Part shown: positions 1-49,949 of the stretch, one piece after another
Numbering within the stretch: the first letter of the stretch is position 1
Layout: the number at the start of each line of letters is the position of its first letter
Translations under genes and position numbers: made by a program
Notes under the pieces: generated by a model
The model's database searches: none
Told to the model about the DNA's origin: nothing
Seen by the model: only the letters and a program-made list of their open reading frames with translations
Sequence record: OZ470806.1
Reading direction: 5' to 3' (one strand)
Length of the DNA stretch: 49,949 nucleotides
DNA from: a phage

Positions 1-1
1 T

Positions 2-523
2 ATGGCTAAAAACGTTGAGCCAGCAGTAAAGGCTTGCAATTTTAAAAAACTATATAATAAGCAATATGGCGATATAGCAAAAATGACAAAGGCGCACAAG
101 TACACGCCGGAGCAGGTATTTGATCTGGCTGTTCGTTACTTTACGTGGGCTGAGGAAAACCATATACAGGCTGCGGAAACGGCATCCTTTCAGGGTGACG
201 TATACGAAAGTAAGATTCACAAGCCGCGCGTGTTCACCTTAAATGGATTCCGCTTATTCGCTGGCCTTTCTGCCTCCGTACTTGAAAAATGGCGACGTGA
301 GCCAGGATTCAGCGATGTTATGGACTTTATCGACGGCGTTGTTTACGAGCAAAAATTCCAGCTTGCCGCAAACAATATTGTTAACGCTGGATTCATTGGC
401 AAAGAGATCGGCATTGAAAAGCCAGCTACCGTTACCATTGAGAATAACACAAGCGCCAGCGTTGACGCTGTAACGGCGGAGGAAGTCAAAGAGGCGGTAA
501 TTGACATTCTGGAGAAGATATAA
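2..523 (+). CDS. putative terminase small subunit
   Basis: 173-aa ORF whose stop overlaps the terL start at 523 (ATGA); first gene of packaging module; its RBS AAGGAGG sits at the window end (49938-49944), implying a circular junction. Confidence 0.5.
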   Translation: MAKNVEPAVKACNFKKLYNKQYGDIAKMTKAHKYTPEQVFDLAVRYFTWAEENHIQAAETASFQGDVYESKIHKPRVFTLNGFRLFAGLSASVLEKWRREPGFSDVMDFIDGVVYEQKFQLAANNIVNAGFIGKEIGIEKPATVTIENNTSASVDAVTAEEVKEAVIDILEKI

Positions 524-2091
524 TGCTGATTTGGGAAGACTTAACAGCGGCGCAAAAACGCGCCGTTAAGGAAATGAGCGAATATTCATTCGAAAAGATG
601 ATCCGCATTTGGTTTCAACTTCTCCAGGGACAAAGGTTTTTAGGAAACTGGCATTTCAGTTACCTATGCAGCGAAGTTGAAAAAATCATCAAAGGCGAGT
701 CACAGAATGTAATTTTCAACATAACGCCAGGCAGTGGTAAAACAGAGATATTCTCGATCCACATGTCACCTTATGCGTCATTGAAAAGTAAGAAGGTGAG
801 AAATCTTAATTTGTCGTTTAGTGATGGCCTTGTCCAGCAGAATAGCAACCGCATCAAAGAGATTATTGGTTCTCCAGAATGGCAGGAGCTATGGCCTGGA
901 AAGTTGGCAAAGGCGAGCGCAAAGGATTTGATTGTAACTGATGGCGGCAAGGTTAAATTACAAGTTAACTCGCGTTCTATCGGAGGTCAGGTTACTGGTC
1001 TGCGTGGTGGCTACATGGACGATGGTTTTACTGGTATGTTGGTTCTTGATGATCCAGACAAGCCGGATGACATGCTTTCTAAGGTGAAGCGCGAAGCCGG
1101 ACACATGCGCCTAAAGAACACGGTGCGATCGCGTCGAATGAAGGACACCACGCCAATTGTGATGGTTCAGCAACGTCTACACGTCAATGATTCAACATGG
1201 TTCATGACAAACGGCGGCATGGGCGGCATCAAGTTTAAGGTGGTTAGTATTCCGGCGCTCGTTACTAAGGAATATCGCGAAACGCTTCCTGATTGGTTAA
1301 AGCCTGAGTTTGATCGCGATGTTTTGTCCAGTAAGCCAGTGATGATTGATGGCGTTGCTCATTATTCATTCTGGCCTGCTAAGGAAAGCGCGGATGAATT
1401 GCTTGCGCTTCGCAATGCCGATCCGTACACGTTCGCTAGTCAGTATCAGCAACAGCCTGTTGCGCTTGGCGGTAACGTGTTTAAAACAGAGTGGTTTCAG
1501 TATTACGGAAGCAGCGAGAAATGCACGCTACCAAAACCGGATCGCTTTGAATATACATTTATCACGGTTGATACCGCGCAGAAAACAGGGGAGCTTAACG
1601 ACTATTCCGTGATCTGTTATTGGGGGATGTATAAAGATCGTGTCTACTTCATTGATGGCGTTCGCGGGAAATGGGAAGCACCGGACCTTGAGACGAATTT
1701 TGTTGCATTCGTTAATCAGTGCTGGAAGCGCAATAAAGAATGCGGAACGTTGCGAAGGATTCATGTTGAAGATAAATCGTCTGGCACTGGATTGATTCAG
1801 AGTGCGGCGAAAAAAATCATGATCAAGATCAATCCCGTTCAGCGCGATAAAGACAAGGTTACTCGTGCAATGGACGCAGCACCAGTAATGCGCGCCGGAC
1901 GCGTGGCACTTCCAGAATCTCATCCTATGCTGGCTGAGATACTCGCTGAAGTTGCGGCGTTCACATTCGATGATTCGCATCCTCATGATGATATTGTTGA
2001 TAACATCATTGATGCGGTTAACATTGAAATGAACATGGCAGATGATCCGGTTGGAAGAATGAAAAAATTGGCAGGTTTGCGGAACAAATAG
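523..2091 (+). CDS. terminase large subunit
   Basis: 522 aa; P-loop-like TPGSGKTE and acidic VLDDPDKPDD motifs; size and position upstream of portal. Confidence 0.85.
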   Translation: MLIWEDLTAAQKRAVKEMSEYSFEKMIRIWFQLLQGQRFLGNWHFSYLCSEVEKIIKGESQNVIFNITPGSGKTEIFSIHMSPYASLKSKKVRNLNLSFSDGLVQQNSNRIKEIIGSPEWQELWPGKLAKASAKDLIVTDGGKVKLQVNSRSIGGQVTGLRGGYMDDGFTGMLVLDDPDKPDDMLSKVKREAGHMRLKNTVRSRRMKDTTPIVMVQQRLHVNDSTWFMTNGGMGGIKFKVVSIPALVTKEYRETLPDWLKPEFDRDVLSSKPVMIDGVAHYSFWPAKESADELLALRNADPYTFASQYQQQPVALGGNVFKTEWFQYYGSSEKCTLPKPDRFEYTFITVDTAQKTGELNDYSVICYWGMYKDRVYFIDGVRGKWEAPDLETNFVAFVNQCWKRNKECGTLRRIHVEDKSSGTGLIQSAAKKIMIKINPVQRDKDKVTRAMDAAPVMRAGRVALPESHPMLAEILAEVAAFTFDDSHPHDDIVDNIIDAVNIEMNMADDPVGRMKKLAGLRNK

Positions 2092-2120
2092 CACGAATCG
2101 ACAAACCAATATATAATCAA

Positions 2121-2146
2121 AGGCTGGTAAATCCAGCCTTTTTTAT
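2121..2146 (+). terminator. rho-independent terminator after terL
   Basis: hairpin AGGCTGG-taaat-CCAGCCT followed by T-run. Confidence 0.6.
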
Positions 2147-2159
2147 TGGAGGAAAGATA

Positions 2160-3440
2160 ATGAGTAAATCACGAATCGTTAAGGCTGATGGCTATAACGA
2201 GATCTTTAAAGGCGAGAATTGCAAATCGCGAGTAGAGCAACCATTCTACATGCAATCAATGCCATACAAGACACTTGCTGACTTTTACGAAAAAGACGGC
2301 CTGGCAAAAAGGGTTATTGACGTAGTACCAGAGGAAATGGTTTCCCCCGGCTTCACGGTTGACGGCGTGGCAGACGAGGCAGCATTCCGTTCTTTGTGGG
2401 ATGAGAAGCGATTGAATGCAAAAATTATTGATGCGCTTTGCTGGTCGCGTTTGTTTGGTGGATCTGCAATCATTGCTCTTGTTCAGGATGGGCGAGCGCT
2501 AAAATCACCTGTAAAGCCTGGTGCCATGTTGGAGGATGTGCGAGTTTACGATCGCTATCAGATTCGCGTTGAAGCGCGCGAAACTAATCCCCGCAAGGTT
2601 CGCTATGGTGAGCCAGTGCTTTACACTGTAACGCCAGGCGGAGACTTGCCGGAATACCAGGTACACTACACGCGCGTTTGCATTATCGACGGTGAGCGGA
2701 TACCTAACGCAAAGCGACGCAGCAATGATGGCTGGGGTGAGTCAGTTCTTAACAAGCGACTTGTTGAGGCTATTGTTGATTATAACTATTGTGAAACATT
2801 GGCAACGCAATTATTGCGGCGTAAGCAACAGGCGGTATGGAAGGCTAAAGGACTCGCTGACTTGTGCGATGATGAGGAAGGTGTTAGCGCGGCACGCCTG
2901 AGACTTGCGCAGGTTGACGATGAGGGCGGCGTAGGCAAGGCCATTGGTATTGATGCTGAGGATGAGGAATATGATGTTCTTAACTCTGACATTAGCGGAG
3001 TTGATTCTTTTCTGGAAAAGAAAATGGATCGCATAGTTTCCCTTTCAGGTATTCATGAAATCATCCTGAAAAATAAAAACGTTGGCGGCGTTAGCGCAAG
3101 CCAAAACACGGCGCTTGAAACATTCTATAAACTTATTGAGCGAAAACGCGTTGAGGATTACAAGCCTATCCTTGAATTTCTATTGCCGTTCATCATTAGT
3201 GAGCAGGAGTGGAGCATTGAGTTTTCACCTTTGAGCGTGCCTAGCGATAAAGATCAGGCTGAAATTCTGAATAAGAATATCGACTCAATCAGCAAGGCTA
3301 TTGATGGTCAGTTCCTTGATGTTGAAGAAGCGCGAGACACGTTGCGAGCAATCGCCCCAAGCGTTAAACTAAAGGACACTAATAAAATCAAGCTGCCGGA
3401 TCCAACGGAGCCGGAGCCAGGCACACAGGGGAATGAGTAA
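2160..3440 (+). CDS. portal protein (putative)
   Basis: 426-aa ORF directly after terL with RBS GGAGGAAAG; size and order typical of portal. Confidence 0.7.
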   Translation: MSKSRIVKADGYNEIFKGENCKSRVEQPFYMQSMPYKTLADFYEKDGLAKRVIDVVPEEMVSPGFTVDGVADEAAFRSLWDEKRLNAKIIDALCWSRLFGGSAIIALVQDGRALKSPVKPGAMLEDVRVYDRYQIRVEARETNPRKVRYGEPVLYTVTPGGDLPEYQVHYTRVCIIDGERIPNAKRRSNDGWGESVLNKRLVEAIVDYNYCETLATQLLRRKQQAVWKAKGLADLCDDEEGVSAARLRLAQVDDEGGVGKAIGIDAEDEEYDVLNSDISGVDSFLEKKMDRIVSLSGIHEIILKNKNVGGVSASQNTALETFYKLIERKRVEDYKPILEFLLPFIISEQEWSIEFSPLSVPSDKDQAEILNKNIDSISKAIDGQFLDVEEARDTLRAIAPSVKLKDTNKIKLPDPTEPEPGTQGNE

Positions 3441-4204
3441 TGAAAGTGAAGGGCGTCGTTAAACAATGGCGCTTTCCTGAAGCAAGCGAGCGGCAATTTA
3501 GCCGCTCAATTCAGGAGGCAATTAGAGATCTTGTAGTTCTCATGCGCAAGCGAACAAAAGCGATGAAGTTTGACGCAACAGATAATGAGATCAACAGCGC
3601 AGAAGATGAAATTAACAGCCTGGCAACTGACCTTATAGCTGGCATTGTTTCCACTCTTCCTGCAATCGCGTTGACCATTTATAAATTCAATGCGAAGCAG
3701 TTTATCAATGTTGCCAAGTCAACTGGCGGAAAGGATAATACGGCGGTAATTGTTTTGATCGCGGTTGGCGCTAACGCTAACGAGGATTGGTATCAGACGC
3801 TTTACGGTCAATGGTACGGCCTTACAGAATCATCGCTAAGGAAGTTATTCACAAATATTGTGTCTGACTGGTCAACAAACATTCGCAATGCAAACTTTCG
3901 CGGAAGCAATGATAAACAGGTTAATGATCTTGCAGAAAAGAGATTTGCTGTTTATAGCTCCTGGGGTAAAACTAGATCAGAAAACATTATCGGCGCGTGG
4001 AATAGTCGCCTGATGCGCCAGCGCCTTTATGATGCTAAGGTGACTCATTATTTCTGGCATGGAATGTTAGATGATAGAGAGCGCTTGCAGCATGTGTTAT
4101 GGGAAGGTAAAAGAATAGCGCTTGATGCAATTCATGATTTCCCTGGTGAGCCGTGGGGTTGCCGTTGCTGGGCGATTCCAGATTGGAATAATAAAGGAGA
4201 GTAA
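3440..4204 (+). CDS. head morphogenesis / minor capsid protein (putative)
   Basis: 254 aa, start overlaps portal stop (ATGA coupling); position after portal. Confidence 0.5.
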   Translation: MKVKGVVKQWRFPEASERQFSRSIQEAIRDLVVLMRKRTKAMKFDATDNEINSAEDEINSLATDLIAGIVSTLPAIALTIYKFNAKQFINVAKSTGGKDNTAVIVLIAVGANANEDWYQTLYGQWYGLTESSLRKLFTNIVSDWSTNIRNANFRGSNDKQVNDLAEKRFAVYSSWGKTRSENIIGAWNSRLMRQRLYDAKVTHYFWHGMLDDRERLQHVLWEGKRIALDAIHDFPGEPWGCRCWAIPDWNNKGE

Positions 4205-4207
4205 TTA

Positions 4208-5320
4208 ATGAAGGCAAAACAAAGATTTGATAGCGTCCAGGTTAAGGCGCATTTTGATGATAATGGCTTTTTAGTGGATCGCCCAATTGTGGCGCGAATT
4301 GGTTTGCAGGAGTACCGCACACCGTATGGAATCAGACGAGAGTTCCGACCAGCGTCAGAGGTGTTTAAGGCTGATTCGCTTGCTACGTTCGCAGGCAAGC
4401 CGATCACTATCGGTCACGTCACGGTAACGCCAGACAATGCGGATCAGGTTGTTGTTGGTTCATGCGCTGGCGCTGGTGTTCCAAATGGGATTGGCGTTGA
4501 AGTTCCGTTAAGCATTTACTCAAAGCGAGCAATTGAGAGCGCAAAAAAGAAAGACACGGCGGAAATTTCAGTTGGTTACACATCGGTTGATATTGACAAG
4601 CCAGGCTGGGGTAATAATAAAACTGGTGATTACTTGTTTGAGGAAGACCTCAAGGAAGACTGGAGGCCTGATTCTTCTGATTGGGTTAAATTTGACGCCA
4701 TTCAGACGAATATCCGTGTTAATCACATTGCACTTGTCTTTCGTGGTCGTGCTGGTATTGCCAAATTAAATCTTGATAGTGAACAGGATTTTCCGTATAG
4801 TGACGAGGTTCTAAATGACAAAGGAGATGAGGAAATGACAGTAAAAATTAAACTTGATGGCGCGGTAGAATTTGATGTTCCAAAGGCCGTTGCTGATCAT
4901 ATTGAGGCGTTAAAGGCAGATGCAAAAGCTGCAACCGAAAAAGCTGATGGCCTTGAGGCAGAGCGCGACGCCCTGAAAACTAAAGTCGATGGCATTCCGG
5001 CGCAGATTGCAGAAGCTGTTAAGAAGGCAAAGACTGACGCAGAAGAACACGCCAAGCTGGTTGCAGATGCAACTGAAATTGGCATCAAGTGTGACGGATT
5101 GGACGCTAAAGCGATCAAGGTTGCTTACGTCAAAGAAGTCACTGGCGCTGATATTTCAGAAAAAGCCGATGCATATATTGAAACAGCTTTTGACCTTGCG
5201 AAGCAGTCTGATAAAATGGCGGCGCAGCGTAAATCTGTTAAGGGCGATTCTTTCGAATCTGGCAAGAGTGAAAAAACCGACTCCCTTGATCCGACTGCGC
5301 GTTTGAAAAAACTTAAATAA
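4208..5320 (+). CDS. scaffolding / prohead maturation protein (putative)
   Basis: 370 aa; C-terminal Ala/Lys/Glu/Asp-rich predicted coiled coil; position before capsid genes. Confidence 0.5.
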   Translation: MKAKQRFDSVQVKAHFDDNGFLVDRPIVARIGLQEYRTPYGIRREFRPASEVFKADSLATFAGKPITIGHVTVTPDNADQVVVGSCAGAGVPNGIGVEVPLSIYSKRAIESAKKKDTAEISVGYTSVDIDKPGWGNNKTGDYLFEEDLKEDWRPDSSDWVKFDAIQTNIRVNHIALVFRGRAGIAKLNLDSEQDFPYSDEVLNDKGDEEMTVKIKLDGAVEFDVPKAVADHIEALKADAKAATEKADGLEAERDALKTKVDGIPAQIAEAVKKAKTDAEEHAKLVADATEIGIKCDGLDAKAIKVAYVKEVTGADISEKADAYIETAFDLAKQSDKMAAQRKSVKGDSFESGKSEKTDSLDPTARLKKLK

Positions 5321-5332
5321 GGAGAAATAAAC

Positions 5333-5845
5333 ATGGCTACAATTGGAGCAAGTTATTTTGCTGTAATGTCTCGTGCGTTACCTGGTCAGGTTTCTGACAC
5401 TTCAGCTTATAATATTGATGGCGCTTGTGTTCTTGAGAATGCGGCAGGCAATCAGAATCGGTCTGTTTTTGTTGGTGTGGCGGTCCAGCATGGCGGCGTT
5501 GATGCTATGGGCAATAAGCTAATTAAGCCGATGGCGGCAAGCGGCAAGGCTTACGGCGTTGCAATTCGATCTCACTTTCAGACAACTTCGTCTGACGGTC
5601 GAATGATTTATGAATCTGGCGGCGGAATCAACGTAATGACTGAGGGGCGTGTTTGGATGTTGGCTAAAGACGCTTCCGCTCCAGCGTTCGGCGCTACAAT
5701 CAAACTTTCTGATGATGGTCAGGTTGATACCGCGTCTGGCACTATCGAAACAAACTGGATCGCGACTGGTGATTTCACCGAGTTTCAAGGCTTGAAGCTG
5801 GTAGAGGTTCAGGTGCAAAAAGTTCCGGCAGTTTCAGCAGGTTAA
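5333..5845 (+). CDS. capsid-associated structural protein (paralogue A)
   Basis: 170 aa; RBS AAGGAGAAA; shares GVAV and G-x-VW-x-L segments with the next ORF. Confidence 0.45.
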   Translation: MATIGASYFAVMSRALPGQVSDTSAYNIDGACVLENAAGNQNRSVFVGVAVQHGGVDAMGNKLIKPMAASGKAYGVAIRSHFQTTSSDGRMIYESGGGINVMTEGRVWMLAKDASAPAFGATIKLSDDGQVDTASGTIETNWIATGDFTEFQGLKLVEVQVQKVPAVSAG

Positions 5846-5852
5846 TAAATAT

Positions 5853-5876
5853 GGCGCTCACTGAGCGCCTTTTTTA
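5853..5876 (+). terminator. rho-independent terminator
   Basis: hairpin GGCGCTCA/TGAGCGCC followed by T5. Confidence 0.6.
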
Positions 5877-5890
5877 TATTTGGGGTTATC

Positions 5891-6325
5891 ATGAGTGATT
5901 ATTCAGTCATTGTTGGCGCTGAGTCGCCAGGGTGCATGGTCGATTCTTCAATAATGGTGATTAACGGATCTTTCGTGTGCGGAGATGAATTTATTGCGCC
6001 AGGTAAGATTGTGCGACTATCACATATAATAAATGGATACAAAATAGCAAGTGTTAATGGTGATCTTGTTATTGGCGTGGCAGTAAGGCCGCCGGACTCG
6101 TGCATATATGAGGAGGGTGATCCCGTTAATGTGGTTAGTAGAGGTAGTGTGTGGTGCTTAACTTCTGAGAGCGAAGAGCCAGAATATGGAGATAAAGTAT
6201 TTGTAACGCAAGATGGAGATGCGGCATACAGTGAAGGCGACTTGCTGAGCGGTTGGATCTTTACTGGCGAACATGTAAAGGTTGATCATGATTCATATAT
6301 TGTCGGGGTAAGCATTAGCGCATAA
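5891..6325 (+). CDS. capsid-associated structural protein (paralogue B)
   Basis: 144 aa; similar to 5333-5845 product (IGVAVRP, RGSVWCL, QDGD vs VGVAVQH, EGRVWML, DDGQ). Confidence 0.4.
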   Translation: MSDYSVIVGAESPGCMVDSSIMVINGSFVCGDEFIAPGKIVRLSHIINGYKIASVNGDLVIGVAVRPPDSCIYEEGDPVNVVSRGSVWCLTSESEEPEYGDKVFVTQDGDAAYSEGDLLSGWIFTGEHVKVDHDSYIVGVSISA

Positions 6326-6408
6326 CACAAAATTATGTTGCACGTTTAACAAAAAATGCTATCATTGTGGCGTTACATACTAACAGCCTTTATATATGGA
6401 GGAAGAAA

Positions 6409-7383
6409 ATGGAAAAAGAAAAATTTGATCAGCTAGATGCGGATATTGTTTCTAGCTATCTGGCTACTCGCGGCGTTAAGGGTGATGCTTCTGATATGGG
6501 TATCTGGACGGCGCAAGAGCTTCACAAGATCCGCTCAACTGCCTACGAGAAAGAATATCCGGCAGGTTCAGCGCTTCGTGTATTCCCTGTAACTAATGAG
6601 CTTTCTGATACTGATAAGACTTTTGAATATCAGATGTTTGACAAGGTTGGTTACGCAAAAATTATCGCTGATTACACCGACGATCTGCCGACCGTTGACG
6701 CGCTGATGTCCAGCGAATTTGGTAAAGTGTTCCGCTTGGGTAACGCGTTCTTGATCTCCATTGACGAAATCAAGGCTGGTCAGCGCACTGGTAAGAGCCT
6801 TTCCACTCGCAAGGCAAACGCAGCGCAAAACGCTCATGATCAGGAAGTTAACCGCCTGGTGTTTAAGGGTTCAAAGCCGCATAAGATTCTTTCGGTGTTT
6901 GAGCACCCTAACCTGACAAAGATCGTGTCAACTGGCTGGTTAAGTGCTGATGAAAACACTAAGTTCCCGCAGGCGGCATCTGATGAACTGGAAAAGGCTA
7001 TTGAAACAATTCAGACCATCACCAATGGTCAGCACCGAGCAACCAACATCCTGATTCCGCCGTCTATGCGCAAGGTTCTTTCCGTTCGAATGGAAAACAC
7101 CACTGAAAGTTATCTGGAATACTTCCAGAAACAAAACAGCGGAATCACCATTGACTCAATCGCAGAGCTTGAGGATATTGATGGCACAGGAACGAAAGGT
7201 TGCCTGGTATATGAGAAAGACCCGATGAACATGTCGATCGAAATTCCAGAAGCATTTAACATGCTTCCTGCGCAACCAAAAGATCTGCATTTCAAAGTTC
7301 CGTGTACTTCAAAATGTACTGGCCTGACGATTTACCGTCCGTTTACGCTAGTGCTTATTACTGGCTTGAAAAAATCAGGTTAA
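6409..7383 (+). CDS. major capsid protein (putative)
   Basis: 324 aa from ATG 6409 with RBS GGAGGAAGAAA (ORF track begins at upstream GTG 6367); flanked by terminators; position in head module. Confidence 0.65.
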   Translation: MEKEKFDQLDADIVSSYLATRGVKGDASDMGIWTAQELHKIRSTAYEKEYPAGSALRVFPVTNELSDTDKTFEYQMFDKVGYAKIIADYTDDLPTVDALMSSEFGKVFRLGNAFLISIDEIKAGQRTGKSLSTRKANAAQNAHDQEVNRLVFKGSKPHKILSVFEHPNLTKIVSTGWLSADENTKFPQAASDELEKAIETIQTITNGQHRATNILIPPSMRKVLSVRMENTTESYLEYFQKQNSGITIDSIAELEDIDGTGTKGCLVYEKDPMNMSIEIPEAFNMLPAQPKDLHFKVPCTSKCTGLTIYRPFTLVLITGLKKSG

Positions 7384-7395
7384 TCGTATAACATT

Positions 7396-7425
7396 GGGGA
7401 ATCCTTAACTGGATTCCCTTTTTTA
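7396..7425 (+). terminator. rho-independent terminator after capsid gene
   Basis: hairpin GGGAATCC-ttaact-GGATTCCC followed by T6. Confidence 0.65.
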
Positions 7426-7439
7426 TTGGAGGTTATGAA

Positions 7440-7712
7440 ATGGCTAAAGAAAAAACTGTAACGCTAAAGGTTTCAGGCGTGTGCCTTATCATTGTTGATG
7501 GTGAGCATTATCATCCAGGCAAAGAGTTTGACGTAGAAGAATCAAAATTGAAAACAAGCGCGTTTGAATATCTAATTGCAAAAGGCGATCTGGAGGTTAA
7601 AGACAACTCCGCATTGAATGAAGAAATCAAACAGAGCGCAGCAAGCAAACGTAAAAAAGACCCGCGAGAGGGCAAGAGCAAAGCCGAACTTGAAGACGGC
7701 GGCATCTATTAA
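7440..7712 (+). CDS. hypothetical head-associated protein
   Basis: 90 aa, RBS GGAGGTTATGAAATG, Lys/Glu-rich C-terminus. Confidence 0.4.
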   Translation: MAKEKTVTLKVSGVCLIIVDGEHYHPGKEFDVEESKLKTSAFEYLIAKGDLEVKDNSALNEEIKQSAASKRKKDPREGKSKAELEDGGIY

Positions 7713-7759
7713 TAAAGAGGGCGCTATAAGCGCCCTTTGTCATATCTGGAGGAAACACA

Positions 7760-8176
7760 ATGGTTGATGAATTTTTCACTGACGCAGAAATCACGCAGCA
7801 AATCGTGAAATTAGCTCCACCGATGAAACAGATTGATCCAGATTTAATGGTGACATGGATTGATCTGGCAAAGGAATTTGTTTGCAAGAAGCGGTTTAAA
7901 GAATCATATCCAAAAGCGGTTGCTCTTTATACGTTGCACCTTATGACGCTTGATGGAGCCATGAAGCAAGAAGGGGAAAGCGTAGAAAGTTACTCGCGGC
8001 GAGTTGCGTCATTTTCCCTGACTAGTGAATTTAGCCAGACTTTTGATCGAGTGTCAGGCGACTCTGGCGGAAAAGAGATTAGACAAACTCCCTGGGGGAA
8101 AATGTACGAAACGCTAAATCGTAAGAAAGGCGGTGGATTTGGCCTTGTGACTGGATTTCGGAGGCGCTGCAAATGA
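7760..8176 (+). CDS. head-tail connector protein (putative)
   Basis: 138 aa, RBS GGAGGAAACACAATG; position between capsid and tail genes. Confidence 0.45.
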
Positions 8177-8544
8177 ACTATAACGAGATCGCAAGAATGG
8201 CAACCGAAGGAATTAACTTCTTTAGTGATAGCAACGGTGAGTTTAAGTGCATAACGCAGCGTGGAAGCGTTGAAATCATTGGAGGCGAAGAAGTAGAAAA
8301 GCCAGAGATTAGTGTAATGATTAAGGGTTTAATTCGATCCCCAAAAGTCCGAGAGGTTGACGGCGAGACAATACGAGTAACAGATAAGTTGGGAGTTTTT
8401 AACAATAAAGTTGAAATTAAGAACGGGTATCATATTGATGTTGATGGTGAATTATATGTTGTAGTTGAAGCAAGACCAATCAGGCAAACCAATGTCACTG
8501 TTGCTTATCGGCCTATTTTGAGAAGGATTTCTGTACATGGCTAA
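8173..8544 (+). CDS. neck / head-tail joining protein (putative)
   Basis: 123 aa, overlapping starts and stops with neighbours (translational coupling). Confidence 0.4.
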
Positions 8545-8980
8545 AAACTACACGATAAGGGAATTTCACGGCAACATTGATGCGTGGATAAACGCCGTTG
8601 ATAGTGGACTAAAAGATTGCGTGGAGTTGTTCGCCGAAAAAGTACACACAGATTTGGTTAAGCGTTCTCCGGTAGATACTGGTCGTTACCGTGGAAACTG
8701 GCAGGTGACAGCAAATAAGCCGCCATTGTATGCGCTTAATCAGTACGATAAGCACGGAGACAAAACGATCGCGGAAGGAAAACGTGCCATATACGCAATA
8801 TTACGAGGTGGCGGCGCAGTAAGAGCTATTTATTTTTCTAACATGCTTATTTATGCTAACGCGCTTGAGTACGGTCATTCAAAACAAGCGCCAGCGGGTG
8901 TGCTTGGTATTGTTGCCGTGAAATTGCGTTCATATATAGCTGAGGCAATAAAAGAGTCGAGGGCAAAAAATGCACTATGA
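8537..8980 (+). CDS. tail completion / neck protein (putative)
   Basis: 147 aa, coupled to neighbours; position. Confidence 0.4.
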   Translation: MAKNYTIREFHGNIDAWINAVDSGLKDCVELFAEKVHTDLVKRSPVDTGRYRGNWQVTANKPPLYALNQYDKHGDKTIAEGKRAIYAILRGGGAVRAIYFSNMLIYANALEYGHSKQAPAGVLGIVAVKLRSYIAEAIKESRAKNAL

Positions 8981-9368
8981 ATTAATGCTATCGGCGCGTA
9001 AGGCGCTGGCGACTGAATACGAAAGCAGATTCATGATCGCTTATGAAAACGTAGAGTTTACGCCACCTGGTGACGGTTCGCCGTGGTTGAAGTTTGACTA
9101 TGCCGAAGTTAACACAGAATACTTGTCATTGGATCGAAAATGCGTTTCTTATATCGGAATGATTCAGGTTGGCATTGTGTTTCCACCAGGTTACGGAACT
9201 GACAGGCCGCGCGTTCTCGCTAAAGAGATTGCGCAATTCTTTTACGATGGTAAAATGCTGGAGCATGGTTATATATATGAGGGTGCAAGAGTTCACAAAC
9301 CGCTCAAGAGTGAAAGCGGATGGCTTCTCCCTATAAGGTTTTATGTTCGAATTGAAACAAAGGAGTAA
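8970..9368 (+). CDS. tail terminator-like protein (putative)
   Basis: 132 aa immediately upstream of major tail gene. Confidence 0.35.
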   Translation: MHYELMLSARKALATEYESRFMIAYENVEFTPPGDGSPWLKFDYAEVNTEYLSLDRKCVSYIGMIQVGIVFPPGYGTDRPRVLAKEIAQFFYDGKMLEHGYIYEGARVHKPLKSESGWLLPIRFYVRIETKE

Positions 9369-9373
9369 AAATT

Positions 9374-10036
9374 ATGCATTTACCAAATGGATCGCAAATT
9401 TTCGTTGAGAGCAATCGCGGAAGCGAAATCCAAGCAACAGCAGTGTCAAACGCCAAAGATCCTGTTTTCACTGTTGCATCTGGCGGCACTGCGTACAAGA
9501 AAGGTGATTATGTGATCATCACTGCGTCTTCTTGGGGTAAGCTGATTGATCGTGTTATGCGTGTAAAGGCTAACGGTGAAGAAACAAGCGTGACTCTTGA
9601 AGGTGTAGATACTACTGATCAGAACGTTTTCCCGACTGGCGGTACTGCATCTTTTGCCAAAATTGATGCATGGACTGAGATCCTTTGCGTTAAAGATTTG
9701 TCGCAGGACGGCGGCGAACAGCAATACTACACTTATCAGTGTTTGGCAGACGATCAGGAACAGCAGTTACCTACCTATAAGAGCGCCGTTTCTCTTACCT
9801 ACACTTTTGCGCACGAATACGATAACGCGATCTATCCGCTATTGCGTTCAGCAGATGAATCAGGCGAAGTAACCGCGCTTCGCATGTATGTACCAAAAGC
9901 AAAAGAGATGCGTTGCTGGGCTGGTGTCCTTTCGTTTAACGAAATCCCGCAGACCACAGTTAACGAAATGGAAACCGTTTCCCTATCTGTATCCCTGAAA
10001 GGTCGATTCACCTTCCTACCTTCTCAAGTAGCATAA
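9374..10036 (+). CDS. major tail protein (putative)
   Basis: 220 aa, RBS AAGGAG, followed by strong terminator and the chaperone-frameshift-tape-measure array. Confidence 0.6.
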   Translation: MHLPNGSQIFVESNRGSEIQATAVSNAKDPVFTVASGGTAYKKGDYVIITASSWGKLIDRVMRVKANGEETSVTLEGVDTTDQNVFPTGGTASFAKIDAWTEILCVKDLSQDGGEQQYYTYQCLADDQEQQLPTYKSAVSLTYTFAHEYDNAIYPLLRSADESGEVTALRMYVPKAKEMRCWAGVLSFNEIPQTTVNEMETVSLSVSLKGRFTFLPSQVA

Positions 10037-10041
10037 TCACA

Positions 10042-10065
10042 AGGGGCGTTGCGCCCCTTTTTTTG
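10042..10065 (+). terminator. rho-independent terminator after major tail gene
   Basis: hairpin GGGGCG-ttg-CGCCCC followed by T7. Confidence 0.7.
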
Positions 10066-10091
10066 TTACTGTACAATCATGCTACACGATT

Positions 10092-10122
10092 CATAATCAA
10101 TTCTTTTAACAAAAAGTGCTAT
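10092..10122 (+). promoter_or_regulatory. -10-like CATAAT followed by reverse-oriented copy of the 20-bp conserved element
   Basis: CATAAT 10092-10097; TTTTAACAAAAAGTGCTAT 10104-10122 ends 13 nt before ATG 10136. Confidence 0.35.
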
Positions 10123-10135
10123 CAAGGAGAAAGAA

Positions 10136-10453
10136 ATGTCAAAAATGAAATTGACGATTGGGCCGCTTCCTGACTTTAAATTACCAGTGAAATTTGCAAT
10201 GCCTAACGGAGAAGATCAAACAATTATCTTCACAGTTCGCCACCGCAAAACAAGTGAGATTCACGATCGCTACACGTCAGATACTCCAATGAGCGATGTT
10301 GAAATGATCACCTTCCTTGCTTCCGGTTGGAATCTTGATGATGAATTTAACGAAGAAAATATTAAACAGCTTCTTGATTACTACCCAGCAACAGCAATCG
10401 GATTAACTAGCGCATACATGAAAGCGCTTGCGGGGCAGCGAGTAAAAAACTAA
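10136..10453 (+). CDS. tail assembly chaperone (G-like, zero-frame product)
   Basis: 105 aa, immediately upstream of tape measure; ends at slippery site. Confidence 0.7.
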   Translation: MSKMKLTIGPLPDFKLPVKFAMPNGEDQTIIFTVRHRKTSEIHDRYTSDTPMSDVEMITFLASGWNLDDEFNEENIKQLLDYYPATAIGLTSAYMKALAGQRVKN

Positions 10454-10764
10454 AAAGGGCGGTTTACCTGTTTTATCAGAAACCGCCGACAGATGCAGAG
10501 CTTGAGGCTGTTGGCCTTACAAGGGCAGACTATGAAGGAGAAGATCCGCCAGAGGTTATATTTGATGAAAGCATGATGCAATCATGGGATATATTTTGCG
10601 CAATGCAAACGCAATGGAGATGTTCTGGCGGTGGCGCTTACGGATTTGATTATAATGTCTTGCCTATGCTTTTTGAGATTTACAAGGTTGAGGATCGCGA
10701 GATGGCGCTAAACGACTTGCGAATCATGGAGCAAAAAGCACTTGAAATGATGCATTCAAAATAA
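10136..10764 (+). CDS. tail assembly chaperone, -1 frameshift fusion product (GT-like)
   Basis: A_AAA_AAC heptamer 10444-10450 in zero frame; -1 frame open from there to 10764; 8-bp hairpin GGGCGGTTT/AAACCGCC 10457-10487 starts 6 nt downstream. Confidence 0.6.
10444..10450 (+). other. programmed -1 ribosomal frameshift slippery heptamer A_AAA_AAC
   Basis: X_XXY_YYZ pattern in frame of 10136 ORF, 2 codons before its stop. Confidence 0.6.
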
Positions 10765-10786
10765 GCGCCTACGGGCGCTTTTTTAT
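10764..10786 (+). terminator. rho-independent terminator
   Basis: hairpin AGCGCC-tacg-GGCGCT followed by T6. Confidence 0.55.
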
Positions 10787-10803
10787 TACCTGGAGGATTA
10801 ATA

Positions 10804-13476
10804 ATGTCAGAACAATACGCAGGCTTGACGCTTGGGGTTGACGTTTCTCAACTCAACAATGCTGTAAAGTCTTTGCAGCAATTCAAGAAGGCAAACGACG
10901 ACGCAAAGGGAAGCATTGAGAGTTTTGTTGATTCAGAGGTTGTTGCAAGACAAAGAGCCAAACAACTGGCTGAGGAATTGGCAAAGCAGAAGCAAGAATT
11001 TAAAGCAATTCAGTCGGCAATAGATCCGACAGCAAGCAAAATGGATAAGTTGCGCCAGGCTGCGACACAGCTTGATGCGCTTTGGAAAAAAGGAATTGTG
11101 CCGGATGATACATTCTTTGAGTTAGGATCAATTCTTGAGACGCAGCAAAATAAACTGATCGCAACTAAGAAGGCGCTAACTGAAGAAGGCCGCGCGGCGC
11201 TTGAGGAAGCAAAAAATAAGGCAAGGGCAGAGGCTGAGGCAAGAAAGTTCATTGCGGCATTGCAGGCGCAAGCTGACGCAGCGGAAAAAACAAAATCAGA
11301 GCTTGTCGAAATGAGAGCCGCACAACTTGGAGTTAGTGCAGAGGCAGCGCCATTTATTGCAAAAATGAAGGAGCAGGAAAAACAAGCCTCAAAACTTGGC
11401 GTTTCTATGGGGCAGTACAAGCAAGCAATGGCGCAATTGCCAATGCAGATCACTGACGTTGTTACTTCTCTTGCTTCAGGTATGCCAGTATGGATGATCG
11501 CAATCCAGCAGGGGGGGCAAATCAAGGACTCATTCGGCGGTGTTGCTAATACGTTTAAAGCGCTAATGACATTTGTCACGCCGCTAAGTGTTGGCATGAC
11601 GGCGCTGACTGGTGCGCTTGGTTATGCTGCATATAATGCATACAAAGCAAATGCGCAACTAAAGGAGATCACAAAAACCGTTCAGGAGGCAACTGGTCTT
11701 TCTGGTGATTTTGCGGAGCGTATTGCAACTGGAATCCAGGCGCTATCTGACAAGACAGGAGAGAGCGCAGACAATATCTCAAAGGCTTACATAAGCACGA
11801 AGGATGGAGCAAGCGAGGCTATACAAAAACTCGTCGATGTTGGTTTTACCTATGATGAAGCAAAGGCTAAGGTAAACGAATACAAAAACGCATCAAGTTT
11901 TGTAAGTCTTAACAATGAAATTGCTGATCACAAAAACAAAGTTCTTGAGCTTGGTGATTCATGGTATGCGGTCTTAAAAGCAAAACGTGATTATGCTTCA
12001 CCGTCCGGCGGGCTGTTGGGGAAAGAGCTTGGTTATGTGAATCCAATGCTGCAATTTGCGAAGAACACCTATGAGGATATAGGAAAGATCGTAAAAGATG
12101 CGAATAAGGATATGGCGGAACGAGCAGCACGCATCGACAGAGAAAACCTTTCATTAAACAGAGTTCGAGCGGCGCAAGAGGCTTTAAACAAAGCCATAGA
12201 GGATCAGAAGAACGTAGCAAGGACAGCAGACGAAGAGTTGAAAAAGCGCGCGGCTGAGAACGTGGAGTTCAGGCGAAAAGAGCTTGAAGAGGCGAAGAAG
12301 GCGCAGCAGCAAAAGGAGAAAGTTGGTGGAGTTGTAAAAGCACCAACAGAGCAGCTTGATAAGGAGCTATATGTTCTCAAGGCGCAACTTGAAACGCTGA
12401 AAGAGCACCGAACTGTAAATGATGTTATTTCACGCCAGAGGCAATCTTTGTGGAGCATTGAAAAGCAGATCCAGATCCTTGAGGAAGCGCAAAGTAAACG
12501 CAAGCTGACAAAAGCGGAACAGGCATTATTAAACGAGCAAAAAGCAGTTATTGCTATGGCAAAAGAAAAGGCAGAGATAGGCAATCAGATTGTTTTGCAA
12601 CAGAGAAAGAACAAGCAATACCAGGAAGGGCTTAAATTCATTCAGCAAACATCAGATGCTATTGACGCTATGAACTTGCGACAGTCTGGAGCTACAGATC
12701 TGCAAATCCAGCGAGAGCTTGAGTTGAAGAAGTTGCGAACTGATTATGTTGCTGGCGGCGGTAGTATCGACGATGAAATTTATCAGCAGATGGAAGCAAA
12801 GCTGAAGGAGTATTACGCCACTGAGGATCAGCTTAGAAATAACTGGATTGCAGGAGCAAAAAACGCATGGGAGGTTTACGGACAAGATGCAATGGATATG
12901 TACGGCAACGTGCAAGATATTGCAAGCGAGGCGCTCAACGGTCTAACCAACCAAATGGCTACATTCCTTGCAACAGGAAAGGCAAACTTTAAGAGCTTCG
13001 CAACGTCAATCATCCAAATGATTATCCAGATGATCACAAAGATGGTTATCTTTAATGCCATATCCGGTGCGATTGGCGGTGACACTTGGACGATTGGAAG
13101 CCTTCTTAAAAATGTTGGATTTGCAACTGGTGGATACACTGGCGACGGCGGGAAGTATGAGCCAGCAGGTGTTGTTCATAAAGGCGAGTTTGTCATGACG
13201 AAGGAGGCCACGAAGCGGATCGGAGTTGGAAATCTTTACAAAATGATGCGCGGTTATGCAAATGGCGGCGTTGTTGGCGGCACTTCATACACTGGCGGAG
13301 GAGTTTCATCTGGAGCAACAAATCTTAATATTGGCGGGATCAGCGTTGATATTAACAACGGAAGCGATCCGAAAGGGTTGGAGACTGGCGTAAAAATGAT
13401 TTTCACTGATATGATTAAGCGTTCCTGTACGCAGGGTGGGGAAGTTTACGAATTTGTTATGTCTAAGCGGGGGTGA
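10804..13476 (+). CDS. tail tape measure protein
   Basis: 890 aa; long Ala/Glu/Lys/Gln-rich coiled-coil region; Gly-rich C-terminus; follows G/GT pair. Confidence 0.9.
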
Positions 13477-13532
13477 TAGTGAAACTTGAGCAATTCAAAT
13501 GGTGCACGCAAACGCAAGGAGGCGGCGGCACT

Positions 13533-13829
13533 ATGACCACATCAAATAACGACAGGGAAATCTCATTTGGTAATGGTTACACGCAGGTTGCGTCAGGAGG
13601 GTTTAACACGGTACGCAGGGAGTTTTCCATTGTCTATGTTGGCAAGGATTACAGAGACGTTGTTGACTTCCTGAATGGACACAGGCTGAAGCCGTTTTTA
13701 TGGTTTATGCCTGACGGTCAACCTGGTCTATTCAGGGTAAAATCTGGTAGCGTTGGATTAACTCCAATATCAGCAACCGTTCAGGAAGTGAAAGCAACAT
13801 TTACTGAGCAATTTACATCAATGCAATAA
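13533..13829 (+). CDS. minor tail protein (lambda gpM-like position)
   Basis: ATG 13533 preceded by AAGGAGG (ORF track extends to GTG 13473 overlapping tape-measure stop); first gene of M-L-K-I-J-like order. Confidence 0.55.
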   Translation: MTTSNNDREISFGNGYTQVASGGFNTVRREFSIVYVGKDYRDVVDFLNGHRLKPFLWFMPDGQPGLFRVKSGSVGLTPISATVQEVKATFTEQFTSMQ

Positions 13830-13832
13830 TTC

Positions 13833-13857
13833 AAGCCGCCTTTGTGCGGCTTTTTTA
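13833..13857 (+). terminator. rho-independent terminator
   Basis: hairpin AGCCGC-ctttgt-GCGGCT followed by T6. Confidence 0.6.
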
Positions 13858-13890
13858 TTGATGATACAATGCACGAAAGGAGGTGCAATC

Positions 13891-14652
13891 ATGGCTAATG
13901 AAACAACAGGTCGCGCGGATCTTGAAAATTGTCTGCAAAGCCTTTACCCTGGCGAGATTATCACGCTAATTGAGATTGACGGCACAAAGTTTGGCGCAAA
14001 CATTTACCGCATACACAATGAGAACATCTCATACACTGCGGAAGAATTATTGCAGGCGCGAGAAACTGGAGTTCTTCCGCCGAAAGAGATTACATTCCGT
14101 GGCGAGGTTTACGGCGCGCGACCGTTTGGAATATCTGGAATCAACTTCACAAGCAACGGAAAGGCTGATAAGCCACAATTGATACTATCAAACCTTGATA
14201 GCCAGGTGAGCGCGATGATTCGCAACTTTAACGGCATGATGCAAGCTAAGGTTACAATCTGGATCACGCCAGCGGAATTAATGGGGAAAGATGGCAGCAT
14301 TAAAGATGGAGCCTCAAGAAAGCTGGTTTACTACATTGAGCGCCCAAGCCATTACAATAGAATGATGGCGAAATTTGACCTGACATCGCCTTATGATATG
14401 GATGGAATAATGATTCCTCCGCGAATAACTCAAAGCGTTTGTTATTGGGCGCAGCGTGGATGGTATAGAAGCGGAAAAGGTTGCGGATACAATGGATCGC
14501 GAATGTTTGACAAAGACAACAATCCTATAACCGATCCATCTCAAGACTTTTGCGCCGGAACTGTAACAGCGTGCAAACTTCGTTTTGGTGCAGATAAGCA
14601 GCTTGATTTTGGCGGCGCACCAGTAGCAAGCCTGTTAAGGAGAAATCAGTGA
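13891..14652 (+). CDS. minor tail protein L-like
   Basis: ATG 13891 after RBS GAAAGGAGG; C-terminal Cys cluster (CYW...C..C...C) like the Fe-S site of lambda gpL. Confidence 0.7.
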   Translation: MANETTGRADLENCLQSLYPGEIITLIEIDGTKFGANIYRIHNENISYTAEELLQARETGVLPPKEITFRGEVYGARPFGISGINFTSNGKADKPQLILSNLDSQVSAMIRNFNGMMQAKVTIWITPAELMGKDGSIKDGASRKLVYYIERPSHYNRMMAKFDLTSPYDMDGIMIPPRITQSVCYWAQRGWYRSGKGCGYNGSRMFDKDNNPITDPSQDFCAGTVTACKLRFGADKQLDFGGAPVASLLRRNQ

Positions 14653-14969
14653 TGATTAGTGCAAAAATAAAACTTGAAATAATGCAGCACGTAAAAGATG
14701 AATACCCGCGCGAGGCGTGCGGGGTTATCACTCAAAAATCACGCGTGCAAAAATACCACCGCGTAACCAACGTGCATGATGATCCTGAAAATCATTTTGA
14801 GATGAACGCAATTGAATACGTTGAGGCGTGTGAAAGTGGCGAGCTTATTGCTGTTGTGCATAGCCACACTGGAGACGGGGCAAGTACAATTCCAGCGCCC
14901 ATGATACATGCATGTGTGATGAGATGGGTGTTTCATGGGTTATTGTGTCATGGCCAGAAGGTGATATGA
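14649..14969 (+). CDS. tail tip assembly protein K-like, N-terminal MPN/JAMM-like part
   Basis: REACG ... VVHSH motif; frame ends at 14969 while the NlpC/P60-like part continues in another frame. Confidence 0.6.
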   Translation: MMISAKIKLEIMQHVKDEYPREACGVITQKSRVQKYHRVTNVHDDPENHFEMNAIEYVEACESGELIAVVHSHTGDGASTIPAPMIHACVMRWVFHGLLCHGQKVI

Positions 14970-15382
14970 GAATAATTGAGCCTGAATCTCGTCCTCTGAT
15001 TGGTCGCCCGTGGTCGCTTGGGGCGTATGATTGCTGGGGGCTTATTATGGCATGGCACAAGCAACATGGCGTTATCCTGAATGATTTCAGGAAACCATAT
15101 GAATGGTGGAAGCCTGAGCACGGCGAAAATCTTTACCAGGAAAATTATCTGAAAGAGGGTTTTGTTGAAACAGGAGAGCCGCCAAAACCTGGTGATATGG
15201 TTATCTTTCAGCTTTCCGCGCCAGTGTGGAATCATGCAGGCATTTATCTTGGCAACAATCAATTGCTTCATCATGCCTTTGGCAAGTTGTCAAGGGTTGA
15301 TTTGTATTCTGGATGGTATCAGGAACATGCAAAAATGGTTTGTAGACATAAGGATCTGAAATATGACTTTGAAGGTAATTAA
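14912..15382 (+). CDS. tail tip assembly protein K-like, C-terminal NlpC/P60-like part
   Basis: DCWGL (Cys) and NHAGIY (His) motifs; frame open from 14864, overlapping previous ORF. Confidence 0.6.
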   Translation: MCDEMGVSWVIVSWPEGDMRIIEPESRPLIGRPWSLGAYDCWGLIMAWHKQHGVILNDFRKPYEWWKPEHGENLYQENYLKEGFVETGEPPKPGDMVIFQLSAPVWNHAGIYLGNNQLLHHAFGKLSRVDLYSGWYQEHAKMVCRHKDLKYDFEGN

Positions 15383-15959
15383 ATTATCTGGATCTTTAGG
15401 CCGAAGATTTGGAGTATTTCATAAGCTGGCTGTTGATTCATACCCCGAAGCAATACGCGCACTATCTTCGCAGGTGGAAGGATTCAAGGACTACATGCAA
15501 AGCGAAGTAGGATCGCGAATGCGTTACGCTGTATTTGTTGACGGTAAGAATGTAGGACAGCACGATGAAAAAGCGTGGCAATGCGCAAAGGAAGTGAGGA
15601 TTATTCCAATCCCAACAGGTTCAAAGTCTGGCGGGTTGTTTCAGGTTGTTCTTGGCGCGGTTATTATGGCGACTGCATTTTTCACTGGCGGCGCTTCACT
15701 TGCGTTAATGGGTGCTTTTGCATCGTCTGCCTTTATGATGGGTGGAGCAATGGTACTTGGCGGAGTAATGCAAATGATCTCACCGCAGCAAGGAGGATCA
15801 AGATTGTCATCCCAATCAGCAGAAAACAAGCCGTCTTATGCTTTCGGTGGCGCTGTTAACACAACGGCAGCAGGATACCCAATACCATTGCCATATGGTC
15901 AAAGGACCGTCGGCGGAGCTATCTGGTCGGCTGGCAGCTATGCAGAGGACAAGGCTTAA
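15363..15959 (+). CDS. tail assembly protein I-like
   Basis: 198 aa; Gly/Ala-rich hydrophobic C-terminal half; between K-like and J-like genes. Confidence 0.6.
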   Translation: MTLKVIKLSGSLGRRFGVFHKLAVDSYPEAIRALSSQVEGFKDYMQSEVGSRMRYAVFVDGKNVGQHDEKAWQCAKEVRIIPIPTGSKSGGLFQVVLGAVIMATAFFTGGASLALMGAFASSAFMMGGAMVLGGVMQMISPQQGGSRLSSQSAENKPSYAFGGAVNTTAAGYPIPLPYGQRTVGGAIWSAGSYAEDKA

Positions 15960-15968
15960 TATAAAAGA

Positions 15969-15994
15969 GTCGCGCGTTGCGCGGCTTTTTTTTT
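15969..15994 (+). terminator. rho-independent terminator
   Basis: 7-bp GC stem (GTCGCGC/GCGCGGC) followed by T9. Confidence 0.65.
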
Positions 15995-16039
15995 GCCCGT
16001 ATAATTCAACAAATCAAATAGCACAAAAGGTGAAAAAGA

Positions 16040-19000
16040 ATGGCTGAAAATATGATAACGGGAAGTAAGGGTGGATCATCAAAACCTTATGTTCCGAAAG
16101 AGATGGAAGATAACCTGATCTCAATCAACAAAATCAAAATCCTTCTTGCCGTTTCCGATGGCGAGTGCGATCCAGATTTTACACTTCGCGATCTGTATCT
16201 TGATGATGTTCCGGTAATTGCAGACGACGGAACTGTTAACTACCAGGGTGTGAAAGCTGAATTTCGACCTGGAACGCAGACGCAAGATTACATCCAGGGG
16301 TTTACTGATACATCAAGCGAAGTGACGCTGGCGCGTGACATTACGACGACAAATCCTTATGTAATTTCTGTAACCAACAAAACATTATCGGCTATCAGAA
16401 TAAAAATGCTAATGCCAACAGGCATTAAGCAAGAGGATAACGGCGATCTTGTCGGCGTTAAGGTTACTTATGCTGTTGATATGGCTGTTGACGGAGACTC
16501 TTACAAAGAAGTATTGCGAGACACTATCGAAGGTAAAACACGTTCAGGTTACGACAGAAGCCGAAGGATTGACCTTCCGGCATTTAATGATCGCGTATTA
16601 CTTAGGGTTAGAAGGGTTACGGCAGACAGCGCATCTTCTCGTGTTACTGATTTGATTAAGCTACAAAGTTACGCTGAGGTTATTGATGCAAAATTCCGTT
16701 ATCCTATGACTGGTCTTGTTTACGTTGAATTTGACAGCGAATTGTTCCCAAACCAGATCCCTAACATTTCAATCAAGAAGAAATGGAAGCTGATTAATGT
16801 ACCAAGCAACTATGACCCTGTATCTAGAGAGTATAGAGGTTCATGGGATGGAACGTTCAAGAAAGCGTGGTCGAATAATCCGGCGTGGGTGCTTTATGAC
16901 ATTATCACAAACCAGCGATATGGATTAGATCAGCGAGAACTTGGTGTACAGGTTGATAAATGGAGTCTTTACGAGGCGGCGCAATACTGCGATCAGAAAG
17001 TTCCTGACGGGAAAGGCGGTACAGAGCCGCGTTATCTATGCGACGTTGTGATTCAAAGCCAGATTGAGGCTTATCAGCTTATTCGTGATATTTGCTCAAT
17101 CTTCAGAGGCATGAGCTTTTGGAATGGCGAGAGCTTGTCAATCGTCATTGATAAGCCGCGCGATCCGTCGTACATCTTCACCAATGACAACGTTGTTGAT
17201 GGTGATTTTCAGTACACAACAGCAAGCGAAAAGAGCATGTACACGCAGTGCAACGTGACGTTTGACGACGAACAAAACATGTATCAACAGGACGTAGAGG
17301 GCGTATTCGACACAGAGGCCGCATTGCGCTTTGGGTACAATCCGACAAGCATAACAGCGATCGGATGTACACGCAGGAGTGAGGCTAATCGGCGCGGTCG
17401 ATGGATACTAAAAACCAACTTGCGCAGCACTACGGTAAACTTTGCTACTGGACTGGAAGGCATGATCCCATCAATAGGTGATGTGATTGCTATTGCTGAC
17501 AACTTTCACAGCAGCAACCTGAAGTTAAACCTATCAGGGCGCGTGATGGAAGTTTCCGGCTTGCAGGTATTCGTTCCGTTTAAGATTGATGCTAGACCAG
17601 GTGATTTCATTATCATCAACAAGCCGGACGGTAAGCCAGTTAAGCGCACAATCTCAAAGGTAAGCGGTGACGGAAAAACCATTGAACTAAACATTGGGTT
17701 TGGGTTTGAAGTTAAACCGGATACAGTTTTTGCAATCGACCGCACTGATGTTGCATTGCAGCAATACGTTGTAACGAGTATCGGCAAAGGTGATGATGAT
17801 GATGAATTTACATACTCCATCACGGCTGTTGAATATGACCCGAACAAATACGACGAGATTGATTATGGAGTAAATATTGACGACAGGCCAACTTCAATTG
17901 TCCAGCCTGACACAATGGCAGCGCCTGAAAATGTGCAAATATCCTCATACTCGCGAATTGTCCAGGGTGCAAGCGTTGAAACAATGGTTGTGTCGTGGGA
18001 TAAAGTACCTTACGCATCGCTGTATGAAATGCAATGGCGAAAAGGTGATGGCAACTGGCTGAATACACCACAGACCGCAAACAAAGAAATTGAGGTTGAA
18101 GGTATTTATTCAGGAAACTACCAGGTAAGGGTTAGATCTGTTTCTGCTTCAGGTTCGACTTCTCCGTGGTCCAGAATTGTAACAGCCTCACTGACAGGTA
18201 AGGTAGGAGAGCCAGGCGCTCCAGTTAACTTAACCGCATCCGACAATGAGGTGTTTGGCATTCGTGTTAAGTGGGGGATGCCAGAAGGGAGCGGAGACAC
18301 GGCATACATTGAACTTCATCAGTCGCCAGATGGAACAGCGGAAAACTCAAGCCTGTTAACGCTGATCCCATATCCACAATATGAATACTGGCACGGTACG
18401 CTTCCGGCTGGTCATGTTGTCTGGTATAGAATCCGCAGCGTTGACAGAATCGGCAACGTTTCCGGATGGACTGATTTTGTTAGAGGCATGGCTTCAGATG
18501 ATGTGGAGGCTGTTTTAGGTGATATTCTTGATAAGATTTTTGATACAGAAGCAGGCAAGGATCTGAAAGAGAACGCCATTGACAGTGCAAACAAGATAAA
18601 GGACCAGGCGCAAGCAATCATCCAGAATGCTCTTGCTAATGATGCTGATATTAAGTGGACGCGAGTACAAAACGGAAAGAGAAAGGCTGAATATGGTCAC
18701 GCTCTTGAGCTTATCGCCACAGAGACTGAGGCGCGAGTTACGCAGATTGAAGAATTGAGGGCATCAATCGACGAGGATATTGTTTCAAGCATAAAGACAG
18801 TGCAGGAGGCTATCGCCACAGAATCTGAAACGCGAGCAACTCAAATAAATGCTTTGGATTCAAAATTCACAACTGAAATTGACGGTGTAAAACGCGATAC
18901 AGCCGCAAGCATTAATCAGGTGAATCAAACCATTGCCAATGAGTCAGAAGCGCGCGCGCAGGCCGTTAACGCGCTTGATGCGAAGTTCACAAAGGAGATC

Positions 19001-19618
19001 GAAGATTTAAACGGAGTCATTAAGACTGAGGTTGAGGCTAACATCTCTGAAGTGAAACAGGCTATCGCTAACGAGACAGAAGCAAGGGTACAGGCTGACA
19101 AGGCGTTAACAGCTAAATTTGGAGACGTTGAATCTGCATTGTCGCAAAAACTTGATTCATGGGCTGGCGTGTCGTCTGTTGGTGCTAAATACTCAATGAA
19201 ATTGGGGTTAACATACAACGGTCAACAGTACAGCGCGGGGATGGTGATGCAGCTTTCGCAGAGTTCATCCGGCCTTATTTCGCAAATTTTGTTTGATGCG
19301 AACAGGTTCGCCATCATGACAAGTTCGACTGGCGGGGTGTATACGCTGCCTTTCGTGGTGGAAAATAACCAGGTATTCATTAACAGCCTGTTAGTTAAAA
19401 ACGGTTCAATTACAAATGCTATGATCGGTAATTATATTCAGTCGAATAACTTTGTTGCCAATCAGCAGGGTTGGAGGCTGGATAAAAACGGCAGATTTGA
19501 GAACTACGGTTCTACATCTGGAGAAGGGGCCATGAAGTTGACCAACGAAACGATAAGTGTACGTGACGCAAACGGGCGCTTGCGTGTTCAGATTGGTAGG
19601 CTTACTGGTACGTGGTAA
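16040..19618 (+). CDS. tail tip / host specificity protein J-like (central fibre)
   Basis: 1192 aa; follows I-like gene; C-terminal tandem coiled-coil repeats. Confidence 0.85.
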   Translation: MAENMITGSKGGSSKPYVPKEMEDNLISINKIKILLAVSDGECDPDFTLRDLYLDDVPVIADDGTVNYQGVKAEFRPGTQTQDYIQGFTDTSSEVTLARDITTTNPYVISVTNKTLSAIRIKMLMPTGIKQEDNGDLVGVKVTYAVDMAVDGDSYKEVLRDTIEGKTRSGYDRSRRIDLPAFNDRVLLRVRRVTADSASSRVTDLIKLQSYAEVIDAKFRYPMTGLVYVEFDSELFPNQIPNISIKKKWKLINVPSNYDPVSREYRGSWDGTFKKAWSNNPAWVLYDIITNQRYGLDQRELGVQVDKWSLYEAAQYCDQKVPDGKGGTEPRYLCDVVIQSQIEAYQLIRDICSIFRGMSFWNGESLSIVIDKPRDPSYIFTNDNVVDGDFQYTTASEKSMYTQCNVTFDDEQNMYQQDVEGVFDTEAALRFGYNPTSITAIGCTRRSEANRRGRWILKTNLRSTTVNFATGLEGMIPSIGDVIAIADNFHSSNLKLNLSGRVMEVSGLQVFVPFKIDARPGDFIIINKPDGKPVKRTISKVSGDGKTIELNIGFGFEVKPDTVFAIDRTDVALQQYVVTSIGKGDDDDEFTYSITAVEYDPNKYDEIDYGVNIDDRPTSIVQPDTMAAPENVQISSYSRIVQGASVETMVVSWDKVPYASLYEMQWRKGDGNWLNTPQTANKEIEVEGIYSGNYQVRVRSVSASGSTSPWSRIVTASLTGKVGEPGAPVNLTASDNEVFGIRVKWGMPEGSGDTAYIELHQSPDGTAENSSLLTLIPYPQYEYWHGTLPAGHVVWYRIRSVDRIGNVSGWTDFVRGMASDDVEAVLGDILDKIFDTEAGKDLKENAIDSANKIKDQAQAIIQNALANDADIKWTRVQNGKRKAEYGHALELIATETEARVTQIEELRASIDEDIVSSIKTVQEAIATESETRATQINALDSKFTTEIDGVKRDTAASINQVNQTIANESEARAQAVNALDAKFTKEIEDLNGVIKTEVEANISEVKQAIANETEARVQADKALTAKFGDVESALSQKLDSWAGVSSVGAKYSMKLGLTYNGQQYSAGMVMQLSQSSSGLISQILFDANRFAIMTSSTGGVYTLPFVVENNQVFINSLLVKNGSITNAMIGNYIQSNNFVANQQGWRLDKNGRFENYGSTSGEGAMKLTNETISVRDANGRLRVQIGRLTGTW
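18700..19150 (+). repeat. four tandem ~100-130 bp repeats inside J-like gene
   Basis: protein repeats IA(T/N)E(S/T)E(A/T)R...(L/N)A(L)D(S/A)KFT beginning near 18712, 18812, 18932, 19063. Confidence 0.55.
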
Positions 19619-19625
19619 AATCAAA

Positions 19626-19649
19626 GCGGGGCGTTTGCCCCGCATTTAT
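19626..19649 (+). terminator. hairpin, weak terminator
   Basis: GCGGGG-cgtttg-CCCCGC followed by ATTTAT. Confidence 0.4.
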
Positions 19650-19661
19650 GGAGGTTTAATA

Positions 19662-19967
19662 ATGGCTGAATATGGGATCTCAACTTGGGATGCAAACGGA
19701 AAATATAATAACTACGGGATTAAGCCAGTTTCCGTTGTTGGTGTCATCAGCCTTGCCGCTGGTCAGACAAGCGGATCGTGGAGCTTTAGCATTCCAAGTG
19801 GTTTTAAGGTTGGGTATGTTGTTTCACTTGATGAAGGTGCTAGAGGAGTTGGAAGGGAAATAGTAGCATCTGGAAATACAATAAGAATTAATCCTACATC
19901 GTCAATTGGTGCAAATAGGTATTCTTCTTCAAAGTGCGAGTTAGTTGTTTTTCTTGAGAGGGTTTAA
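19662..19967 (+). CDS. small tail-tip-associated protein (paralogue 1)
   Basis: ATG 19662 after RBS GGAGG; N-terminus MAEYGISTWDANGK. Confidence 0.45.
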   Translation: MAEYGISTWDANGKYNNYGIKPVSVVGVISLAAGQTSGSWSFSIPSGFKVGYVVSLDEGARGVGREIVASGNTIRINPTSSIGANRYSSSKCELVVFLERV

Positions 19968-19968
19968 A

Positions 19969-20607
19969 ATGGCTGAGTATGGAGCAATGTTATCTTTATC
20001 AAATGGGAATCCATTTGTCACACCAAAATCAACGCCATTTTGCTTGTATGGCAAGTACACTTATTCATCTTCAGGTACTTCTGCCTATCATAGCGCAAGC
20101 GCAAATATACCAGTAAATCAATCTTATCCATGCATGGCATTTATAAAAACAACAAATACACAACAGCCAACAGCATTAATAGCTTACAGGAACGGTGGTA
20201 ATATTTATGTAAACGGAGGTAATCCATACGGGCAATCATTTACAATGACTGTTTATATATTTGCCATATTCCCTCAAACTCTACCAAAATATGGTATGGC
20301 TATATGGGATGCAAGCGGAAAGTTGGTTTTAACTAATGAAAGCAGGGTGCTAACAGACCTTGTGACAATTGGTACTCCTGGTTCTTCAGGTGGGACGAAT
20401 ATAGATCAGACATTATCCGGTTCTTATGCTGTTTGCCCATCAAGGCTTGGCGCGGTTGTAGGTATGGGTGCTTCTGATATATACACATCATGCAGGTATA
20501 ATGGTTCAAGCACAAGGATAGGTGCAGCAAGGACAACGCCAGGAACAGGTTCTATAACAAATAACGGAAATTCAATAATTGCAATAAAGACTGATATTTA
20601 CGACTAA
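19969..20607 (+). CDS. small tail-tip-associated protein (paralogue 2)
   Basis: ATG 19969; N-terminus MAEYGAML and internal KYGMAIWDASGK echo the N-terminus of the preceding ORF. Confidence 0.45.
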   Translation: MAEYGAMLSLSNGNPFVTPKSTPFCLYGKYTYSSSGTSAYHSASANIPVNQSYPCMAFIKTTNTQQPTALIAYRNGGNIYVNGGNPYGQSFTMTVYIFAIFPQTLPKYGMAIWDASGKLVLTNESRVLTDLVTIGTPGSSGGTNIDQTLSGSYAVCPSRLGAVVGMGASDIYTSCRYNGSSTRIGAARTTPGTGSITNNGNSIIAIKTDIYD

Positions 20608-20610
20608 TGA

Positions 20611-20640
20611 AAAAGGGGCTTTCGCCCCTTTATTTTTATT
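20611..20640. terminator. bidirectional terminator between convergent genes
   Basis: AAAAGGGGC-tttc-GCCCCTTTATTTTTATT, A/T runs on both sides. Confidence 0.6.
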
Positions 20641-20867
20641 TACAGACTGCAATCAGAGTTTTTAAAGTTGTCAATGCTTACCCACTGAAAATTAAACGGA
20701 TAGCCAGCCTTAACAAGAGTGCGGTCGCCAACTCGTTTTGCTCCAAAAATAGCAACTGAATACTGCATACCGCTATTTTCATAAATAGCCGTGCATTCAC
20801 GTTTAGGCATATTTGCGCAACCAGTCAGGGTTACGGCTGCAATCAAAACGGCGATTAATTTTTTCAT
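20640..20867 (-). CDS. small outer-membrane lipoprotein, Cor/Llp-like superinfection exclusion candidate
   Basis: 75 aa; signal peptide plus lipobox LTGC; two Cys in mature part; RBS AGGAGA; sits right after tail tip genes on opposite strand. Confidence 0.55.
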   Translation of the reverse strand: MKKLIAVLIAAVTLTGCANMPKRECTAIYENSGMQYSVAIFGAKRVGDRTLVKAGYPFNFQWVSIDNFKNSDCSL

Positions 20868-20898
20868 CTTGGTATCTCCTTCGTTGTTGTTGGTTGCA

Positions 20899-20941
20899 AC
20901 TATACACGATCTTACAGCAGGCGTTTAGCAAAAAGTGCTAT
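20899..20941 (-). promoter_or_regulatory. promoter of lipoprotein gene with conserved 20-bp element
   Basis: minus-strand ATAGCACTTTTTGCTAAAC + spacer + TATAGT upstream of ATG 20867. Confidence 0.45.
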
Positions 20942-21039
20942 TCTGTTCTTTTTGTTCTCGCGTGTTCTCAAATCTGCGGAGTCTTAAATTTAGCTCAAAA
21001 AGTGAACAATAATAGAGCGCAATACATACAGATAAATAT

Positions 21040-21190
21040 ATATACATACATATAAATCAATAAGTTAGCAGTATATATATTTATGTTTGTTCTTTATTGT
21101 TATCTATGTTTTGTGTGATTTTGTGTGTCTGGTGATTTTTCTGTGATTATGCATGTGTCAGTGGTTATGTGTGTATATATATCTATATCC
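21040..21190. repeat. AT/TG-rich intergenic repeat region, copy 1
   Basis: contains AAATCAATAAGTTAG (21054-21068), GGTGATTTTT and GTATATATAT blocks shared with 41365-41550. Confidence 0.5.
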
Positions 21191-21368
21191 GGCGTAAATT
21201 GAGGAACAAGAGAACAAAAAGACAACAAAGACATTTATCAATCACTTACATGTAAGTTTTGTTATCCAAGTTGGCGAGAACGTTGTTAAAACAGAAAAAA
21301 CAAAATAACTATTGACTAAACGCATCGAATAGCTACAATGCAGACATACCAACCAATGAGGGCAAATC

Positions 21369-22430
21369 ATGAATAAATTTATGGCGTACACAAGCGAAGA
21401 AATGAGCAATGAGCTTTATCACGATCCAGAAGCGTGGACGGCTGATTATGTTAGCGGATCAAGCCTTGCAGAGATTTACAGCACATGCCCGGCTGCGTGG
21501 AAGTTCAAGCCGCGTGACGATAAGAGTAAGGCGCTTGTTTTCGGTACGCAGTCGCATACCAACTTTGAAAGCAATGAGCTTTTCGAAAAAACCTATCGAC
21601 GCGCGCCAGCGCCAGAAGACTTTAAGGATCTGATAACTAGCCAAACTGCGCTTGCCGCAAAACTGAAATCATTTGGCCTGAAAGGTACAACCGGAAAGAC
21701 TTATCCAGACCTTATCAAAATGATGGTCGATTGCGGAGAAGACCTTAACGTTATGTGGTTGATTGAGATGATCGCAGAAAGCCAGGCCAGGGCCGACGGA
21801 GTGCAGTTAATCGACGCTAAAGACTACGACGCTTGCGTTGCAATGCGACAGGTTCTGGAATCAATACCGGAACATAACGCATGTATGAATAGCAAGACAG
21901 CACAACGTGAATTATCGTTGTTCGGTGAAATCAACGGCGTAAAAGTCAAAGTGCGATGCGATCACGTTGACGTAACAAAGAACGTAACAGCAACTTTGAT
22001 TGATGGTTACGATGAAAAAGGTCAACCGATTTGCCGCGATATTATTTATCCAGAGGCGATTGTGATCACTGACTACAAAACAACAATGAGCGCTAATCCG
22101 GTTGAGTTTATGCGACTGGCTTACAATCACGGCTATTATTTGAAAATGGCGTTGCAATGTGATTTATTCAGGAAAGCGTATCCAGAAGAAAAACGACCTA
22201 TAGTTGTGCGCCTGTTAGCGCAAGAGAAGAAAGAGCCTTATTTGCCGTTGGCTTTCCGCATGAACAGCGAGCAATTGAAGATCGGGCGCATTCAGTACAT
22301 GAGCGTAATTAACCAGTTTGCCATGTGCCAGCAACATGACGTTTGGCCTTCGTATTCAAACGGTGAGCCGGAGGTTTTCCTTGATACTCCTGATTGGGTG
22401 CGACGCCAGTTTAAGCAATATCTTATTTAA
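21369..22430 (+). CDS. recombination exonuclease, PD-(D/E)xK family (putative)
   Basis: 353 aa; RCDHVD and IVITDYKTT motifs; adjacent to Erf and SSB. Confidence 0.55.
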   Translation: MNKFMAYTSEEMSNELYHDPEAWTADYVSGSSLAEIYSTCPAAWKFKPRDDKSKALVFGTQSHTNFESNELFEKTYRRAPAPEDFKDLITSQTALAAKLKSFGLKGTTGKTYPDLIKMMVDCGEDLNVMWLIEMIAESQARADGVQLIDAKDYDACVAMRQVLESIPEHNACMNSKTAQRELSLFGEINGVKVKVRCDHVDVTKNVTATLIDGYDEKGQPICRDIIYPEAIVITDYKTTMSANPVEFMRLAYNHGYYLKMALQCDLFRKAYPEEKRPIVVRLLAQEKKEPYLPLAFRMNSEQLKIGRIQYMSVINQFAMCQQHDVWPSYSNGEPEVFLDTPDWVRRQFKQYLI

Positions 22431-22473
22431 ACAGCACAAATAGCTAAACAAATGAAAAATGCGGTGTCATAAT
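22431..22473 (+). promoter_or_regulatory. degenerate copy of conserved element + dyad + CATAAT
   Basis: ACAGCACAAATAGCTAAACA then 18-nt spacer, CATAAT 22468-22473 inside dyad GCGGTG/CACCGC. Confidence 0.35.
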
Positions 22474-22511
22474 TCACCGCATAAGTTAACAACAAGCGTA
22501 AGGAAATAAAC

Positions 22512-22790
22512 ATGGAAAACAAACAAGTTTCAGAGGTAGCAGTTCATATCAATAATTTTGCAACTGGCATGGCTATGTTGCTTCGTGACTTTGTAGCGCC
22601 GCTTGATCCAACTGCAGGCACAGAAGAAATGGAGTACATCAGAAAAGTAATGGATGCAGTCGATAACGTCGTACTCATTGCAACAATGAGCGAAGACAAC
22701 GAGGAAGCAATCAAGGCGGTAAAAGAAAGTTCTGATCGCATGATGGAAAATCTGATTAAATTACACACCAAAGAAGAAACAAAGCATTAA
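22512..22790 (+). CDS. hypothetical protein
   Basis: 92 aa, acidic, RBS AAGGAAA. Confidence 0.4.
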   Translation: MENKQVSEVAVHINNFATGMAMLLRDFVAPLDPTAGTEEMEYIRKVMDAVDNVVLIATMSEDNEEAIKAVKESSDRMMENLIKLHTKEETKH

Positions 22791-22835
22791 CAGCAATAAG
22801 GCGGCGAAAGCCGCCATGAATTACGGGAATTAATC

Positions 22836-23492
22836 ATGAAACTATCAGAGCAATTCGATAAGGTTTTACCAGCACTGCATAAGGCGCGTAGTTTGTTTGT
22901 AAAGGTGAAGAAGGATAAGCAAAACACTCACCTTAAAAACCGTTACGCAACACTTGATGCCGTACTTGATGCAATCACCCCAGCATTGAATGATAACGAG
23001 CTAATGTTGATGCAGGACATGATTGAAAGCGAACAACCTAACCGCATCAAAGTTGAGACAACCGTTCTTCATGTTTCCGGTCAGTGGGTGAAATTTTACG
23101 CAGAGCTACCAATCGTTAAAAACGATCCTCAAGGTGTCGGATCTGCATTCACATACGCGCGTCGCTATGCAGCAGCAGCAGCATTTGGCTTAAGCCAGGC
23201 AGACGATGACGCACAGATTGCCGTTAAATCTGCAAACGACTGGAAGCGTGACATTGAGAAATGCGAAAGCGTAAACGAATTGCAAGAAGTGCTTAAATCA
23301 GCATGGAAGGCAAGCGATCCGGCAAGCAAGCAGGTAATTAAAGAGCATTACGAAAAACGCAAAGCAGAGCTTGAGATCGGAAAAGCGCGAGGATTTAATC
23401 CAGCGCAACCAAAGCAAAATCTCGCTACTCAAGAAGTTGACACAAAAAACGACGAGAAAGTAAAATCACAAAGTATCACTGACTTTGAATAA
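22836..23492 (+). CDS. erf: ERF-family single-strand annealing protein
   Basis: 218 aa; [17 protein letters not shown] segment typical of ERF SSAPs; next to SSB. Confidence 0.7.
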
Positions 23493-23536
23493 TTGACATG
23501 GGGCGCTTGCGCCCCTTTCTTACAGGAGAATAAATA

Positions 23537-23983
23537 ATGCATATTATTACTGGTGAGATCCGAAAAGAGCCGCGAGTAAAGCAAATGCCTAACGGCAGCA
23601 CACTTTATGTGGTTGAACTTTCAGAGCGATACAAAGATAAAGATGGAAACTGGCAATATACAAACTACAGTTTCTTTTTTAATGCCAAAACAGAAGGTCT
23701 TAATGGTTGGTATGCTGATGCGTTCCAGGTTGGAAAGGTTATTTCTGTATCTTGCGACACGCTGCGCATAGAAACGCGTGAATATAACGGAAAGATGTAT
23801 TCAAGTTTAATGCCTGGTGGATTTGCAAATCTTATATTCAGCCAGCGCGGAGAAGGTCAGCCACAACAGCAACAACAAGGCGGATGGGGGCAACCACAGC
23901 AACATAATCAACCACAGCAACAGCAACAACCAAGACAAAGCAATCAGCCTCCTATGGACTTTGACGACGACATTCCTTTCTGA
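23537..23983 (+). CDS. ssb: single-stranded DNA-binding protein
   Basis: 148 aa; Gln/Gly/Pro-rich linker; acidic C-terminal tip DFDDDIPF. Confidence 0.85.
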   Translation: MHIITGEIRKEPRVKQMPNGSTLYVVELSERYKDKDGNWQYTNYSFFFNAKTEGLNGWYADAFQVGKVISVSCDTLRIETREYNGKMYSSLMPGGFANLIFSQRGEGQPQQQQQGGWGQPQQHNQPQQQQQPRQSNQPPMDFDDDIPF

Positions 23984-23988
23984 TCAAC

Positions 23989-24012
23989 AAAGGGGCATTA
24001 CGCCCCTTTTTC
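23989..24012. terminator. bidirectional terminator
   Basis: AAAGGGGC-attac-GCCCCTTTTT between convergent genes. Confidence 0.6.
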
Positions 24013-24255
24013 ACTTTCAGCCATTCCAAGAACAGCAATCACCTTAACAGCAATTCTCTTTGCGAGTTCAGTTTGATGCGCATTCAACTTTCCGGTAGTC
24101 ATTATTGACAACATGCCGCTCATGCTACCTAGTCCGTTAAAATCAGTCATTGCAGATTTCATTATTGATATTGGAGAATGACCATCATCAGCTATTGTGT
24201 GCGCTCTCTCTGATAGGTCTTTAACTACCTGATCTATTCCTTCACTTTTCTTCAT
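23998..24255 (-). CDS. hypothetical protein
   Basis: 85 aa; last gene of leftward fibre operon. Confidence 0.35.
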   Translation of the reverse strand: MKKSEGIDQVVKDLSERAHTIADDGHSPISIMKSAMTDFNGLGSMSGMLSIMTTGKLNAHQTELAKRIAVKVIAVLGMAESEKGA

Positions 24256-24733
24256 TTGCTTTTCCTTCAGGCGTTGATTGTTGTTCTGGCATTACAGGCC
24301 ACGGGCTAATTGATTCCCTTTCTGCTACTGGCTTTTCAGGTTCAATTCCTAAAAACTTTCCTACAAAATCACCAACAAAATTTGAGCTATCGCTTACATA
24401 AACATGCATCCTGTCTAGATCTGCAACAGTAACGCTATTTGGTGCGATCATGATCCTCTGTTGGTGAAAACCGATATACATCACATTAGCCGGACGCTCA
24501 AGAGTTCCCATATTTGGCGCAATTACGCCCATTATCCAACAATAATGAATGTTGCCATCAAGCGGCTCACATCCAGCGTTAAGCCAGTTTACTTTCTGGT
24601 GTGGGAATGCCATTGATGAATCAGTAGCATCACGCCGCAACGACCATTTAACGCCGCCAATCTCAATGATTTGTTTTGGCCTCATTCCGTTGAATTGAGT
24701 CACGCCAGCGCCATTTTGATTAATGTTTTGCAT
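24242..24733 (-). CDS. hypothetical protein
   Basis: 163 aa; start overlaps region downstream of 24748 gene. Confidence 0.4.
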   Translation of the reverse strand: MQNINQNGAGVTQFNGMRPKQIIEIGGVKWSLRRDATDSSMAFPHQKVNWLNAGCEPLDGNIHYCWIMGVIAPNMGTLERPANVMYIGFHQQRIMIAPNSVTVADLDRMHVYVSDSSNFVGDFVGKFLGIEPEKPVAERESISPWPVMPEQQSTPEGKANEEK

Positions 24734-24747
24734 ATCGGTTCACCTTG

Positions 24748-25071
24748 TTACATTGATTTCATTTTACGCAATGCGCAGATACAAGCGGCAGCAAGATCGG
24801 TTAATTCTTTCTCAATGCCATGATGCGAGCCGTCTGCCTTTTCGGTCATTAGCTCTTTGTACTCCATTTCTACAATCGACATTAAGCCGCCAGGCTTGTC
24901 AATGTGCGCGTCCCAGGTCTTAGGATAGTGCTTAGTTCTTTCAATAACACTTCCCATAACTGCATCATGTTCATGATCTCGATCATAATCTCTATCATGG
25001 CCATTTCCTCCAATTACTACTCGCGGCAAATGCACGCGCGGTAAATGATAGCCAGCGACAAGAATTTTCAT
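24748..25071 (-). CDS. hypothetical protein (His/Asp-rich N-terminus, Glu-rich helical C-terminus)
   Basis: 107 aa; RBS AAGGGGA; HLPRV HLPRV direct repeat at N-terminus. Confidence 0.4.
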   Translation of the reverse strand: MKILVAGYHLPRVHLPRVVIGGNGHDRDYDRDHEHDAVMGSVIERTKHYPKTWDAHIDKPGGLMSIVEMEYKELMTEKADGSHHGIEKELTDLAAACICALRKMKSM

Positions 25072-25085
25072 GAGTATATCCCCTT

Positions 25086-25110
25086 ATAAAAAAGCGCCCC
25101 GAAAGGCGCT
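25086..25110 (-). terminator. rho-independent terminator (minus strand)
   Basis: minus-strand hairpin AGCGCC-tttcgg-GGCGCT followed by T6. Confidence 0.5.
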
Positions 25111-25117
25111 TGGTTTA

Positions 25118-25822
25118 TTAGCAGCCGCAACAGCCAGTAGGCGGAGTCTGCGGAGTAGGCAACTTGAAGTTTACCAATTGCTCTACCTGGTTGATTTTGC
25201 AATTCAGCGCCGCTGTCTGGTTTGCCTGAGATAGAGCAAATCGCGCCTCCTGCAACTGAGCTTTCATATCGCAAATCAAAACAGCCTGAGAATCAGCAAA
25301 CTGTTGGCGCATCAGATCTCGCGTTGCATTGCCTTGTCGCTCAATATTCAGGTTTGTCTCACAGCAACATCTCTCCGCTGCAATCTGTGCCTGATAGGAA
25401 CGCTCAAGAGCATTAACATCAGCAGCATTAATCGCAGCAACTGTTTGGTTAGTACCGCTAACAATCGCGGTATTCAGTCCGGCGAAACCTTGCACCGATG
25501 CAAGCAGGTTTTGCGTATTCTGGCTGGTAATGCCGTTAAAGGTTGATGCGGCTGAGCGCTCAACGGTAAGGTTTGTGGAGTTTTGGCCTTGCAGAGTTTG
25601 CAGACCCAGGTTGTTTACGCCTGTCTGGATGTTATTAATACCATCAAGAACAGCGTTAGCACCGACAGCAACAGCAGCACCATCACCACCATAACCACCA
25701 CGACCATTAAAGCCGTTACCAAACCATGACCCAATCAGGCCGCCAACAGCACCGCCAAGACCAGCCGAGCCAGCTTCGCCACCAAAACCACCACCAGTAG
25801 GGAGTAAAGTCATATCTGACAT
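25118..25822 (-). CDS. Gly-rich, Cys-cluster protein of unknown function
   Basis: ATG 25822 (MSDMTLL) with RBS AGAGGAA; ~40-residue Gly-rich N-terminal tract, Asn/Gln/Thr-rich middle, CCCE and C-terminal CCGC. Confidence 0.5.
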   Translation of the reverse strand: MSDMTLLPTGGGFGGEAGSAGLGGAVGGLIGSWFGNGFNGRGGYGGDGAAVAVGANAVLDGINNIQTGVNNLGLQTLQGQNSTNLTVERSAASTFNGITSQNTQNLLASVQGFAGLNTAIVSGTNQTVAAINAADVNALERSYQAQIAAERCCCETNLNIERQGNATRDLMRQQFADSQAVLICDMKAQLQEARFALSQANQTAALNCKINQVEQLVNFKLPTPQTPPTGCCGC

Positions 25823-25956
25823 AGTAAATTCCTCTTTGACGTTAAAAAAAATTAAAAAAGTTTGCAACATTTATGTTACGACAAAGAGTATGCGCCAAAT
25901 TACCAGGAATAGATATGAAACATTTGTAAGCGATATGTCAGCAAATGGCATAAAGA

Positions 25957-25984
25957 CGAAAAAAGGCGCAGCCGTAGCCGCGCC
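25957..25984 (-). terminator. rho-independent terminator after tail fibre gene (minus strand)
   Basis: GC-rich dyad GGCGC...GCGCC followed by T-run on minus strand. Confidence 0.5.
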
Positions 25985-26000
25985 TTGTGATTATTTTTTG

Positions 26001-27797
26001 TTAACTCTCAAGAGTTGTAGGCTTGTTGATCAATGCAGAAACAGCCGCTTTCAGTTCTTCAACCTCCTTTTCAAGTTTTGATATTCTTTCTTTGTTTTCA
26101 ACGTCACGCGCACGTAGAGCCTTTATTGCAGCTAGACCATCCATCAGCAGCGGATTAATGTCAAGAGTCATAATTCCAGATACAGAATCGCTATGAACAT
26201 ACTCCCTATCTATCATCATGGCATCTTGAGCTATTATTCCGCGTCTTGCGCTCCTTTCGTTGCTATCAAATGTATACCTAAATAATTTGAAGTTCATCCT
26301 TGATATATTATCTAGCGCGCATTCAACATTAAGATTTCCTTTAACATCCTTGAATCTAATATCAGAGGTTCCAGACTTCTGTAATGTGTTCCAAGGCTTA
26401 GTTGTTTTGGCTACCTTCGGATCTCCTGTATCGTTATATCTAGTGTATGCATTCCCAACCGTGTCAATCCAGAATTGAAATATCCTGTATTTATCATAGG
26501 ATGATTGAAAACCGCCTCCATTTGCAGCAGCCCACGTAGTAAGACCTTCATTATCACTTATAAACTGACATCCGGCATTTGTTATATCATTAGCAAGGCT
26601 TTTTACTTGACCAACTCCATATTTTGATGCTACAGGATGCCAAACCCAACCGCTCCACCTCCACGAACCAGAAATCTTGTCATAACTCCTTGAATAGTAA
26701 GATGGATCGTCAATAGGGTAATAATATTGATTTGCCTGTTCCGATCCGTTTGCTGTGGAGCTTGTAACCAGAAGAACACCGGCTTTTTGTACTGGATAGT
26801 TATTTCGAGGAGTTGCGTTAGCATTTGCACCCTGATAGTAATAACCAAAATTACGATAACCATATAAGTCATTTAGGTTTCCGCTTAATGCACCTCTTTG
26901 CTGCCTCATTAAATTTAGGTTGTCTCTTACCGACTCTACTGATTTTGATCCTGTTCCTCCTTTGCTTATCGGCAAAGCTATATCACTCTGTGATGTAGAA
27001 TCCCACACACCCCAATTGCCATCATTTTTTACAAAAATTCGTTTTGTTCCATCAGCACTTGAAACAGCAGTCTCTCCAGATGCACCAGTGCCCTGCACCA
27101 ACCTGTCTACGCTTAGGTTTTTTCTTGCTTCACCTTTATCTGCAACATCGCTAAGGTTGTTGTTTTTGTTAAGCATATTTTCCGGATTTATGCTATCTGC
27201 ATATTCTTTCGCCTTATCTTCAGAAGCCTTAGCGGCATTTTTTGATGTCAGGGCGTCAGAAGCAGATCTGGCAGCTTCGCTTTTGCTTGTATTAGCCGCG
27301 ATTTCAGAGTTTTTTGCATTTGTCTCGGACGTCTTTGCTGCATTCTGAGAAGCGAGCGCAGCATCCTGAGAATTTTTAGCGGCATCCTTACTTTGATTCG
27401 CAGACGCTGCGTTTTCTTCCACCTGTTTAGCCAAATCCTGATAATGCTTCCAATCAAACGTCTTAAAAAATTCCAGCGCTTCCCCGATCTCTGATTCTTT
27501 ACTCTGATAGTAGCGCAATGTTTCAGCTACATCTTGAGCAAGCCCATCAACAGTTATTGAGTCATGAAGCAAGATTGCGTAATTTGAGCGAGTAACTACC
27601 GCACCTCCAGTTGTAATTGCACGAATGCTTGTATCGTTGATAACTTCAGTTATTACAGCGATTTGTAACGGCTGAGTTAAGAATACAATGGTCGCACCAG
27701 GGCGAATGAGTGTTAGTTGCTCTCGCCATTTTGTGTCGTATCCAGTGATATAACCTTGAGCGTCCATTGACGCTTGTCCGGTTCTGTAAATTGCCAT
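26001..27797 (-). CDS. tail fibre with C-terminal intramolecular chaperone (peptidase S74-like) domain
   Basis: ATG 27797 (MAIYRTG) after RBS AGGAGAA; Ala/Ser/Asn/Lys-rich repeats; C-terminal SDIRFK signature followed by coiled coil. Confidence 0.75.
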   Translation of the reverse strand: MAIYRTGQASMDAQGYITGYDTKWREQLTLIRPGATIVFLTQPLQIAVITEVINDTSIRAITTGGAVVTRSNYAILLHDSITVDGLAQDVAETLRYYQSKESEIGEALEFFKTFDWKHYQDLAKQVEENAASANQSKDAAKNSQDAALASQNAAKTSETNAKNSEIAANTSKSEAARSASDALTSKNAAKASEDKAKEYADSINPENMLNKNNNLSDVADKGEARKNLSVDRLVQGTGASGETAVSSADGTKRIFVKNDGNWGVWDSTSQSDIALPISKGGTGSKSVESVRDNLNLMRQQRGALSGNLNDLYGYRNFGYYYQGANANATPRNNYPVQKAGVLLVTSSTANGSEQANQYYYPIDDPSYYSRSYDKISGSWRWSGWVWHPVASKYGVGQVKSLANDITNAGCQFISDNEGLTTWAAANGGGFQSSYDKYRIFQFWIDTVGNAYTRYNDTGDPKVAKTTKPWNTLQKSGTSDIRFKDVKGNLNVECALDNISRMNFKLFRYTFDSNERSARRGIIAQDAMMIDREYVHSDSVSGIMTLDINPLLMDGLAAIKALRARDVENKERISKLEKEVEELKAAVSALINKPTTLES

Positions 27798-27855
27798 GCG
27801 TTTTCTCCTATGTTGCATGTTAATGTCAATGCAGATAATAGCATTTGCTAAGGCC

Positions 27856-27878
27856 AAAAAAAACCCCGCAATGCGGGG
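27856..27878 (-). terminator. rho-independent terminator after primase (minus strand)
   Basis: CCCCGCA-t-TGCGGGG hairpin followed by T8 on minus strand. Confidence 0.65.
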
Positions 27879-27895
27879 TAAAGTAGCAGTGACAT

Positions 27896-28828
27896 TTAGA
27901 GAATTGATTCAGGTTTGAAAACCTTCCTCTCTATCCCTTGCCTGTAATTATCATTAATCGGCATCATAATTTCAAGTCCTCTTTCCTCGGCAGCAATGAT
28001 CGCGTCACGATCTGTGCTCTTACAGACAACTCGCATTCTTCTGTTGCCTTTGTACCTGTAAGCTACAATCTCAATGTTAGTTGCATCAAAGCAGGCCCAA
28101 ACCTCCTGACCAGTTGCAAGGTGAATATGTTGCGCATCAATCCAGTCAACGCAAAGATAGATCGTCTTATCTGTGCTTCCTGTTCTCACAACAGACCCGC
28201 GCGTGTAGTCCTTTGCGAGAAAAGACTGATTACCTTCTTCATCAATGAAAAGCACATTGCACATTTCATCATCAATTTCATCTGAATGTACCAAGTAACA
28301 TGGGAGCGCGTGAATGTATCGACCATCTTTAACGCCGCATTCATAATAACCATCTTCAGGAGGATATATCCCTTCATAGGTGCTTAACGGCGTGCGATCA
28401 AATTTTAGTGTTTTTGACATAACGCGCTCGCAGCATTCATGGCTTGCCTGTTTCCCAAACGAATAACCAGAATCACGAGATACTCGCTTATTTGCCTTGA
28501 TCCTATAGTCCTGCGGAACTTTTCCAAGAAAGCGTCCCAAAATATTGATCACTTCGCTGTAAGGTTCTCCGGTTAGCTTCATGATCCAACCAATTCCAGT
28601 ATCGTTTCCGCACACGTTGCAGATAGCGCCGCCGTCGCCTTTTTTATCTCCAAGTTTATCAGTCCATCTAAAGCGATCCTTTCCGCCGCAGTGTGGGCAA
28701 GATTGATGCTTGCCGTTAAAAACTTCATTTGGAAGACCGCAAATACTTTGTAGCGCCTCACGCCATAGTCCCTGCATATATGGGAGAACATCTTCCTTTT
28801 GATAAACCATAAAGTTTTCGTTGTTCAT
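27896..28828 (-). CDS. DNA primase (zinc-ribbon type)
   Basis: ATG 28828 with RBS GAGGTG; CPHCGG...CNVCG zinc-binding motif. Confidence 0.65.
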   Translation of the reverse strand: MNNENFMVYQKEDVLPYMQGLWREALQSICGLPNEVFNGKHQSCPHCGGKDRFRWTDKLGDKKGDGGAICNVCGNDTGIGWIMKLTGEPYSEVINILGRFLGKVPQDYRIKANKRVSRDSGYSFGKQASHECCERVMSKTLKFDRTPLSTYEGIYPPEDGYYECGVKDGRYIHALPCYLVHSDEIDDEMCNVLFIDEEGNQSFLAKDYTRGSVVRTGSTDKTIYLCVDWIDAQHIHLATGQEVWACFDATNIEIVAYRYKGNRRMRVVCKSTDRDAIIAAEERGLEIMMPINDNYRQGIERKVFKPESIL

Positions 28829-28883
28829 ATGCACCTCAAACAAAAAAGCCTGACAGATGATAACATCATGCCAGGCATTGTTT

Positions 28884-29357
28884 TTAGCAATTAGTGCTTT
28901 CAGGTTTATACAGGAATCCGCCAGGCTCATAATCTGACATTCTTACCACTCGCAACATTTCACGCTTATCACATCTCTTTGTGAGCGGTTTGCCATTGGA
29001 ATCAAATCGCAGGTCTGGACGACAGAATGATGCGCGATAGCCTTGACATCCATACTTTTTGTAATCGTTATGCACCTTTTGAGCGCCAGCGGCTGAAATC
29101 ATACCGCGAACACGCCACTGATTTACGGTTTGCTGGCTAACGTTAAGACGTTTTGCCATTGCTGATACACTTCCGTAATACTCAATAAGGATGTCAAGGC
29201 GTGCTTTTAGCCCGGCGCGCACTTCATCTTTTAGTACATAGTATCCTGTAGGGCGCTTGCGCTTTTTCTTATCCTTACCTCGTCGAGTTCCGTTATTGCC
29301 ATTGATTGTGCGTTTGTCAATCTTGCCTGTTGATACCGCGATTCGCTGTTCTTTCAT
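28884..29357 (-). CDS. HTH DNA-binding protein (putative regulator)
   Basis: 157 aa; basic KDKKKRKR tract; helix-turn-helix-like MAKRLNVSQQTVNQW. Confidence 0.5.
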   Translation of the reverse strand: MKEQRIAVSTGKIDKRTINGNNGTRRGKDKKKRKRPTGYYVLKDEVRAGLKARLDILIEYYGSVSAMAKRLNVSQQTVNQWRVRGMISAAGAQKVHNDYKKYGCQGYRASFCRPDLRFDSNGKPLTKRCDKREMLRVVRMSDYEPGGFLYKPESTNC

Positions 29358-29370
29358 TATTCATTCTCCA

Positions 29371-29414
29371 ATAGCATTTTTTGTTAAACGATGATTTAAT
29401 GATTGTGTATTATA
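29371..29414 (+). promoter_or_regulatory. promoter with conserved 20-bp element (helicase)
   Basis: ATAGCATTTTTTGTTAAAC + 19-nt spacer + ATTATA. Confidence 0.45.
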
Positions 29415-29446
29415 CACGCCAAATGGCATTACTCAAAGGTTTTAGA

Positions 29447-31486
29447 ATGATTCCAAACATTGAAAAGCAAATATCAGCACTTGGTGAAGCGGTAATTAAA
29501 TCTATTCAGGAGCGATTCACTGTTGGCGATATTGTACCTTACCCTTACCAGTGCGTTGCATACGCTGAGATCGCAAAGCGTATGAAAAATTATGAGCATC
29601 CATTCTTTGTTAAAGCGTCCGTATCGGCTGGCAAAACATTGATGTTTGCAATGGTTGCTCACCAGTGCCGGAAAATGGGCTTGAAAATGATGGTCCTTGC
29701 TCGCCAGGCTGAGATTGTGGATCAGGATTCCGAAGAGATAACAAATCTTGGCGTGCCGAACTCCATCTATTGTGCAGGACTGAAAACAAAAAGCGCATAC
29801 TTTCCGATCGTTGTTGGTTCTGAGGGCACTGTAGTTAATGGACTGTTTAAAGCGCTTGGCGACTATGTTCCGCACGTTATCGGGATTGATGAATGTCACC
29901 AGGTGGATTGGGAAGACCTTGCAGACGCAATAGAGAAAGATGAATCTTTTTTACAAATGACGACGAAGAAAGGAGAAAAAGTACCAAATCCAGATTATGA
30001 CGTAGCGAGCGATAACGAATGCGAAGAGTTCCTGATTGGTGATGATGGCTTGCCAATGGAGGGAACAGGCCGCACACAATACACTGTCATTATTATGGAA
30101 ATGATGCGCCGTTGCCGAAAAGCATATGGCCATGAACTGCGCATATTTGGTATGACTGGATCTGAGTTTCGCGGTGTAGTCCCAATACTGGTAGAAGATA
30201 AAAAGCAGAAAGGATTCTGGCGCGAACAGGTTACTAATATTGACACCAACTACCTTATCAAGTTTGGATCTGTTGTTCCGACTAATTTTGGCGACGTTGG
30301 CGATCTCGGGTATGACCTTTCAGAGTTTGAGGCATCAAGTGAGGATGGCGTTGCAGACTTTGACGCTAAAACGCTTCGCAGGATGGAACAAAAAATTCAT
30401 GAAGAAGCGACCATGACAAAGCGCATCATGGCGAAAGTTCACGAGATCTGTAAAAACCGTAACGGCGTACTTGTGACATGTGCAGGAGAAAGGCATTGCA
30501 AAGAGGCCGCGGCAGCATTGCCACCTGGAACTACTTACAGGATCATTACTGGCAAGACTGGCGACAACCAGCGCAAGGAGTGGTTGAAAGAAGCATACGA
30601 GGGGAAGGTTAAATACATCTTCCAGGTGCAGGCGCTAACTACTGGCGTTAACGTGCCGTTTTGGGATACGTCTGTTATTCTGCGTAAGATTGGATCTCTT
30701 ACGTTGCTGATTCAGCTTTTAGGGCGCGGAATGCGACTTCTTAAGAAATGGCACAAGGAACAAGGCTTCAAGAAAGATGATCACCTGGTTATGGATTTTT
30801 CAGGAACGATGGACGAGTTAGGTGAGCTTTATTTTGATCCGATACTGGAACAGGCGCAACATCAGAAGCGATTCAGGAACGGTAAAGATCCGAAGCCTTG
30901 TCCTGTTTGCGGAACTCTTAACAGCTATTATGCTCGTCGTTGTATGCACGTAGACGAAAACGGCAACAGATGCGAGTGGTTCTTTAAATTCAGGACATGT
31001 GATGATCAGATTGACCCGCGCACTAAAAAGATTATTCAGCGCGGCTGTGGAACTAAAAATGATATTGCGGCCAGGGTATGCAGACATTGCGACATGTCAT
31101 TGATTGACCCTAACGAGAAGTTAAGCGGAAAGCACTACACAAAAAACGACTGGTTCCAGGTGCAATCTTTCTCGGTTGACATGACGAAAAACCAGAAAGG
31201 GATAATATTTAATTATGAGCTTTCCGATGGCATAGACACTTTCAGGGCGAGAGAGATATTTTTCCCTGAATCTGATAGCCAAATTTGCCGCGCAAAATGG
31301 CGAAGCGTTGCTCTTAAGCACATACCGGATCGCCGTGTTGCTGGCATGGTGGCGAGCTATCGTAATGCACGAAAAATAATGCAATATGTGAATCACATCA
31401 TGCCACCATCGCGTGTGACTCACCGCAAGACTAGCAAGGGAGAAGATAATTTGTACAAGAAGGAATTTAATTATGGCAATGACTGA
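29447..31486 (+). CDS. SF2 DNA helicase
   Basis: Walker A SVSAGKT, DECH box; C-terminal Cys4 zinc-ribbon motifs; start taken at ATG 29447 downstream of predicted promoter (ORF track opens at 29381). Confidence 0.8.
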   Translation: MIPNIEKQISALGEAVIKSIQERFTVGDIVPYPYQCVAYAEIAKRMKNYEHPFFVKASVSAGKTLMFAMVAHQCRKMGLKMMVLARQAEIVDQDSEEITNLGVPNSIYCAGLKTKSAYFPIVVGSEGTVVNGLFKALGDYVPHVIGIDECHQVDWEDLADAIEKDESFLQMTTKKGEKVPNPDYDVASDNECEEFLIGDDGLPMEGTGRTQYTVIIMEMMRRCRKAYGHELRIFGMTGSEFRGVVPILVEDKKQKGFWREQVTNIDTNYLIKFGSVVPTNFGDVGDLGYDLSEFEASSEDGVADFDAKTLRRMEQKIHEEATMTKRIMAKVHEICKNRNGVLVTCAGERHCKEAAAALPPGTTYRIITGKTGDNQRKEWLKEAYEGKVKYIFQVQALTTGVNVPFWDTSVILRKIGSLTLLIQLLGRGMRLLKKWHKEQGFKKDDHLVMDFSGTMDELGELYFDPILEQAQHQKRFRNGKDPKPCPVCGTLNSYYARRCMHVDENGNRCEWFFKFRTCDDQIDPRTKKIIQRGCGTKNDIAARVCRHCDMSLIDPNEKLSGKHYTKNDWFQVQSFSVDMTKNQKGIIFNYELSDGIDTFRAREIFFPESDSQICRAKWRSVALKHIPDRRVAGMVASYRNARKIMQYVNHIMPPSRVTHRKTSKGEDNLYKKEFNYGND

Positions 31487-31892
31487 TAAAGGCGATTATC
31501 TGGAGTTTTACGAAAGAGATCCGACGGATACGCTAAAGGAGGAATCACACCAGATCGGGGCGTTTCAATGGTTAACTTATGCTCATCCTGAATTTCTTGC
31601 CTGGCATACTAAAAATGAGGGCGACAAGGGGATCGCCACTGCAATGATGGATCAGCAAGCCGGACTAGTTAAGGGCGTAAGTGATTTCATCATCCTGATT
31701 GGATTAAAAGGCCGCTATCCGTTTGCAGCAATTGAGATGAAGCGCGTCAATAAGTCAGGCAAGGGTAAGGCTTCACCAGTCAGCAAGGAGCAAAAAGCCT
31801 TCTTGCGCCGTGTGCGTGAGCTTGGCGGATTCGCTGCCGTAACATACGGATATAAGCAATTCATGATCGCGGTAGAATACATGATGAAATAG
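31473..31892 (+). CDS. VRR-NUC-type PD-(D/E)xK nuclease
   Basis: 139 aa; GVSDFIILI...AIEMKR motif. Confidence 0.6.
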   Translation: MAMTDKGDYLEFYERDPTDTLKEESHQIGAFQWLTYAHPEFLAWHTKNEGDKGIATAMMDQQAGLVKGVSDFIILIGLKGRYPFAAIEMKRVNKSGKGKASPVSKEQKAFLRRVRELGGFAAVTYGYKQFMIAVEYMMK

Positions 31893-31933
31893 CACTTTTT
31901 GTTAAAACAGGCGCGAAGGATTGCGCCATAATA
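31889..31933 (+). promoter_or_regulatory. promoter with conserved 20-bp element
   Basis: ATAGCACTTTTTGTTAAAAC (stop TAG of upstream gene embedded) + 19-nt GC dyad spacer + CATAAT. Confidence 0.45.
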
Positions 31934-31966
31934 ACACCAGTTCAACAAACAACAGGTAATTAAGAA

Positions 31967-32053
31967 ATGAGCAAAGAAACCGAAGTGACATTTGAACAAA
32001 TAGAACGCGAAACATTCATTGGCAATGCTCTTGCTACTGGTGGTCATTACTAG
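31967..32053 (+). CDS. possible small ORF (28 aa)
   Basis: ATG-initiated ORF between promoter and dam; weak RBS. Confidence 0.2.
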   Translation: MSKETEVTFEQIERETFIGNALATGGHY

Positions 32054-32080
32054 GCTGTTAAACCAAATCAATATTTCAAA

Positions 32081-32668
32081 GTGACTGGCAACCGCTATAA
32101 CGGAAGCAATACGCCGGACGTTGTGCGCGATTTGTGGTCTACGCCGTCTGAGCTTGTAGAATGGATGGAAAGCGAATACGGTGATTATGACATTGACGCG
32201 GCGGCAAGCAAAGAAAATGCTGTATGTGAAAAATTCTACAGCAAGGAAACAAATTGTTTAAAGCGTTGGTGGGGTAGTAATAAGCATATATGGCTGAATC
32301 CACCGTATAGCAATATTACGCCATTTGTTAAGAAGGCGATTGAGCAAATGGAGCACAACAACCAGATCGACATTCTGTTACCTTGCGACACATCAACAGG
32401 ATGGTTTTATGAAGCGCAGCAGCGCGCAGCGGAAATAATCTGGATCACTGGCGAAGTTTACCAGGAGGATGGAACAGAATATTCCCGCACCGGACGCCTT
32501 GCGTTTACTTCCGCGCTAACAGGTAAACCAGTGCAGGGAAACAACAAAGGCAGCGTTATTTTCATCATGCGCGAACTGAAAGAAGGTGAGCAGCAGAAAA
32601 CGCGATACGTTAAAATCAGCGACATTTGCCCTTCGGTGGCAGACCGTCGCGCACGGAAACGGAGCTAA
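32081..32668 (+). CDS. dam: DNA N6-adenine methyltransferase (Dam-like)
   Basis: DLWSTP and NPPY motifs; GTG start. Confidence 0.75.
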   Translation: MTGNRYNGSNTPDVVRDLWSTPSELVEWMESEYGDYDIDAAASKENAVCEKFYSKETNCLKRWWGSNKHIWLNPPYSNITPFVKKAIEQMEHNNQIDILLPCDTSTGWFYEAQQRAAEIIWITGEVYQEDGTEYSRTGRLAFTSALTGKPVQGNNKGSVIFIMRELKEGEQQKTRYVKISDICPSVADRRARKRS

Positions 32669-32672
32669 AACC

Positions 32673-32930
32673 ATGCAAAAAGAAAGAAGCGTTTATTTAA
32701 ATGAAACTGGAGAATGGTTGTTATTTCGCGCTATGGTATGCGATGCACTTGATAAAAACCCTAACGTGAAAAAGATGATTGATTGCGATCCGTGGGAATT
32801 TTCAAGCGCATTAGATATGAGCTTTGAGGAGACAAAAAAACTCCCGCTTGAAAAATGGAACGAGCAAATCAGAAATGACATGCAAGAATTTGTCGATTCG
32901 TGGAATTTTCAGCACGGAATGATCCACTAA
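32673..32930 (+). CDS. hypothetical protein
   Basis: ATG 32673 after RBS GGAG, coupled to dam stop. Confidence 0.45.
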   Translation: MQKERSVYLNETGEWLLFRAMVCDALDKNPNVKKMIDCDPWEFSSALDMSFEETKKLPLEKWNEQIRNDMQEFVDSWNFQHGMIH

Positions 32931-32973
32931 CAGCACTTTTTGTTAAAACGCCCGGCCTTGTGTCGGGCATAAT
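32930..32973 (+). promoter_or_regulatory. promoter with conserved 20-bp element
   Basis: ACAGCACTTTTTGTTAAAAC + dyad GCCCGG/CGGGC spacer + CATAAT. Confidence 0.45.
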
Positions 32974-33005
32974 TATTTCATCAAAACGAACAAGAGGAAA
33001 ACAAA

Positions 33006-33185
33006 ATGGTTGTTTACGATCCACGCGCTTTTAAAATTGCTCAAGAAGTTTCACGCGAATCTGTTGCTGGCGGTTCGGTTAACGGCTATCAGTTTGATTG
33101 GTCGGCAGCAATGACCCTGCTTAAGGTTGCATATGGTCACGCGCCAATTGAAACAGCGGAGGAATATTATAAGCATGAAGGTTGA
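33006..33185 (+). CDS. small hypothetical protein (59 aa)
   Basis: ATG with RBS GAGGAAAACAAA directly downstream of predicted promoter; below ORF-track size cutoff. Confidence 0.4.
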   Translation: MVVYDPRAFKIAQEVSRESVAGGSVNGYQFDWSAAMTLLKVAYGHAPIETAEEYYKHEG

Positions 33186-33417
33186 ACAAGGTAGGCAGGC
33201 TGTATGGGATCACGCAAAGGAATGCGGGATCGCAGAAGACATAGCCAGGATAGCGAAATATTTTGATATTGCTGACATAAGCATTATCAGCGGCGACAAA
33301 ATGACATTTCTCAATGAACGACCGCGCAAGATGCATCGCGTACCAGCAATACCAACAAAGATTGATTTCAAAGAGGCTATGGCGAAAATTCGCGAGCCGC
33401 GCAAATACTACAAATGA
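33175..33417 (+). CDS. hypothetical protein
   Basis: ATG 33175 after RBS GGAGGAA; overlaps stop of upstream small ORF. Confidence 0.45.
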   Translation: MKVEQGRQAVWDHAKECGIAEDIARIAKYFDIADISIISGDKMTFLNERPRKMHRVPAIPTKIDFKEAMAKIREPRKYYK

Positions 33418-33512
33418 GGATTATTATCATGTGGCGTTTGTTACTTTTGCCCTTACCTGTTATGATGGCGATCTCTATTGTATACGTTGTCATAATGAGA
33501 TAAGGAGAATTT

Positions 33513-34631
33513 TTGATGAAGCAAATCAAAATCACAGATGAACAATTTATCAATGAGCGCAAGCAGGGAAAGACATATAAGCAGATCGCTAATGAGTATG
33601 GCATGAACGTTCGCAGCATTGAGCGCCGCGCGGCACGATTAGCAAAGCAAGGTAAAGTTACAACCATCGGATCACCTGGTTTTGGTGTTACTGGAGAATC
33701 AAAGCTAATTGATAAAGATGGCAATGTGGTTATGACATGGATTAAGACAAGTAAGGACCGCGAACAGTTAGAAGCATTAATGCAGGCCGCTATGGATGCA
33801 TTTAGCGAAGAAGTTCCTCGACTTGATCCACAGCCAGAATCACAAAAGGATTATAGCGAGACGCTATCACTGTATCCGATCTTTGACATGCACTTGGGCG
33901 CAATGGCGCATAAGCATGAATGCGGCGAGAACTGGGATACAGCAACAGCAGAGCGCGTAATGAATAATTTCATTGATTATTCCATCCAGTGCGCGCCGGA
34001 TAGCGAAAAGGCTGTTTTGCTGATTGGTGGTGACATGCTGCATAGTGACGGCCTGGAAGCGGTGACACCTGCAAGCGGTCACGTATTGGATCAAGATAGT
34101 CGATACGCAAAACTTGTTTATGTTGCCATCCGGTCAGTGCGTAGAGCAATTACAAAGCTGTTATCAAAACACAAAAACGTCGAGATTCAGATCATTGAAG
34201 GCAACCACGACCAAAGCGGTATGATCTGGTTGCGCGCAGCAATGGCGGCAGCATATGAGAATGAGCCACGAGTGCATGTTGATGTATCTCCGCGAGTAGT
34301 TCATCACACACAATATGGCAAAACATTCCTGGCATACCATCACGGGCATACTATCCGCAAACCTGAAACATTGCTCATGATGTGCGCGGCAGACTGGCGC
34401 GAAGACTTCGGCAATTCAAAAATGATGTATGCTCACGTAGGGCATTGGCATCATCAAACAGTAACCGAAACAAGCCTGGGAATTGTTGAAGTGCATAGCA
34501 CTATGGCGGCAAAAGATGCATATGCGGCGCGCGGTGGATGGCGATCTCGTCGCCGTGCGGCTGTTATTGTTTATGATAAAGAATACGGAGAAGTAGGGCG
34601 ATTTATGCATTATCCAGAAATGGCTGGTTGA
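33513..34631 (+). CDS. HTH-domain / metallophosphoesterase fusion protein
   Basis: N-terminal HTH-like YKQIANEYGMNVRSIERRAARL; GDMLH, GNHD, GHWHH calcineurin-like phosphoesterase motifs. Confidence 0.6.
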   Translation: MMKQIKITDEQFINERKQGKTYKQIANEYGMNVRSIERRAARLAKQGKVTTIGSPGFGVTGESKLIDKDGNVVMTWIKTSKDREQLEALMQAAMDAFSEEVPRLDPQPESQKDYSETLSLYPIFDMHLGAMAHKHECGENWDTATAERVMNNFIDYSIQCAPDSEKAVLLIGGDMLHSDGLEAVTPASGHVLDQDSRYAKLVYVAIRSVRRAITKLLSKHKNVEIQIIEGNHDQSGMIWLRAAMAAAYENEPRVHVDVSPRVVHHTQYGKTFLAYHHGHTIRKPETLLMMCAADWREDFGNSKMMYAHVGHWHHQTVTETSLGIVEVHSTMAAKDAYAARGGWRSRRRAAVIVYDKEYGEVGRFMHYPEMAG

Positions 34632-34674
34632 ACTTTTAATCATTAAAATATAAATATAAATCATAAATTTAATT

Positions 34675-34705
34675 GGGCGTGGCATTTTGCTTCGCCCTTT
34701 TTTTA
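34675..34705 (+). terminator. rho-independent terminator
   Basis: GGGCG...CGCCC stem followed by T7. Confidence 0.5.
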
Positions 34706-34710
34706 TTCCT

Positions 34711-34739
34711 TTTTGTGCGTTCAATGGTTAGGATACAAT
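34711..34739 (+). promoter_or_regulatory. candidate promoter of lysis cassette
   Basis: TTTTGT/TTGTGC -35-like, TACAAT -10-like at 34734. Confidence 0.3.
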
Positions 34740-34777
34740 CAATTAATTGTTGACTTTTATCTACAGGAGATCTAATC

Positions 34778-34993
34778 ATGAAAGATTTTTTAAACGCTGC
34801 AACTTCCGGCACTGGCGGCGCGTCAATCACTGGCGCGGTAACTGGTCAAACAACTATTGCAATGGCCAGCTTCGTTTTGATGGCTGCATTTGGTATGTGG
34901 GGCGCTTATCTTCGCTGGCGTGATAGTAAGGCGCTACGTGACGCGCTTGAATGCGGTGATATTAAGAAAGCTATTGAGATCAGAGGTAAATAA
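34778..34993 (+). CDS. holin (putative)
   Basis: 71 aa; hydrophobic segments; charged C-terminus; immediately upstream of endolysin with ATGA coupling. Confidence 0.55.
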
Positions 34994-35565
34994 TGAGTAT
35001 AAAACAAAGAGTGACCGCTGCGGCTTTTGGCGTTGCTCTTGCCCTTACTTCTCCGCTACTGGAGGAAATAGAAGGAGTAAAACATAAGCCGTACAAAGAT
35101 ATTGCTGGGATATGGACGGTTTGCGCCGGAATAACTGGACCTGACGTAATACCAGGCAAAACGTACACACAGAGAGAGTGCGATGCGCTACTGGCAAAGC
35201 ATATCAAGATCGCAAAGGATGAAGTTGATAAACGTGTGAAGGTTGAGATTCCTGATACAATGCGCGCAGCGATGTATTCATTCACATACAATGCTGGCAC
35301 TGGTGCTTTTAGAAATTCAACCATGCTTAAGCTGATTAATAACGGTCGTTATATGGAAGCGTGCAATCAGTTATGGCGATGGACAAAATACACCAATCCA
35401 AAAACAGGAAAGAAAAAACGTCTAAAGGACTGCGCAACCGCCGCGCGGTGGAATTTAAATATTGCATTAAGGATCTGTAATCATGAGAAAGTTATCAGCA
35501 ATCGCGATCGCTGTTATTTTGTCTGGATGTTCAAGCGTTACGCCACTGACCGGATTAATCGGTAG
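34993..35565 (+). CDS. endolysin, T4-lysozyme family with SAR-like N-terminus
   Basis: E-x8-D-x5-T ([16 protein letters not shown]); N-terminal Gly/Ala-rich weakly hydrophobic segment [17 protein letters not shown]. Confidence 0.75.
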
Positions 35566-35881
35566 TAAGCCGGAAATCACAGCACAGGCAGGGGCGGAGA
35601 ACGTAAAGCAGACCGTTGGCGTTACCGCAAAGCAGGACACCAGCACGAAACAGGAAACTACAATAAAGGAATCTGCGGTTGATAAGGTGGACACTTCCAG
35701 CAAGAAGGATTTCACTACGTCAACCATTCAGGCAAACACCATCAAGGCTGATAAAATCCAGATTGTGCAGGGTGAGCAAAGGAAGTGGTACGATCCTATA
35801 ATCTATTGCGCTGCAATTTTCAGTGGTCTTTTGACTATGCTTTACTTTTCCTACCGCAAAGATAACAAAAAGGAGGCTTAA
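35483..35881 (+). CDS. unimolecular spanin (u-spanin) candidate
   Basis: 132 aa; lipobox LSGC at N-terminus and single C-terminal TM segment; overlaps endolysin 3' end. Confidence 0.6.
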
Positions 35882-35895
35882 CGCCTCCTTTGTTT

Positions 35896-36114
35896 TTATG
35901 CATCGGGCCATTCGTGGGAATGGTTTGTTAATTGTTGGTTTTCTTGAAACTCAATATCGTAATGACCAGCCATCACGCGCATTGCCATGTTTTCAACATA
36001 TTCTACAGCTTGCTCACGAGTCCATGAGTCGGCTGGGAACTTTGTAGGAATTTCAGTAGTAGTTCCGTTTTCATGCTTGACAACCAGCGCCACGGTGAAA
36101 AATTTGTTGCTCAT
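35896..36114 (-). CDS. hypothetical protein
   Basis: 72 aa; RBS AAGGAA; own promoter copy upstream. Confidence 0.45.
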   Translation of the reverse strand: MSNKFFTVALVVKHENGTTTEIPTKFPADSWTREQAVEYVENMAMRVMAGHYDIEFQENQQLTNHSHEWPDA

Positions 36115-36150
36115 GGTAACTTCCTTTTGTTGTTTCGTTTCGATGAAACA

Positions 36151-36194
36151 AATATACCCGATACGAGATCGGGAGTTTTAACAAAAAGTGCTAT
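36151..36194 (-). promoter_or_regulatory. promoter with conserved 20-bp element (minus strand)
   Basis: minus-strand ATAGCACTTTTTGTTAAAAC + dyad CCCGAT/ATCGGG spacer + TATATT. Confidence 0.45.
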
Positions 36195-36385
36195 TCAATA
36201 CGCTTTACAGTAACCAACAAAACGCCGTCCTCATCACACAAATTATGCTCTGATATATCAAACGCTCGCATGTCAGAATGAATGAGCGTTAACATTGCGT
36301 GCATGAAGTCGTCATGTGAGATTGAACTTACGGCGCAGAACTTCAATATTTTGTCTATTAGCATTTGACGTAAACAATTCTTCAT
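36191..36385 (-). CDS. hypothetical protein
   Basis: 64 aa; RBS GGAGAAA before ATG 36385; stop embedded in conserved element; overlaps 3' end of upstream gene. Confidence 0.3.
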   Translation of the reverse strand: MKNCLRQMLIDKILKFCAVSSISHDDFMHAMLTLIHSDMRAFDISEHNLCDEDGVLLVTVKRIE

Positions 36386-36704
36386 CGCTCATTTCTCCGA
36401 TCCTTAAAACATCCCTTACCCATTCGTTTTGCATACCTTCAAGGCTGTAAAGTTCAAACGAGAAAGGGCGATTTGCTGATCCTTTCTTACACCAGAACTT
36501 TCCACCAACTCCATCAAGATAACCAGCGGTCATCATTCTTGCGCAAAACTCTTTTGAAACGGCGGTTGCAAACATTCTCGGCGTAAATCCTGCGGCCCTT
36601 GCGAGCCGCTCACATTCTCTATGCTGAAATATAAATTTCGCTATATGTTGACGTGTAAACCATTCGAATGACTCACACCAGCGATACAGATCCAGAAGAA
36701 ACAT
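36312..36704 (-). CDS. hypothetical protein
   Basis: 130 aa, coupled to upstream P-loop gene. Confidence 0.45.
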   Translation of the reverse strand: MFLLDLYRWCESFEWFTRQHIAKFIFQHRECERLARAAGFTPRMFATAVSKEFCARMMTAGYLDGVGGKFWCKKGSANRPFSFELYSLEGMQNEWVRDVLRIGEMSDEELFTSNANRQNIEVLRRKFNLT

Positions 36705-36706
36705 AA

Positions 36707-38290
36707 TTACCCCAGCAATGTTGGATTTACGAAAACAACGCCATTAATCACACAAATATAATTTCTTTCTTCAAGCATCGGCAGCAGTTGCGTTTCCATA
36801 CGCTTCATTACGCCAGCCTGGCCAACAAAAGGCTTAACTTTTCGTGCAGCCTCATATATGGCGCGCACATTCAAGATTCCCTTATTAGCCTTGCCGTGTC
36901 GAGTGATGATCTCGATTAGTTTACCCATTTCAGCATCATCACCAGCATAGCCAGAGGCGTTGGCGGCGCTAATGTATGTTTTGCTCAACTCGCTAAACAT
37001 CAGCAGTGCTTCCTGAACGGTTTCAACTTCAATCTCTTTCGACTTCTGAGGGTATCCACCAGGATTAAACCAGTTGCGGATAGTGTGCAAAACTGAAGCA
37101 ATCCTGATCACCTGCTTATCCATTTTGCCAAGCGCGCCGCGCAGCATTGTATGCGAATACTTTCCTCCATCGGCAAGGTGCGGTTCCATCTCCTGACGAG
37201 CCATGTTAAGCACTCGCATTGCTGATTTGCTGATCTTAAGCTGGATGTTTGATTCACTCATGATGTTATGGATCAGCTTAAAATATTGGCTTTTCAGTTC
37301 TCCATCAACAGGTTCATAAGTAGAATCACCGTTATCATCAACAAACTTTCTACGGCCTAAAAATGATTCCTCACGCACAAGCAAATAACGCTCACTTACA
37401 CCGATACCGCGCGATCCTGCATCCATGATGGCATTGATTGTTTCATCCTGGGCAATTACCGCCATACAGCCAAGAGCTTTAAAACTCATATTGTTGTCAG
37501 CGTTTGCACGAGCTATAGAAACATGACCATGATCCCATGCTTTCAGCACAAGTTCGCTGTTGGTTTTACGTTCGCTATTGGCATATGTCAGACCTAAAAG
37601 GCTGTTAATACTAGTTGCCTCGTCTGAAATCACAGCAAAGTTACCCTGGCGATTGTTGATTCTTGCAAGTCCTTCCGGCGTGGTGTCGGACACAGGGAAA
37701 ACGATGTCACACATCTTTTCCAGTTTTTCTTCCAGATCTTCTTTCTCCTGGTACAGAGATTCCATATCAGCGCCGGAGCGCTCGCTTTTCATCTCTTTTG
37801 CAAGACCTGCCAACTTTGCCTGAATCTTTTTTCTTTCCTTCTTTCGCTGATCGTTAATTCTTTCCACTTCTGCAACCATTGGAGCAAGTGCCAGGCTGTT
37901 AACGGCAGATTTACCAGTTGAAGGAGGCTGGCTTGTGACAACATAAAGAGCTGTCGGCTGATCCGTTCCGTGATACTCAACCGTGAAGCGTCCAAGCATT
38001 GCAGCAGACACGCAGCCTATAAAATGCATATAGGCCGATGATTCAGGGAATTGAACAGAGCGAGCAATGTTGCGCGCCAACTTGCCAACAACATCAACAT
38101 CATTGCCAAGAGAAATTACAGGGTAGCGATCGTTTCCGTTATTAACATCATTAACCTCACCCCAAAAGCTAGACGATTGACGGTATCCGTTTGCCTGAAT
38201 GGACACGCGCACAGGAGACAATCCTTGTGCATCAGCTAATTCGATAATTTGTTTTGGTGTTAGTTTATTGGTTTCAAACGAAAAATTCAT
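36707..38290 (-). CDS. large P-loop protein of unknown function
   Basis: ATG 38290 (MNFSFET) after RBS AAAGGAG; Walker A-like PPSTGKS; charged coiled-coil segment. Confidence 0.5.
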   Translation of the reverse strand: MNFSFETNKLTPKQIIELADAQGLSPVRVSIQANGYRQSSSFWGEVNDVNNGNDRYPVISLGNDVDVVGKLARNIARSVQFPESSAYMHFIGCVSAAMLGRFTVEYHGTDQPTALYVVTSQPPSTGKSAVNSLALAPMVAEVERINDQRKKERKKIQAKLAGLAKEMKSERSGADMESLYQEKEDLEEKLEKMCDIVFPVSDTTPEGLARINNRQGNFAVISDEATSINSLLGLTYANSERKTNSELVLKAWDHGHVSIARANADNNMSFKALGCMAVIAQDETINAIMDAGSRGIGVSERYLLVREESFLGRRKFVDDNGDSTYEPVDGELKSQYFKLIHNIMSESNIQLKISKSAMRVLNMARQEMEPHLADGGKYSHTMLRGALGKMDKQVIRIASVLHTIRNWFNPGGYPQKSKEIEVETVQEALLMFSELSKTYISAANASGYAGDDAEMGKLIEIITRHGKANKGILNVRAIYEAARKVKPFVGQAGVMKRMETQLLPMLEERNYICVINGVVFVNPTLLG

Positions 38291-38317
38291 TGGTGATAAC
38301 TCCTTTTTGATGCGGCA

Positions 38318-38361
38318 ATAATACCGCACCAATGCTACCCGCATTTAACAAAAAATGCTAT
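38318..38361 (-). promoter_or_regulatory. promoter with conserved element variant (minus strand)
   Basis: minus-strand ATAGCATTTTTTGTTAAAT + spacer + TATTAT inside dyad GCGG/CCGC. Confidence 0.4.
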
Positions 38362-38579
38362 TTGATCCGCTCTATGCTAACTAAGATTTTTTCTGGTTCC
38401 TTTGCACTATGGCAATGCGCGGTTACAGAATCAACAAAATCAAAGTAAAGTGATTTGTGATATGAGAATCCAATCAGCCACCCAACCATCGTTTTCTTTA
38501 TTGGCCTGACTATATCGCCAGGATTGAAGGTTTTTGTTGCTGAATGAGTCACCTTATAGCGATATTCAGCCTTGATCAC
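38358..38579 (-). CDS. hypothetical protein
   Basis: 73 aa; coupled to upstream gene; stop embedded in conserved element. Confidence 0.4.
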   Translation of the reverse strand: MIKAEYRYKVTHSATKTFNPGDIVRPIKKTMVGWLIGFSYHKSLYFDFVDSVTAHCHSAKEPEKILVSIERIK

Positions 38580-38962
38580 TTATACATAGCCTCAAACAAA
38601 TGACAGCCACCAGCGGAAAATCCAACTTCTTCGCGGTATAGCGTCCAGCGGTCGCCAGACTCATCAAACACATAACCAGCAACAGCGCCAAGCGCGCGGC
38701 CTTGCTCAATCTGGTAACGCTTTCCTTCTTTGAAATGCTTTTTGCACGGGATCTTGTGATCTACAAATGTGCATTTAATTGTTTTTGTCTTGATGTGACG
38801 ATAGTCAGACTCAACAGCGTTTTGCCACTTGCTACCCTTTGTAATGCTCTTTACCTGGAATTGTTCCAACTCGATCACATCATCGCTACCAGCAATTTTT
38901 TCGTATACAGCTTTATAACGACCGTTCATCAAAACGTTGGTTTTATTGCAGATAACTTTCAT
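38576..38962 (-). CDS. hypothetical protein
   Basis: 128 aa; RBS AAAGGAGAAA. Confidence 0.45.
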   Translation of the reverse strand: MKVICNKTNVLMNGRYKAVYEKIAGSDDVIELEQFQVKSITKGSKWQNAVESDYRHIKTKTIKCTFVDHKIPCKKHFKEGKRYQIEQGRALGAVAGYVFDESGDRWTLYREEVGFSAGGCHLFEAMYK

Positions 38963-38993
38963 CTTTTATTTCTCCTTTCGTTTCGGTGAAATG

Positions 38994-39037
38994 ATTATGC
39001 CAGGCTTTTACACCTGGCTTTTAACAAAAAGTGCTAT
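38994..39037 (-). promoter_or_regulatory. promoter with conserved 20-bp element (minus strand)
   Basis: minus-strand ATAGCACTTTTTGTTAAAA + GCCAGGTGTAAAAGCCTGGC + CATAAT; near-identical to copy at 42471-42514. Confidence 0.45.
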
Positions 39038-39744
39038 TTTGCGTTAGCTTCAAAGACGGCGCGAGCAAAACCTCGCGGAGTGAGGGAGCGGATCATCTTT
39101 GTGCGAGATGATTTTCCGCCAGTTTTGGCCCAGCCTGGATTATCTTTGTCATTCTCTTTCGGCAGGATTAAAGCGCGCGGAGGAATAACAAATCCGTTTC
39201 CAGTCCAAAGGCATGTTTTCTTAAAGTACCGATCCCGCGCAGGAATAATATCAGGGAAGTCGGGATGCTTATCATCTTCCGGCAGATAGCCAGCATAATC
39301 GCACGGATGGAACGTATAATCAGGCTTACGCCATAACGTTGACAGCTTGCCTACAGGATTTTCGATCATGTAAGGAACGCCGAAATAATCAGCGATATGC
39401 GCCGCGATTCTGCAAGTGTCGGCGGCCTCATCCTGGAAAGAGGGATTCTCAAGGCGTTTTTTGGACCAATGGCGAGATCCGCTATTTGCAAGGTCAGTGC
39501 ACGGCGGAAATGCCATAATGAAATCAGGCTTACCCCAATTTTCAAGTTTTGCGGTATATTTGAATAGCTCATCAATCCACACATTAACGTAAAAAATATT
39601 ATCATGGATTATGCGCACTGATTGGTAATCTCCGTGATCGGCATCATCGTAATTAAAGCAAATGCATTTATATCCAGCATCAGCCCAATCTTTAACGGCT
39701 TTACCAGATCCATCAAACAAAGAGAATATTAAACCTTTATACAT
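39034..39744 (-). CDS. minimal DNA (cytosine-5)-methyltransferase-like protein
   Basis: 236 aa; FSLFDGSG (motif I-like), FPPCTDLANSG (PC motif with Thr in place of Gln), MIENPVG (ENV-like), GNGFVIPP (motif X-like); no large target-recognition domain. Confidence 0.5.
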   Translation of the reverse strand: MYKGLIFSLFDGSGKAVKDWADAGYKCICFNYDDADHGDYQSVRIIHDNIFYVNVWIDELFKYTAKLENWGKPDFIMAFPPCTDLANSGSRHWSKKRLENPSFQDEAADTCRIAAHIADYFGVPYMIENPVGKLSTLWRKPDYTFHPCDYAGYLPEDDKHPDFPDIIPARDRYFKKTCLWTGNGFVIPPRALILPKENDKDNPGWAKTGGKSSRTKMIRSLTPRGFARAVFEANAK

Positions 39745-39753
39745 TTCATCACC

Positions 39754-39978
39754 TCAAAACGGAAAGCATCTAGGACAGTTCGGATCAAAATTGCAACCAC
39801 AATCATTAACAATCATAGTTGGATCTGCAAATGCAGCGCCGCATTCATGGTCCATATCCATTTCACCCAACGCATCATCAAGCGTCCTGATTTTATATGC
39901 CACTTCAAGCGCAGCCTCTTTATTCAGTCCGGCATCTTCCGCTTTTTGCAGTCGCTCAAAAAAACCGTCTTGACTCAT
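39754..39978 (-). CDS. hypothetical protein with Cys-rich C-terminus
   Basis: 74 aa; RBS AAGGAG; C-terminal CGCNFDPNCPRC. Confidence 0.45.
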   Translation of the reverse strand: MSQDGFFERLQKAEDAGLNKEAALEVAYKIRTLDDALGEMDMDHECGAAFADPTMIVNDCGCNFDPNCPRCFPF

Positions 39979-40088
39979 TTAATAAACTCCTTAATAACAG
40001 CAATGATAATTACAAGCCCAGCAGTAAAAACAAGCAAACCGACAAGGCCAATCATAACACCAAATAAAATATCAAGCGTCTTAATCAT
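39975..40088 (-). CDS. small hydrophobic membrane peptide (37 aa)
   Basis: MIKTLDILFGVMIGLVGLLVFTAGLVIIIAVIKEFIK; stop overlaps next start (ATGA); RBS GGTGA; below ORF-track cutoff. Confidence 0.4.
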   Translation of the reverse strand: MIKTLDILFGVMIGLVGLLVFTAGLVIIIAVIKEFIK

Positions 40089-40099
40089 TTATTCACCAT

Positions 40100-40126
40100 T
40101 GATAAAATGGGAGGCGGAAACCTCCC
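40100..40126 (-). terminator. rho-independent terminator (minus strand)
   Basis: perfect hairpin GGGAGG-tttccg-CCTCCC followed by ATTTTAT on minus strand. Confidence 0.55.
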
Positions 40127-40135
40127 ATTGGTTAA

Positions 40136-40363
40136 TCATACAGCTTTCCAGCTTTCAATAAACATGCTGTTTTCTTCCAGAAGTTTAATCAATTCTTCGC
40201 GCGTGTATTTGCGGATTTTACTACCTGGATGTGATCCAACAACAAACACACCTTTACCACTCGTGATTGTCAACTGGTTGATTCCACAAGATTTATCCAT
40301 CTTAATGGCGACGCGGTGATGTGAATCAACAGTGTTCATGATGTTAGTAACTTTAGCTTTCAT
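40136..40363 (-). CDS. hypothetical protein
   Basis: ATG 40363 (MKAKV) after RBS GAGGA. Confidence 0.4.
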   Translation of the reverse strand: MKAKVTNIMNTVDSHHRVAIKMDKSCGINQLTITSGKGVFVVGSHPGSKIRKYTREELIKLLEENSMFIESWKAV

Positions 40364-40537
40364 TATGCAATCCTCATTATATTTGGTGTGATAACTATAC
40401 CAGGTTTGAGAAATATTGTTTAGCAATTCGTGCTATCAGTTGAAATAGCTATGGCGCTTTGCTCGCTTGCCGTCTCCGCCATAATGATCATTTGCAACCG
40501 CCACCATCCAGGCATTATGGAATATTATTAGCTTCAT

Positions 40538-40819
40538 CTAATTAATACCAACAACGTTAAAACTCACAGCTTTTGTTGCGCTAAATACATACGCTTCAAC
40601 AGCTTCACCAAATACGCGAATTTTTCCATAACCGTACTGCGCATTCATATTGCGCCAAACCGTCCTGTTAGAGCAGAACGCGTTACCAGTCTTGATAAGA
40701 TTATCCATCTCTTTTCTTAGATCATGATAATCAAGCCAAAATCTATAAGCGCGTTGTTTAATGAGTTTCGCCTTGATTGTTTCGGCTGAGTTTTTAAAAT
40801 CGCTGTTTTTGTAGGCCAT
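40538..40819 (-). CDS. hypothetical protein
   Basis: 93 aa; TAATG coupling with upstream gene. Confidence 0.4.
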   Translation of the reverse strand: MAYKNSDFKNSAETIKAKLIKQRAYRFWLDYHDLRKEMDNLIKTGNAFCSNRTVWRNMNAQYGYGKIRVFGEAVEAYVFSATKAVSFNVVGIN

Positions 40820-41013
40820 TACACAACATCCATAATAGTATTGAATCCACGCAGTTTGAAAGAGTTTCCATGTTTAACAACGTTCCATGTCAGGCCGGAG
40901 TGATACGCAACCATATCCTCAAGATCAATGGTGATGATAGCGCCTTTCTTAAAGATTCCTTTCTCGTGAGTGGTGTCACGCTGTACAACTTTAACATCAA
41001 CTTGATTTTCCAT
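40819..41013 (-). CDS. hypothetical protein
   Basis: ATG 41013 (MENQVDV) after RBS GAGGA; the longer ORF-track version reads through the promoter element. Confidence 0.4.
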   Translation of the reverse strand: MENQVDVKVVQRDTTHEKGIFKKGAIITIDLEDMVAYHSGLTWNVVKHGNSFKLRGFNTIMDVV

Positions 41014-41044
41014 TTTTAAATCCTCGTTCGTTGTCGATGCGCTT

Positions 41045-41088
41045 AATATACCAATCAGAGGCGCATCGGTTTTAACAAAAAGTGCTAT
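41045..41088 (-). promoter_or_regulatory. promoter with conserved 20-bp element (minus strand)
   Basis: minus-strand ATAGCACTTTTTGTTAAAAC + spacer + TATATT inside dyad CGATGCGC/GCGCATCG. Confidence 0.45.
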
Positions 41089-41364
41089 TTGCTGACTGGT
41101 CATTATTCCATCTATTCCATTAATCAGGAATAACATGAATAACTCATTCGCGATCACTTGGATTGTGAGACTTTGAGTTTGGTCAATTTTAATCAAGTGA
41201 TTAACTTTTTGTGTGGAGGGGATAGAGAAACGCGGCCCTCTTGCGTCCTTTCCGGCAATCCTGGCGCGCGCATCTGTTATTTCTGTTCCACATGTTATCT
41301 CAAATAAGCCTCCGCACTTTTAGATAACAGAATCGGCGTTCATCAACAAAAAGAACAAAATAAA

Positions 41365-41550
41365 ATTTATATATATACCAATAAAATCAATAAGTTAGTT
41401 ATATATGTATTTATATTTGTTATTTACTGTTGAGCTTGTTCTATGGGTATATGGTGGGGTGGTGTTGTTTGTGGTGATATGTATGTGTGATTGTATATTT
41501 TTTAATCAATGGTGATGTGTGGTGATTTTTGTATGTATATATATGGGTAT
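41365..41550. repeat. AT/TG-rich intergenic repeat region, copy 2
   Basis: AAATCAATAAGTTAG at 41384-41398; GGTGAT-type and GTATATATAT blocks as in 21040-21190. Confidence 0.5.
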
Positions 41551-41743
41551 GGAGCAATCCTCCGTCAACCAAGTCAACAAGGTCATTTTTAACATAAAAA
41601 CCAATGACTTAACTGAGGCATTTTGTTATCTTTAAACGCGCCACATGCCAAAAATTGTTATTAAAACACAAAAATACATTGACACGTATGAAAGGCAAGG
41701 CAATAATGCATCCAGTTTAAACGCAACAAAAGGAGTAGACGCC

Positions 41744-42214
41744 ATGAGCGAAGAAAATATTAGCGCCATGTCGCGTAGTGAGTTCTGCGATATGCTTCGC
41801 AGCCTGGGCGCGGCAATTGGTAGCGGCGAGCGTAACAATGTATTCATGCCAGCACTTTTCTTGTGCGCTAACGTGGAGAACGGCGACGCAATTACAGCAT
41901 CGTACATGCGCCAGGTTGTCAACCGTGTGCCAGAAGTAAAGCAAAAAGGCGTGATCAGCATTAAGCGAAAGGTGACTGATGAGGGTGATGGCTTTGTGTT
42001 TGCGCTCACTGAAGCCAAAAGCAAGCCTCGCGTGCTGACTGGAGACGATATAGCGAAACTTGAAATCAAGTGGCGAGCAAAGTTTATTGCTCAACTTCTG
42101 AAAACTCAGCCGAGAATAAGCGATCTGGAAGGCGAGCGCCTGGAGGGTGCAGCAATCGCACTTGAGCGAATGAATGAAATGCTTAACGAGATGATAAAGA
42201 TGGGGGATGAATAA
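41744..42214 (+). CDS. hypothetical early protein
   Basis: ATG 41744 (MSEEN) after RBS AAGGAG; first gene after divergent AT-rich region. Confidence 0.45.
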   Translation: MSEENISAMSRSEFCDMLRSLGAAIGSGERNNVFMPALFLCANVENGDAITASYMRQVVNRVPEVKQKGVISIKRKVTDEGDGFVFALTEAKSKPRVLTGDDIAKLEIKWRAKFIAQLLKTQPRISDLEGERLEGAAIALERMNEMLNEMIKMGDE

Positions 42215-42474
42215 TGAATAAGGCATTAATTGGAGTTTTGATTGCAATCGCTACCCTGACCGGATGCGAAAAGGCATCTGAATCAACAGTTGTCGTAGGA
42301 GTGGAGTCAGATTTCAAAGTCGGTCGCCTGTTTACTGTTGATGGATGTACTGCGTACCGATTCTATGACAACGGTCGAGCAATCTATTACACCAATTGTA
42401 ATGGCGCAACGGATAGCACATACCGCAGCGGCAAAAACGTAATGCACCAACAAGTCACAACAGATATGAAATAG
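42214..42474 (+). CDS. small lipoprotein (second exclusion-type candidate)
   Basis: 86 aa; signal peptide plus lipobox LTGC closely resembling that of 20640-20867; two Cys in mature part. Confidence 0.5.
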   Translation: MNKALIGVLIAIATLTGCEKASESTVVVGVESDFKVGRLFTVDGCTAYRFYDNGRAIYYTNCNGATDSTYRSGKNVMHQQVTTDMK

Positions 42475-42514
42475 CACTTTTTGTTAAAACGCCAGGTGCA
42501 AAACCTGGCATAAT
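42471..42514 (+). promoter_or_regulatory. promoter with conserved 20-bp element
   Basis: ATAGCACTTTTTGTTAAAAC + GCCAGGTGCAAAACCTGGC + CATAAT. Confidence 0.45.
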
Positions 42515-42546
42515 AGCCTCATCGAAACGAGATTGAGGAAAACAAA

Positions 42547-42732
42547 ATGGCACGTCGCATCACCAAAGACCTTAAAGTCCTGAACAAAGAAAACGTAGTT
42601 AAAATCCTGGTTATCTGGGGCTACAACGAAGAAACAGCAAAGCAGAAGGTAGAGGCAGGTTATGACCTGGCTGTAAAAGCAATGCCAAACGACGACGCCA
42701 AAGGCATTGCAAACTATGTGGCTTTCTTTTAA
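42547..42732 (+). CDS. hypothetical protein
   Basis: 61 aa; RBS GAGGAAAACAAA. Confidence 0.4.
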   Translation: MARRITKDLKVLNKENVVKILVIWGYNEETAKQKVEAGYDLAVKAMPNDDAKGIANYVAFF

Positions 42733-42747
42733 TTAGCGGGTGAATAA

Positions 42748-42933
42748 ATGAAAACGAAATTAGTCCATAAATCAGAAATCAAGATCGGCGATACTGTGAT
42801 TCACAACGGCGAGCTTAGAACGGTTGGCAAAGAGTCAATAAGCCACGATGAATTTATGGGGATCTTGTTGTTCGGTGACTCTTATCGGTTGGGCTATAAA
42901 ATGGTTGAGCTTGTGGAAGAGGTCAAATTCTAA
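42748..42933 (+). CDS. hypothetical protein
   Basis: 61 aa; RBS GGGTGAATAA. Confidence 0.4.
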   Translation: MKTKLVHKSEIKIGDTVIHNGELRTVGKESISHDEFMGILLFGDSYRLGYKMVELVEEVKF

Positions 42934-42977
42934 ATAGCACTTTTTGTTAAAACTCAAAAACGATAACCAGGCATAAT
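42934..42977 (+). promoter_or_regulatory. promoter with conserved 20-bp element
   Basis: ATAGCACTTTTTGTTAAAAC + 19-nt spacer + CATAAT. Confidence 0.45.
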
Positions 42978-43031
42978 ACATCACATAGGGCGGCACGGCG
43001 TGCCCAGTTAAACCAATCAGGAGAAAGCACC

Positions 43032-43937
43032 ATGTTAAAATTAGCTGACATCAAATTCCCGATCACCTTCCAATCTCGCGGCGTTGGTCACTTCATGTTT
43101 TCCGACAAAAATACATGCACTAAGTTTAACGAATACGGAAAGCCTGATGTTTCAACAATGGAGATTGAGCACTTCATTGATGCGCATAACAAGTACTACA
43201 ACTCGCTTAAAGACTATGGATACGCAATGCCAGGCTACACTTGCTTGCACTATAAGCCATACAGGGGCCAGGTGTTACCAGTGCGCTCAACTGAGCGATC
43301 AGAGATTCATACGGTCGAGATGAAAACCTGCGACTACAAAAAGCTGTGGTGCTTAAGTGTGGACAATATCAAGTATCCGATCACGTTCTACACGGTTGGT
43401 AATTCAACGATTCGCTTCACATCGCGCGACAATGGCGTTTATAGCGATGGTCAGAAATCGGAGTTGAAAGTTGATTTCTTTGTCAATGGTCACAACAAAT
43501 TCAATCCGCACAACGAAAAGGATAAAGTGTATTACGTGGAAGATATTACGAAACACTTGTTTGGAGATGCGCCAATTGGCGGAGGTAAATCATATTTTGC
43601 GCAGGCGATAGATAACGCCGCTCGACGTATTGGTGAGCAGATTCACAGTCAAACAATTAAGGCGTCCGGAGGATGGCGTATTGATAAGAGCGCCTTTGCC
43701 CATCAAGAAATCGTAACTCATGGCGCAATTGAAGACATGCCGCTTGCCGCCACGCTAAAAGGCGTCCAAATTGCGGATGGCACATGGTTTGAATTAACGG
43801 CAAAGCCAAAGACGATCGAGATTCATGATGACGTTGTTATTCTTCTGCTTCATTATGGCAGTGCGAAAAACCGGACTGTTGCAGGAGAGATCAGCATCAA
43901 GCGCGGAACGATGGTTAAGTGGAAGGTTAAAGTGTAA
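43032..43937 (+). CDS. hypothetical protein with internal tandem duplication
   Basis: 301 aa; DIKFPITFQSRGVGHFMFSDKN and DNIKYPITFYTVGNSTIRFTSRDNG repeat units. Confidence 0.45.
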   Translation: MLKLADIKFPITFQSRGVGHFMFSDKNTCTKFNEYGKPDVSTMEIEHFIDAHNKYYNSLKDYGYAMPGYTCLHYKPYRGQVLPVRSTERSEIHTVEMKTCDYKKLWCLSVDNIKYPITFYTVGNSTIRFTSRDNGVYSDGQKSELKVDFFVNGHNKFNPHNEKDKVYYVEDITKHLFGDAPIGGGKSYFAQAIDNAARRIGEQIHSQTIKASGGWRIDKSAFAHQEIVTHGAIEDMPLAATLKGVQIADGTWFELTAKPKTIEIHDDVVILLLHYGSAKNRTVAGEISIKRGTMVKWKVKV

Positions 43938-43980
43938 ATAGCACGAATTGTTAAAACTCAAATGTGGGGCCAGGTATAAT
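43938..43980 (+). promoter_or_regulatory. promoter with conserved element variant
   Basis: ATAGCACGAATTGTTAAAAC + spacer with GGCC dyad + TATAAT. Confidence 0.45.
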
Positions 43981-44010
43981 GGCCTCACTTTCAACGAAGG
44001 AGATAAAACG

Positions 44011-44241
44011 ATGTACATTAGCAAGAAGATGAAATGCGTTTCCGTTAATTATGGTTGTGCTGGAATGTTCAAGCCTGGCGAAATCTATACGGCGCAAAAA
44101 CTGAAATCATCAACCGGATCTTTTTACGTGAGCAATAGTAAGGGGCATCGCATGTTCCTGAACGGTGGCAAAGGCACTAAGGTTATGGCGCACGCTATGG
44201 TGATTGCTGAATTTGAGGAGGTGAAGGATGGAGACAAATAA
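44011..44241 (+). CDS. hypothetical protein
   Basis: ATG 44011 after RBS GAAGGAGATAAAACG. Confidence 0.4.
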   Translation: MYISKKMKCVSVNYGCAGMFKPGEIYTAQKLKSSTGSFYVSNSKGHRMFLNGGKGTKVMAHAMVIAEFEEVKDGDK

Positions 44242-44449
44242 GCGCGTTAAACACAAGTTTATTGATAATCATGGCGATGCACTTGAGGTATACAAGTTCG
44301 GCGACCGTGTGTTTATTGATGGCACGTTTGAAGGTGGGCGCAGGCCGGATTTTAGGTCGATACTCACCATTGACCAGGTGCGCAAGCTGGCGGATAAGTT
44401 AAATGATCTGGCAGATGAAATCGAATACAAGCAAATTCATTTTAATTGA
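44228..44449 (+). CDS. hypothetical protein
   Basis: 73 aa; RBS GAGGAGGTGAAGG. Confidence 0.4.
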   Translation: METNKRVKHKFIDNHGDALEVYKFGDRVFIDGTFEGGRRPDFRSILTIDQVRKLADKLNDLADEIEYKQIHFN

Positions 44450-44460
44450 TAGGTTTGATA

Positions 44461-45000
44461 ATGAAAAAATACGAATTTGAACTTTGGGGAAGCAAATACC
44501 ATTTTTCCACGAGCAAGCCGATTGTTATCGTTGACCTGGACGGAACGTTATCAGACGGAACGCATCGCTTGCACCTGCTTCCGACAGAAGATTTGCACCT
44601 TACAGAAAGCTGGTCTGAGTTCAATAAGGCGGCTGTTGGCGATTCGCCGATTAAGAGCACGGTTTCAGTAGTTAACGGATTGTGGATGTCAGGATTTGCC
44701 ATCGTTATCCTGACCGGACGCAGCGATGAGGTGATGGCTGACACCTGCGGCTGGTTAAATTATAACGGCATCAAGTACGACGCGTTAATCATGCGCCGCA
44801 AGGAAGATAACCGAAAAGACACGATCATCAAAGAGGAAGTCTTGCGAGCTATCGGGCTGGAAAACATTGTGTGCGCTTTTGATGATTCGCCGAACGTGGT
44901 TAAGCACTTCCGCAGCCTGGGAATCACAACCTATCAGGTCACGGAATACGACAAGCCACATAATCACATCCAATCGCACGGCGTGGATGAATTAAAATAG
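44461..45000 (+). CDS. HAD-superfamily phosphatase (putative nucleotidase)
   Basis: IVIVDLDGTLSDG motif (DxDGT); ATG 44461. Confidence 0.55.
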   Translation: MKKYEFELWGSKYHFSTSKPIVIVDLDGTLSDGTHRLHLLPTEDLHLTESWSEFNKAAVGDSPIKSTVSVVNGLWMSGFAIVILTGRSDEVMADTCGWLNYNGIKYDALIMRRKEDNRKDTIIKEEVLRAIGLENIVCAFDDSPNVVKHFRSLGITTYQVTEYDKPHNHIQSHGVDELK

Positions 45001-45040
45001 CACTTTTTGCAAAAACAGATTGTCGGGCTTGCGGTATAGT
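44997..45040 (+). promoter_or_regulatory. promoter with conserved element variant
   Basis: ATAGCACTTTTTGCAAAAAC + 19-nt spacer + TATAGT. Confidence 0.45.
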
Positions 45041-45071
45041 AAGACCATCGACAACAAACGAGGATTAAACA

Positions 45072-45335
45072 ATGGCTAACAAGATCGAGTTTTTTAAAGC
45101 GGTAGACGTTATTGATGGCGCTCCTAGCTTCTTTGCCATCCATTCTATTGACGGCAATGATATTGGGTACAATGTTATCCGTCGAGATGGAATCTCAAAA
45201 CTTAGTGACCTTGTGAGCTTTATTGTGGCAAATGGTAAATGTGCATGGCACGATTCGCCACGAGAGCCGCGCCGCCGCGACATGCAAAATCCAGTTCTGC
45301 TTTACACGCTGGTAATTGAAGGAGTCAACAAATGA
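45072..45335 (+). CDS. hypothetical protein
   Basis: 87 aa; RBS GAGGATTAAACA. Confidence 0.4.
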   Translation: MANKIEFFKAVDVIDGAPSFFAIHSIDGNDIGYNVIRRDGISKLSDLVSFIVANGKCAWHDSPREPRRRDMQNPVLLYTLVIEGVNK

Positions 45336-45517
45336 TTTGGTTACTTGTATTTTTAGTGGTTTTCTTTTATATTTCAGGCTTATTCATCTTCCGAGCGCTG
45401 GTGAAAACATGCGATTGCACGGATAAAGATCAGCCTCTTGTTCTGATGTTCTGGTTTGTGTGGTTTTGGGTGGCGCTTTATCAGATTGTGAGCGAAAAAA
45501 GCCGATTTAAGTGGTGA
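45332..45517 (+). CDS. small membrane protein
   Basis: 61 aa; two hydrophobic segments; ATGA coupling. Confidence 0.4.
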   Translation: MIWLLVFLVVFFYISGLFIFRALVKTCDCTDKDQPLVLMFWFVWFWVALYQIVSEKSRFKW

Positions 45518-45572
45518 TTCTTGCTATAGCGCATTCATGCAGTGCGCTATGTTGAGATAACAACAGGAGATC

Positions 45573-45710
45573 ATGAAGATGCGAAACTTCGAAAAAATCG
45601 TAACCAAGAAGAAGCGCTACAGCTATGATGAGCACCGCGAGATGAATCAACGCTATCGCAAGAAGCTACAGCGCCCAGGCAAACATTCAAGCAGACATGG
45701 AGACAACTAA
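45573..45710 (+). CDS. small basic protein (45 aa)
   Basis: ATG with strong RBS AGGAGATC; Lys/Arg-rich; stop abuts next ATG; below ORF-track cutoff. Confidence 0.4.
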   Translation: MKMRNFEKIVTKKKRYSYDEHREMNQRYRKKLQRPGKHSSRHGDN

Positions 45711-45902
45711 ATGCAATTGCCACAATTTGACGAAAAAAGCGAAGAGATTGACAAAACTGCAAGTCACCTTCGAGAGCTTGCCGACATGATAGAGCGCGGT
45801 CAGGTTATGATTGTCAATATGACGATTAAAAGCGAGAATAGAAATTTCAAGGTTTTAAGCGAGACAACAGAAATTACTGTATTGAAAGCAAGAGGTGAAT
45901 AA
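45711..45902 (+). CDS. hypothetical protein
   Basis: 63 aa; coupled to neighbours. Confidence 0.4.
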   Translation: MQLPQFDEKSEEIDKTASHLRELADMIERGQVMIVNMTIKSENRNFKVLSETTEITVLKARGE

Positions 45903-45904
45903 AT

Positions 45905-46495
45905 ATGAAGCGCGACATTATCATCCTTAACGGACCGCCAGGAGTTGGCAAGGATACGCTTGCGGCATACTTAACGGGCCATCGTTACGCAGCCGTAAAG
46001 GCATTATTCAAACAGCCGATGTTCGATATTGCATTTTCCATGCTTGGCGTTTACCGATATGACGAGTTCATTGATCTGTATAACGACCGCGAGCAGAAAG
46101 AAAAGCCTCAAGCAATCTTGCAAGGCAAGTCGCCTCGCCAGTTCATGATCTGGATTAGCGAAGAAGTTATGAAGCCAGCTTTTGGCGAGCAATATTTCGG
46201 AAATCGCATGGTTGAGCAAGTACACGAAATGTACAGAGATTTGGCTGTTGTAATTAGTGATGGCGGATTCCCTGAAGAAATCAAGCCGCTAGTTAAGGCA
46301 GGCCATGAAGTTCACATTTGCCGACTGCATCGCGAAGGCTTCACGTTTGATGGCGATTCACGAAACTATATTGACCTGAGCGGATACCATCACCGCGTAA
46401 AACATTACGACTTCACAATGATTGATGGCGACCCAGAAAAGACTGTTGACGAGATCATCAAAACGGTCCAGTGGAAACACATTAAGATCAAATAG
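45905..46495 (+). CDS. deoxynucleoside monophosphate kinase-like P-loop kinase
   Basis: N-terminal IIILNGPPGVGKDT P-loop, resembling T4 gp1-type dNMP kinase N-terminus. Confidence 0.6.
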   Translation: MKRDIIILNGPPGVGKDTLAAYLTGHRYAAVKALFKQPMFDIAFSMLGVYRYDEFIDLYNDREQKEKPQAILQGKSPRQFMIWISEEVMKPAFGEQYFGNRMVEQVHEMYRDLAVVISDGGFPEEIKPLVKAGHEVHICRLHREGFTFDGDSRNYIDLSGYHHRVKHYDFTMIDGDPEKTVDEIIKTVQWKHIKIK

Positions 46496-46535
46496 CACGA
46501 ATTGCTAAAAGCGGGGCGCAATGCCTCGCTATAAT
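46492..46535 (+). promoter_or_regulatory. promoter with conserved element variant
   Basis: ATAGCACGAATTGCTAAAAG + 19-nt spacer + TATAAT. Confidence 0.45.
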
Positions 46536-46565
46536 GCAAACACCAATCAACGAGAGGAAATCATC

Positions 46566-46970
46566 ATGGTAGAGTTAAACGACATTCGCGTTGGAACAAA
46601 ATTTCGCGTAACCTGGGTATATGATGAGCGATGCGGCATTCGTAAAGGCGAGATTGTAACGGCTTCCGATCGCTATATCGGATCGTTAAAAGAGTTTAAC
46701 CGACCACGCATCAAGAATGGCTATATCATTACTCGACGACTTGGCTTTGATCATTATTGCGTAGTGGCAACTCAAGGAGTTTTGATTGAGCTTAAGCGAA
46801 TCAGCGATCATCGCGGCTGCCATGTTAAGACAATGAAAATGCAATTTCAGCGAGCGAGATACGATGCGCGACGGATGCGCCGACTTGCGCGCAATGCGAT
46901 CAAGTTCAAAAAGCCTGGTGGTGATTTTTACGGCATGTACAAGGGGATTTCGCGAAATGCTGGGAAATAA
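46566..46970 (+). CDS. hypothetical protein
   Basis: ATG 46566 after RBS GAGAGGAAA. Confidence 0.4.
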   Translation: MVELNDIRVGTKFRVTWVYDERCGIRKGEIVTASDRYIGSLKEFNRPRIKNGYIITRRLGFDHYCVVATQGVLIELKRISDHRGCHVKTMKMQFQRARYDARRMRRLARNAIKFKKPGGDFYGMYKGISRNAGK

Positions 46971-47069
46971 CAACAATGCAACCAACCCAAAGCCACCGTT
47001 TGATTTTCATGAAATCATGATTGTGTTATTCTTGATTCTCTTAGTTATTTATTCAGTGAGGGCCGCACT

Positions 47070-47333
47070 ATGGTTTTTAACGCACTAAAACGAATCTTTA
47101 AACATGAATACCGGATCGTTGCTTGCACAGAATGCAAGATTTATTACCTGCAACGCCGCCGCGTTATTAGTGGCGATTGGGAATATCTTACGGATGATGA
47201 TTTCGGCTTTTGGGCTATGGAGTTCAATAGCTACAGTGAGGCGCGTGAATACGCTAAAAAGTTGCACAAGTTCCGACCTTACAAACTGCGTTTGCTGGTT
47301 GTCAAAAAGTGCGACGTATGGGATCACGAATGA
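47070..47333 (+). CDS. hypothetical protein
   Basis: 87 aa; CTEC motif. Confidence 0.4.
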   Translation: MVFNALKRIFKHEYRIVACTECKIYYLQRRRVISGDWEYLTDDDFGFWAMEFNSYSEAREYAKKLHKFRPYKLRLLVVKKCDVWDHE

Positions 47334-47506
47334 AAAGAGTAATTATCACCTTTATTGCACTTATCGCTGGTTCCCACTTGGCTTATGGGTATAGCGGCAT
47401 TGTTGAGTCAATCGGTGGATTGATTATCTTCATGGCTGGCGCATGTTACGGATACGGCGATGGATTTAAAAACGGCAAGCGTTACATCCTGACTGGGAAG
47501 AAATAA
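47330..47506 (+). CDS. small membrane protein
   Basis: ATG 47330 overlapping upstream stop; Gly-rich hydrophobic segments. Confidence 0.4.
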   Translation: MKRVIITFIALIAGSHLAYGYSGIVESIGGLIIFMAGACYGYGDGFKNGKRYILTGKK

Positions 47507-47548
47507 TGTTAACCGCGCCGCTTCGGTGGCGCTAAAAGGAGGAAACAA

Positions 47549-47836
47549 ATGGCTAAAAGCAATCGTAAAATGTTGATTAACGCATTCGAAAAGGCAGCGC
47601 TTGAGCGTGGTTGGAATGACTCATTTCACACGGCAAACTGTATCCGCCGTTACGGATTCAAGAATTGCCGCTCATGGGCGCGTCAAATGGCTTCATGGTA
47701 TGATCTTGATGCGCATTACCTTGATATGGATTGCGCCCTGGTTGAAATGATTGAGCAGGCCGCACTAGAGGATCGACCATTAACGCAATCTGATTTTGAC
47801 GATTTTGTGCGCGATGAAATCTATTACATGAGCTAA
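47549..47836 (+). CDS. hypothetical protein
   Basis: 95 aa; RBS AAAGGAGGAAACAA. Confidence 0.45.
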   Translation: MAKSNRKMLINAFEKAALERGWNDSFHTANCIRRYGFKNCRSWARQMASWYDLDAHYLDMDCALVEMIEQAALEDRPLTQSDFDDFVRDEIYYMS

Positions 47837-47879
47837 TAGCACTTTTTGTTAAAACTTCCGCGAGGGCATTTGTTAAAGT
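47836..47879 (+). promoter_or_regulatory. promoter with conserved 20-bp element (weak -10)
   Basis: ATAGCACTTTTTGTTAAAAC + 19-nt spacer + TAAAGT. Confidence 0.35.
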
Positions 47880-47911
47880 GTCCTCATTGAAGCGAAACAG
47901 AGGAAATCAAA

Positions 47912-48124
47912 ATGAAAATTCGAATCACCAGGGTTGACATTGACCGTAACGACGGAAGCATTACCCTTGAGCAATGCGGATTCAAAGTTGGTGACATTGT
48001 AGAGGTTGACGGATTCTTTCGCGATGGTTCTTACTGCGTGTTAGCAATCCGCAACACGGAAGAAATTCGAATCGGTGATAACATCGGCGTAAACCATGAC
48101 GAATGCGAGGTAGTAGAAGAATGA
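47912..48124 (+). CDS. hypothetical protein
   Basis: 70 aa; RBS AGAGGAAATCAAA. Confidence 0.45.
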   Translation: MKIRITRVDIDRNDGSITLEQCGFKVGDIVEVDGFFRDGSYCVLAIRNTEEIRIGDNIGVNHDECEVVEE

Positions 48125-48354
48125 TCACGATTAACCTTTCAGAGAAGCAAGCATATCAAGTGATGCGCTACATTTCTGGCTTTGGTATGGAAGGCGCTAT
48201 TGGTGAGGTTGCGGATCAGATTTGCCGCCAACTTACACCAGCACCAACGCGAGCGGCAGAAACTGCCGCATGGCGCAACGAGGCTGGATACATCCAGAAA
48301 GCTATTGAAGACTGGAAGCGCAAAAACGAGACTGCGGAGGATGCAGGATTATGA
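48121..48354 (+). CDS. hypothetical protein
   Basis: ATG 48121 overlapping upstream stop (ATGA). Confidence 0.4.
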   Translation: MITINLSEKQAYQVMRYISGFGMEGAIGEVADQICRQLTPAPTRAAETAAWRNEAGYIQKAIEDWKRKNETAEDAGL

Positions 48355-48665
48355 TTTACATTCACTACTACCAGATCGGGACAAACGAAAACAAGCAGGA
48401 GCGCAGAGCAATTTGTGACACGCTCGAAGATGCGAAAGCACAGCAACGCGTTTTGGGTGGTGTAATTCAGGCTTTTGAGCCAGTGGAAGACATAGAGCAC
48501 AGAGAGCATTTGAAAGAGATTGTTGTTGATGAAATTTCATCACTAATCGACGACATGACAAATCACGGTCCTGGTTCTCCGTGGGAAGAAGCTGGATCGA
48601 CGGAGTGGGATTGCGCTAAAGTTTCAACGATTAACAACTTTCGTGAGTTGCTCGACGATTTTTAA
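48351..48665 (+). CDS. hypothetical protein
   Basis: 104 aa, acidic; ATGA coupling. Confidence 0.4.
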   Translation: MIYIHYYQIGTNENKQERRAICDTLEDAKAQQRVLGGVIQAFEPVEDIEHREHLKEIVVDEISSLIDDMTNHGPGSPWEEAGSTEWDCAKVSTINNFRELLDDF

Positions 48666-48735
48666 TTAAAATTGAATGCCTCATACAGCGAACAGGACGC
48701 ATTTTGACGAGGCATTTTTTAGGTAAGGTGATTCA

Positions 48736-48864
48736 ATGGGTAGCTACATAAAACCGTCGCAATGGTGCGCACAGAAGCAAGAGGAAGCATTAGAGCGTGG
48801 CGACACTGAAACAGCAATGCACTATTTCGAAATGTACAACTTGTGGAAGGGTAGAGGTCTGTAA
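48736..48864 (+). CDS. small protein (42 aa)
   Basis: ATG with RBS AGGTAAGGTG; stop overlaps next ATG; below ORF-track cutoff. Confidence 0.35.
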   Translation: MGSYIKPSQWCAQKQEEALERGDTETAMHYFEMYNLWKGRGL

Positions 48865-49094
48865 TGTTTGGAATGAACGAGGCACAATTCAACGCTGCAA
48901 AACGCCAGGCTAAGAAGTGCGGCGAGGCAATGAAGGCGGATGTTGAAAAGCGCGGGAAGTATGTTGATGAAGTCATGAAGGGCATTATTGCCGAACATTA
49001 TCAGCCAGTTGCGCCAATGCTGACAATTACACAATTCATCTGGTTGTGTGGTTATCTTCGTGGGAGATGGGGAAACGCATTTGACCGCGAATGA
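48864..49094 (+). CDS. hypothetical protein
   Basis: 76 aa; coupled to upstream small ORF. Confidence 0.4.
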   Translation: MFGMNEAQFNAAKRQAKKCGEAMKADVEKRGKYVDEVMKGIIAEHYQPVAPMLTITQFIWLCGYLRGRWGNAFDRE

Positions 49095-49123
49095 TTGACA
49101 ACGATTTCCTGATTGGTTAGCAT
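49095..49123 (+). promoter_or_regulatory. sigma70-like promoter TTGACA-17-TAGCAT
   Basis: consensus -35 TTGACA immediately after stop codon, 17-nt spacer, TAGCAT. Confidence 0.4.
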
Positions 49124-49258
49124 ATTCAGCGTTTACATAAGAGCGGCATTAGTGCCGAACGGGTGGCGCGGTTGCCACGCAACAATGGCGATGTGCTGGA
49201 GGTTATTGCGATGCAATATAATCCGTAAGACGTATCGCCTTTTTTTATAGGTGAATAT

Positions 49259-49492
49259 ATGGAAAAGTACAAATTAACTTTCATGTTTAATAGCATGGTG
49301 ATGAATCCCTTAAATGGTTACGCTTGCAATAGCTTTTCTGTTACCGTTAATGAGGATGAAATTGATGATGATGGAAAATTCATTCGAATTGGTGAATACT
49401 TGTACCCAGTGCACAATATCAATTGCATCAAACGCGAGATCGTAAAAGATGAAGTACAAGGTAAGGTTGACGATCAGGCGAATGGGGCGTAA
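49259..49492 (+). CDS. hypothetical protein
   Basis: 77 aa; RBS AGGTGAATAT. Confidence 0.4.
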   Translation: MEKYKLTFMFNSMVMNPLNGYACNSFSVTVNEDEIDDDGKFIRIGEYLYPVHNINCIKREIVKDEVQGKVDDQANGA

Positions 49493-49634
49493 TTGCTCGT
49501 CATGTAGACAAAGTTTTGAATGTGAGGTTGAAGCGCGCGGAGAGCTTGAGGCAGCAGCAAGAGCAAAAGAGTTGTCCGGTGCTAATCAAGACACTCACCA
49601 GTTTTCAATAGATCTTGTAAGGAAAATGTCATGA
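49449..49634 (+). CDS. hypothetical protein (start uncertain)
   Basis: 61-aa ORF overlapping 3' end of previous gene; Cys-x2-Cys motif; no clear RBS. Confidence 0.25.
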   Translation: MKYKVRLTIRRMGRNCSSCRQSFECEVEARGELEAAARAKELSGANQDTHQFSIDLVRKMS

Positions 49635-49870
49635 GTTCTGTAATTATTGGTTTGGTTGCTTTAATCATTGGTGTTCTAATCGGCTTTGTTGCTGTATCTT
49701 TCGTGGTGGCTGTTGGTGTTCGCTATAAGTCAAAAAAAGGTGAATTTGCTTTAGCGTTTTGGGATGAAGATCAGAAAGTTTGGCAGGTTCGCGGTCACTA
49801 CTTATCAATCGGTGGCAGGATTCACAGCACTATGAAGACAAATCCAGAAAAAGTAAAATACAAGTATTGA
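49631..49870 (+). CDS. small membrane protein
   Basis: 79 aa; N-terminal TM segment; RBS AAGGAAA. Confidence 0.45.
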   Translation: MSSVIIGLVALIIGVLIGFVAVSFVVAVGVRYKSKKGEFALAFWDEDQKVWQVRGHYLSIGGRIHSTMKTNPEKVKYKY

Positions 49871-49877
49871 ACAACTA

Positions 49878-49899
49878 CCCGCCAAATGGCGGGTTTTTT
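49878..49899 (+). terminator. rho-independent terminator
   Basis: hairpin CCCGCC-aaat-GGCGGG followed by T6. Confidence 0.65.
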
Positions 49900-49916
49900 A
49901 TTGCCTGCAATTTGTC

Positions 49917-49944
49917 TATAATGATGCTTTGTTATAAAGGAGGG
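49917..49944 (+). promoter_or_regulatory. TATAAT -10 and RBS for terS across window junction
   Basis: TATAAT 49917-49922; AAGGAGG 49938-49944; ATG at window position 2. Confidence 0.35.
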
Positions 49945-49949
49945 CGCAT

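Follow-up and report, generated by a model that had tools for sequence, protein, structure and literature searches.

The locus studied here raises the question why a short repeat that elsewhere in a phage genome points in the direction of the downstream gene is found in the opposite orientation in front of two late genes, and what these inverted copies might do there. The window, i.e. the complete stretch of 49,949 nucleotides that was analysed (OZ470806.1), represents a Hanrivervirus-like phage of the T1 family (Drexlerviridae). Its late region (5800-11000) is 99.7% identical to that of the Escherichia phages JLBYU09 and JLBYU41 and 97% identical to that of pSf-1, grams and the BASEL phage JakobBernoulli (Bas07), all of which are Drexlerviridae of the subfamily Tempevirinae, genus Hanrivervirus or near. 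The T1-like phages are abundant, they are present in therapy collections and a nuisance in the laboratory, and they have to order the expression of early and late genes without a polymerase or sigma factor of their own. The inverted copies are flanked by the following genes:

5891-6325, cement/minor-capsid-like protein, flanking the capsid-junction repeat
6409-7383, plus strand, major capsid protein, downstream of the capsid-junction repeat
9374-10036, plus strand, major tail protein, upstream of the chaperone-junction repeat
10136-10453, plus strand, tape-measure chaperone, downstream of the chaperone-junction repeat

The junction between the major tail and chaperone genes has a gene that is needed in high copy on one side and genes that are needed in low copy on the other.

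The 21-nt repeat and its co-directional copies

Both inverted copies are real and conserved. The original prediction, which had drawn attention to them, placed them 1 nt too low: the true 21-mers occupy positions 6343-6363 and 10103-10123, with exact plus-strand matches to TTTAACAAAAARTGCTATC at 6345-6363 and 10105-10123. Both are intergenic, between annotated late genes, and they end 45 nt before the ATG of the capsid gene (6409) and 12 nt before that of the chaperone gene (10136). With the 21-nt query AATAGCACTTTTTGTTAAAAC, 16 copies were found in the window at up to five mismatches; at up to three mismatches there are 14 matches to the repeat as compared to the 0.07 expected from shuffled sequences. 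The orientation had been described correctly: the capsid and chaperone copies are reverse-complemented with respect to the late genes on the plus strand, and the other 14 copies are co-directional with their downstream gene.

The element is an already known repeat that had been published without an explained function. A 21-nt direct repeat with the consensus aaATAGCACnnnTTGnTAAAA and the subtypes TTT, GAA and AAA was reported for phage TLS, and the authors noted its presence in T1, Rtp and Rogue1 as well (PMC11447400). They found just three canonical sigma70 promoters in TLS, suggested that the repeats might be stoperators, enhancer sites or UP-like elements, and listed their function among the open questions of the field in 2024 (PMC11447400). 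According to the text of that study, all repeats are oriented with transcription; yet its Table S1 puts the repeat DR7, which adjoins the terminator T35, on the negative strand (15044..15024) of the positive-strand head module (PMC11447400). DR7 is the homologue of the capsid copy, which like DR7 contains ATAGCAT and TAAAC, and DR8 is the homologue of the copy in the leader of the J gene (see below). The chaperone copy matches aaATAGCACnnnTTGnTAAAA at every specified core position. Both reverse copies break the rule deduced for TLS, by which the repeats lie with transcription about 76 nt upstream of the start codon: they are inverted, and the ATG follows after 12 and 45 nt. In TLS itself, DR7 is an exception to this rule as well.

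The original prediction had made its case dependent on the presence of the element at the same loci in close relatives. This is what we found: the capsid copy is family-wide, and Hanrivervirus, Warwickvirus and Tunavirus, including T1, possess the chaperone copy as well. In Tlsvirus, Henuseptimavirus and Webervirus, the chaperone copy is absent, and it is therefore dispensable. The 21-mer is near-invariant across the Tempevirinae and Tunavirinae, with flanks that have diverged and capsid proteins that are 53-99% identical. A search of 185,579 species genomes for the exact 21-mer gave three matches: one belongs to a T1-like phage contig within an assembly of unrelated origin, and the other two are isolated occurrences in MAGs that are likewise unrelated. 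The Enterobacteriaceae records of this set contained no match, which argues against the regulon of a host factor.

All 14 co-directional copies are followed by a -10-like hexamer of the form (T/C)AnnnT at a distance of 17-18 nt (18 nt is usual, 17 nt was found in three cases). The hexamers are CATAAT, TATAAT, TATATT, TATTAT, TATAGT or TAAAGT, and if they are taken as positions -12..-7, the repeat covers about -51..-31 with its centre near -41. The same geometry is seen in Webervirus NJS2. Several of the co-directional copies have the leader CATCGAAACGA in common, and in six of the 14 the gap contains a strong GC hairpin; such a hairpin is absent from the two late copies (gap-fold energies of 0.0 and -2.8 kcal/mol). 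Since the gap to the -10 is fixed and no TTGACA-like hexamer is present at a workable distance in these sequences, we suggest that the co-directional copies are repeat-dependent promoters without a -35 region, which would drive most of the early and DNA-metabolism genes.

More familiar assignments of the repeat did not fit. TTGnTA can be ruled out as the -35 region of the repeat promoters, as the spacer would be 22 nt long. The consensus of sigma54 promoters is TGGCAC-N5-TTGCA; in the repeat, the corresponding halves would have to be 2 nt further apart, and what is conserved is a -10 hexamer, which rules out this likeness. A by-eye comparison with the consensus sequences of IHF, Fis and CRP gave no convincing match.

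The inverted copies at the capsid and chaperone genes

At the capsid junction, the inverted copy coincides with a predicted promoter of the late gene itself:

6343..6363, minus strand, capsid-junction repeat, GATAGCATTTTTTGTTAAACG on this strand, without a leftward -10
6338..6365, plus strand, predicted rightward capsid promoter: -35 TTGCAC (6338-6343), 16-nt spacer, extended -10 TGcTATCAT (6357-6365)
6369..6396, plus strand, hairpin with a T-rich run immediately downstream of the capsid -10; counterpart of the TLS terminator T35

An A-tract (6326-6337) lies upstream of this promoter, and its spacer is TTTAACAAAAA. The elements by which a sigma70 extended -10 promoter is recognized, i.e. a -35-like hexamer, a spacer of 16-18 nt, TGn and TAnnnT, are all present on the plus strand in TTGCAC-N16-TGcTATCAT. 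Spacer and TGcTAT together are the reverse complement of the capsid copy, an overlap that the original prediction had missed. The predicted start (~6372) falls within the 5' arm of the hairpin at 6369-6396, and the repeat then covers about -29..-9. Of 72 distinct capsid-upstream sequences, i.e. the window and 71 IMG/VR contigs with 53-99% capsid identity, 70 keep the promoter pattern of TTGnnn, a spacer of 16-17 nt that comprises TGn, and TAnnnT. Moreover, the depositors of MT682715 (Tunavirus Chapo) annotated the same 28 nt as a promoter that is followed by a terminator. The spacers of the relatives correspond to the T-type repeat TTTAACAAAAARTGC, to the G-type repeat TTTAGCAATTCGTGC or to a decayed form in Webervirus, GCTTAACGATTCGTGA; ordinary promoter spacers do not show such conservation. 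As judged from this arrangement, the predicted capsid promoter has the inverted copy as its core, and this role of the copy is new with respect to the description of the TLS repeats.

A leftward -10 is absent from the capsid copy of the window, where TATGCG or TTATGC are found at the canonical offsets, and among 70 capsid relatives a leftward TAnnnT at these offsets was scored just two times (one instance each at 17 nt and 18 nt). Webervirus has retained the ATAGCAC consensus in its early copies but has a decayed capsid copy (ATATCACGAATCGTTAAGC). Thus, the capsid copy does not co-evolve with the early copies there, and this weakens the claim of a universal dual function. It seems that the rightward promoter function alone is maintained at the capsid copy of Webervirus.

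At the chaperone junction, the inverted copy is accompanied by -10-like hexamers on both strands:

10103..10123, minus strand, chaperone-junction repeat, GATAGCACTTTTTGTTAAAAG on this strand, near-invariant in 24 distinct relatives
10079..10084, minus strand, leftward -10-like hexamer TAGCAT, which follows the repeat after a gap of exactly 18 nt (10085-10102)
10049..10077, plus strand, predicted rightward chaperone/tape-measure promoter of the sigma70 type: -35 TTGCGC (10049-10054), 17-nt spacer, -10 TACAAT (10072-10077)
10041..10062, plus strand, intrinsic terminator downstream of the major tail gene; the first structure that the predicted leftward RNA would form corresponds to its complement

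Here, the copy abuts the SD sequence of the chaperone gene (AAGGAG, 10124-10129). The CATAAT that the original prediction regarded as a -10 region does exist at 10092-10097, but as a -10 it is not conserved outside the closest relatives; the conserved promoter is TTGCGC-17-TACAAT, with TTGCGC in the loop of the terminator. Regardless of whether the element is there, this rightward promoter is kept (48 of 52 distinct junctions), and the relatives follow the pattern of TTG(C/T)(G/A)C in the hairpin loop, a T-run as spacer of 16-18 nt, and (T/C)AnnnT. With the predicted rightward start at ~10084, the repeat would extend from about +20 to +40. The idea that the element is part of late 5'UTRs is thus appropriate for the chaperone copy but not for the capsid copy, which lies upstream of the predicted start.

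On the minus strand, the predicted start is at ~10072. In each of the 24 distinct variants of the chaperone junction, which stem from Hanrivervirus, Warwickvirus, Tunavirus (with T1) and others, TAnnnT follows the repeat after a gap of exactly 18 nt, with nine different hexamers and a variable gap sequence, and TGn precedes the hexamer in 21 of them; the window itself has a weak leftward -10 (TAGCAT) with the TG 1 nt out of place. The leftward hexamer, scored as AnnnTA from 1 nt beyond the rightward -10, was found in all 26 junctions that bear the element and in none of the 21 that lack it. The sole apparent exception turned out to be an element-bearing sequence that was clipped at the edge of the segment compared. 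Because of this co-occurrence, the leftward -10 goes with the repeat and not with the rightward promoter, and the proposal that the chaperone copy could drive antisense transcription gains support. The two hexamers, TACAAT (10072-10077, plus strand) and TAGCAT (10084-10079, minus strand), are 1 nt apart and both conserved, i.e. opposed -10 regions are located in one polymerase footprint, and the predicted divergent starts, placed at the usual distance of 7 nt from each -10, are separated by about 12 bp. The junction is therefore best described by its predicted property: a bidirectional promoter pair that can be used in just one direction at a time.

One may ask whether the product of the leftward arm matters in its own right. 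The leftward promoter could make an RNA, or send head-on polymerases, that act on the 3' end and the terminator of the strongly expressed major tail mRNA and tune its stability or the read-through into the chaperone and tape-measure genes. The predicted leftward promoter is complete, the RNA would reach the complement of the terminator hairpin, a strong structure (-15.4 kcal/mol, z = -3.3), about 10 nt after its start, and the junction parts a high-copy gene from low-copy genes. However, the hairpin is the mere complement of the rightward terminator, the U-run that follows it on the minus strand is weak both in the window and in T1, and a scan of the whole window against Rfam at the gathering score matched no family. 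Since an antisense product would also be silent on the capsid copy, we regard this explanation as very doubtful.

Alternatively, the inverted copies might be relics from the recombination of repeat-bearing promoter cassettes. In this case, the rightward late promoters alone would matter, and the identity of the repeat would have been kept by chance or because TGCTAT is a good extended -10. Indeed, Webervirus retains the capsid promoter despite the decay of repeat identity, and several genera without the chaperone copy keep the rightward promoter and a possible TTTAAC remnant, which suggests simple loss. This explanation is weakened by the near-invariance of the 21-mer amid diverged flanks across the Tempevirinae and Tunavirinae, by the perfect co-occurrence of the element and a correctly spaced leftward -10, and by the capsid spacer, which switches between two legitimate repeat subtypes and does not drift. 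An origin of the inverted copies as relics is therefore distinctly unlikely.

Repeat copies at the portal, J and helicase genes

The repeat is also associated with predicted promoters elsewhere in the window:

2087..2117 including the -10, plus strand, degenerate forward G-type repeat (2087-2107) at the portal junction, with TATAAT (2112-2117) 4 nt on
15977..16037 including the repeat, plus strand, J promoter: TTGCGC (15977-15982) in a terminator loop, 17-nt spacer, TATAAT (16000-16005)
29370..29436, region of the helicase repeat promoter: repeat 29370-29390 on the plus strand, 17-nt gap, TATTAT (29408-29413)

The portal-junction repeat overlaps the stop codon of terL (TAG, 2089-2091), and TAGCAC is found at the -35 position of the portal promoter. 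In the relatives, a full forward G-type repeat lies over the terL stop codon, 4-5 nt before a conserved TA(T/C)AAT, and thus at roughly -37..-17. The J leader has a forward A-type repeat in its 5'UTR (16017-16037), with the SD sequence inside it. At these two loci, remnants of the sequence AAATAGCAC had been predicted; they are present, but at 2086-2094 and 16016-16024 instead of 2088-2096 and 16012-16018, and both are forward rather than reversed. The helicase promoter shares its -10 region with an overlapping leftward promoter of canonical type (TTGAGT 29436-29431, spacer of 16 nt, TATAAT 29414-29409), and the predicted starts of the helicase/regulator pair, 29402/29420, are 18 bp apart. The leftward transcript would run back through the repeat into the gene of a Cro-like regulator (28884-29357, minus strand, 157 aa). 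The HTH of this protein resembles Cro proteins (PDB 5W8Y, 3BD1), the protein is assigned to PHROG 2856 'transcriptional regulator', and the helicase/regulator layout is kept in Webervirus NJS2. Taken together, the positions suggest two arrangements: in the predicted early promoters, the repeat is found at about -41; in four late promoters (portal, capsid, chaperone and J) and one regulator promoter, it would lie over the core or just downstream, in either orientation.

The J leader bears on the suggestion made in the original prediction that the inverted repeat in late 5'UTRs might pair with the forward repeat in early transcripts. A perfect 21-nt duplex is computed to be stable (-25.6 kcal/mol), and the chaperone and regulator copies are located in predicted 5'UTRs adjoining the SD sequence. 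Nevertheless, pairing is extremely improbable: the capsid copy is upstream of the predicted start, the sense of the J-leader copy is that of the early ones, the forward copies are located upstream of their own starts and not at terminator-defined 3' ends, and the leftward -10 would be left unexplained. Moreover, the structure of the chaperone leader is ordinary (z = -0.4 as compared to shuffled sequences), and the capsid leader folds no better than its shuffled versions (z = -1.0).

A binding site for a protein that controls timing, as considered in the original prediction, would be consistent with the positions of the repeat. Stoperators and enhancers were already raised by the authors of the TLS study (PMC11447400), and the repeat might be a pure operator of this kind. 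The 21-mer would then bind a phage protein, with the Cro-like protein encoded at 28884-29357 as the candidate, that activates from about -41 and represses the late promoters in either orientation; leftward transcription at the chaperone junction would be incidental. This idea accounts for the activation-type positions in 14 promoters and for the repression-type positions, with mixed orientation, in four late promoters. In addition, the regulator gene adjoins a repeat in its own 5'UTR, downstream of a canonical promoter, a classic autoregulatory layout that is kept in Webervirus, and the absence of the exact 21-mer from the Enterobacteriaceae records among the species genomes searched speaks against the regulon of a host factor. 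On the other hand, an operator has no need for a leftward TGnTAnnnT, yet this sequence is kept at exactly 18 nt in 24 of 24 variants and occurs with the element only. Cro-type proteins usually bind dyads, but the repeat is devoid of dyad symmetry, and the choice of the Cro-like protein as the binder is a guess. An operator model is closely related to the explanation that we prefer, and it explains the mixed orientations but not the retention of a correctly spaced leftward -10; on balance, we regard it as unlikely, even if it deserves attention.

Negative coupling as a candidate function and its relation to known systems

The explanation that best covers the observations as a whole, and that we put forward tentatively and with not quite even confidence, attributes to the repeat the role of a recognition module in the main promoter class, with the inverted copies set against late promoters. 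The 21-mer would be the upstream recognition module of the main promoter class in this phage family, at about -51..-31 and followed by a 17-18-nt gap and a -10, without a canonical -35; it may be read by RNA polymerase alone or together with a phage factor. The inverted copies would place this module inside or against two late promoters of the sigma70 type. At the capsid gene, anything bound to the module would cover about -29..-9 of the rightward promoter by direct overlap. At the chaperone junction, the module would keep a complete leftward promoter, and just one RNA polymerase at a time could occupy the pair; the leftward arm would give rise to a short antisense RNA into the tail-gene terminator that either stops there or continues antisense into the tail gene. 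Strong module-directed initiation, presumably early in infection, would sterically hold down rightward late initiation at both promoters, and in this way the timing or dosage of the capsid and tail-assembly genes may be set. From the arrangement of these elements we infer that the most likely function is to couple the late promoters negatively to the reader of the repeat, whatever this may be. The sequences establish the anatomy and its conservation; all start sites and the competition are predictions, since the searched literature holds no transcript, start-site or binding data for T1-like phages: the PhageExpressionAtlas has no T1-like entry, and in the single literature match for Drexlerviridae and RNA-seq a T5-like phage had been sequenced instead.

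It is tempting to speculate even further that one asymmetric 21-bp module is the master switch of T1-like development, read by the host RNA polymerase and the phage Cro-like protein. At -41, it would activate about 14 early promoters, and the portal, capsid, chaperone and J promoters, with the module inside them or shortly after them, would be held off by it in either orientation; the switch from early to late expression would result from titration of the reader as genome copies, and with them the sites, multiply. We have little confidence in this far-reaching scheme. Irrespective of it, the anatomy of the repeat makes the question left open by the TLS study directly testable on phages such as T1 or BASEL Bas07.

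The closest relatives of the element are the 21-nt repeats of TLS and other T1-like phages (PMC11447400), with which it shares the sequence family, the T, G and A subtypes and the intergenic positions. In contrast, the fixed 17-18-nt gap to the -10 and the role in the core of the capsid promoter were not described there, and TLS has no chaperone copy (PMC11447400). To judge from the sequences, the new aspects are the promoter geometry of the repeat, the inverted capsid copy as the putative core of the capsid promoter, and the interlocked sense/antisense pair predicted at the tail-chaperone junction. The stoperators of mycobacteriophage L5, to which the TLS authors referred, are short asymmetric intergenic repeats as well, and in both systems some copies are downstream of promoters. 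Stoperators are found in transcribed regions in one orientation, where a phage repressor binds them and elongation is blocked depending on their orientation; here, 14 copies are upstream of a -10 at a fixed distance, as parts of promoters, and the orientation of the late copies is mixed. Moreover, the phage studied here is virulent and has no known repressor.

The PeSL cassettes of T4-type phages consist of an early sigma70 promoter of the canonical type and a terminator-like stem-loop. Both they and the repeat promoters are repeated early-promoter cassettes between small early genes, many of them with a GC stem-loop (here, a strong hairpin in 6 of 14). The repeat promoters differ from them in that the hairpin is inside the promoter gap, that a canonical -35 is lacking, and that the hairpin is absent from the two late copies. 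Another system to be compared are the class II promoters, which depend on an activator and lack a -35, as exemplified by CRP or FNR at -41.5 and by Mor and C of phage Mu. In these promoters as in the repeat promoters, a site of about 21 bp near -41 replaces the -35, with a good -10 downstream; in our case, however, the site is asymmetric, and the host polymerase alone may suffice.

Finally, the chaperone junction resembles the bacterial bidirectional promoters studied in the Grainger laboratory (PMC12825309; bioRxiv 10.1101/2020.01.31.928960) in its opposed -10 regions, the single footprint, the divergent starts and the mutual exclusion, which here is predicted. At the bidirectional promoters of E. 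coli, polymerase cannot engage both orientations at the same time, and activation of one arm represses the other through competition; the commonest start spacings are 18, 10 and 23 bp (PMC12825309). The 12 bp predicted for the chaperone junction are not among these commonest spacings (PMC12825309). The junction further differs in that its hexamers are adjacent and do not overlap, that one of the arms is directed at a terminator and has no gene behind it, and that a phage-specific 21-bp module would drive this leftward arm in place of a -35. The helicase/regulator pair (29402/29420), in turn, has the classic 18-bp geometry. If our explanation is true, these phages would provide a natural and conserved viral example in which competition at a bidirectional promoter controls gene expression.

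Overlapping promoter and terminator elements in the late genes

Two intrinsic terminators each contain a late promoter, and both follow the same design: the -35 element TTGCGC consists of the hairpin loop and the first part of the 3' arm, and the T-run forms the 17-nt spacer that leads to the -10. This layout is kept family-wide. The portal and capsid genes show the reverse order: the -10 comes first, and a terminator-like hairpin with its T-run begins 1-4 nt later, so that the start site, as predicted from the -10 position (about 7 nt downstream), falls inside the 5' arm.

10041-10077: intrinsic terminator with embedded late promoter
15971-16005: intrinsic terminator with embedded late promoter
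2112-2145: -10 followed by terminator-like hairpin, portal
6360-6396: -10 followed by terminator-like hairpin, capsid

We suggest that transcripts arriving from upstream would terminate at the portal and capsid hairpins; those initiated at the promoters themselves would miss the full stem and read through.

A shared -10 region for helicase and regulator

The repeat promoter of the helicase gene and the canonical promoter of a Cro-like regulator have one -10 region in common. The predicted start sites (29402 and 29420) are separated by 18 bp, i. e. the classic bidirectional geometry, and the 5'UTR of the regulator carries the 21-nt repeat in inverted orientation, adjoining its SD.

29370-29436: helicase and regulator promoters, -10s TATTAT/TATAAT with a 5-bp overlap
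28884-29357, minus strand: gene for the Cro-like regulator (157 aa)

Early promoter cassettes and Dcm sites

The similarity among the early cassettes (31888-47880) extends beyond the 21-mer, and several of them share the leader CATCGAAACGA ahead of the SD. In six of the 14 repeat copies that point with the downstream gene, the 18-nt gap that separates repeat and -10 can fold into a strong GC hairpin (-7.5 to -14 kcal/mol), whose stem sequence varies from copy to copy. Read on the opposite strand, the early gap hairpin together with GTTTTAAC is terminator-like.

Example early promoter cassettes
32929-33010
36114-36195
38962-39038
42470-42550

In four repeat promoters, CCWGG (Dcm) sites lie inside the gap, touching or near the -10, as in CCTGGCATAAT and CCAGGTATAAT. 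The whole window holds 110 such sites as compared to about 64 expected from mononucleotide shuffles. Since the phage encodes a Dcm-like methyltransferase, methylation of these promoters is possible.

Repeat promoters with a Dcm site in the gap
39018-39060
42470-42515
42933-42978
43937-43980

Imperfect GT-rich repeats such as TGTGTGGTGATTTTTGTATGTATATATATGGGT occupy two gene-poor stretches (41456-41548 and 21126-21158). One of these stretches is flanked by the outermost leftward copy of the 21-mer (41069) and the outermost rightward one (42470). The GT-rich repeats may represent an origin or a packaging-related region.

Repeats in other genomes

In one relative (IMGVR_UViG_3300045988_066863), the usual forward A-type repeat upstream of the late gene J is replaced by an inverted half-site pair, ATAGCAT-N15-GTGCTAT, immediately 5' of the start codon. 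Several typical T1-like repeat promoter cassettes are present on a 46.7-kb contig (NZ_VSMK01000220.1) of a Nitratidesulfovibrio liaohensis assembly; the contig itself is probably a Drexlerviridae genome that contaminates this assembly.

The inverted capsid copy of the repeat (6343-6363, minus strand) has its homologue in phage TLS (contig L035), where it corresponds to DR7. For this repeat, the TLS paper disagrees with itself: According to the text, every repeat is oriented with transcription, whereas Table S1 lists DR7 on the negative strand, inside the positive-strand head module (PMC11447400).

Follow-up and report, generated by a model that had tools for sequence, protein, structure and literature searches.

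A single missing A divides the gpK-like tail gene of a Hanrivervirus genome record, most likely through a sequence error

Introduction

In the phage genome record OZ470806.1, of which the whole stretch of 49,949 nucleotides was analysed (the window), a tail gene resembling lambda K is distributed over two reading frames. An initial annotation of the sequence had pointed to a sequencing error in a homopolymer, a genuine frameshift mutation or translational recoding as possible causes. The locus raises the question which of these applies, and whether the phage itself would make one protein or two fragments of it.

The gpK protein is required for lambda tail assembly (PMC12617516), and it has not been detected in lambda virions by mass spectrometry or cryo-EM (PMC10721106, PMC12617516). 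Iyer, Burroughs and Aravind predicted in 2006 that gpK/TAPK processes the ubiquitin-like N-terminal domain of gpI (PMC1779556). Judged by this literature and by inference, the K protein of the window would be a member of the gpK/TAPK family, in which a JAB/MPN metallopeptidase is fused to an NlpC/P60 cysteine peptidase.

The genome and its tail module

The window is the genome of a Hanrivervirus (Drexlerviridae, Tempevirinae), i.e. of a T1-like phage. An ORF at 49768-49949 crosses the window end when it is joined to positions 1-520, and it matches the small terminase and the region upstream of it in relatives. Since this ORF spans end to start, the window is a whole, circularly permuted genome. 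In the K region, Escherichia phage Henu8 is 99.7% identical to the window and some 60 other Hanrivervirus records reach 94-99%; when 24 kb are compared, JLBYU09 and JLBYU41 (98.0%) and Henu8 (97.2%) come closest. As the nearest records are only 98.0% identical over this length, the window represents an isolate distinct from them; no record identical to its J-like protein was found. About 20 unannotated MG0656xx "Campylobacter phage" records (MG065643.1 and MG065669.1 among them), with Campylobacter jejuni as stated host, share 90-98% identity with this E. coli/Shigella group of Hanrivervirus phages in the regions of K and the endolysin gene, which suggests a mis-assigned host or contaminating coliphages.

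The tail genes follow the lambda order TMP-M-L-K-I-J (Table 1). As in Henu8 and other Hanrivervirus genomes, K is located between an L-like and an I-like gene, and its ATG overlaps the TGA of the former by 1 nt. The last 20 nt of K (15363-15382) are shared, in another frame, with the beginning of the gpI-like gene. This overlap is also annotated in JLBYU09, JakobBernoulli, grams and haarsle; a later I start is annotated in pSf-1 and EC147 (15883 in EC147).

Table 1. Features of the tail module, the divided K gene and the second deletion, in positions of the window
Feature	Position	Strand	Remark
Tape measure	10804-13476		Lambda-like gene order
M-like gene	13473-13829		Lambda-like gene order
gpL-like tail tip gene	13858..14652	+	Identical protein carries PF05100 Phage_tail_L
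K	14652-15382		Flanked by gpL-like and gpI-like genes; gpJ-like gene farther downstream
gpK-like codons 1-81, native frame	14652..14894	+	N-terminal two thirds of JAB/MPN with E21, H70, H72
G4 run, candidate of the initial annotation	14877..14880	+	Unchanged versus intact relatives; not the lesion
Site of the missing base	14894..14895	+	Window CCA/GCG, relatives CCA AGC G (Pro81-Ser82)
Out-of-frame tail of ORF1, 24 residues APMIHACVMRWVFHGLLCHGQKVI, then TGA	14895..14969	+	Without counterpart in relatives
gpK-like codons 82-243 and stop, now in -1 frame	14895..15382	+	S82-x-x-D85, rest of JAB, whole NlpC/P60
gpI-like gene	15363..15959	+	Identical protein carries PF06805 Lambda_tail_I
J-like gene	16040-19618		Homologues in relatives carry GpJ domains
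Second window-private 1-nt deletion, G of GAAAGAAAGAAACG lost	35415..35416	+	Inside endolysin ORF 34993-35565

Two frames and one protein family

The layout described in the initial annotation, a gpK-like tail gene split over two frames, holds in every coordinate. ORF1 begins with the GTG at 14649, or with the ATG at 14652 according to the annotation in relatives, and ends with the TGA at 14967-14969; its product contains REACG...VVHSHTGDGASTIPAPMIH (REACG...VVHSH). In the -1 frame, a TAG at 14861-14863 is followed by an open stretch that begins at 14864, terminates with the stop codon at 15380-15382 and encodes DCWG...NHAG. The two ORFs correspond to 105 and 156 aa, and the frames overlap by 106 nt, with the GGGG run of Table 1 in the overlap.

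A JAMM/MPN-like N-terminal and an NlpC/P60-like C-terminal part had been recognized from the sequence, and Pfam agrees with both assignments. Prok-JAB (PF14464) matches ORF1 with an E value of 9e-12, the match ending at residue 77, and reaches 9e-17 on an intact homologue that is identical to the repaired window protein. NLPC_P60 (PF00877) matches ORF2 with 2e-15 and the intact form with 6e-15; its complete domain is contained in ORF2 when this is read from the ATG at 14912, and weak PDB sequence matches of this part are to Spr/MepS and Tn916-like hydrolases. The PHROG 30 family "minor tail protein", which matches the gpK-like protein with 1e-113, is hit by the two halves at adjoining model positions (288-364 and 373-523), and both the Pfam and the PHROG matches to ORF1 end at residues 77-79. 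Together, the two halves correspond to a single 243-aa protein of relatives over its full length, so that the split is not a chance arrangement. The JAB/MPN plus NlpC/P60 architecture, the gene order and PHROG 30 are shared with lambda gpK/TAPK, which is only a distant sequence relative.

Motif spacing predicts E21, H70, H72, S82 and D85 as catalytic residues of the JAB domain, and C128, H195 and H207 as the triad of the NlpC/P60 domain. In the window as written, ORF1 retains E21, H70 and H72, and S82 and D85 are lost. A single polypeptide with both domains is encoded in every relative and in the window after restoration of an A, but not in the window as written.

The missing base

In every relative, K is one CDS of 732 nt that encodes 243 aa, as exemplified by the equivalent proteins Henu8 gp41 (product "tail assembly protein"), pSf-1 gp80, JLBYU09_51 and JakobBernoulli bas07_0020. 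The window differs from these in that its K lacks one A and reads as two ORFs. None of the gpK homologues of related phages consists of two separate proteins; all are encoded by a single contiguous ORF. The proposal of a single gpK-like protein of about 250 aa was correct as regards one gene with both domains, with the actual length being 243 aa.

Aligned at the DNA level with Henu8, JLBYU09, pSf-1 and JakobBernoulli, the window shows a single gap, with ATTCCAGCGCC in place of the ATTCCAAGCGCC of these relatives. What it lacks is one A of an AA pair (CCAAGC to CCAGC) at the boundary of the codons for Pro81 (CCA) and Ser82 (AGC), and this loss throws codons 82-243 into the -1 frame. The additional A (CCAAGC) is present in 21 of the 21 related loci aligned, which included ten contigs that had been assembled independently from metagenomes and SRA data. 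Likewise, all GenBank phage matches listed that span the site are 1 nt longer than the query (e.g. 1102 versus 1101, or 312 versus 311), and this excess holds down to 77% identity, once a single whole-codon indel is allowed for in each of the two groups that are most distant. Relatives that are about 99% identical across K (98% over 24 kb) differ at the split by the indel alone.

Insertion of the A yields a protein of 243 aa that is identical to Henu8 gp41 (QEA10090.1 / YP_009904945.1) at 243 of 243 positions, and because of this identity the 162 codons downstream of the break are free of decay. The repaired protein falls into a 90%-identity cluster of 846 members, with lengths of 237-243 aa in all 15 members listed. 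Its JAMM motif reads HSH...IPSAHD, and the restored HSHTGDGASTIPSAHD aligns with HSHPDHPARPSATD (HSHPDHPA--RPSATD) of the solved MPN-family protein 2kcq.

The expectation that the break is a 1-nt frameshift within 14864-14969, and that its repair restores an S-x-x-D after the HSH, is borne out by the missing A at 14894/14895 and by S82-A-H-D85, which results from the A insertion. The lesion had been sought in the G4 run, however, and this run reads GGGG in the intact Henu8, pSf-1 and JakobBernoulli genes as well, and GGTG in that of JLBYU09. What is missing is not a G but an A, located 14 nt downstream of the run. An added G arithmetically gives the HSHTGDGGKYNSSAHD that had been proposed, but this is not what the relatives have; with an extra G in the run, GKYNS replaces ASTIP, producing five mismatches at residues 77-81, and this repair was rejected.

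A second private deletion in the endolysin gene

The window contains another 1-nt deletion at 35416, where GAAAGAAAGAAACG has become GAAAGAAAAAACG. It replaces the last 21 residues of the endolysin and extends the protein from 162 to 190 aa, so that the ORF reaches into the spanin gene (35483-35881). With the G restored, the endolysin is one residue different from Henu8 gp60, and all 60 phage records listed for this region are 1 nt longer than the window. In a comparison with six complete relatives (Henu8, JLBYU09, grams, haarsle, EC147 and PGN590), in which an indel was regarded as private when it showed against all relatives aligned, exactly two private indels emerged for the window, i.e. 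the 1-nt deletions at 14894 in K and at 35416 in the endolysin gene. The private 1-2-nt indels of the six relatives, with their positions read against annotation tables, are mostly intergenic or near gene ends. A stop-to-stop ORF comparison with six genomes, which is noisy as non-coding frames are split by substitutions, gave K as the only real gene that is split in two against all six.

Small indel noise is common in the records of the Hanrivervirus group. Private 1-nt indels or N bases are located at 5158, 38836 and 8718-8745 in JLBYU09, which carries a run of N-containing bases, and at 39743 in grams. Through one of the private JLBYU09 indels, two small ORFs become one, which grams and the window keep apart; other indels are near the primase start.

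No record of ORF1, ORF2 or the 190-aa endolysin was found in a collection of 15 billion proteins. In the search for other carriers of the K deletion, a 20-mer across it matched only one 312-kb IMG/VR contig without flanking similarity, which we regard as a chance match given its dissimilar flanks, and a 28-mer across it matched no metagenome contig; the power of these searches is low, as the intact versions matched only 4 contigs (20-mer) and 2 contigs (28-mer). With ORF1 as protein query, only two fragments, both cut off by contig ends, were obtained. One of these ends with LSLIHI, which we take to be a translated Nextera adapter, yet it reads TLPSAHD and is hence in the intact frame.

Recoding, mutation or error

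Programmed -1 frameshifting or transcriptional slippage could in principle join the two frames during expression and give a full-length K. The 106-nt overlap is compatible with this, as a -1 shift anywhere within 14864-14966 would join the frames, and the arrangement recalls the lambda G/GT-type chaperones, which also have two overlapping frames in -1 relation within a siphovirus tail module. Indeed, the same tail module of the window holds a real -1 site at its tape-measure chaperone pair, where the Phage_TAC_4 ORF 10136-10453 carries an in-phase A AAA AAC (10444-10450) at its end, and the DUF1799 ORF 10573-10764 is reached by continuing in the -1 frame. Such chaperone frameshift sites are known from the tail modules of lambda-like and T1-like phages. 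The chaperone pair, however, has a canonical in-phase slippery heptamer and a two-ORF layout that is annotated in Henu8, JLBYU09 and EC147, and both are lacking in the K split. When 14850-14975 was scanned, X XXY YYZ heptamers proved to be absent from all phases. Within the overlap, GGGG is the only homopolymer of at least four bases, its phase (GAC GGG GCA) would disallow tRNA re-pairing after a -1 shift, and a long A or T run of about seven or more, as needed for transcriptional slippage, is absent. As no relative has the two-frame arrangement, all possessing a contiguous ORF with the extra A, there is no evolutionary conservation of a recoding signal. Having neither a slippery site nor a conserved layout, recoding, which had been among the explanations considered at the outset, is extremely improbable, and programmed recoding can be regarded as effectively excluded.

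A genuine and very recent frameshift mutation in the phage DNA is a more serious possibility, although we consider it unlikely. It would leave a catalytically dead JAB fragment of 81 native and 24 junk residues and, at best, an NlpC/P60-only product made by inefficient internal initiation at ATG 14912, so that the genome would be defective or belong to a variant that can do without the JAB domain. The deletion is indeed present in the given sequence without ambiguity codes, a complete NlpC/P60 domain is encoded from ATG 14912, JAB-only and NlpC/P60-only proteins exist as separate families (phrog_2635 with 135 and phrog_2552 with 142 positions), and phages with an NlpC/P60-only TAPK were described by Iyer et al. 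2006 (PMC1779556). The resemblance of the window to such a JAB-only ORF followed by an NlpC/P60-only ORF is superficial, however. In the natural families the division falls on the domain boundary, around residues 116-139, with phrog_2635 corresponding to residues 3-139 and phrog_2552 to residues 116-237 of the intact protein, whereas the break of the window comes at residue 81, within the JAB domain and ahead of its S-x-x-D. In addition, ATG 14912 is not preceded by a purine-rich, Shine-Dalgarno-like ribosome-binding sequence (CCCATGATACATGC-ATG), and naturally separate JAB-only and NlpC/P60-only genes were rejected on these two grounds. A genuine mutation is also disfavored in that the deletion is unique among the relatives examined and was not found in viral or metagenome contigs, in that no decay has followed the break, the repaired protein being 100% identical to Henu8 gp41, and in that a second private frameshift, that of the endolysin gene, would have to be tolerated as well. 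As gpK is required in lambda and as the deletion removes the S-x-x-D of the JAMM motif, a real lesion in K would probably be harmful.

We think that the split most likely reflects a base-calling or consensus error, with the phage itself making the normal single protein. In this explanation, a consensus or assembly error would have entered the genome record, and the actual phage would possess an intact K of 243 aa. An artefact is favored because the window combines two unique frame-breaking deletions in important genes with no further decay, and because errors land randomly in a mostly coding genome, whereas real indels that survive avoid such sites. Against an error, the sequence of the window is free of ambiguous bases and shows no other blemish. 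The homopolymer error that had been proposed does not apply to K, where the deletion only changes AA to A. In the endolysin gene a G is lost between A runs, and as neither deletion is located in a long homopolymer, the signature of a homopolymer undercall is weak. From the sequence comparisons, the absence of the base would nevertheless be an error of the record rather than a property of the phage DNA.

Implications

The K locus is a known gene with one missing A, most likely due to an error or a very recent mutation and not to a new mechanism. For the quality of the annotation, it follows that one K gene of 243 aa, or a frameshift flag, is due at this locus instead of two hypothetical ORFs, and that the endolysin annotation needs the same correction. 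The split of K adds nothing to the biology of recoding.

The biology of the gpK family would be affected if a viable phage really carried the deletion. Such a phage would assemble its tails with a K whose JAB domain is destroyed, and it would depend either on internal initiation, yielding a product with NlpC/P60 alone, or on rare, spontaneous frameshifts. In gpK-type proteins, the JAB domain would then be dispensable, and the finding would bear on the need for this domain in gpK. We consider this very improbable, as the evidence points away from it and towards an intact K with both domains.

Follow-up and report, generated by a model that had tools for sequence, protein, structure and literature searches.

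Paired non-coding modules with phased boxes, an unstable core and an early promoter as candidate replication origins of a T1-like coliphage

The window analysed here, the whole 49.9-kb stretch of DNA, belongs to a T1-like coliphage (Drexlerviridae, Hanrivervirus). A gap of about 500 bp separates the gene for the Cor lipoprotein (20640-20867, leftward) from a recE-type exonuclease gene (21369-22430, rightward), and both genes carry the same annotation in relatives. The first-pass annotation had described this gap as a non-coding region between a leftward lipoprotein gene and rightward recombination genes, with runs of TATATA, repeated TG-rich units and a 15-mer that recurs in the same orientation in a second region. 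As a description of the sequence this is accurate: there are just two copies of the 15-mer, AAATCAATAAGTTAG, in the window (+ strand, at 21054 and 41384); 12 of the 20 TATATA hexamer positions of the window lie inside the two regions; and the TG-rich units are found at 21107-21175. Two small open reading frames (20813-21055 on the + strand and 21242-21409 on the - strand) were rejected as genes, since they are mechanical, overlap cor, the promoter or the recE start, and fall in a region that is broken by non-triplet indels in relatives. A known RNA was also rejected, with 0 Rfam matches at gathering thresholds in the whole window.

The gap contains one of two copies of a paralogous non-coding module: copy 1 at 20940-21345, and copy 2, 20 kb away, at 41271-41715. 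Local alignment of 21034-21158 with 41363-41488 gives a score of 95, as against 21.9 +/- 2.6 for shuffled sequences and 47 for the reverse-complement control. Global alignment of 20940-21368 with 41271-41743 gives 83.5, as against 19.3 +/- 6.6 (maximum 41.5) for shuffles that keep the local composition in 20-nt blocks, and is about 10 sd above them. Similarity is far over that of the shuffles, so that chance resemblance between AT-rich sequences, which the first-pass annotation had allowed for, is not borne out. The similarity to a region 20 kb away was therefore correctly seen, but its extent, put at about 160 bp, was underestimated: because the whole module, promoter included, aligns far above shuffles, the shared part is about 400-440 bp. 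The copies have diverged but keep the same order of elements: three phased TGTT boxes; an A-rich block; a TATA-rich core with a perfect IHF consensus (in the shared 15-mer); three further phased TGTT boxes; a G/T-rich tract; inverted AACA boxes with a second IHF-type site; and, at the end, a near-consensus sigma-70 promoter directed rightward. Between the left TGTT triple and the core triple, copy 1 measures 144 bp and copy 2 measures 143 bp.

Both regions are bordered on the left by a member of a 21-nt repeat family. The first (AATAGCACTTTTTGCTAAACG, on the - strand, 20922..20942; repeat families D3/D4/D11) lies upstream of cor and forms the border of copy 1, outside the duplicated module, and the second (41069..41089, - strand; families D3, I10-I19) lies upstream of the leftward operon with the DUF3987 helicase. 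The family is described in phage TLS (PMC11447400).

No DNA in the window is less stable than the two cores, of which that of copy 2 ranks first and that of copy 1 second; they are also its two lowest-GC segments. The TATA-rich core of copy 1 (21023..21085) has 19% GC per 100 bp and a 60-mer dG of -59.4, and the A-rich block and TATA-rich core of copy 2 (41345..41417) have 17% GC per 100 bp and a dG of -56.7; the genome mean is -81.6 (sd 4.8) and the next least stable segment is at -64.3. The cores are 4.6-5.2 sd from the mean, as AT-rich unwinding elements would be. No good candidate for a promoter within the core was found in either direction by a consensus scan and a PWM scan; TATAAT-like hexamers in the core are conserved, but lack a -35 element at 16-18 bp. 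The G/T-rich tract that follows spans 21107..21175 in copy 1 (+ strand, G+T 0.83), where it contains GTGTGATT, GGTGATTTTT and GTGATTATG units, and 41441..41545 in copy 2 (+ strand, G+T 0.79), with zero C in 41446-41505. A C-free G/U tract could not fold stably in any event. In relatives the composition of the tract is conserved and its sequence is not, and in phage haarsle the copy 1 tract is annotated as 'repeat_region'.

Each region has about 12-14 short TGTT-type boxes, phased at 9-10 bp, which are direct at the left and inverted at the right of the core. In copy 1, the left triple is TGTTCTT, TGTTCTC, TGTTCTC (20944..20969, + strand; starts 20944, 20953 and 20963, spacing 9-10 bp) and the core triple is TTGTTCT, TTGTTAT, ATGTTTT (21084..21113, + strand, spacing 9-10 bp), with a period-10 array found by TRF at 21109-21127; the inverted boxes, GAACAAGAGAACAAAAAGACAACAAAGAC (21204..21232, - strand; TRF period 9/11), are reverse complements of TGTT boxes. 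In copy 2, the triples are TGTTATT, TGTTCCA, TGTTATC (41275..41299, + strand) and TTGTTAT, CTGTTGA, TTGTTCT (41416..41443, + strand), and the inverted boxes GTCAACCAAGTCAACAAGGTCA are followed by a one-mismatch IHF-like sequence, AACCAATGACTTA (41599-41611), in a segment (41564..41611, - strand) that is paralogous to 21204-21248 of copy 1. The two regions make up 2.5% of the sequence and hold 15 of the 57 genomic copies of TGTT[CA]T[CT], with 1.4 expected, an enrichment that is optimistic because the motif was defined post hoc, on sequence already seen. The TTTTGTT and TGTT columns are invariant across Tempevirinae, and the box sequence is lineage-specific: TGTTCAC in the TLS clade; and TGTAACA in T1, where all six genomic TGTAACA/TGTTACA copies fall within the two homologous regions. 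A tandem-repeat search of the regions returned short low-scoring arrays alone, with periods of 9-12. The multiple short phased repeats characteristic of iteron origins are present, then, in the form of putative protein-binding boxes with a motif defined after the fact.

The repeats singled out by the first-pass annotation fare differently. GGTGAT-type units, likened to iterons, have 4 of their 56 genomic copies in the two regions (1 of them in copy 1), and were rejected as weakly enriched and without conservation in relatives. DnaA-box-like arrays are not found, as TTWTNCACA has 3 matches in the window and 0 in either region. GATC is depleted, with 2 occurrences in the two regions against about 6.5 expected (263 in the genome), so that there is no oriC-like cluster, and the two regions contain no Chi sites.

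Matches to the IHF consensus WATCAANNNNTTR are concentrated in the same DNA. Copy 1 has a core match, AATCAATAAGTTA (21055..21067, + strand), within the shared 15-mer (21054-21068), and a promoter-proximal match, TATCAATCACTTA (21236..21248, + strand); region 2 has the same core match, AATCAATAAGTTA (41385..41397, + strand, within the 15-mer at 41384-41398), and another at 41191-41203, inside a segment (41090..41270) without a copy 1 counterpart. These are 4 of the 10 matches in the window, two per region, compared with 0.09-0.14 expected when the dinucleotides of each region are shuffled (P = 0.008 and 0.016). In a set of 44 distinct loci, the region has 1.53 matches per kb and the flanks have 0.10 per kb, a 15-fold difference. 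In relatives the specified positions of these predicted IHF sites are kept while the N positions drift, and the promoter-proximal consensus is retained at -133/-141 from the recE ATG in Hanrivervirus and is also present, on the opposite strand, in the T1 clade. The module of the TLS clade and the module core of T1 lack the strict consensus. A screen of Keio knockout strains with LL5, a TLS-like phage whose clade is without this consensus, had no ihf gene among the reported hits.

Each module ends in a predicted strong sigma-70 early promoter, a prediction supported by hexamers, score and homology. The A-rich upstream block and promoter of copy 1 (21275..21339, + strand; TTGACT-16-TACAAT at 21312-21339) would drive recE-erf-ssb, and those of copy 2 (41654..41707, + strand; TTGACA-17-AATAAT at 41679-41707) would drive the small early genes that begin at 41744. 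They match 10 and 11 of the 12 consensus hexamer positions, respectively, and have PWM scores of 10.9 and 12.4 (99.99th percentile, 8.9). TATTGAC and ATAATG/ACAATG are conserved in Tempevirinae promoters, and the copy 1 and copy 2 promoters are homologous to P51 (29110..29137) and P01 (523..549) of TLS, whose annotation lists three sigma-70 promoters in total. Of the functions proposed in the first-pass annotation, a strong early promoter with an UP element is supported by the sequence.

A packaging site, also proposed there, is not. The segment at 41090..41270, which has an inverted repeat (ATTATTCC...GGAATAA) in addition to its IHF consensus, is entirely missing from copy 1, and it is here that the ends of related phages map. 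The T1 record opens with a terminal repeat annotated as 2.8 kb long, and position 1 of that record corresponds to about 41177; the record of phage G29-2 starts at the equivalent of 41224; and the PhageTerm terminus of phage MSK (36,862) falls in the same interval of its own genome. The inferred packaging ends of T1, MSK and G29-2 correspond to about 41177-41250, 100-220 bp to the left of the copy 2 core. Since copy 1 lacks the segment with the packaging ends, the shared module is not the cleavage site; judged from these relatives, virion ends map neither to copy 1 nor to the shared module.

The two-copy layout is kept in most of the Drexlerviridae genomes examined, T1 included. Copy 2 loci in relatives were anchored on the helicase gene, because the first early gene is poorly conserved and gave two loci only. 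The two copies of the same genome align with scores of 50-127 in 16 of 18 genomes. The T1 copies score 66 against each other and 46 or less against orthologues in other subfamilies. In one genome (040344) the two modules are of different subtype and score 43, so the copies need not match closely. Box spacing is conserved across genera that are only about 70% identical.

The phage encodes its own primase, which has a zinc ribbon, and two helicases, and has no recognisable initiator gene. A sequence search of helicase and primase against solved structures gave no meaningful matches. The model of the DUF3987 helicase (pLDDT 89), however, matches MCM subunits (Foldseek E = 3e-5) and has a C-terminal winged helix (H-b-H-H-b-b, residues 451-527), a domain that is among the most diverged protein parts between T1 and this phage. 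In T1, the annotation of the primase notes a similarity to P4-family alpha proteins, and in the search against solved structures a 157-residue HTH protein (28884-29357) matches Cro proteins. Five unrelated phage contigs with the same helicase and primase genes have a long non-coding gap with an AT-rich core and lineage-specific repeats: GGTAAGAT in L102 and L106 (seven copies counted in L106); ACACGCCCACG in L104; and CACCCCTAAAT in L108. The gap adjoins the helicase gene in four of the five and lies 5.4 kb upstream in L104. In three contigs (L102, L104 and L106) no DNA of the locus is less stable than this gap; in L107 it ranks second in instability, and in L108 the least stable 60-mer starts just outside it. 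Where examined, these contigs have one such region and not two.

We tentatively read the two modules as paired replication origins fused to early promoters, and would put the chance that this is right at a little below even. This reading is preferred because the cores are the least stable DNA and are flanked by phased lineage-specific boxes and IHF consensus matches; both protein binding and origin function are inferred from the architecture. The modules are the best candidates so far, though unproven, for the replication origins of the T1 family. The origin proposed by the first-pass annotation is thus plausible on grounds other than its own, the GGTGAT and DnaA basis being unsupported. A phage-encoded protein would bind the boxes, the best candidate being the MCM-like DUF3987 helicase acting through its C-terminal winged helix, with the Cro-like HTH protein as a further candidate; IHF would bend the module DNA; the TATA-rich core would open; and the helicase and the zinc-ribbon primase would be loaded there. 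Transcription from the adjacent early promoter may help. The winged helix is, however, typical of MCM proteins generally and need not bind origin DNA. GC skew mirrors gene orientation, with symmetrical values of +0.13 and -0.12, and carries no signal of an origin in this genome. Our literature search found no origin mapping and no transcriptome of a T1-like phage. In the SU57 paper no site resembling oriC was found, and the TLS paper reports that no iterons were found (PMC11447400). The latter lists the homologues of the right-end promoters, P01 and P51, and the 21-nt repeats of the left borders; its accessible portion mentions neither the duplication of about 400 bp nor phased TGTT boxes, IHF sites or a minimum of stability.

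Several known origins resemble this arrangement in part. In Bacillus phage SPP1, a virulent pac-type siphophage, the replisome organizer G38P binds two distant regions, oriL and oriR, in which repeated boxes lie beside an AT-rich segment. Here, too, a virulent pac-type siphophage has two paralogous sites in the same orientation, non-coding or partly coding and tens of kb apart, with short repeated boxes and a potential AT-rich unwinding region. Unlike SPP1, this phage lacks a recognisable gene for a G38P/O-type initiator, and its candidate origins are both intergenic, are joined to sigma-70 promoters and include IHF-type sites. Satellite phage P4 has two cis sites 4.5 kb apart, ori and crr, with type I iterons, TGTTCACC, that are bound by the C-terminal winged helix of the alpha primase-helicase. 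Two cis sites with short TGTTC-type boxes (TGTTCAC in the TLS clade) and a helicase with a C-terminal winged helix are shared with P4. In this phage, however, primase and helicase are separate and the helicase is DUF3987/MCM-like and not demonstrably alpha-like; the similarity of the boxes covers only 5-7 nt and may be due to chance, and T1 itself uses TGTAACA. With separate primase and helicase genes and no established homology to alpha, we do not class the module with P4 ori/crr. Finally, the T7 primary origin and T4 oriF/oriG have a promoter beside an AT-rich unwinding element. Here, too, a strong promoter is linked to the most AT-rich DNA of the genome in more than one copy, but it points away from the core, and none was found that reads into it.

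One argument against origins is that the modules lie upstream of early promoters and in fixed register with them. As the promoter itself is within the duplication, many of these observations are equally explained if the modules act in transcription only. The boxes could be operators or enhancers for a phage regulator, such as the Cro-like 157-residue HTH protein, which, aided by IHF and by curved AT-rich DNA, would first stimulate and later silence the two principal sigma-70 early promoters. We consider this the main alternative, somewhat less likely than paired origins. The spacing between the boxes and the near-consensus promoter with its A-rich block is conserved; the last of the inverted boxes, AAACAGAAAAAACAA, directly adjoin the -35 element; an inverted pair in T1 copy 2, GTGTAACAC...GTGTTACA, lies just downstream of a TTGACA hexamer at the right end of the region; the promoter-proximal IHF site is about 100 bp upstream of the start and conserved in two subfamilies; the phage does encode a Cro-like regulator; and these are two of the three sigma-70 promoters of TLS. 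However, the third sigma-70 early promoter (29436, - strand) manages with a 90-bp intergenic region that has no boxes and no AT-rich core, and about 350 bp of conserved upstream architecture containing the least stable DNA far exceeds the known needs of activation by UP elements or IHF. Phased direct repeats of 5-7 bp are also unusual as the target of a Cro-type dimer, and in the unrelated contigs the repeats and AT-rich core adjoin the helicase gene in four of five cases, in L107 downstream of the gene.

It is improbable that the modules are divergent intergenic spacers without a dedicated function, left by an old duplication and compositional convergence, in which AT-rich bendable DNA persists through operon separation, non-specific binding of nucleoid proteins or a recombination hot spot. 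In favour of this view, AT- and GT-rich low-complexity DNA is easily aligned, the G/T tract is conserved in composition alone, and different module subtypes can be combined in one genome. Such spacers would not explain an alignment so far above shuffles of the same local composition, box columns that are invariant and keep their spacing between such distant genera, lineage-specific motifs confined to the two regions, or IHF consensus positions that are kept while their N positions drift.

Least probable of all is that the small terminase subunit recognises the shared module, which would then be a part of pac with IHF as cofactor and with copy 1 as a second or auxiliary packaging site: boxes flanking an IHF consensus 100-220 bp from an inferred end do recall lambda cosB and P1 pac, where terminase-binding repeats are arranged around an IHF site, but copy 1 has no associated end, the end segment is outside the duplication, PhageTerm gave one significant terminus in MSK, and the repeats and core of L102 and L106 adjoin the helicase gene, which in L102 places them some 8 kb away from the terminase genes. 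One database record (BEC3) begins inside copy 1, but record starts in AT-rich DNA are easily assembly artefacts, and the BEK/BEC records are one 51,031-bp genome opened at different points, which weakens this start as evidence. Wietzorrek et al. (2006) are reported, in PMC8421802, to have proposed ATATA repeats as the pac of T1. Repeats of this kind, once suggested as pac, recur at a second locus that has no packaging end, and the large "UTR" at the start of the T1 genome can now be split into a packaging-end segment, an AT-rich module and an early promoter.

A more specific form of the origin reading is speculative, and we regard it as doubtful: that the T1 family replicates from two paralogous origins, each opened with the aid of IHF by a self-loading MCM-like AAA+ helicase whose C-terminal winged helix reads phased, lineage-specific TGTNNNN boxes, and each tied to a host-type early promoter, one of them beside pac. 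If true, a classical coliphage would use the initiator-helicase logic of SV40 large T antigen, papillomavirus E1 and P4 alpha. If the modules are transcriptional only, they would still show where two of the three host-type promoters in this phage group are controlled. T1 belongs to the seven classical T phages, and members of the Drexlerviridae are often met as contaminants and are also candidates for therapy; a defined pair of candidate origins, with boxes, predicted IHF sites and a candidate binding protein, makes the question of where the T1 family begins replication directly testable.

The phage carries two copies of a non-coding module, copy 1 at 20940-21345 and copy 2 at 41271-41715. The first-pass annotation had described a shared stretch of about 160 bp; its coordinates and description are correct, and its length is too small, as the resemblance runs on both sides of the core. 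The 15-mer AAATCAATAAGTTAG on which it relied does occur exactly twice in the window, at + strand positions 21054 and 41384, 12 of the 20 TATATA positions fall inside the two regions, and the similarity of the cores stands up to alignment (local score 95 versus 21.9 +/- 2.6 for shuffles). Global alignment of 20940-21368 with 41271-41743 scores 83.5, against 19.3 +/- 6.6 (maximum 41.5) for shuffles that kept composition in 20-nt blocks. This score, together with the resemblance left and right of the core, indicates a duplicated unit of about 400-440 bp that includes a promoter.

Copy 1 is flanked by the Cor lipoprotein gene (20640-20867, - strand) and a recE-type exonuclease gene (21369-22430, + strand), both annotated in the same way in relatives. 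Region 2 is flanked by a leftward operon, which includes the DUF3987 helicase gene and whose first gene truly starts at ATG 41013 rather than TTG 41196, and by rightward small early genes from 41744. The second gene of this rightward operon (42214-42474, + strand) encodes a lipoprotein of 86 aa with a signal peptide (MNKALIGVLIAIATLTGC) closely like that of Cor (MKKLIAVLIAAVTLTGC), and the corresponding DNA forms an inverted repeat, 79% complementary over 48 nt. Methyltransferase genes are present too (39034-39744), and the T1 annotation likewise has a gene of the Dam type. In BLAST searches of phage genomes, the Escherichia/Shigella phages damhaus, haarsle, pSf-1, JLBYU41 and Henu8 are 93-98% identical to both regions, and many further T1-like phages about 70%; the haarsle record gives the taxonomy as Drexlerviridae, Tempevirinae, Hanrivervirus. 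About 18-20 GenBank records (MG065636-MG065687) named 'Campylobacter phage' are also about 93% identical over both regions, and their stated host, Campylobacter jejuni, looks doubtful.

Eleven parts follow one another in identical order in the two copies: three TGTT(C/A)T boxes 9-10 bp apart (20944-20969; 41275-41299); an A-rich block with AACA boxes; a TATA-rich core that holds the 15-mer; three further TGTT boxes, again 9-10 bp apart (21084-21113; 41416-41443), 144 bp from the first triple in copy 1 and 143 bp in copy 2; a G/T-rich tract (69 nt, G+T 0.83; 105 nt, G+T 0.79); a second, short TATATA run; inverted AACA-type boxes with a period of 9-11; an IHF-type site; TTTTGTTATC; an A-rich block with TTGTTA(TT)AAAAC; and, at the right end, a near-consensus sigma-70 promoter. 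The two cores are the lowest-GC 100-bp windows (17% and 19%; next lowest 26%) and, by nearest-neighbour energy, the least stable 60-mers in the window (-56.7 and -59.4; next -64.3; mean -81.6, sd 4.8). The G/T tract of copy 2 contains a C-free stretch of 60 nt that is unique in the window; among relatives, the composition of the G/T tracts is kept and their sequence is not. We tentatively read both modules as phage replication origins, giving this slightly less than an even chance.

The main rival reading is that the modules control only the two early promoters, to which they are physically fused and with which they were duplicated. These promoters, TTGACT-16-TACAAT (21312-21339, + strand) and TTGACA-17-AATAAT (41679-41707, + strand), have PWM scores of 10.9 and 12.4 (genome-wide 99.99th percentile 8.9) and are the counterparts of P51 and P01, respectively, in the related phage TLS; the scan found only weak matches, and none near that strength, elsewhere in either region. 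A third sigma-70 promoter, TTGAGT-16-TATAAT (-35 at 29436, - strand), which serves the HTH-primase operon, works from a divergent gap of about 90 bp (29358-29446; homologous to TLS P57/DR11) without boxes or AT-rich core, and thus early promoters do not generally require the module. On balance, control of the promoters alone seems somewhat unlikely. Overlapping the third promoter is a 21-nt repeat of rightward orientation (29369-29389), for the SF2 helicase. This repeat, AAATAGCACnnnTTGnTAAAAC, lies upstream of most operons in the direction of transcription (among other positions, at 31887, 32928, 42469, 42932, 44995 and 47834 on the + strand and 20922, 36175, 38342, 39018 and 41069 on the - strand) and is already reported from TLS, T1 and Rtp (PMC11447400). 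After it there usually comes a variable GC hairpin and, beyond that, ATAAT (as at 42469-42515). TTGTTA(TT)AAAAC, which adjoins both sigma-70 early promoters upstream (21284-21293; 41656-41667), is the 3' half of the repeat.

In the origin reading, the boxes would be bound by a phage-encoded protein. TGTT[CA]T[CT], a motif defined after the data were seen, occurs 57 times in the window, 15 of them inside the two regions against 1.4 expected. Column conservation in Tempevirinae supports the boxes independently of this post hoc count: in a copy-1 alignment of nine genomes, in which different genera are about 70% identical, the box-cluster columns TTTTGTT and TGTT are invariant while their surroundings drift, and the same is true of the box columns in copy 2. 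An CGGCGTAAAT-like word also flanks the core on both sides in the copy-1 alignments. T1, a member of the Tunavirinae, uses another word, since all six TGTAACA/TGTTACA sites in its 48.8 kb lie in the two homologous regions, as do all four occurrences of GTGTAACA; in the Rtp-like phage MSK, TGTAGGAAT repeats come after the core. That the modules are non-functional spacer is improbable given this pattern of conservation. The proposal that GGTGAT units form iteron or DnaA-box-like arrays is not supported, as only 4 of 56 lie in the two regions (barely enriched), relatives do not conserve them, and neither region contains a DnaA box. GATC is depleted (2 sites in the two regions, which span 1.2 kb, versus 263 in 49.9 kb), and neither region has a Chi site.

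Within the 15-mer, AATCAATAAGTTA is an exact fit to the IHF consensus WATCAANNNNTTR. Both strands of the window together hold 10 matches to this consensus; the two regions account for four of these, each on the + strand (21055, 21236, 41191 and 41385), and two per region correspond to P = 0.008 and P = 0.016 in dinucleotide-preserving shuffles of each region. Across 44 distinct loci, the density upstream of recE is 1.53 per kb in the region versus 0.10 per kb in the flanks, with matches at two fixed positions from the recE ATG (-314 and -133/-141). The four N positions vary (TAAG, TGAG, TAGT, TGGC, TGAC, TTAC and others) and the specified positions are kept, as would be expected for a selected binding site. 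The site is not universal: neither the TLS clade nor the core of the T1 module has the strict consensus, and no ihf gene is listed by a Keio screen that used LL5, a TLS-like phage.

For copy 1 we used 45 IMG/VR loci with recE as the anchor, and for copy 2 loci with the helicase as the anchor. Both regions were available for 18 genomes, and in 16 of these the copies of one genome align in the same orientation with local scores of 50-127 (reverse-complement controls, 31-69; shuffle background, computed for the window only, about 22). Aligned with one another, the two T1 copies reach a score of 66, and against the orthologous regions of Tempevirinae genomes they reach at most 46; sequence-specific features thus co-evolve within a lineage. 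One genome (IMGVR_UViG_3300045988_040344; loci L005 and L053) combines a Hanrivervirus-type copy 1 with a copy-2 core of another genus' type (score between its regions, 43), and modules thus appear to be exchanged independently of each other by recombination.

Region 2 has also been linked to packaging. Position 1 of the T1 record (NC_005833), the start of its annotated 2.8-kb terminal repeat, lies inside the region-2 homologue and aligns to about 41177; the G29-2 record (MK373798) starts at the equivalent of 41224; and the single PhageTerm terminus of MSK (36,862) has the leftward 21-nt repeat of that phage on one side and its AT-rich core on the other. The SU57 paper places the T1-type pac in the same untranslated region. 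The ends of T1, G29-2 and MSK all fall in 41090-41270, a segment without counterpart in copy 1, so that the module of region 2 is preceded by a repeat-type leftward promoter and a packaging-end segment, and that of region 1 by a leftward repeat only. The "five ATATA repeats" reportedly proposed as T1 pac (as cited in PMC8421802) therefore recur at a locus without a known packaging end. That the shared module is a platform for terminase is improbable, as the packaging-end segment is absent from the shared part. An inverted repeat in that segment (ATTATTCCATC...GGAATAA, 41101-41134), kept in both this phage and T1 where overall identity is low, is a candidate terminase recognition element. The records of BEC3 (MN158217) and BEK1-23 (MN158211) start in copy 1 (equivalent of 21082) and copy 2 (41323), respectively; these are probably assembly breaks in AT-rich DNA, since the BEK/BEC records represent one 51,031-bp genome opened at different points.

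Which proteins might bind the modules? Pfam and PHROGs identify a zinc-ribbon primase (27896-28930), a Cro/YdaS-like HTH protein (28884-29357), an SF2 helicase and its VRR-NUC partner and the DUF3987 "DNA helicase" (36707-38290, - strand); no initiator of the O, DnaA or RepA type is recognisable. Modelled with AlphaFold from 30 homologues (pLDDT 89.2, pTM 0.87), the DUF3987 protein has its best solved-structure matches in MCM2-7 subunits (Foldseek, with E = 2.7e-5 and a probability of 1.0; TM for the whole multidomain chain, about 0.35), and its last 77 residues are modelled as an H-b-H-H-b-b winged helix. The DUF3987 protein of T1-like phages is thus predicted to be an MCM-like AAA+ helicase and not of the DnaB type. 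Between this phage and T1, the winged helix (47% identity) and the N-terminal 60 residues (45%) are the most diverged parts (core, 62-68%); this divergence is consistent with a candidate role in lineage-specific DNA recognition.

Phages of other types with the same set of helicase, primase, SF2-helicase and recombination genes carry distant homologues of this helicase (36-41% identity), and in each of five such contigs a long non-coding gap lies next to the helicase gene or, in L104, heads its gene block. In L102 and L106, the gap directly upstream of the gene contains GGTAAGAT/ATCTTACC repeats (seven counted in L106) and forms the stability minimum of its locus, as does the gap of L104, 5.4 kb upstream, with ACACGCCCACG repeats. 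The gap directly downstream in L107 has ACTTAC and GGTTGCCC repeats and is the second least stable DNA of its locus, and that just upstream in L108 has three CACCCCTAAAT copies, the least stable 60-mer there starting about 45 nt before the gap and partly overlapping a short called gene. The layout of repeats, AT-rich core and repeats travels with this set of replication genes, though with a changing repeat sequence. This is as expected for an origin with a cognate binding protein; a regulator with its operators fits too.

Judged by sequence, an unwinding-type core, phased lineage-specific direct and inverted repeats, IHF-type sites and a linked helicase and primase without a separate initiator together correspond to the textbook layout of origins in phages and plasmids. 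GC skew in the window follows transcription and is uninformative as an origin marker. Two distant copies have precedents in SPP1 (oriL/oriR), P4 (ori/crr) and the multiple origins of T4. In the literature searched, whose coverage was incomplete, we found no description of the duplicated module. The 2024 TLS re-annotation (PMC11447400) gives promoters and 21-nt repeats, notes that iteron-like repeats turned up nowhere in the genome and raises open questions on T1-like phages. If the modules are not origins, they would be an ordinary, though elaborate, early control region; if they are, a long-standing gap would be filled for a classical phage family, by a known kind of element.

Follow-up and report, generated by a model that had tools for sequence, protein, structure and literature searches.

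A repeated 20-bp element of a T1-like phage matches the host marbox and is placed as in class II promoters

Introduction

What reads a 20-bp element that recurs beside genes along the genome of a T1-like phage? The window, the whole 49,949-nt stretch of DNA analysed here (OZ470806.1), comes from a Hanrivervirus-like member of the Drexlerviridae. The original prediction knew of no description of the element; this was wrong, as the element itself is already published as the "21-nt direct repeat" of phage TLS and is present in T1, Rtp and Rogue1 too (PMC11447400). The function of the repeat was an open question for the TLS authors, who proposed roles as a stoperator, in enhancer binding or as an UP element (PMC11447400). 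What we add is the fixed spacing, the match to the host marbox and the RNA-level dyads.

Results

Copies of the element

The window carries 19 clear copies and one weak copy of the element ATAGCACnnnTTGnTAAAA, where chance would give none. With up to three mismatches, ATAGCACTTTTTGTTAAAAC had 15 matches against 0.00 expected from 100 shuffles, and position-matrix scans brought in further copies at 46492+, 40417-, 28881- and 22431+. All 14 coordinates of the original prediction carry the element, and the family of at least 15 copies is both real and larger than reported. Clear copies at 6343-, 10103-, 22431+, 28881- and 40417- and the weak 2088+ had gone unlisted; only 40417- among them falls inside the range first described, whereas 20922- lies outside that range and yet was listed. 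There is about one element per 1-4 genes rather than one for each gene. The copies and associated features are listed below, with scores in bits under the host matrix described in a later section.

2088..2107, +: weak marbox-like copy ATAGCACGAATCGACAAACC (13.2 bits); the large terminase gene's TAG stop is fused to it
6312..6362, -: element copy antisense to late genes, poor -10 (TATGCG), between gene 5891-6325 and the major capsid gene; position also filled in T1 (15068-) and TLS (15024-)
10072..10122, -: element copy antisense to late genes, -10 TAGCAT, facing the back of the major-tail-gene terminator; T1 counterpart 18832-
20891..20941, -: candidate marbox-type promoter of lipoprotein gene 20640-20867 (17.5 bits, TATAGT)
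22431..22481, +: candidate marbox-type promoter of gene 22512-22790 (ACAGCACAAATAGCTAAACA, 17 nt, CATAAT); GCGGTG/CACCGC hairpin flanks the -10; adjoins the TAA stop of 21369-22430
28850..28900, -: candidate marbox-type promoter of the primase gene, scoring the matrix maximum of 18.1 bits; a genuine terminator hairpin, followed by T6, has the -10 TATCAT in its loop
28884..29357, -: conserved gene for a Cro/YdaS-like helix-turn-helix regulator (phrog_2856), with an element copy on each side
29371..29421, +: candidate marbox-type promoter of the helicase gene; -10 at 29408-29413, overlapping the opposite-strand -10 of the regulator gene's canonical promoter
29409..29436, -: canonical sigma70 promoter of the regulator gene (TTGAGT, 16 nt, TATAAT), corresponding to TLS P57
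31889..31939, +: candidate marbox-type promoter; TAG stop within the element, spacer hairpin GGCGC/GCGCC
32930..32980, +: candidate marbox-type promoter; spacer hairpin GCCCG/CGGGC with T-rich tail, terminator-like by the criteria applied
36144..36194, -: candidate marbox-type promoter; spacer hairpin CCCGAT/ATCGGG with TATATTTGTT, terminator-like
38311..38361, -: candidate marbox-type promoter of helicase gene 36707-38344; hairpin flanks the -10
38987..39037, -: candidate marbox-type promoter; spacer hairpin GCCAGG/CCTGGC, nearly the same as at 42471
40386..40436, -: candidate marbox-type promoter, G variant GAATTGCTAAAC (17.3 bits)
41038..41088, -: candidate marbox-type promoter; 8-bp hairpin CGATGCGC/GCGCATCG flanks the -10; homology breakpoint against phage JakobBernoulli
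41679..41707, +: canonical sigma70 promoter (TTGACA, 17 nt, AATAAT) that opens the rightward early cluster, resembling TLS P01
42471..42521, +: candidate marbox-type promoter; TAG stop within the element, spacer hairpin
42934..42984, +: candidate marbox-type promoter; upstream TAA stop adjoins the element
43938..43988, +: candidate marbox-type promoter, G variant; 17-nt spacer, GGCC/GGCC flanks the -10; homology breakpoint
44997..45047, +: candidate marbox-type promoter; homology breakpoint; core GCACTTTTTGCAAAA is the same sequence as a Salmonella RamA/SoxS ChIP-seq site
46492..46542, +: candidate marbox-type promoter, G variant; TATAAT
47836..47886, +: candidate marbox-type promoter; TGtTAAAGT; hairpin flanks the -10

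Not every copy is readily explained as a plain promoter: 6343- and 10103- run antisense to late genes, the former with a poor -10 as well, and 2088+ has no -10 at the right distance and is thus a doubtful member.

Geometry of the candidate promoters

In the window copies the 20-mer is followed by 17-18 nt and then (C/T)ATAAT, which is the same arrangement as the 19 nt predicted from the TTAAAA core to the -10. Across a non-redundant set of 191 copies from six genomes and IMG/VR contigs, the best -10 hexamer lies 18 bp after the 20-mer in 142 (74%) and at 17-19 bp in 166 (87%). Further downstream is a conserved C(-1)A(+1) start, with C(-1) in 74% and A(+1) in 86% of family copies; G(-14) reaches 83%, T(-17) 63% and T(-15) 38%, while the high values of A(-11) (99%) and T(-7) (100%) concern bases on which the sites were chosen. 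Within the element G-47, C-46 and G-38 are invariant (100%) and C-44 stands at 96%. Moreover, 17 of the 20 window copies face a Shine-Dalgarno sequence and start codon some 71-98 nt downstream. The fixed -10 distance, the start and the orientation towards genes support this part of the original proposal: the elements behave like the 5' portion of promoters that form a class of their own, whose activity we infer from sequence.

No -35 hexamer was found 16-18 bp from the -10 of the element promoters. Positions -35 to -30 read AAA(A/C)CN, matching TTGACA at about two of six bases, and a sigma70 consensus scan gave no excess of sites and missed nearly all element copies. Both results fit the earlier suggestion that a factor beyond plain sigma70 -35 recognition is required.

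Match to the host marbox

The marbox is a non-palindromic site, 5'-gcannwwntgnnaaa-3', which in class II promoters points forward, overlaps the -35 and is centred between -36 and -55 (PMC12052159). The phage 20-mer is a near-optimal marbox (a MarA/SoxS/Rob/RamA site) in forward orientation, centred near -40, and its cores GCACTTTTTGTTAAA and GCACGAATTGCTAAA, spanning -47 to -33, match 10/10 specified positions. For RamA, a position of about -41 at the class II promoter micF and the pattern CACT-7X-AAA have been given (PMC8811837), compared with CACT-TTTTGTT-AAA in the phage element. In E. coli K-12, micF reads ACAGCACTGAATGTCAAAAC, 18 nt, TAGAAT, 7 nt and the annotated start, the same layout of 20 bp and 18 bp before a -10. 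Salmonella class II promoters average 1.9 matches to TTGACA at -35, against the two or so of the phage elements.

A host matrix was built from 70 Salmonella MarA/SoxS/Rob/RamA ChIP-seq sites, free of phage sequences. Phage copies made up 18 of its 20 top matches in the window and score 14.9-18.1 bits, where 18.1 is the maximum possible and the host median is 11.0; matches of at least 12 bits numbered 30, against 5.6 in shuffles. When the host matrix was aligned with the phage profile, the best fit was at -47, forward, with a mean column r of 0.85, the next best offset giving 0.53 and the median 0.06. The TTGTTA originally read as a distant -35 is part of this marbox, and therefore the factor is most likely host MarA, SoxS or Rob rather than a phage protein. 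Searching six phage genomes with phmmer --max gave no MarA homologue (E > 1), and the 57 window proteins include no AraC-type Pfam family. Since the element fits a MarA/SoxS/Rob site and is placed as in activator-dependent promoters, the phage family probably borrows host proteins.

A competing model, which we consider improbable, is that host sigma70 RNA polymerase suffices, using a good -10 and G at -14 as a partial extended -10. The alpha C-terminal domains would then contact the A/T-rich element in the manner of an UP element, as the TLS authors suggested (PMC11447400), and its marbox likeness incidental or a minor modulation. This is consistent with the strong -10 hexamers and the bases at -14, -15 and -17, with the good growth of T1-like phages in unstressed cells, and with the new class II MarA targets lpxC, lpxL and rfaY, which keep activator-independent activity (PMC12052159). 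However, the model leaves the marbox coincidence of the conserved bases unexplained, and a -35 hexamer is absent; TTGnTA, which is separated from the -10 by 22 bp, sits on the wrong helix face. UP elements are degenerate A/T tracts, unlike an element with such fixed G and C positions.

For the T1-like phage LL5, a screen of the Keio collection yielded LPS genes, tolC, secB and ppiB, and the words rob, marA and soxS are absent from its main text. The screen gives no sign of any single essential activator, which agrees with sigma70 polymerase acting alone; under host activation, redundancy of the three or activator-independent basal activity must therefore be invoked.

MarA and SoxS are scarce in unstressed laboratory cultures, and the fact that T1-like phages grow very well in such cultures counts against host activation. 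Further points against it are that Rob is mostly aggregated in unstressed cells (PMC10268841) and that the effect reported for RamA or MarA at class II promoters is a modest activation of about two- to four-fold (PMC8811837).

Conservation in the family

Across the four sampled subfamilies, and in the genus Webervirus as well, the element is essentially invariant, and a genome carries 14-21 copies. Each copy appears to be the upstream half of a promoter-and-leader cassette of about 75 bp, which matches 566 phage records whose hosts are nearly all enterobacterial; a few list a Pseudomonas or Campylobacter host, which, if correct, would be a misfit with the host-activator model.

It is also unlikely that a phage DNA-binding protein reads the element. 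The lead candidate, the Cro/YdaS-like regulator, would be made first from its canonical sigma70 promoter; it would then either activate in class II fashion from a site centred near -42 or serve as a repressor or a roadblock of the 'stoperator' type. Its gene has element copies on both sides in 6/6 genomes and owns one of the few canonical promoters (29436-29409), and the copy within its mRNA leader would make autoregulation possible. Moreover, an imperfect inverted repeat centred at -42, TAGCA-N5-TG(C/T)TA, is present within the element, and the conserved copy 6343-, without a good -10, suggests a binding site independent of initiation, in line with the stoperator or enhancer-binding roles put forward for TLS (PMC11447400). 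However, the regulator has diverged to 55-71% identity and its presumed recognition helix varies by subfamily (SQQTVNQW, SNQTVQGW, NLKTVWGW, TPQAVEEW) while the element stays invariant. The inverted repeat leaves conserved A-50, C-44, T-40, A-34 and A-33 unexplained, whereas the asymmetric marbox explains them, and position -37, required by a palindrome, is only 61% C. The perfect match to the consensus, orientation and spacing of an unrelated host factor would be coincidence, for which our own rough estimate is below 1%.

Stop codons, hairpins and exchange

As predicted, stop codons are fused to the element: in 14 of the 20 copies the stop of the upstream ORF lies inside or abuts it, 13 times at the 5' end (TAG within ATAGCAC, or TAA at -2 to -4) and once within the TAAAA block (28881-). 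The GC-rich spacer dyads are also real, yet they are not confined to the spacer, as hairpins lie either within it or on both sides of the -10. Over -31 to +9 the mean minimum free energy is -11.3 kcal/mol, compared with -5.5 for shuffles (Wilcoxon p = 6e-22); perfect stems with a score of 15 or more are seen in 48.6% of copies but in 4.6% of shuffles. Single mismatches in the dyads are G:T in 30 cases and A:C in 4, which shows that the dyads are selected in the sense-strand RNA and are not promoter features. The near-identical dyad of 39018- and 42471+ was recovered.

That shared spacer is one reason to consider whether recombination is what chiefly maintains the repeat, as a portable module for in-register exchange of gene blocks between co-infecting phages, a tentative reading that we find possible, though doubtful. 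The 20-bp identity and the remainder of the cassette would allow such exchange, stop codon, promoter and gene moving together, which resembles the promoter-stem-loop cassettes of T4-type phages, fits any promoter model and is best regarded as an additional property. Comparison of the window with related genomes gave 99 homology breakpoints, of which 11 fell at the 5' edge of the element (2.8 expected, p = 1e-4), 9 of them in the -10 to -1 bin. JakobBernoulli has an extra 1.3-kb block with a cassette copy at each end, and in Rtp and Rogue1 the HNH endonuclease and other genes inserted in late operons bring their own copy. However, alignments tend to end at the edges of any conserved island amid diverged genes, and so the enrichment is not proof of crossovers there; nor does recombination alone explain the strict -10 spacing and the orientation relative to genes.

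Discussion

The sequence match, geometry, family conservation, absence of a phage homologue and RNA signature of the hairpins are direct observations. From them we infer binding, activation, the relevant paralogue and the role of the hairpin, and we give a probability of roughly 0.6 to the copies being marbox promoters of class II that rely on activators of the host. The element, at -50 to -31, is a near-consensus version of the asymmetric site of the enterobacterial AraC-family proteins MarA, SoxS and Rob, with RamA the corresponding activator in Klebsiella and Salmonella. It covers the place of a -35 hexamer and ends 18 bp before a good -10, the class II architecture. A host activator monomer would bind GCAC by one helix-turn-helix and TAAA by the other, and its contacts with sigma70 region 4 and the alpha C-terminal domain would replace the missing -35 contact, host RNA polymerase initiating at the conserved A seven bases past the -10. 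The upstream stop codon forms part of the box at its 5' edge, and free positions of the spacer and discriminator hold a hairpin that forms in sense RNA from upstream-gene readthrough, probably a partial terminator or a protection of the 3' end of the upstream transcript.

As the phage encodes no such activator, about 19 non-structural transcription units would be wired to host factors, of which Rob is produced constitutively and MarA and SoxS under stress. If this is true, the phage family turns on its early genes through stress activators of the host, namely MarA, SoxS and Rob.

Copies of the element in the window

A nucleotide search with 8 kb of the window (40000-48000) matched 229 phage records. 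The closest relatives, e.g. Shigella phage SFP17, Escherichia phage JakobBernoulli and pSf-1, are 92-96% identical over this stretch, and JakobBernoulli is classified as Drexlerviridae, Tempevirinae, Hanrivervirus. The left 20 kb of the window carries rightward structural genes, while the rest holds genes for replication, recombination and lysis together with many small genes on both strands. Searching the window with ATAGCACTTTTTGTTAAAAC at up to three mismatches returned 15 copies of the repeated 20-bp element, against 0.00 expected from 100 dinucleotide-preserving shuffles. A matrix made from these 15 copies added 46492+, 40417- and 28881-, and an independent matrix derived from host sites (see below) added 22431+. 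Together with 2088+, a weak copy lacking a usable -10, the window holds 19 clear copies and one doubtful copy. All 14 copies listed in the original prediction are real, but five clear copies (6343-, 10103-, 22431+, 28881- and 40417-) and the weak 2088+ had been missed. The missed copies, except 40417-, lie outside the range originally assigned to the family; 20922- is also outside that range, yet had been listed.

The aligned copies show the layout first described for them, namely the 20-mer, 17-18 variable bases and a (C/T)ATAAT-type hexamer. Six bases separate this -10 from a conserved CA, after which come an A-rich leader (ATCGAAACGAA), a Shine-Dalgarno sequence and, mostly 71-81 nt from the first base of the element (98 nt at 42934+), a start codon. 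We refer to this unit of ~75 bp as the cassette. Fusion to upstream stop codons was also apparent, with the stop of the upstream ORF within or against the element in 14/20 copies, of which 13 have it at the 5′ end of the element and one has it inside the TAAAA block. When the -10, the start codon and the strand of the gene are used to set the direction of transcription, the GCAC end of the element points upstream and the TAAA end points toward the -10 and the downstream gene in 17/20 window copies, and this is generally so in the six genomes compared. The predicted transcript start, from +1 to about +12, reads A-T-C-G-A-A-A-C-G-A-A and is conserved in all cassettes (e.g. 42521-42532), which suggests a shared leader function beyond the promoter, such as translation enhancement or RNA processing.

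Two copies are antisense to late structural genes:

6343-6362 (-), element copy just upstream of the major capsid gene, with a poor -10 (TATGCG)
10103-10122 (-), element copy just past the major-tail-gene terminator; transcription from its -10 (TAGCAT) would run into the back of this terminator, ~40 nt away

Equivalent positions are filled in the same orientation in T1 (15068-, 18832-) and TLS (15024-). The copy at 10103- possibly gives a short antisense RNA, or is a mere binding site.

The element belongs to a published repeat family

Contrary to the original prediction, which knew of no description of the element, the same element has been published for phage TLS, where its function was left open. 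The TLS '21-nt direct repeats' DR1-DR18 (consensus aaATAGCACnnnTTGnTAAAA) are oriented along transcription, precede start codons by ~76 bases, form three groups (T, G and A) and are also present in T1, Rtp and Rogue1 (PMC11447400). Just three sigma70-like promoters were found in TLS; its authors proposed that the repeats might be stoperators, sites for enhancer-binding proteins or UP elements, and listed the function of the repeats as an open question (PMC11447400). A -10 at a fixed distance, a marbox match and a hairpin signature are not mentioned in that paper (PMC11447400). The window element and the TLS repeats are one family: 18 window copies depart from the consensus at no more than 2 of the 16 specified positions, most with a start codon at the distance described, and the same pattern recovers the copies of TLS itself. 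A literature search with the exact element sequence returned unrelated papers only.

Anatomy of the cassette across Drexlerviridae

To the window we added five fetched reference genomes and a pattern scan of IMG/VR. The family of repeats first noticed in the window was found in each of the T1-like genomes scanned, at 14-21 copies per genome.

Table. Copies of the element per genome (no more than 2 of the 16 specified bases mismatched).
Genome; group; copies
Window; Tempevirinae; 18
T1; Tunavirinae; 21
TLS; Tempevirinae; 19
Rtp; Braunvirinae; 19
KP36; Webervirus; 14
Rogue1; Rogunavirinae; 15

Collapsing near-identical cassettes left 191 copies. The best -10 starts exactly 19 nt past TAAAA in 142 of these and at 18-20 nt in 166. 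Measured from the end of the 20-bp box, the distance to the -10 is 18 bp in 74% of the 191 copies and 17-19 bp in 87%. Numbering the -10 hexamer as -12 to -7 places the element at -50 to -31.

Table. Base frequencies in the 142 in-register copies. The bases at -11 and -7 were selection criteria for the sites.
Position; base; frequency
-47; G; 100%
-46; C; 100%
-45; A; 100%
-44; C; 96%
-40; T; 99%
-39; T; 96%
-38; G; 100%
-37; C / T; 61% / 35%
-36; T; 96%
-35 to -33; AAA; 99% each
-14; G; 83%
-11; A; 99% (selected)
-7; T; 100% (selected)
-1; C; 74%
+1; A; 86%

An 86-nt cassette query matched 566 phage records. Among the matches listed, the records are ~45-52 kb, with two outliers, a 4.3-kb fragment and a partially matching 164-kb genome, and the hosts are mostly Klebsiella, Escherichia, Shigella, Salmonella, Citrobacter and Enterobacter. 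Campylobacter jejuni is named as host in ~20 near-identical Drexlerviridae records and Pseudomonas aeruginosa in one (phage Motto); these labels are odd for an enterobacterial phage family and may be mis-assigned.

The -35 region

Positions -35 to -30 of the cassette read AAA(A/C)CN, with ~2/6 matches to the -35 hexamer, and there is therefore no -35 hexamer. TTG(T/C)TA and TTAAAA lie 22 bp and 19 bp from the -10, respectively. A plain sigma70 scan of 28-48 kb gave 31 promoter-like sites, fewer than in shuffles (40.9), and missed almost all copies of the element, picking up two via weak hexamers. It also returned two canonical sigma70 promoters, at 29436-29409 (-) and 41679-41707 (+), the second of which follows a stretch without longer ORFs:

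41197-41644, ~450 bp without an ORF of at least 50 aa, between the leftward and rightward early clusters
41679-41707 (+), near-consensus sigma70 promoter (TTGACA, 17 nt, AATAAT), counterpart of TLS P01

The stretch 41197-41707 is possibly the packaging start or genome-end region.

A canonical sigma70 promoter class was rejected, there being no -35-like hexamer 16-18 bp from the -10. A displaced -35 (TTGTTA/TTGCTA with a 22-bp spacer) was rejected as well, since it would lie on the wrong helix face and its bases are part of the marbox described below. Sigma70 polymerase might also act alone, assisted by a UP-like sequence. UP elements are degenerate A/T-rich tracts from -59 to -38 without invariant G or C, whereas G-47, C-46 and G-38 are at 100% here and C-44 is at 96%; a polymerase-alone model cannot account for these invariant positions. 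Other sigma factors and host regulators were compared by their consensus sequences and rejected on sequence or spacing. The GG/GC spacing of sigma54 is short by 2 nt here and its GG reads AG, while sigma32, sigma28 and sigmaE show partial hexamer likeness at the wrong distance to the conserved downstream block. The two halves of the element are not a direct repeat as in OmpR/PhoB-type tandem sites, a single ArcA half-site is present, and Fis, IHF, CRP and Lrp gave no convincing fit.

The element matches the marbox of host activators

The marbox, the binding site of the host activators MarA, SoxS and Rob (and of RamA in Klebsiella and Salmonella), came into consideration after several sigma-factor and regulator consensus sequences had been rejected, and was tested afterwards. 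It reads 5′-gcannwwntgnnaaa-3′ and is stressed as being non-palindromic (PMC12052159). The phage cores GCACTTTTTGTTAAA and GCACGAATTGCTAAA, spanning -47 to -33, match 10/10 of its specified positions. A 20-bp form, AYnGCACnnWnnRYYAAAYn, was reportedly given by Martin et al. in 1999, and the phage element deviates from it solely at position 19, where 77% of copies have A instead of Y. Class II boxes, which are centred about -36 to -55 over the -35 with ~18-19 bp to the -10, have their counterpart in the phage box at -50 to -31.

RamA sits at about -41 on the class II promoter micF, with the site pattern CACT-7X-AAA (PMC8811837), and the phage element has the same pattern, CACT-TTTTGTT-AAA. Read from the E. 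coli K-12 genome, the micF promoter has ACAGCACTGAATGTCAAAAC separated by 18 nt from TAGAAT, which ends 7 nt before the base annotated as the first of micF. This 20 + 18 geometry is identical to that of the phage, and 15/20 box positions equal the commonest phage variant. The box of the mar promoter (GATTTAGCAAAACGTGGCAT, also read from the genome) is in the backward orientation. Upstream of fumC a marbox is followed by a -10-like run at 16-18 bp, which adds little because there is no mapped start, and no site was identified with confidence upstream of inaA, fetched as a further class II example.

For an independent comparison we used a matrix of 70 Salmonella MarA/SoxS/Rob/RamA ChIP-seq sites (PMC10268841) that contains no phage sequence (consensus GCACAAATTGCTAAA). 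Repeat copies make up 18 of its top 20 matches in the window. They score 14.9-18.1 bits, against a ceiling of 18.1 and a host median of 11.0, and the phage variants rank above 55-69 of the 70 host sites. Window matches of at least 12 bits number 30, vs 5.6 in shuffles, and the core of 44997+ (GCACTTTTTGCAAAA) is identical to one Salmonella RamA/SoxS site. When the matrix was slid along the phage cassette profile in both orientations there was one outstanding register, -47 forward (mean column r = 0.85), with the second-best register at 0.53 and the median at 0.06. Two strong matches fall outside the repeat family and may be due to chance:

9647-9661 (+), 15.1 bits, inside the major tail gene
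31476-31490 (+), 14.2 bits, at the start of gene 31473-31892

Salmonella class II promoters have no recognisable -35 (mean 1.9 matches) and retain canonical -10 and start sites; in structures with Rob or SoxS on micF, sigma70 is displaced from the -35 position (PMC10268841). The predicted phage promoters fit this description. No MarA homologue was found below E = 1 in a phmmer search of MarA against all ORFs of the six genomes, and an AraC-type Pfam family is absent among the 57 window proteins. Both the repeat and the class II marbox promoter as a system are known. We found no earlier statement that the T1-like repeats are marboxes in the literature searched, which covers few subscription journals and neither the T1 nor the Rtp genome paper; among the matches listed for marboxes and phages, none deals with promoters of T1-like phages.

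A phage-encoded reader is kept only as a rival to the marbox reading. The conserved Cro/YdaS-like regulator (phrog_2856) would read the element as a palindromic operator, and two features of the locus and one of the element speak for this: the regulator gene is flanked by two element copies, its canonical promoter is face-to-face with the helicase cassette, their -10 hexamers overlapping, and the element holds an imperfect inverted repeat, TAGCA-N5-TG(C/T)TA, centred at -42. The conserved asymmetric positions, however, are those of the marbox, and the presumed recognition helix of the regulator varies between subfamilies whereas the element is constant. The locus is arranged as follows:

28884-29357 (-), Cro/YdaS-like HTH regulator gene
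29358-29440, sigma70 promoter of the regulator (-) (TTGAGT, 16 nt, TATAAT) facing the helicase marbox promoter
29408-29415, overlap of the two facing -10 hexamers, the marbox lying within the regulator mRNA leader

This facing arrangement is kept in T1, TLS, Rtp, KP36 and Rogue1 and looks like a switch.

RNA hairpins overlie the predicted promoters

The GC-rich dyads noticed in the spacers are real. The minimum free energy of -31 to +9 has a mean of -11.3 kcal/mol in the 142 in-register copies vs -5.5 kcal/mol after within-copy shuffling of the free bases in spacer and discriminator (Wilcoxon p = 6e-22), and 48.6% of copies contain a perfect stem scoring at least 15, vs 4.6% in shuffles. The arms vary between copies and the pairing is preserved. 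There are two layouts. The hairpin either lies inside the spacer, ending at -12 or -13 (e.g. 31889+, 32930+, 39018-, 42471+ and 46492+), or brackets the -10 with its 5′ arm at about -25 to -18 and its 3′ arm at -6 to +1 (e.g. 22431+, 38342-, 41069-, 43938+, 47836+ and most T1 copies).

Single mismatches in helices of at least 6 Watson-Crick pairs are G:T in 30 cases vs A:C in 4 (p = 6e-6). Since G:U forms only in sense-strand RNA, the hairpins are therefore selected in transcripts reading through from the upstream gene. On the same bias towards sense RNA, a DNA cruciform or single-stranded presentation of the -10 was rejected, as were antisense-strand terminators, for which a terminator scan was passed by one window hairpin only. 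Some hairpins look like weak terminators. In the sense direction the scan was passed by 32950-32968+ and 36173-36157- in the window, and several cassette hairpins are annotated as terminators in the records of T1 and KP36. Those bracketing the -10 are followed by CATCGAAACGA, without a U tract, and may shield processed upstream transcripts at their 3′ ends. Searches of the window for known RNA families and for tRNAs returned nothing. The picture is one of overlapping codes, with the promoter on fixed positions and the RNA hairpin on the sole free positions.

A genuine terminator occurs at one cassette:

28850-28881 (-), terminator hairpin GCCTGGCATGATG...CATCTGTCAGGC with T6, ending the regulator gene transcript
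28850-28900 (-), primase cassette, in which the terminator loop contains the -10 (TATCAT) of the primase promoter

The primase promoter would initiate inside the 3′ arm of the terminator and therefore escape termination. This design is common to T1, TLS and KP36.

Possible gene exchange at cassettes

The element may also serve as a recombination module, a role compatible with any promoter model. Homology breakpoints gather at its 5′ edge (11/99 vs 2.8 expected), and insertions/deletions relative to JakobBernoulli start at this edge at 41028-41089, 43929-43938 and 44987-44997. JakobBernoulli alone carries a block of 1.3 kb that has a cassette copy on either side. These insertions/deletions and the block suggest cassette-mediated gene exchange. 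Inserted HNH endonuclease genes and other small genes within late structural operons bring their own cassette (Rtp 6316+ and 21393+; Rogue1 12048+ and 19332+) and behave like morons travelling with it.

Comparison with known systems

The cassettes share with host class II marbox promoters (micF, fumC, lpxC P2, lpxL P1 and rfaY P1) an asymmetric 20-bp box with GCAC and TAAA elements, placed forward and centred about -40/-41, and a sigma70-type -10 without a recognisable -35; with micF they also share the 18 bp from box to -10. Unlike the host promoters, they reside in a virulent phage genome at ~14-21 near-optimal copies per 50 kb, and have upstream stop codons fused and RNA hairpins overlaid.

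T4 middle promoters work by sigma appropriation through AsiA and a MotA box, (a/t)3TGCTTtA, centred at -30. There, as proposed for the cassettes, a conserved box set at constant spacing from a sigma70 -10 takes the place of the -35, and its activator acts via sigma region 4. The T4 box, however, is read by the phage-encoded MotA after AsiA has remodelled sigma, whereas the window box is centred at -40, has another sequence and matches a host activator site. A MotA-dependent middle promoter was rejected on box sequence and position relative to the MotA consensus, and the Pfam families listed for the window proteins include none of MotA/AsiA type. Promoter-early stem-loop (PeSL) cassettes were reportedly described in T4-type phages by Arbiol et al. 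in 2010. These too are repeated promoter and stem-loop cassettes between small early genes and are tied to modular gene shuffling, but they consist of plain sigma70 early promoters with the stem-loop upstream; in the window cassettes the stem-loop is interleaved with the spacer and -10, and the upstream box is a marbox. The stoperators of mycobacteriophage L5 are 13-bp sites at which a phage repressor blocks elongation in a temperate phage. They resemble the window element as many short asymmetric intergenic sites oriented along transcription, whereas the window phage is virulent and its element precedes a -10 by a constant distance and fits the site of a host activator. This analogy was offered by the TLS authors (PMC11447400).

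A proposed model of host-activated phage promoters

From binding onward, the steps of the following mechanism are those we infer. A host MarA-family monomer would bind the box at -50 to -31, one helix-turn-helix reading GCAC and the other TAAA. The bound activator would contact sigma70 region 4 and the alpha C-terminal domain, as in the RamA-micF complex (PMC8811837), and host RNA polymerase would then start at the conserved A. We give a probability of about 0.6 to the view that these promoters are physiologically read and stimulated by MarA-family proteins of the host. For the broader proposal, that Drexlerviridae (>500 sequenced genomes) run their early and replication genes through ~14-21 near-optimal class II marboxes per genome, we judge the odds to be even.

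Reading by host activators would explain why the element is invariant across subfamilies whose proteins have diverged, why the hosts of the family are, with few exceptions, enterobacteria possessing these regulators, and why promoter-prediction tools fail on these genomes, finding almost no promoters. MarA and SoxS are stress-induced. The affinity of Rob is much above that of MarA or SoxS, and Rob is aggregated in standard conditions, the aggregates being dispersed by dipyridyl (PMC10268841). Three observations argue against strict dependence. In a screen of the Keio collection with the TLS-like phage LL5, the genes found were limited to envelope genes, secB and ppiB, with no mention of rob, marA or soxS in the main text; these phages thrive in unstressed cultures; and class II activation by RamA/MarA is just two- to four-fold (PMC8811837). 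We assume that these objections could be reconciled by redundancy among MarA, SoxS and Rob, by the near-optimal quality of the sites and by basal activity. A literature search for binding, transcription or 5′-end data for Drexlerviridae, including Webervirus and T1, found none.

In summary, class II marbox identity gives a testable hypothesis for the published open question of what the TLS repeats do. If true, three overlapping codes share a cassette of 75 bp, which supplies the stop codon to the upstream gene and a promoter to the next, and forms in sense RNA a hairpin by which the upstream transcript is ended or protected; the cassette doubles as a junction for modular gene exchange. This would be an example of compact design, with promoter, terminator-like RNA hairpin and stop codon in one short cassette. 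Phage gene expression would be coupled to the stress state of the host, to bile and to antibiotic exposure, and replicating phage DNA could titrate MarA-family activators. We predict that clinical isolates overexpressing MarA, RamA or SoxS should show altered early phage expression, and that bile salts or salicylate should change it, which bears on the combination of phage with antibiotics. If correct, the multiple-antibiotic-resistance and oxidative-stress regulators of the host drive the development of a large phage group, to which notorious contaminants of laboratories belong as well as many candidates for therapy against Klebsiella and E. coli.

Follow-up and report, generated by a model that had tools for sequence, protein, structure and literature searches.

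A helix-turn-helix metallophosphoesterase fusion in a T1-like coliphage: a candidate DNA nuclease of the Mre11/SbcD/PolD-DP1 class with no partner ATPase

A phage sequence of 49,949 nucleotides (OZ470806.1; the whole stretch is called the window here) encodes a protein in which a helix-turn-helix (HTH) domain is joined to a metallophosphoesterase (MPE). Such a fusion had been proposed by a sequence-only reading; HTH profiles matched in relatives, five MPE motifs and an AlphaFold model indicate that it is real and that it defines a whole family. With a rough probability of 0.55, the HTH-MPE protein is an HTH-tethered, metal-dependent DNA nuclease of the Mre11/SbcD/PolD-DP1 class that acts in a replication/nucleotide module and has no partner ATPase.

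The window belongs to a T1-like coliphage (Drexlerviridae, Hanrivervirus). The ORF at 33513-34631 on the + strand, previously given a product of 372 aa, is present in the ORF listing. The TTG at 33513 is merely the first start codon usable by the ORF lister, and an ATG follows at 33516. Since this ATG is preceded by AAGGAG at 8 nt and the equivalent ATG is annotated as the start in the near-identical phage vojen, it is the likely start of the gene, giving a product of 371 aa and not 372.

33502..33507, + strand: Shine-Dalgarno AAGGAG, 8 nt upstream of ATG 33516, read directly from the sequence
33516..34631, + strand: HTH-MPE coding sequence, 371 aa plus stop (ORF list, ATG with Shine-Dalgarno, PHROG_704 match)

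The HTH-MPE protein matches vojen gp68 ('DNA repair exonuclease / putative phosphoesterase') at 100% identity and its T1 homologue, ORF16 (p16), at 56.6%. Both are members of PHROG_704 ('DNA repair exonuclease'), whose profile was matched over its full length (E 1.7e-151; residues 5-370 against profile positions 3-389 of 390). Homologues were found in 2048 of the 50,697 phage records searched (about 4%) and in 5303 representative clusters (50% identity) at E <= 1e-3; together with the profile match, these counts show that the gene is real and not a chance reading frame. The N-terminal extension, and with it the order HTH, hairpin, MPE, is common to nearly all of the about 5300 clusters, and the window protein does not differ from PHROG_704 in family or architecture, the family name being itself a prediction. 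Carriers include genera commonly isolated on E. coli, Klebsiella and Salmonella (T1-like phages, Webervirus, Jerseyvirus, Dhillonvirus). In the BASEL Hanrivervirus KarlJaspers the nucleotide sequence of the gene is about 98.5% identical to that of the window. Literature searches found no experimental study of any PHROG_704 / HTH-MPE family member, and nothing on host-DNA degradation by T1 or on phosphoesterases of T1-like phages.

The N-terminal part of the protein was analyzed with an alignment of 122 relatives, whose identity to the window protein reaches down to about 30%, and with an AlphaFold model built from this alignment (pLDDT 93).

33537..33647, + strand: N-terminal HTH domain, residues 8-44 (AlphaFold helices 8-16, 21-28 and 32-44; Pfam matches)
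33684..33803, + strand: family-specific beta-hairpin (residues 57-79) and helix (82-96) joining the HTH to the core (AlphaFold secondary structure)

The segment first quoted as HTH-like corresponds to residues 20-47. The Pfam matches of the window protein alone were sub-threshold (HTH_28, E 0.0026, 18.3 bits vs 25; Sigma70_r4_2, E 0.076), and the N-termini of the 122 relatives matched several HTH families (Sigma70_r4_2 1.5e-9, GerE 2.4e-8, HTH_8 2.6e-7, HTH_1 4.3e-6). The family profile also found a GerE/LuxR-type HTH in the PDB at E 0.028, and AlphaFold placed a three-helix bundle at residues 8-44, with 10-residue blocks over 11-40 averaging pLDDT 92-95. These results indicate that the predicted DNA-binding HTH, LuxR/GerE-like or sigma-70 region 4-like, is genuine at the level of the family. 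Residues 1-46 are net basic (11 K+R vs 5 D+E, a charge of +6) and the domain is flanked by linkers of lower confidence (the 51-60 block averages pLDDT 63, and the pTM of the model is 0.75 against its pLDDT of 93), as expected for a DNA-tethering module. The HTH has diverged far more among the relatives than has the core (median identity 19% vs 40%), which weighs against a nuclease, and high variability is also seen in its recognition helix (entropy 2.95 bits). The HTH could also serve autoregulation instead of substrate binding, a further point against the nuclease reading. In the linking hairpin G69 and W75 are kept in >=90% of the 122 sequences, and short relatives devoid of the HTH, for instance ORF172 of Campylobacter phage CP81, still have both.

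The catalytic core contains the five motifs of the MPE superfamily (DxH, GDxx(D/H), GNH(D/E), H and GHxH).

33855..34610, + strand: MPE catalytic core, residues 114-365
33885..33893, + strand: motif I, D124-M-H126 (D124 and H126 invariant in 122 sequences)
34029..34049, + strand: motif II, G172-D173-M-L-H176-S-D178 (D173 invariant; G172, H176 and D178 kept in >=90%)
34200..34211, + strand: motif III, G229-N230-H231-D232 (N230 and H231 invariant; source of the weak PdeM / nuclease MPE matches)
34341..34349, + strand: motif IV, H276-G277-H278 (H276 invariant)
34440..34454, + strand: motif V, G309-H310-W-H312-H313 (G309 and H312 invariant; H310 kept in >=90%)

Since residues of all five motifs are invariant or at least 90% conserved across these diverse relatives, the protein is predicted to be an active enzyme and not a scaffold. 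The window protein did not reach the gathering score of Pfam PF00149; the beta-sandwich MPE fold is present. A lambda-phosphatase-like Ser/Thr/Tyr protein phosphatase would share the superfamily, and the homologue of Salmonella phage Ent2 is annotated 'putative serine/threonine protein phosphatase'. PPP phosphatases carry the signatures GDxxDRG and GNHE, whereas the window protein has GDxxHxD in motif II and GNHD in motif III and does not show the fold proximity expected of a PPP-like enzyme, so that we regard this function as extremely unlikely.

The closest folds to the AlphaFold model were the PolD DP1 exonuclease, Mre11 and SbcD. An earlier model from 19 close homologues (pLDDT 75), which had given unspecific Foldseek matches, was replaced by the one described here. 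The targeted nuclease was the best fit of the three functions offered by the sequence-only reading, given these folds and the DNA- and nucleotide-metabolism contexts described below; a signalling-nucleotide hydrolase was less supported, with nothing in its favour beyond the generic fold, and a cyclic-nucleotide hydrolase or protein phosphatase is the less likely role. At the sequence level the links to Mre11 and PdeM were marginal (E 0.07 to 4e-4), which counts against a nuclease; a single-sequence PDB search was uninformative and NCBIfam gave a marginal PdeM match alone (TIGR04123, 19.9 bits, below the cut-off of 150, with only residues 208-239 aligned).

The window protein shares with Mre11 and SbcD, including T4 gp47/gp46 and T5 D13/D12, the MPE nuclease domain with a GDxxH-type motif II and GNHD. 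In contrast to them it lacks both the capping domain and the Rad50-binding helices, with <=30 residues following the last conserved core residue (G358), and it carries an N-terminal HTH, which is absent from them. No Rad50/SbcC partner ATPase was found in the phage when all window ORFs >500 aa were checked (terminase, tape measure, central tail fibre J, tail fibre, SF2 helicase and DUF3987), and no Rad50/SbcC-like neighbour occurred among 119 related loci. An Mre11/SbcD-like fold with a partner ATPase nearby had been suggested as the sign of a routine recombination gene; the fold was found and the ATPase was not. The family is thus neither a routine Mre11-Rad50 pair nor an unrecorded protein, and it is already catalogued in databases.

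The identity to PolD DP1, the archaeal proofreading 3'-5' exonuclease related to eukaryotic polymerase B-subunits, was 15%. The window protein lacks the five-strand OB fold of DP1, having instead the HTH, a two-strand hairpin and a helix at its N-terminus, and the window, like the annotated T1/vojen regions that were inspected, yielded no DNA polymerase, DP2-like or otherwise. The mycobacteriophage MPEs Bxb1 gp47 and A10ZJ24 gp48 belong to a different family, PHROG_221. A comparison of profiles with Bxb1 gp47 (hhalign, E 0.005, probability 7%) was confined to motifs III-V, and proteins of this type are about 255 aa long with motif I at residue 10, leaving room for neither HTH nor hairpin; Bxb1 gp47 is additionally a recombination directionality factor. 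PdeM, or 'nuclease MPE' of Pseudomonas putida (TIGR04123), is a small, partnerless, DNA-cutting MPE encoded beside a DNA ligase, and similarly the phage gene adjoins a ligase gene in CP81 and lies near one in Era103.

In the window the HTH-MPE gene is the last of a rightward block with SF2 helicase, VRR-NUC and Dam genes. The adenine methyltransferase gene lies upstream and the holin, endolysin and spanin genes downstream, in agreement with the neighbours named by the sequence-only reading. Its view that this is not a replication position was misleading, as the gene ends the helicase / VRR-NUC / Dam block and a prophage homologue lies between initiator and DnaB. Two genes of nucleotide or end metabolism lie elsewhere in the window, unlinked to the HTH-MPE gene:

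44446..45000, + strand: HAD-type polynucleotide 3'-phosphatase-like gene (PF25109 HAD_PNKP E 1.2e-21; PDB Pnkp1 5.8e-7, T4 Pnkp 2.3e-4)
45905..46495, + strand: T4 gp1-type dNMP kinase gene (PHROG_139 E 4.9e-49; T4 dNMP kinase 1dek profile match E 2.8e-7)

The HAD phosphatase gene directly follows the HTH-MPE gene in Webervirus, the Dhillonvirus-type phage K-02 and Era103, and the kinase gene follows at a distance of 2-5 genes in several other phage lineages. The HAD protein resembles the Pnkp phosphatase, and a split Pnkp was considered, with HAD phosphatase and P-loop kinase as its halves and the MPE as part of RNA/DNA end-healing; the kinase half was dropped, as the kinase matches 1dek and not the Pnkp kinase. 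The sole over-represented motif of the window (21 nt, 14 copies) was rejected as a target of the HTH, being Drexlerviridae-specific and absent from the examined loci of other phages that carry the gene.

The position directly before holin, endolysin and spanin in T1-like phages would suit a trigger enzyme or transcription factor whose HTH binds phage operators while the MPE senses or modulates a small molecule, for example in the switch to the lysis cassette. The type of HTH (LuxR / sigma region 4 / Fis / LysR) is used by regulators, and a variable recognition helix is expected where a sequence-specific binder and its sites evolve together. The pre-lysis position is limited to T1-like phages and absent elsewhere, strict conservation lies in the catalytic centre and not in the HTH, and the distribution of the 21-nt motif also argues against a regulator, which we therefore consider distinctly unlikely.

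The HTH-MPE gene does not keep its position between phages, a further observation against the nuclease reading, and its contexts vary, most of them being of DNA or nucleotide metabolism. It lies directly after the SSB gene in a Vibrio phage and, as a family member, directly after the ATP-dependent DNA ligase gene in Campylobacter CP81, and in Era103 the order is 5'-3' exonuclease, endonuclease, HTH-MPE, HAD phosphatase, dNMP kinase, DNA ligase. A survey of 119 loci from 16 clades, in which BLAST-level clustering was too insensitive and was supplemented with jackhmmer, found dNMP kinase, NDT-like, MazG-like, HAD phosphatase, ligase and SSB genes recurring within five genes. The commonest neighbours are nucleotide-level enzymes, which are also compatible with a substrate smaller than DNA and in this respect speak against a nuclease.

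In E. coli prophages that carry integrase and cI, and in mEp515, a homologue 65-67% identical lies within the early-right replication operon in the order initiator, Ant, HTH-MPE and DnaB, the last starting 19 nt downstream. The enzyme might be a site-directed nuclease whose variable HTH recognises a particular sequence or structure in the phage's own genome (for example an origin or replication-restart site) and which nicks or processes it to (re)start replication, and the lambdoid prophage gene would fill the functional slot between initiator and DnaB helicase. We hold this version to be quite unlikely; we know of no metallophosphoesterase for which a role as replication-initiation factor has been described.

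The exception among the contexts is found in Jerseyvirus and the Dhillonvirus-type phage K-02, where the gene sits in a small opposite-strand island within the tail genes, beside a superinfection-immunity (imm) gene, a setting that looks more like that of an accessory or host-takeover gene. This moron-like island would fit a counter-defence phosphodiesterase, along the lines of the signalling-nucleotide hydrolase of the sequence-only reading, that hydrolyses the cyclic nucleotides or oligonucleotides by which immune systems signal (CBASS, Pycsar, type III CRISPR, Thoeris). Such a function leaves no role for a universally conserved predicted DNA-binding domain, the nearest folds are DNA nucleases and the neighbours are replication and nucleotide-metabolism genes. 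PADLOC-DB defence profiles gave no family at E <= 1 for the window protein, and searches for anti-defence literature on the family found none, the matches being unrelated systems and the mycobacteriophage MPE papers. Counter-defence is accordingly very unlikely.

The downstream genes also bear on a fourth possibility, that the enzyme demolishes host DNA for nucleotide salvage. Its main task would be to break the host chromosome down into 5'-dNMPs, with ends unblocked by the HAD 3'-phosphatase and the products recycled by the gp1-type dNMP kinase into precursors of phage DNA; shut-off of host genes, defences included, would be a side effect. In T4, gp46/47 (Rad50/Mre11) takes part in the breakdown of host DNA as well as in recombination-dependent replication, and since one enzyme does both jobs there, salvage overlaps the explanation that we prefer. 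In favour of salvage, genes for dNMP kinase, HAD phosphatase, MazG-like and NDT-like proteins turn up repeatedly a short way downstream in several clades, and no ribonucleotide reductase or DNA polymerase is among the ORFs identified in the window. Breakdown of host DNA by the mycobacteriophage MPE gp48 has moreover been seen both in vivo and in vitro (PMC12287305). On the other hand, indiscriminate degradation of the chromosome would presumably conflict with lysogeny in the prophages mentioned above, no mechanism sparing phage DNA is visible, and among Salmonella phages 373 have the MPE vs 43 with the kinase and 49 with the phosphatase, Jerseyviruses being mostly without either. Salvage as the main role is therefore possible, although on balance improbable.

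For the preferred reading, a DNA nuclease with no partner ATPase, we infer that DNA is the substrate, that the HTH has a tethering role and that the enzyme acts in replication or DNA processing. The flexibly linked, basic LuxR/sigma-region-4-like HTH would tether the catalytic core to duplex DNA, standing in for the capping domain and Rad50/SbcC ATPase, or for the OB fold and polymerase, of other members of the class. The core would provide metal-dependent exo- and/or endonuclease activity, trimming or opening DNA ends or intermediates in phage DNA replication or recombination, and the 5'-dNMPs released may be recycled by the co-occurring T4-gp1-type dNMP kinase.

The label 'DNA repair exonuclease' is a plausible prediction for the HTH-MPE family, whereas the labels 'protein phosphatase' and 'DNA polymerase II small subunit' are likely to be mistaken. 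The family is among the more widespread phage proteins of predicted function, and its placement beside DnaB in E. coli prophages offers a direct genetic handle. If the protein is a nuclease in which an HTH tether replaces the Rad50 clamp, it would offer a minimal model of DNA engagement by Mre11-class enzymes, and it would explain how replication and recombination intermediates are processed, or nucleotides harvested, in phages that encode neither a DNA polymerase nor Rad50.

The gene joining a helix-turn-helix (HTH) to a metallophosphoesterase (MPE) occupies an open frame on the rightward strand, as the sequence-only reading had proposed, but the start given there, a TTG at 33513 yielding 372 aa, was replaced by the adjacent ATG at 33516, yielding 371 aa. 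The TTG is merely the first start codon usable by ORF listing; AAGGAG lies 8 nt upstream of the ATG, and the annotation of phage vojen also starts the gene at the corresponding ATG. Over the 1119 bases of the gene the window showed 96-99% nucleotide identity to many T1-like coliphages (vB_EcoP_06 99.3%, KarlJaspers 98.5%, vojen 97.9%), the near-identical phages belonging to Drexlerviridae, genus Hanrivervirus. The surrounding gene order is that of vojen and T1:

primase and transcriptional regulator, leftward, same order in vojen and T1
29381-31486, rightward, SF2 helicase
31473-31892, rightward, VRR-NUC nuclease
32081-32668, rightward, adenine methyltransferase
between the adenine methyltransferase and HTH-MPE genes, rightward, three small ORFs
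33516-34631, rightward (+), HTH-MPE gene
downstream of the HTH-MPE gene, rightward, holin, endolysin and spanin

The HTH segment noticed in the sequence-only reading corresponds to residues 20-47. The window protein alone gave Pfam HTH matches below threshold (HTH_28, E 0.0026); when 122 relatives were scanned singly, their N-termini matched Sigma70_r4_2 (1.5e-9), GerE (2.4e-8), HTH_8 (2.6e-7) and HTH_1 (4.3e-6), and the family profile matched GerE/LuxR-type HTH proteins in the PDB. All five MPE motifs were found in the window protein, and D124, H126, D173, N230, H231, H276, G309 and H312 are invariant across an alignment reaching down to about 30% identity with it. The strong HTH matches in relatives and the complete motif set confirm the fusion. 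The HTH diverges far more than the core (median identity 19% versus 40%; recognition-helix entropy 2.95 bits), a pattern compatible both with loose, unspecific binding and with sites particular to each lineage.

AlphaFold modelling from 19 close homologues gave a mediocre result (pLDDT 75), whereas the model from 122 diverse sequences reached pLDDT 93.2 and pTM 0.75, with the following predicted elements:

residues 8-44, three-helix HTH, followed by a lower-confidence linker
residues 57-79, beta-hairpin carrying the family-conserved G69 and W75
residues 82-96, helix, followed by a second linker
residues about 114-365, MPE core (10-residue blocks across 111-370 average pLDDT 96-98)

Structural ranking of the model favours DNA nucleases, by a margin that is not wide. 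Outside the HTH, the best PDB matches of the sequence profile were Thermotoga maritima Mre11 (E 0.07) and a Pseudomonas putida nuclease MPE (E 0.35), and NCBIfam gave a sub-threshold match to the ligase-associated nuclease PdeM. Mre11/SbcD enzymes carry a capping domain and a segment that binds Rad50/SbcC and depend on that ATPase, and DP1, the small subunit of PolD, has an OB fold and a polymerase partner, whereas the window protein ends right after its core. Because all these features are absent, the protein falls outside both groups, although its catalytic core is like theirs. None of the six window ORFs above 500 aa (terminase, tape measure, central tail fibre J, tail fibre, SF2 helicase and DUF3987) is Rad50-like, and no Rad50/SbcC-like neighbour was found in 119 related loci. 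An Mre11/SbcD-like fold with a partner ATPase nearby had been expected to mark a routine recombination gene; we found the fold and not the ATPase. A RecE-like exonuclease, Erf and SSB are encoded separately by the same phage. On the model, the protein represents a variant of the Mre11/DP1 class that has no partner, with tethering by the HTH proposed.

Literature searches returned no studies of the HTH-MPE family, and the nearest studied phage proteins are mycobacteriophage MPEs without an HTH. Of these, A10ZJ24 gp48 is an early protein with phosphodiesterase and DNase activity; it breaks down the host chromosome, and replication of the phage DNA in M. tuberculosis requires it (PMC12287305). 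It is reported as a close Cluster A homologue of Bxb1 gp47, which belongs to PHROG_221, unlike the window protein, and aligns weakly with the HTH-MPE family (hhalign E 0.005, probability 7%). Judged by sequence, the mycobacteriophage enzymes are superfamily analogues outside the family.

The window protein matched PHROG_704 ('DNA repair exonuclease') over its entire length (E 1.7e-151), and its sequence is already in public databases: vojen gp68 ('putative phosphoesterase' or 'DNA repair exonuclease') is 100% identical. T1 ORF16, 56.6% identical, is called 'exonuclease' in the curated T1 record, a label resting on HHpred similarity to SbcD. By tblastn, homologues occur in 2048 of 50,697 phage records, carried by Drexlerviridae of E. 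coli, Klebsiella and Shigella, by Jerseyvirus, Dhillonvirus, Kagunavirus and podovirus Era103, by Vibrio, Rhizobium and Roseobacter phages and by Campylobacter myoviruses. When 1.84 billion representative proteins were searched with a profile, 5303 clusters matched at E <= 1e-3, of which 1306 reached E <= 1e-30; almost all are 370-420 aa long. In each of the 122 aligned members at least 115 residues precede motif I and no more than 30 follow G358, the final conserved residue of the core. The HTH is missing, and the hairpin retained, in a few shorter relatives, among them ORF172 of Campylobacter phage CP81 (317 aa). The fusion is therefore ancestral to the family and no local accident. Within this catalogued, unstudied phage family the gene is an ordinary, conserved member.

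Twenty GenBank records labelled 'Campylobacter phage' (e.g. MG065636.1) were among the matches to the gene; in one of them, A16a (50 kb), the encoded homologue is 95.7% identical to the protein of this E. coli phage, and the homologue in a record labelled 'Streptococcus phage MBBL140' is 79% identical. Mislabelled hosts or contaminated samples are the probable cause.

The position of the gene varies between phages, while the kinds of neighbour are consistent. In T1-like phages it closes the helicase/VRR-NUC/Dam block. The sequence-only interpretation, a targeted nuclease or phosphatase or a signalling-nucleotide hydrolase, is partly right; its argument that the position is no classical replication position fails, since the gene sits inside a DNA-metabolism block. 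In a Vibrio phage SSB directly precedes the gene and NDT-like and MazG-like proteins follow, and in CP81 an ATP-dependent DNA ligase directly precedes the homologue. Era103 has the order 5'-3' exonuclease, endonuclease, HTH-MPE, HAD phosphatase, P-loop kinase, DNA ligase; HTH-MPE, phosphatase and dNMP kinase also form a three-gene cassette in that order in Dhillonvirus-type phage K-02 and Klebsiella Webervirus. Kinase and phosphatase are absent from most MPE-bearing Salmonella phages. The window homologues lie about 10 kb from the HTH-MPE gene:

44446-45000, HAD-type Pnkp-phosphatase-like gene (PF25109 E 1.2e-21; PDB matches Pnkp1 and T4 Pnkp)
45905-46495, T4 gp1-type dNMP kinase gene (1dek E 2.8e-7), not a polynucleotide kinase

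In a census of 119 loci (16 clades at 60% identity, range five genes), MazG-like proteins occurred in 4 clades, dNMP kinase and NDT-like proteins in 3 each, and HAD, ligase and SSB in 2 each. These recurrent kinase, HAD, MazG-like and NDT-like neighbours keep host-DNA breakdown with nucleotide salvage in play as the main rival explanation or as a second role. Against wholesale destruction would speak the arrangement in mEp515 and in temperate prophages of E. coli, whose homologues are 65-67% identical: the cI repressor gene is followed, in rightward orientation, by a cro-like gene, the gene for a replication initiator (Lin1244_N/O-like), an Ant-like gene, HTH-MPE and, starting 19 nt downstream of it, DnaB.

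HNH homing endonucleases lie within five genes in 6 of the 16 clades. In three unrelated lineages one follows the HTH-MPE gene directly, which suggests a frequent homing target or landmark; the window has none at that place.

7207-7689 of the T1 locus (L002), HNH gene
7159-7659 of the Salmonella phage Ent2 locus (L005), HNH gene
8070-8624 of the mEp515 locus (L003), HNH gene

In Jerseyvirus and K-02 the gene lies within a small opposite-strand island amid tail genes, an unusual site for a DNA-metabolism gene, the first island gene encoding a superinfection-immunity (imm-like) membrane protein (L005 5747-5926; K-02 locus L006 5771-5962).

Elsewhere in the window, the 21-nt motif AATAGCACTTTTTGTTAAAAC has 14 copies (<=3 mismatches; shuffling expects 0), at 10103, 20922, 29370, 31888, 32929, 36175, 38342, 39018, 41069, 42470, 42933, 43937, 44996 and 47835. 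Copies compared with ORF calls lie between genes or at gene ends, mostly oriented as the flanking genes, and a GC-rich hairpin follows both copies inspected (31888, 32929). The motif is also in vojen and T1, was not found in the examined loci of non-Drexlerviridae phages, and is a candidate terminator, promoter or boxA/boxB-like element specific to the family. It occurs in both arms of a 62-nt inverted repeat (84% complementary; 32929-32990 and 36134-36195), the left arm also holding a hairpin. The two arms flank a block that begins upstream of the HTH-MPE gene and runs past the lysis cassette. Just beyond that cassette lie two leftward genes, one for the phage's putative second helicase and one for its partner; two further conserved genes are listed after them.

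36707-38344, minus, DUF3987 (D5-like) ATPase, vojen homologue annotated 'DNA helicase'
36312-36704, minus, its conserved 130-aa partner, PHROG_2794
41645-42214, plus, conserved DUF7174 protein (E 3.9e-45)
43032-43937, plus, conserved 301-aa PHROG_7116 member without Pfam domain

We propose that the HTH-MPE protein is most likely a self-sufficient Mn2+- or Mg2+-dependent DNA nuclease. The basic, flexibly linked HTH would keep it on duplex DNA, standing in for the Rad50 clamp or capping domain, and the enzyme would take part in the phage's programme of replication and nucleotide metabolism. A role in processing intermediates of phage replication or recombination is preferred over wholesale host-DNA destruction because temperate phages place homologues about two-thirds identical between the initiator and DnaB genes, and destruction would be ill-suited to an operon expressed before the lysogeny decision. 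T4 gp46/47 serves both host-DNA breakdown and recombination-dependent replication. Readings of the protein as a regulator, a cyclic-nucleotide hydrolase or a protein phosphatase are rated less likely. A partnerless, HTH-tethered variant of this kind would be no surprise to a phage specialist.
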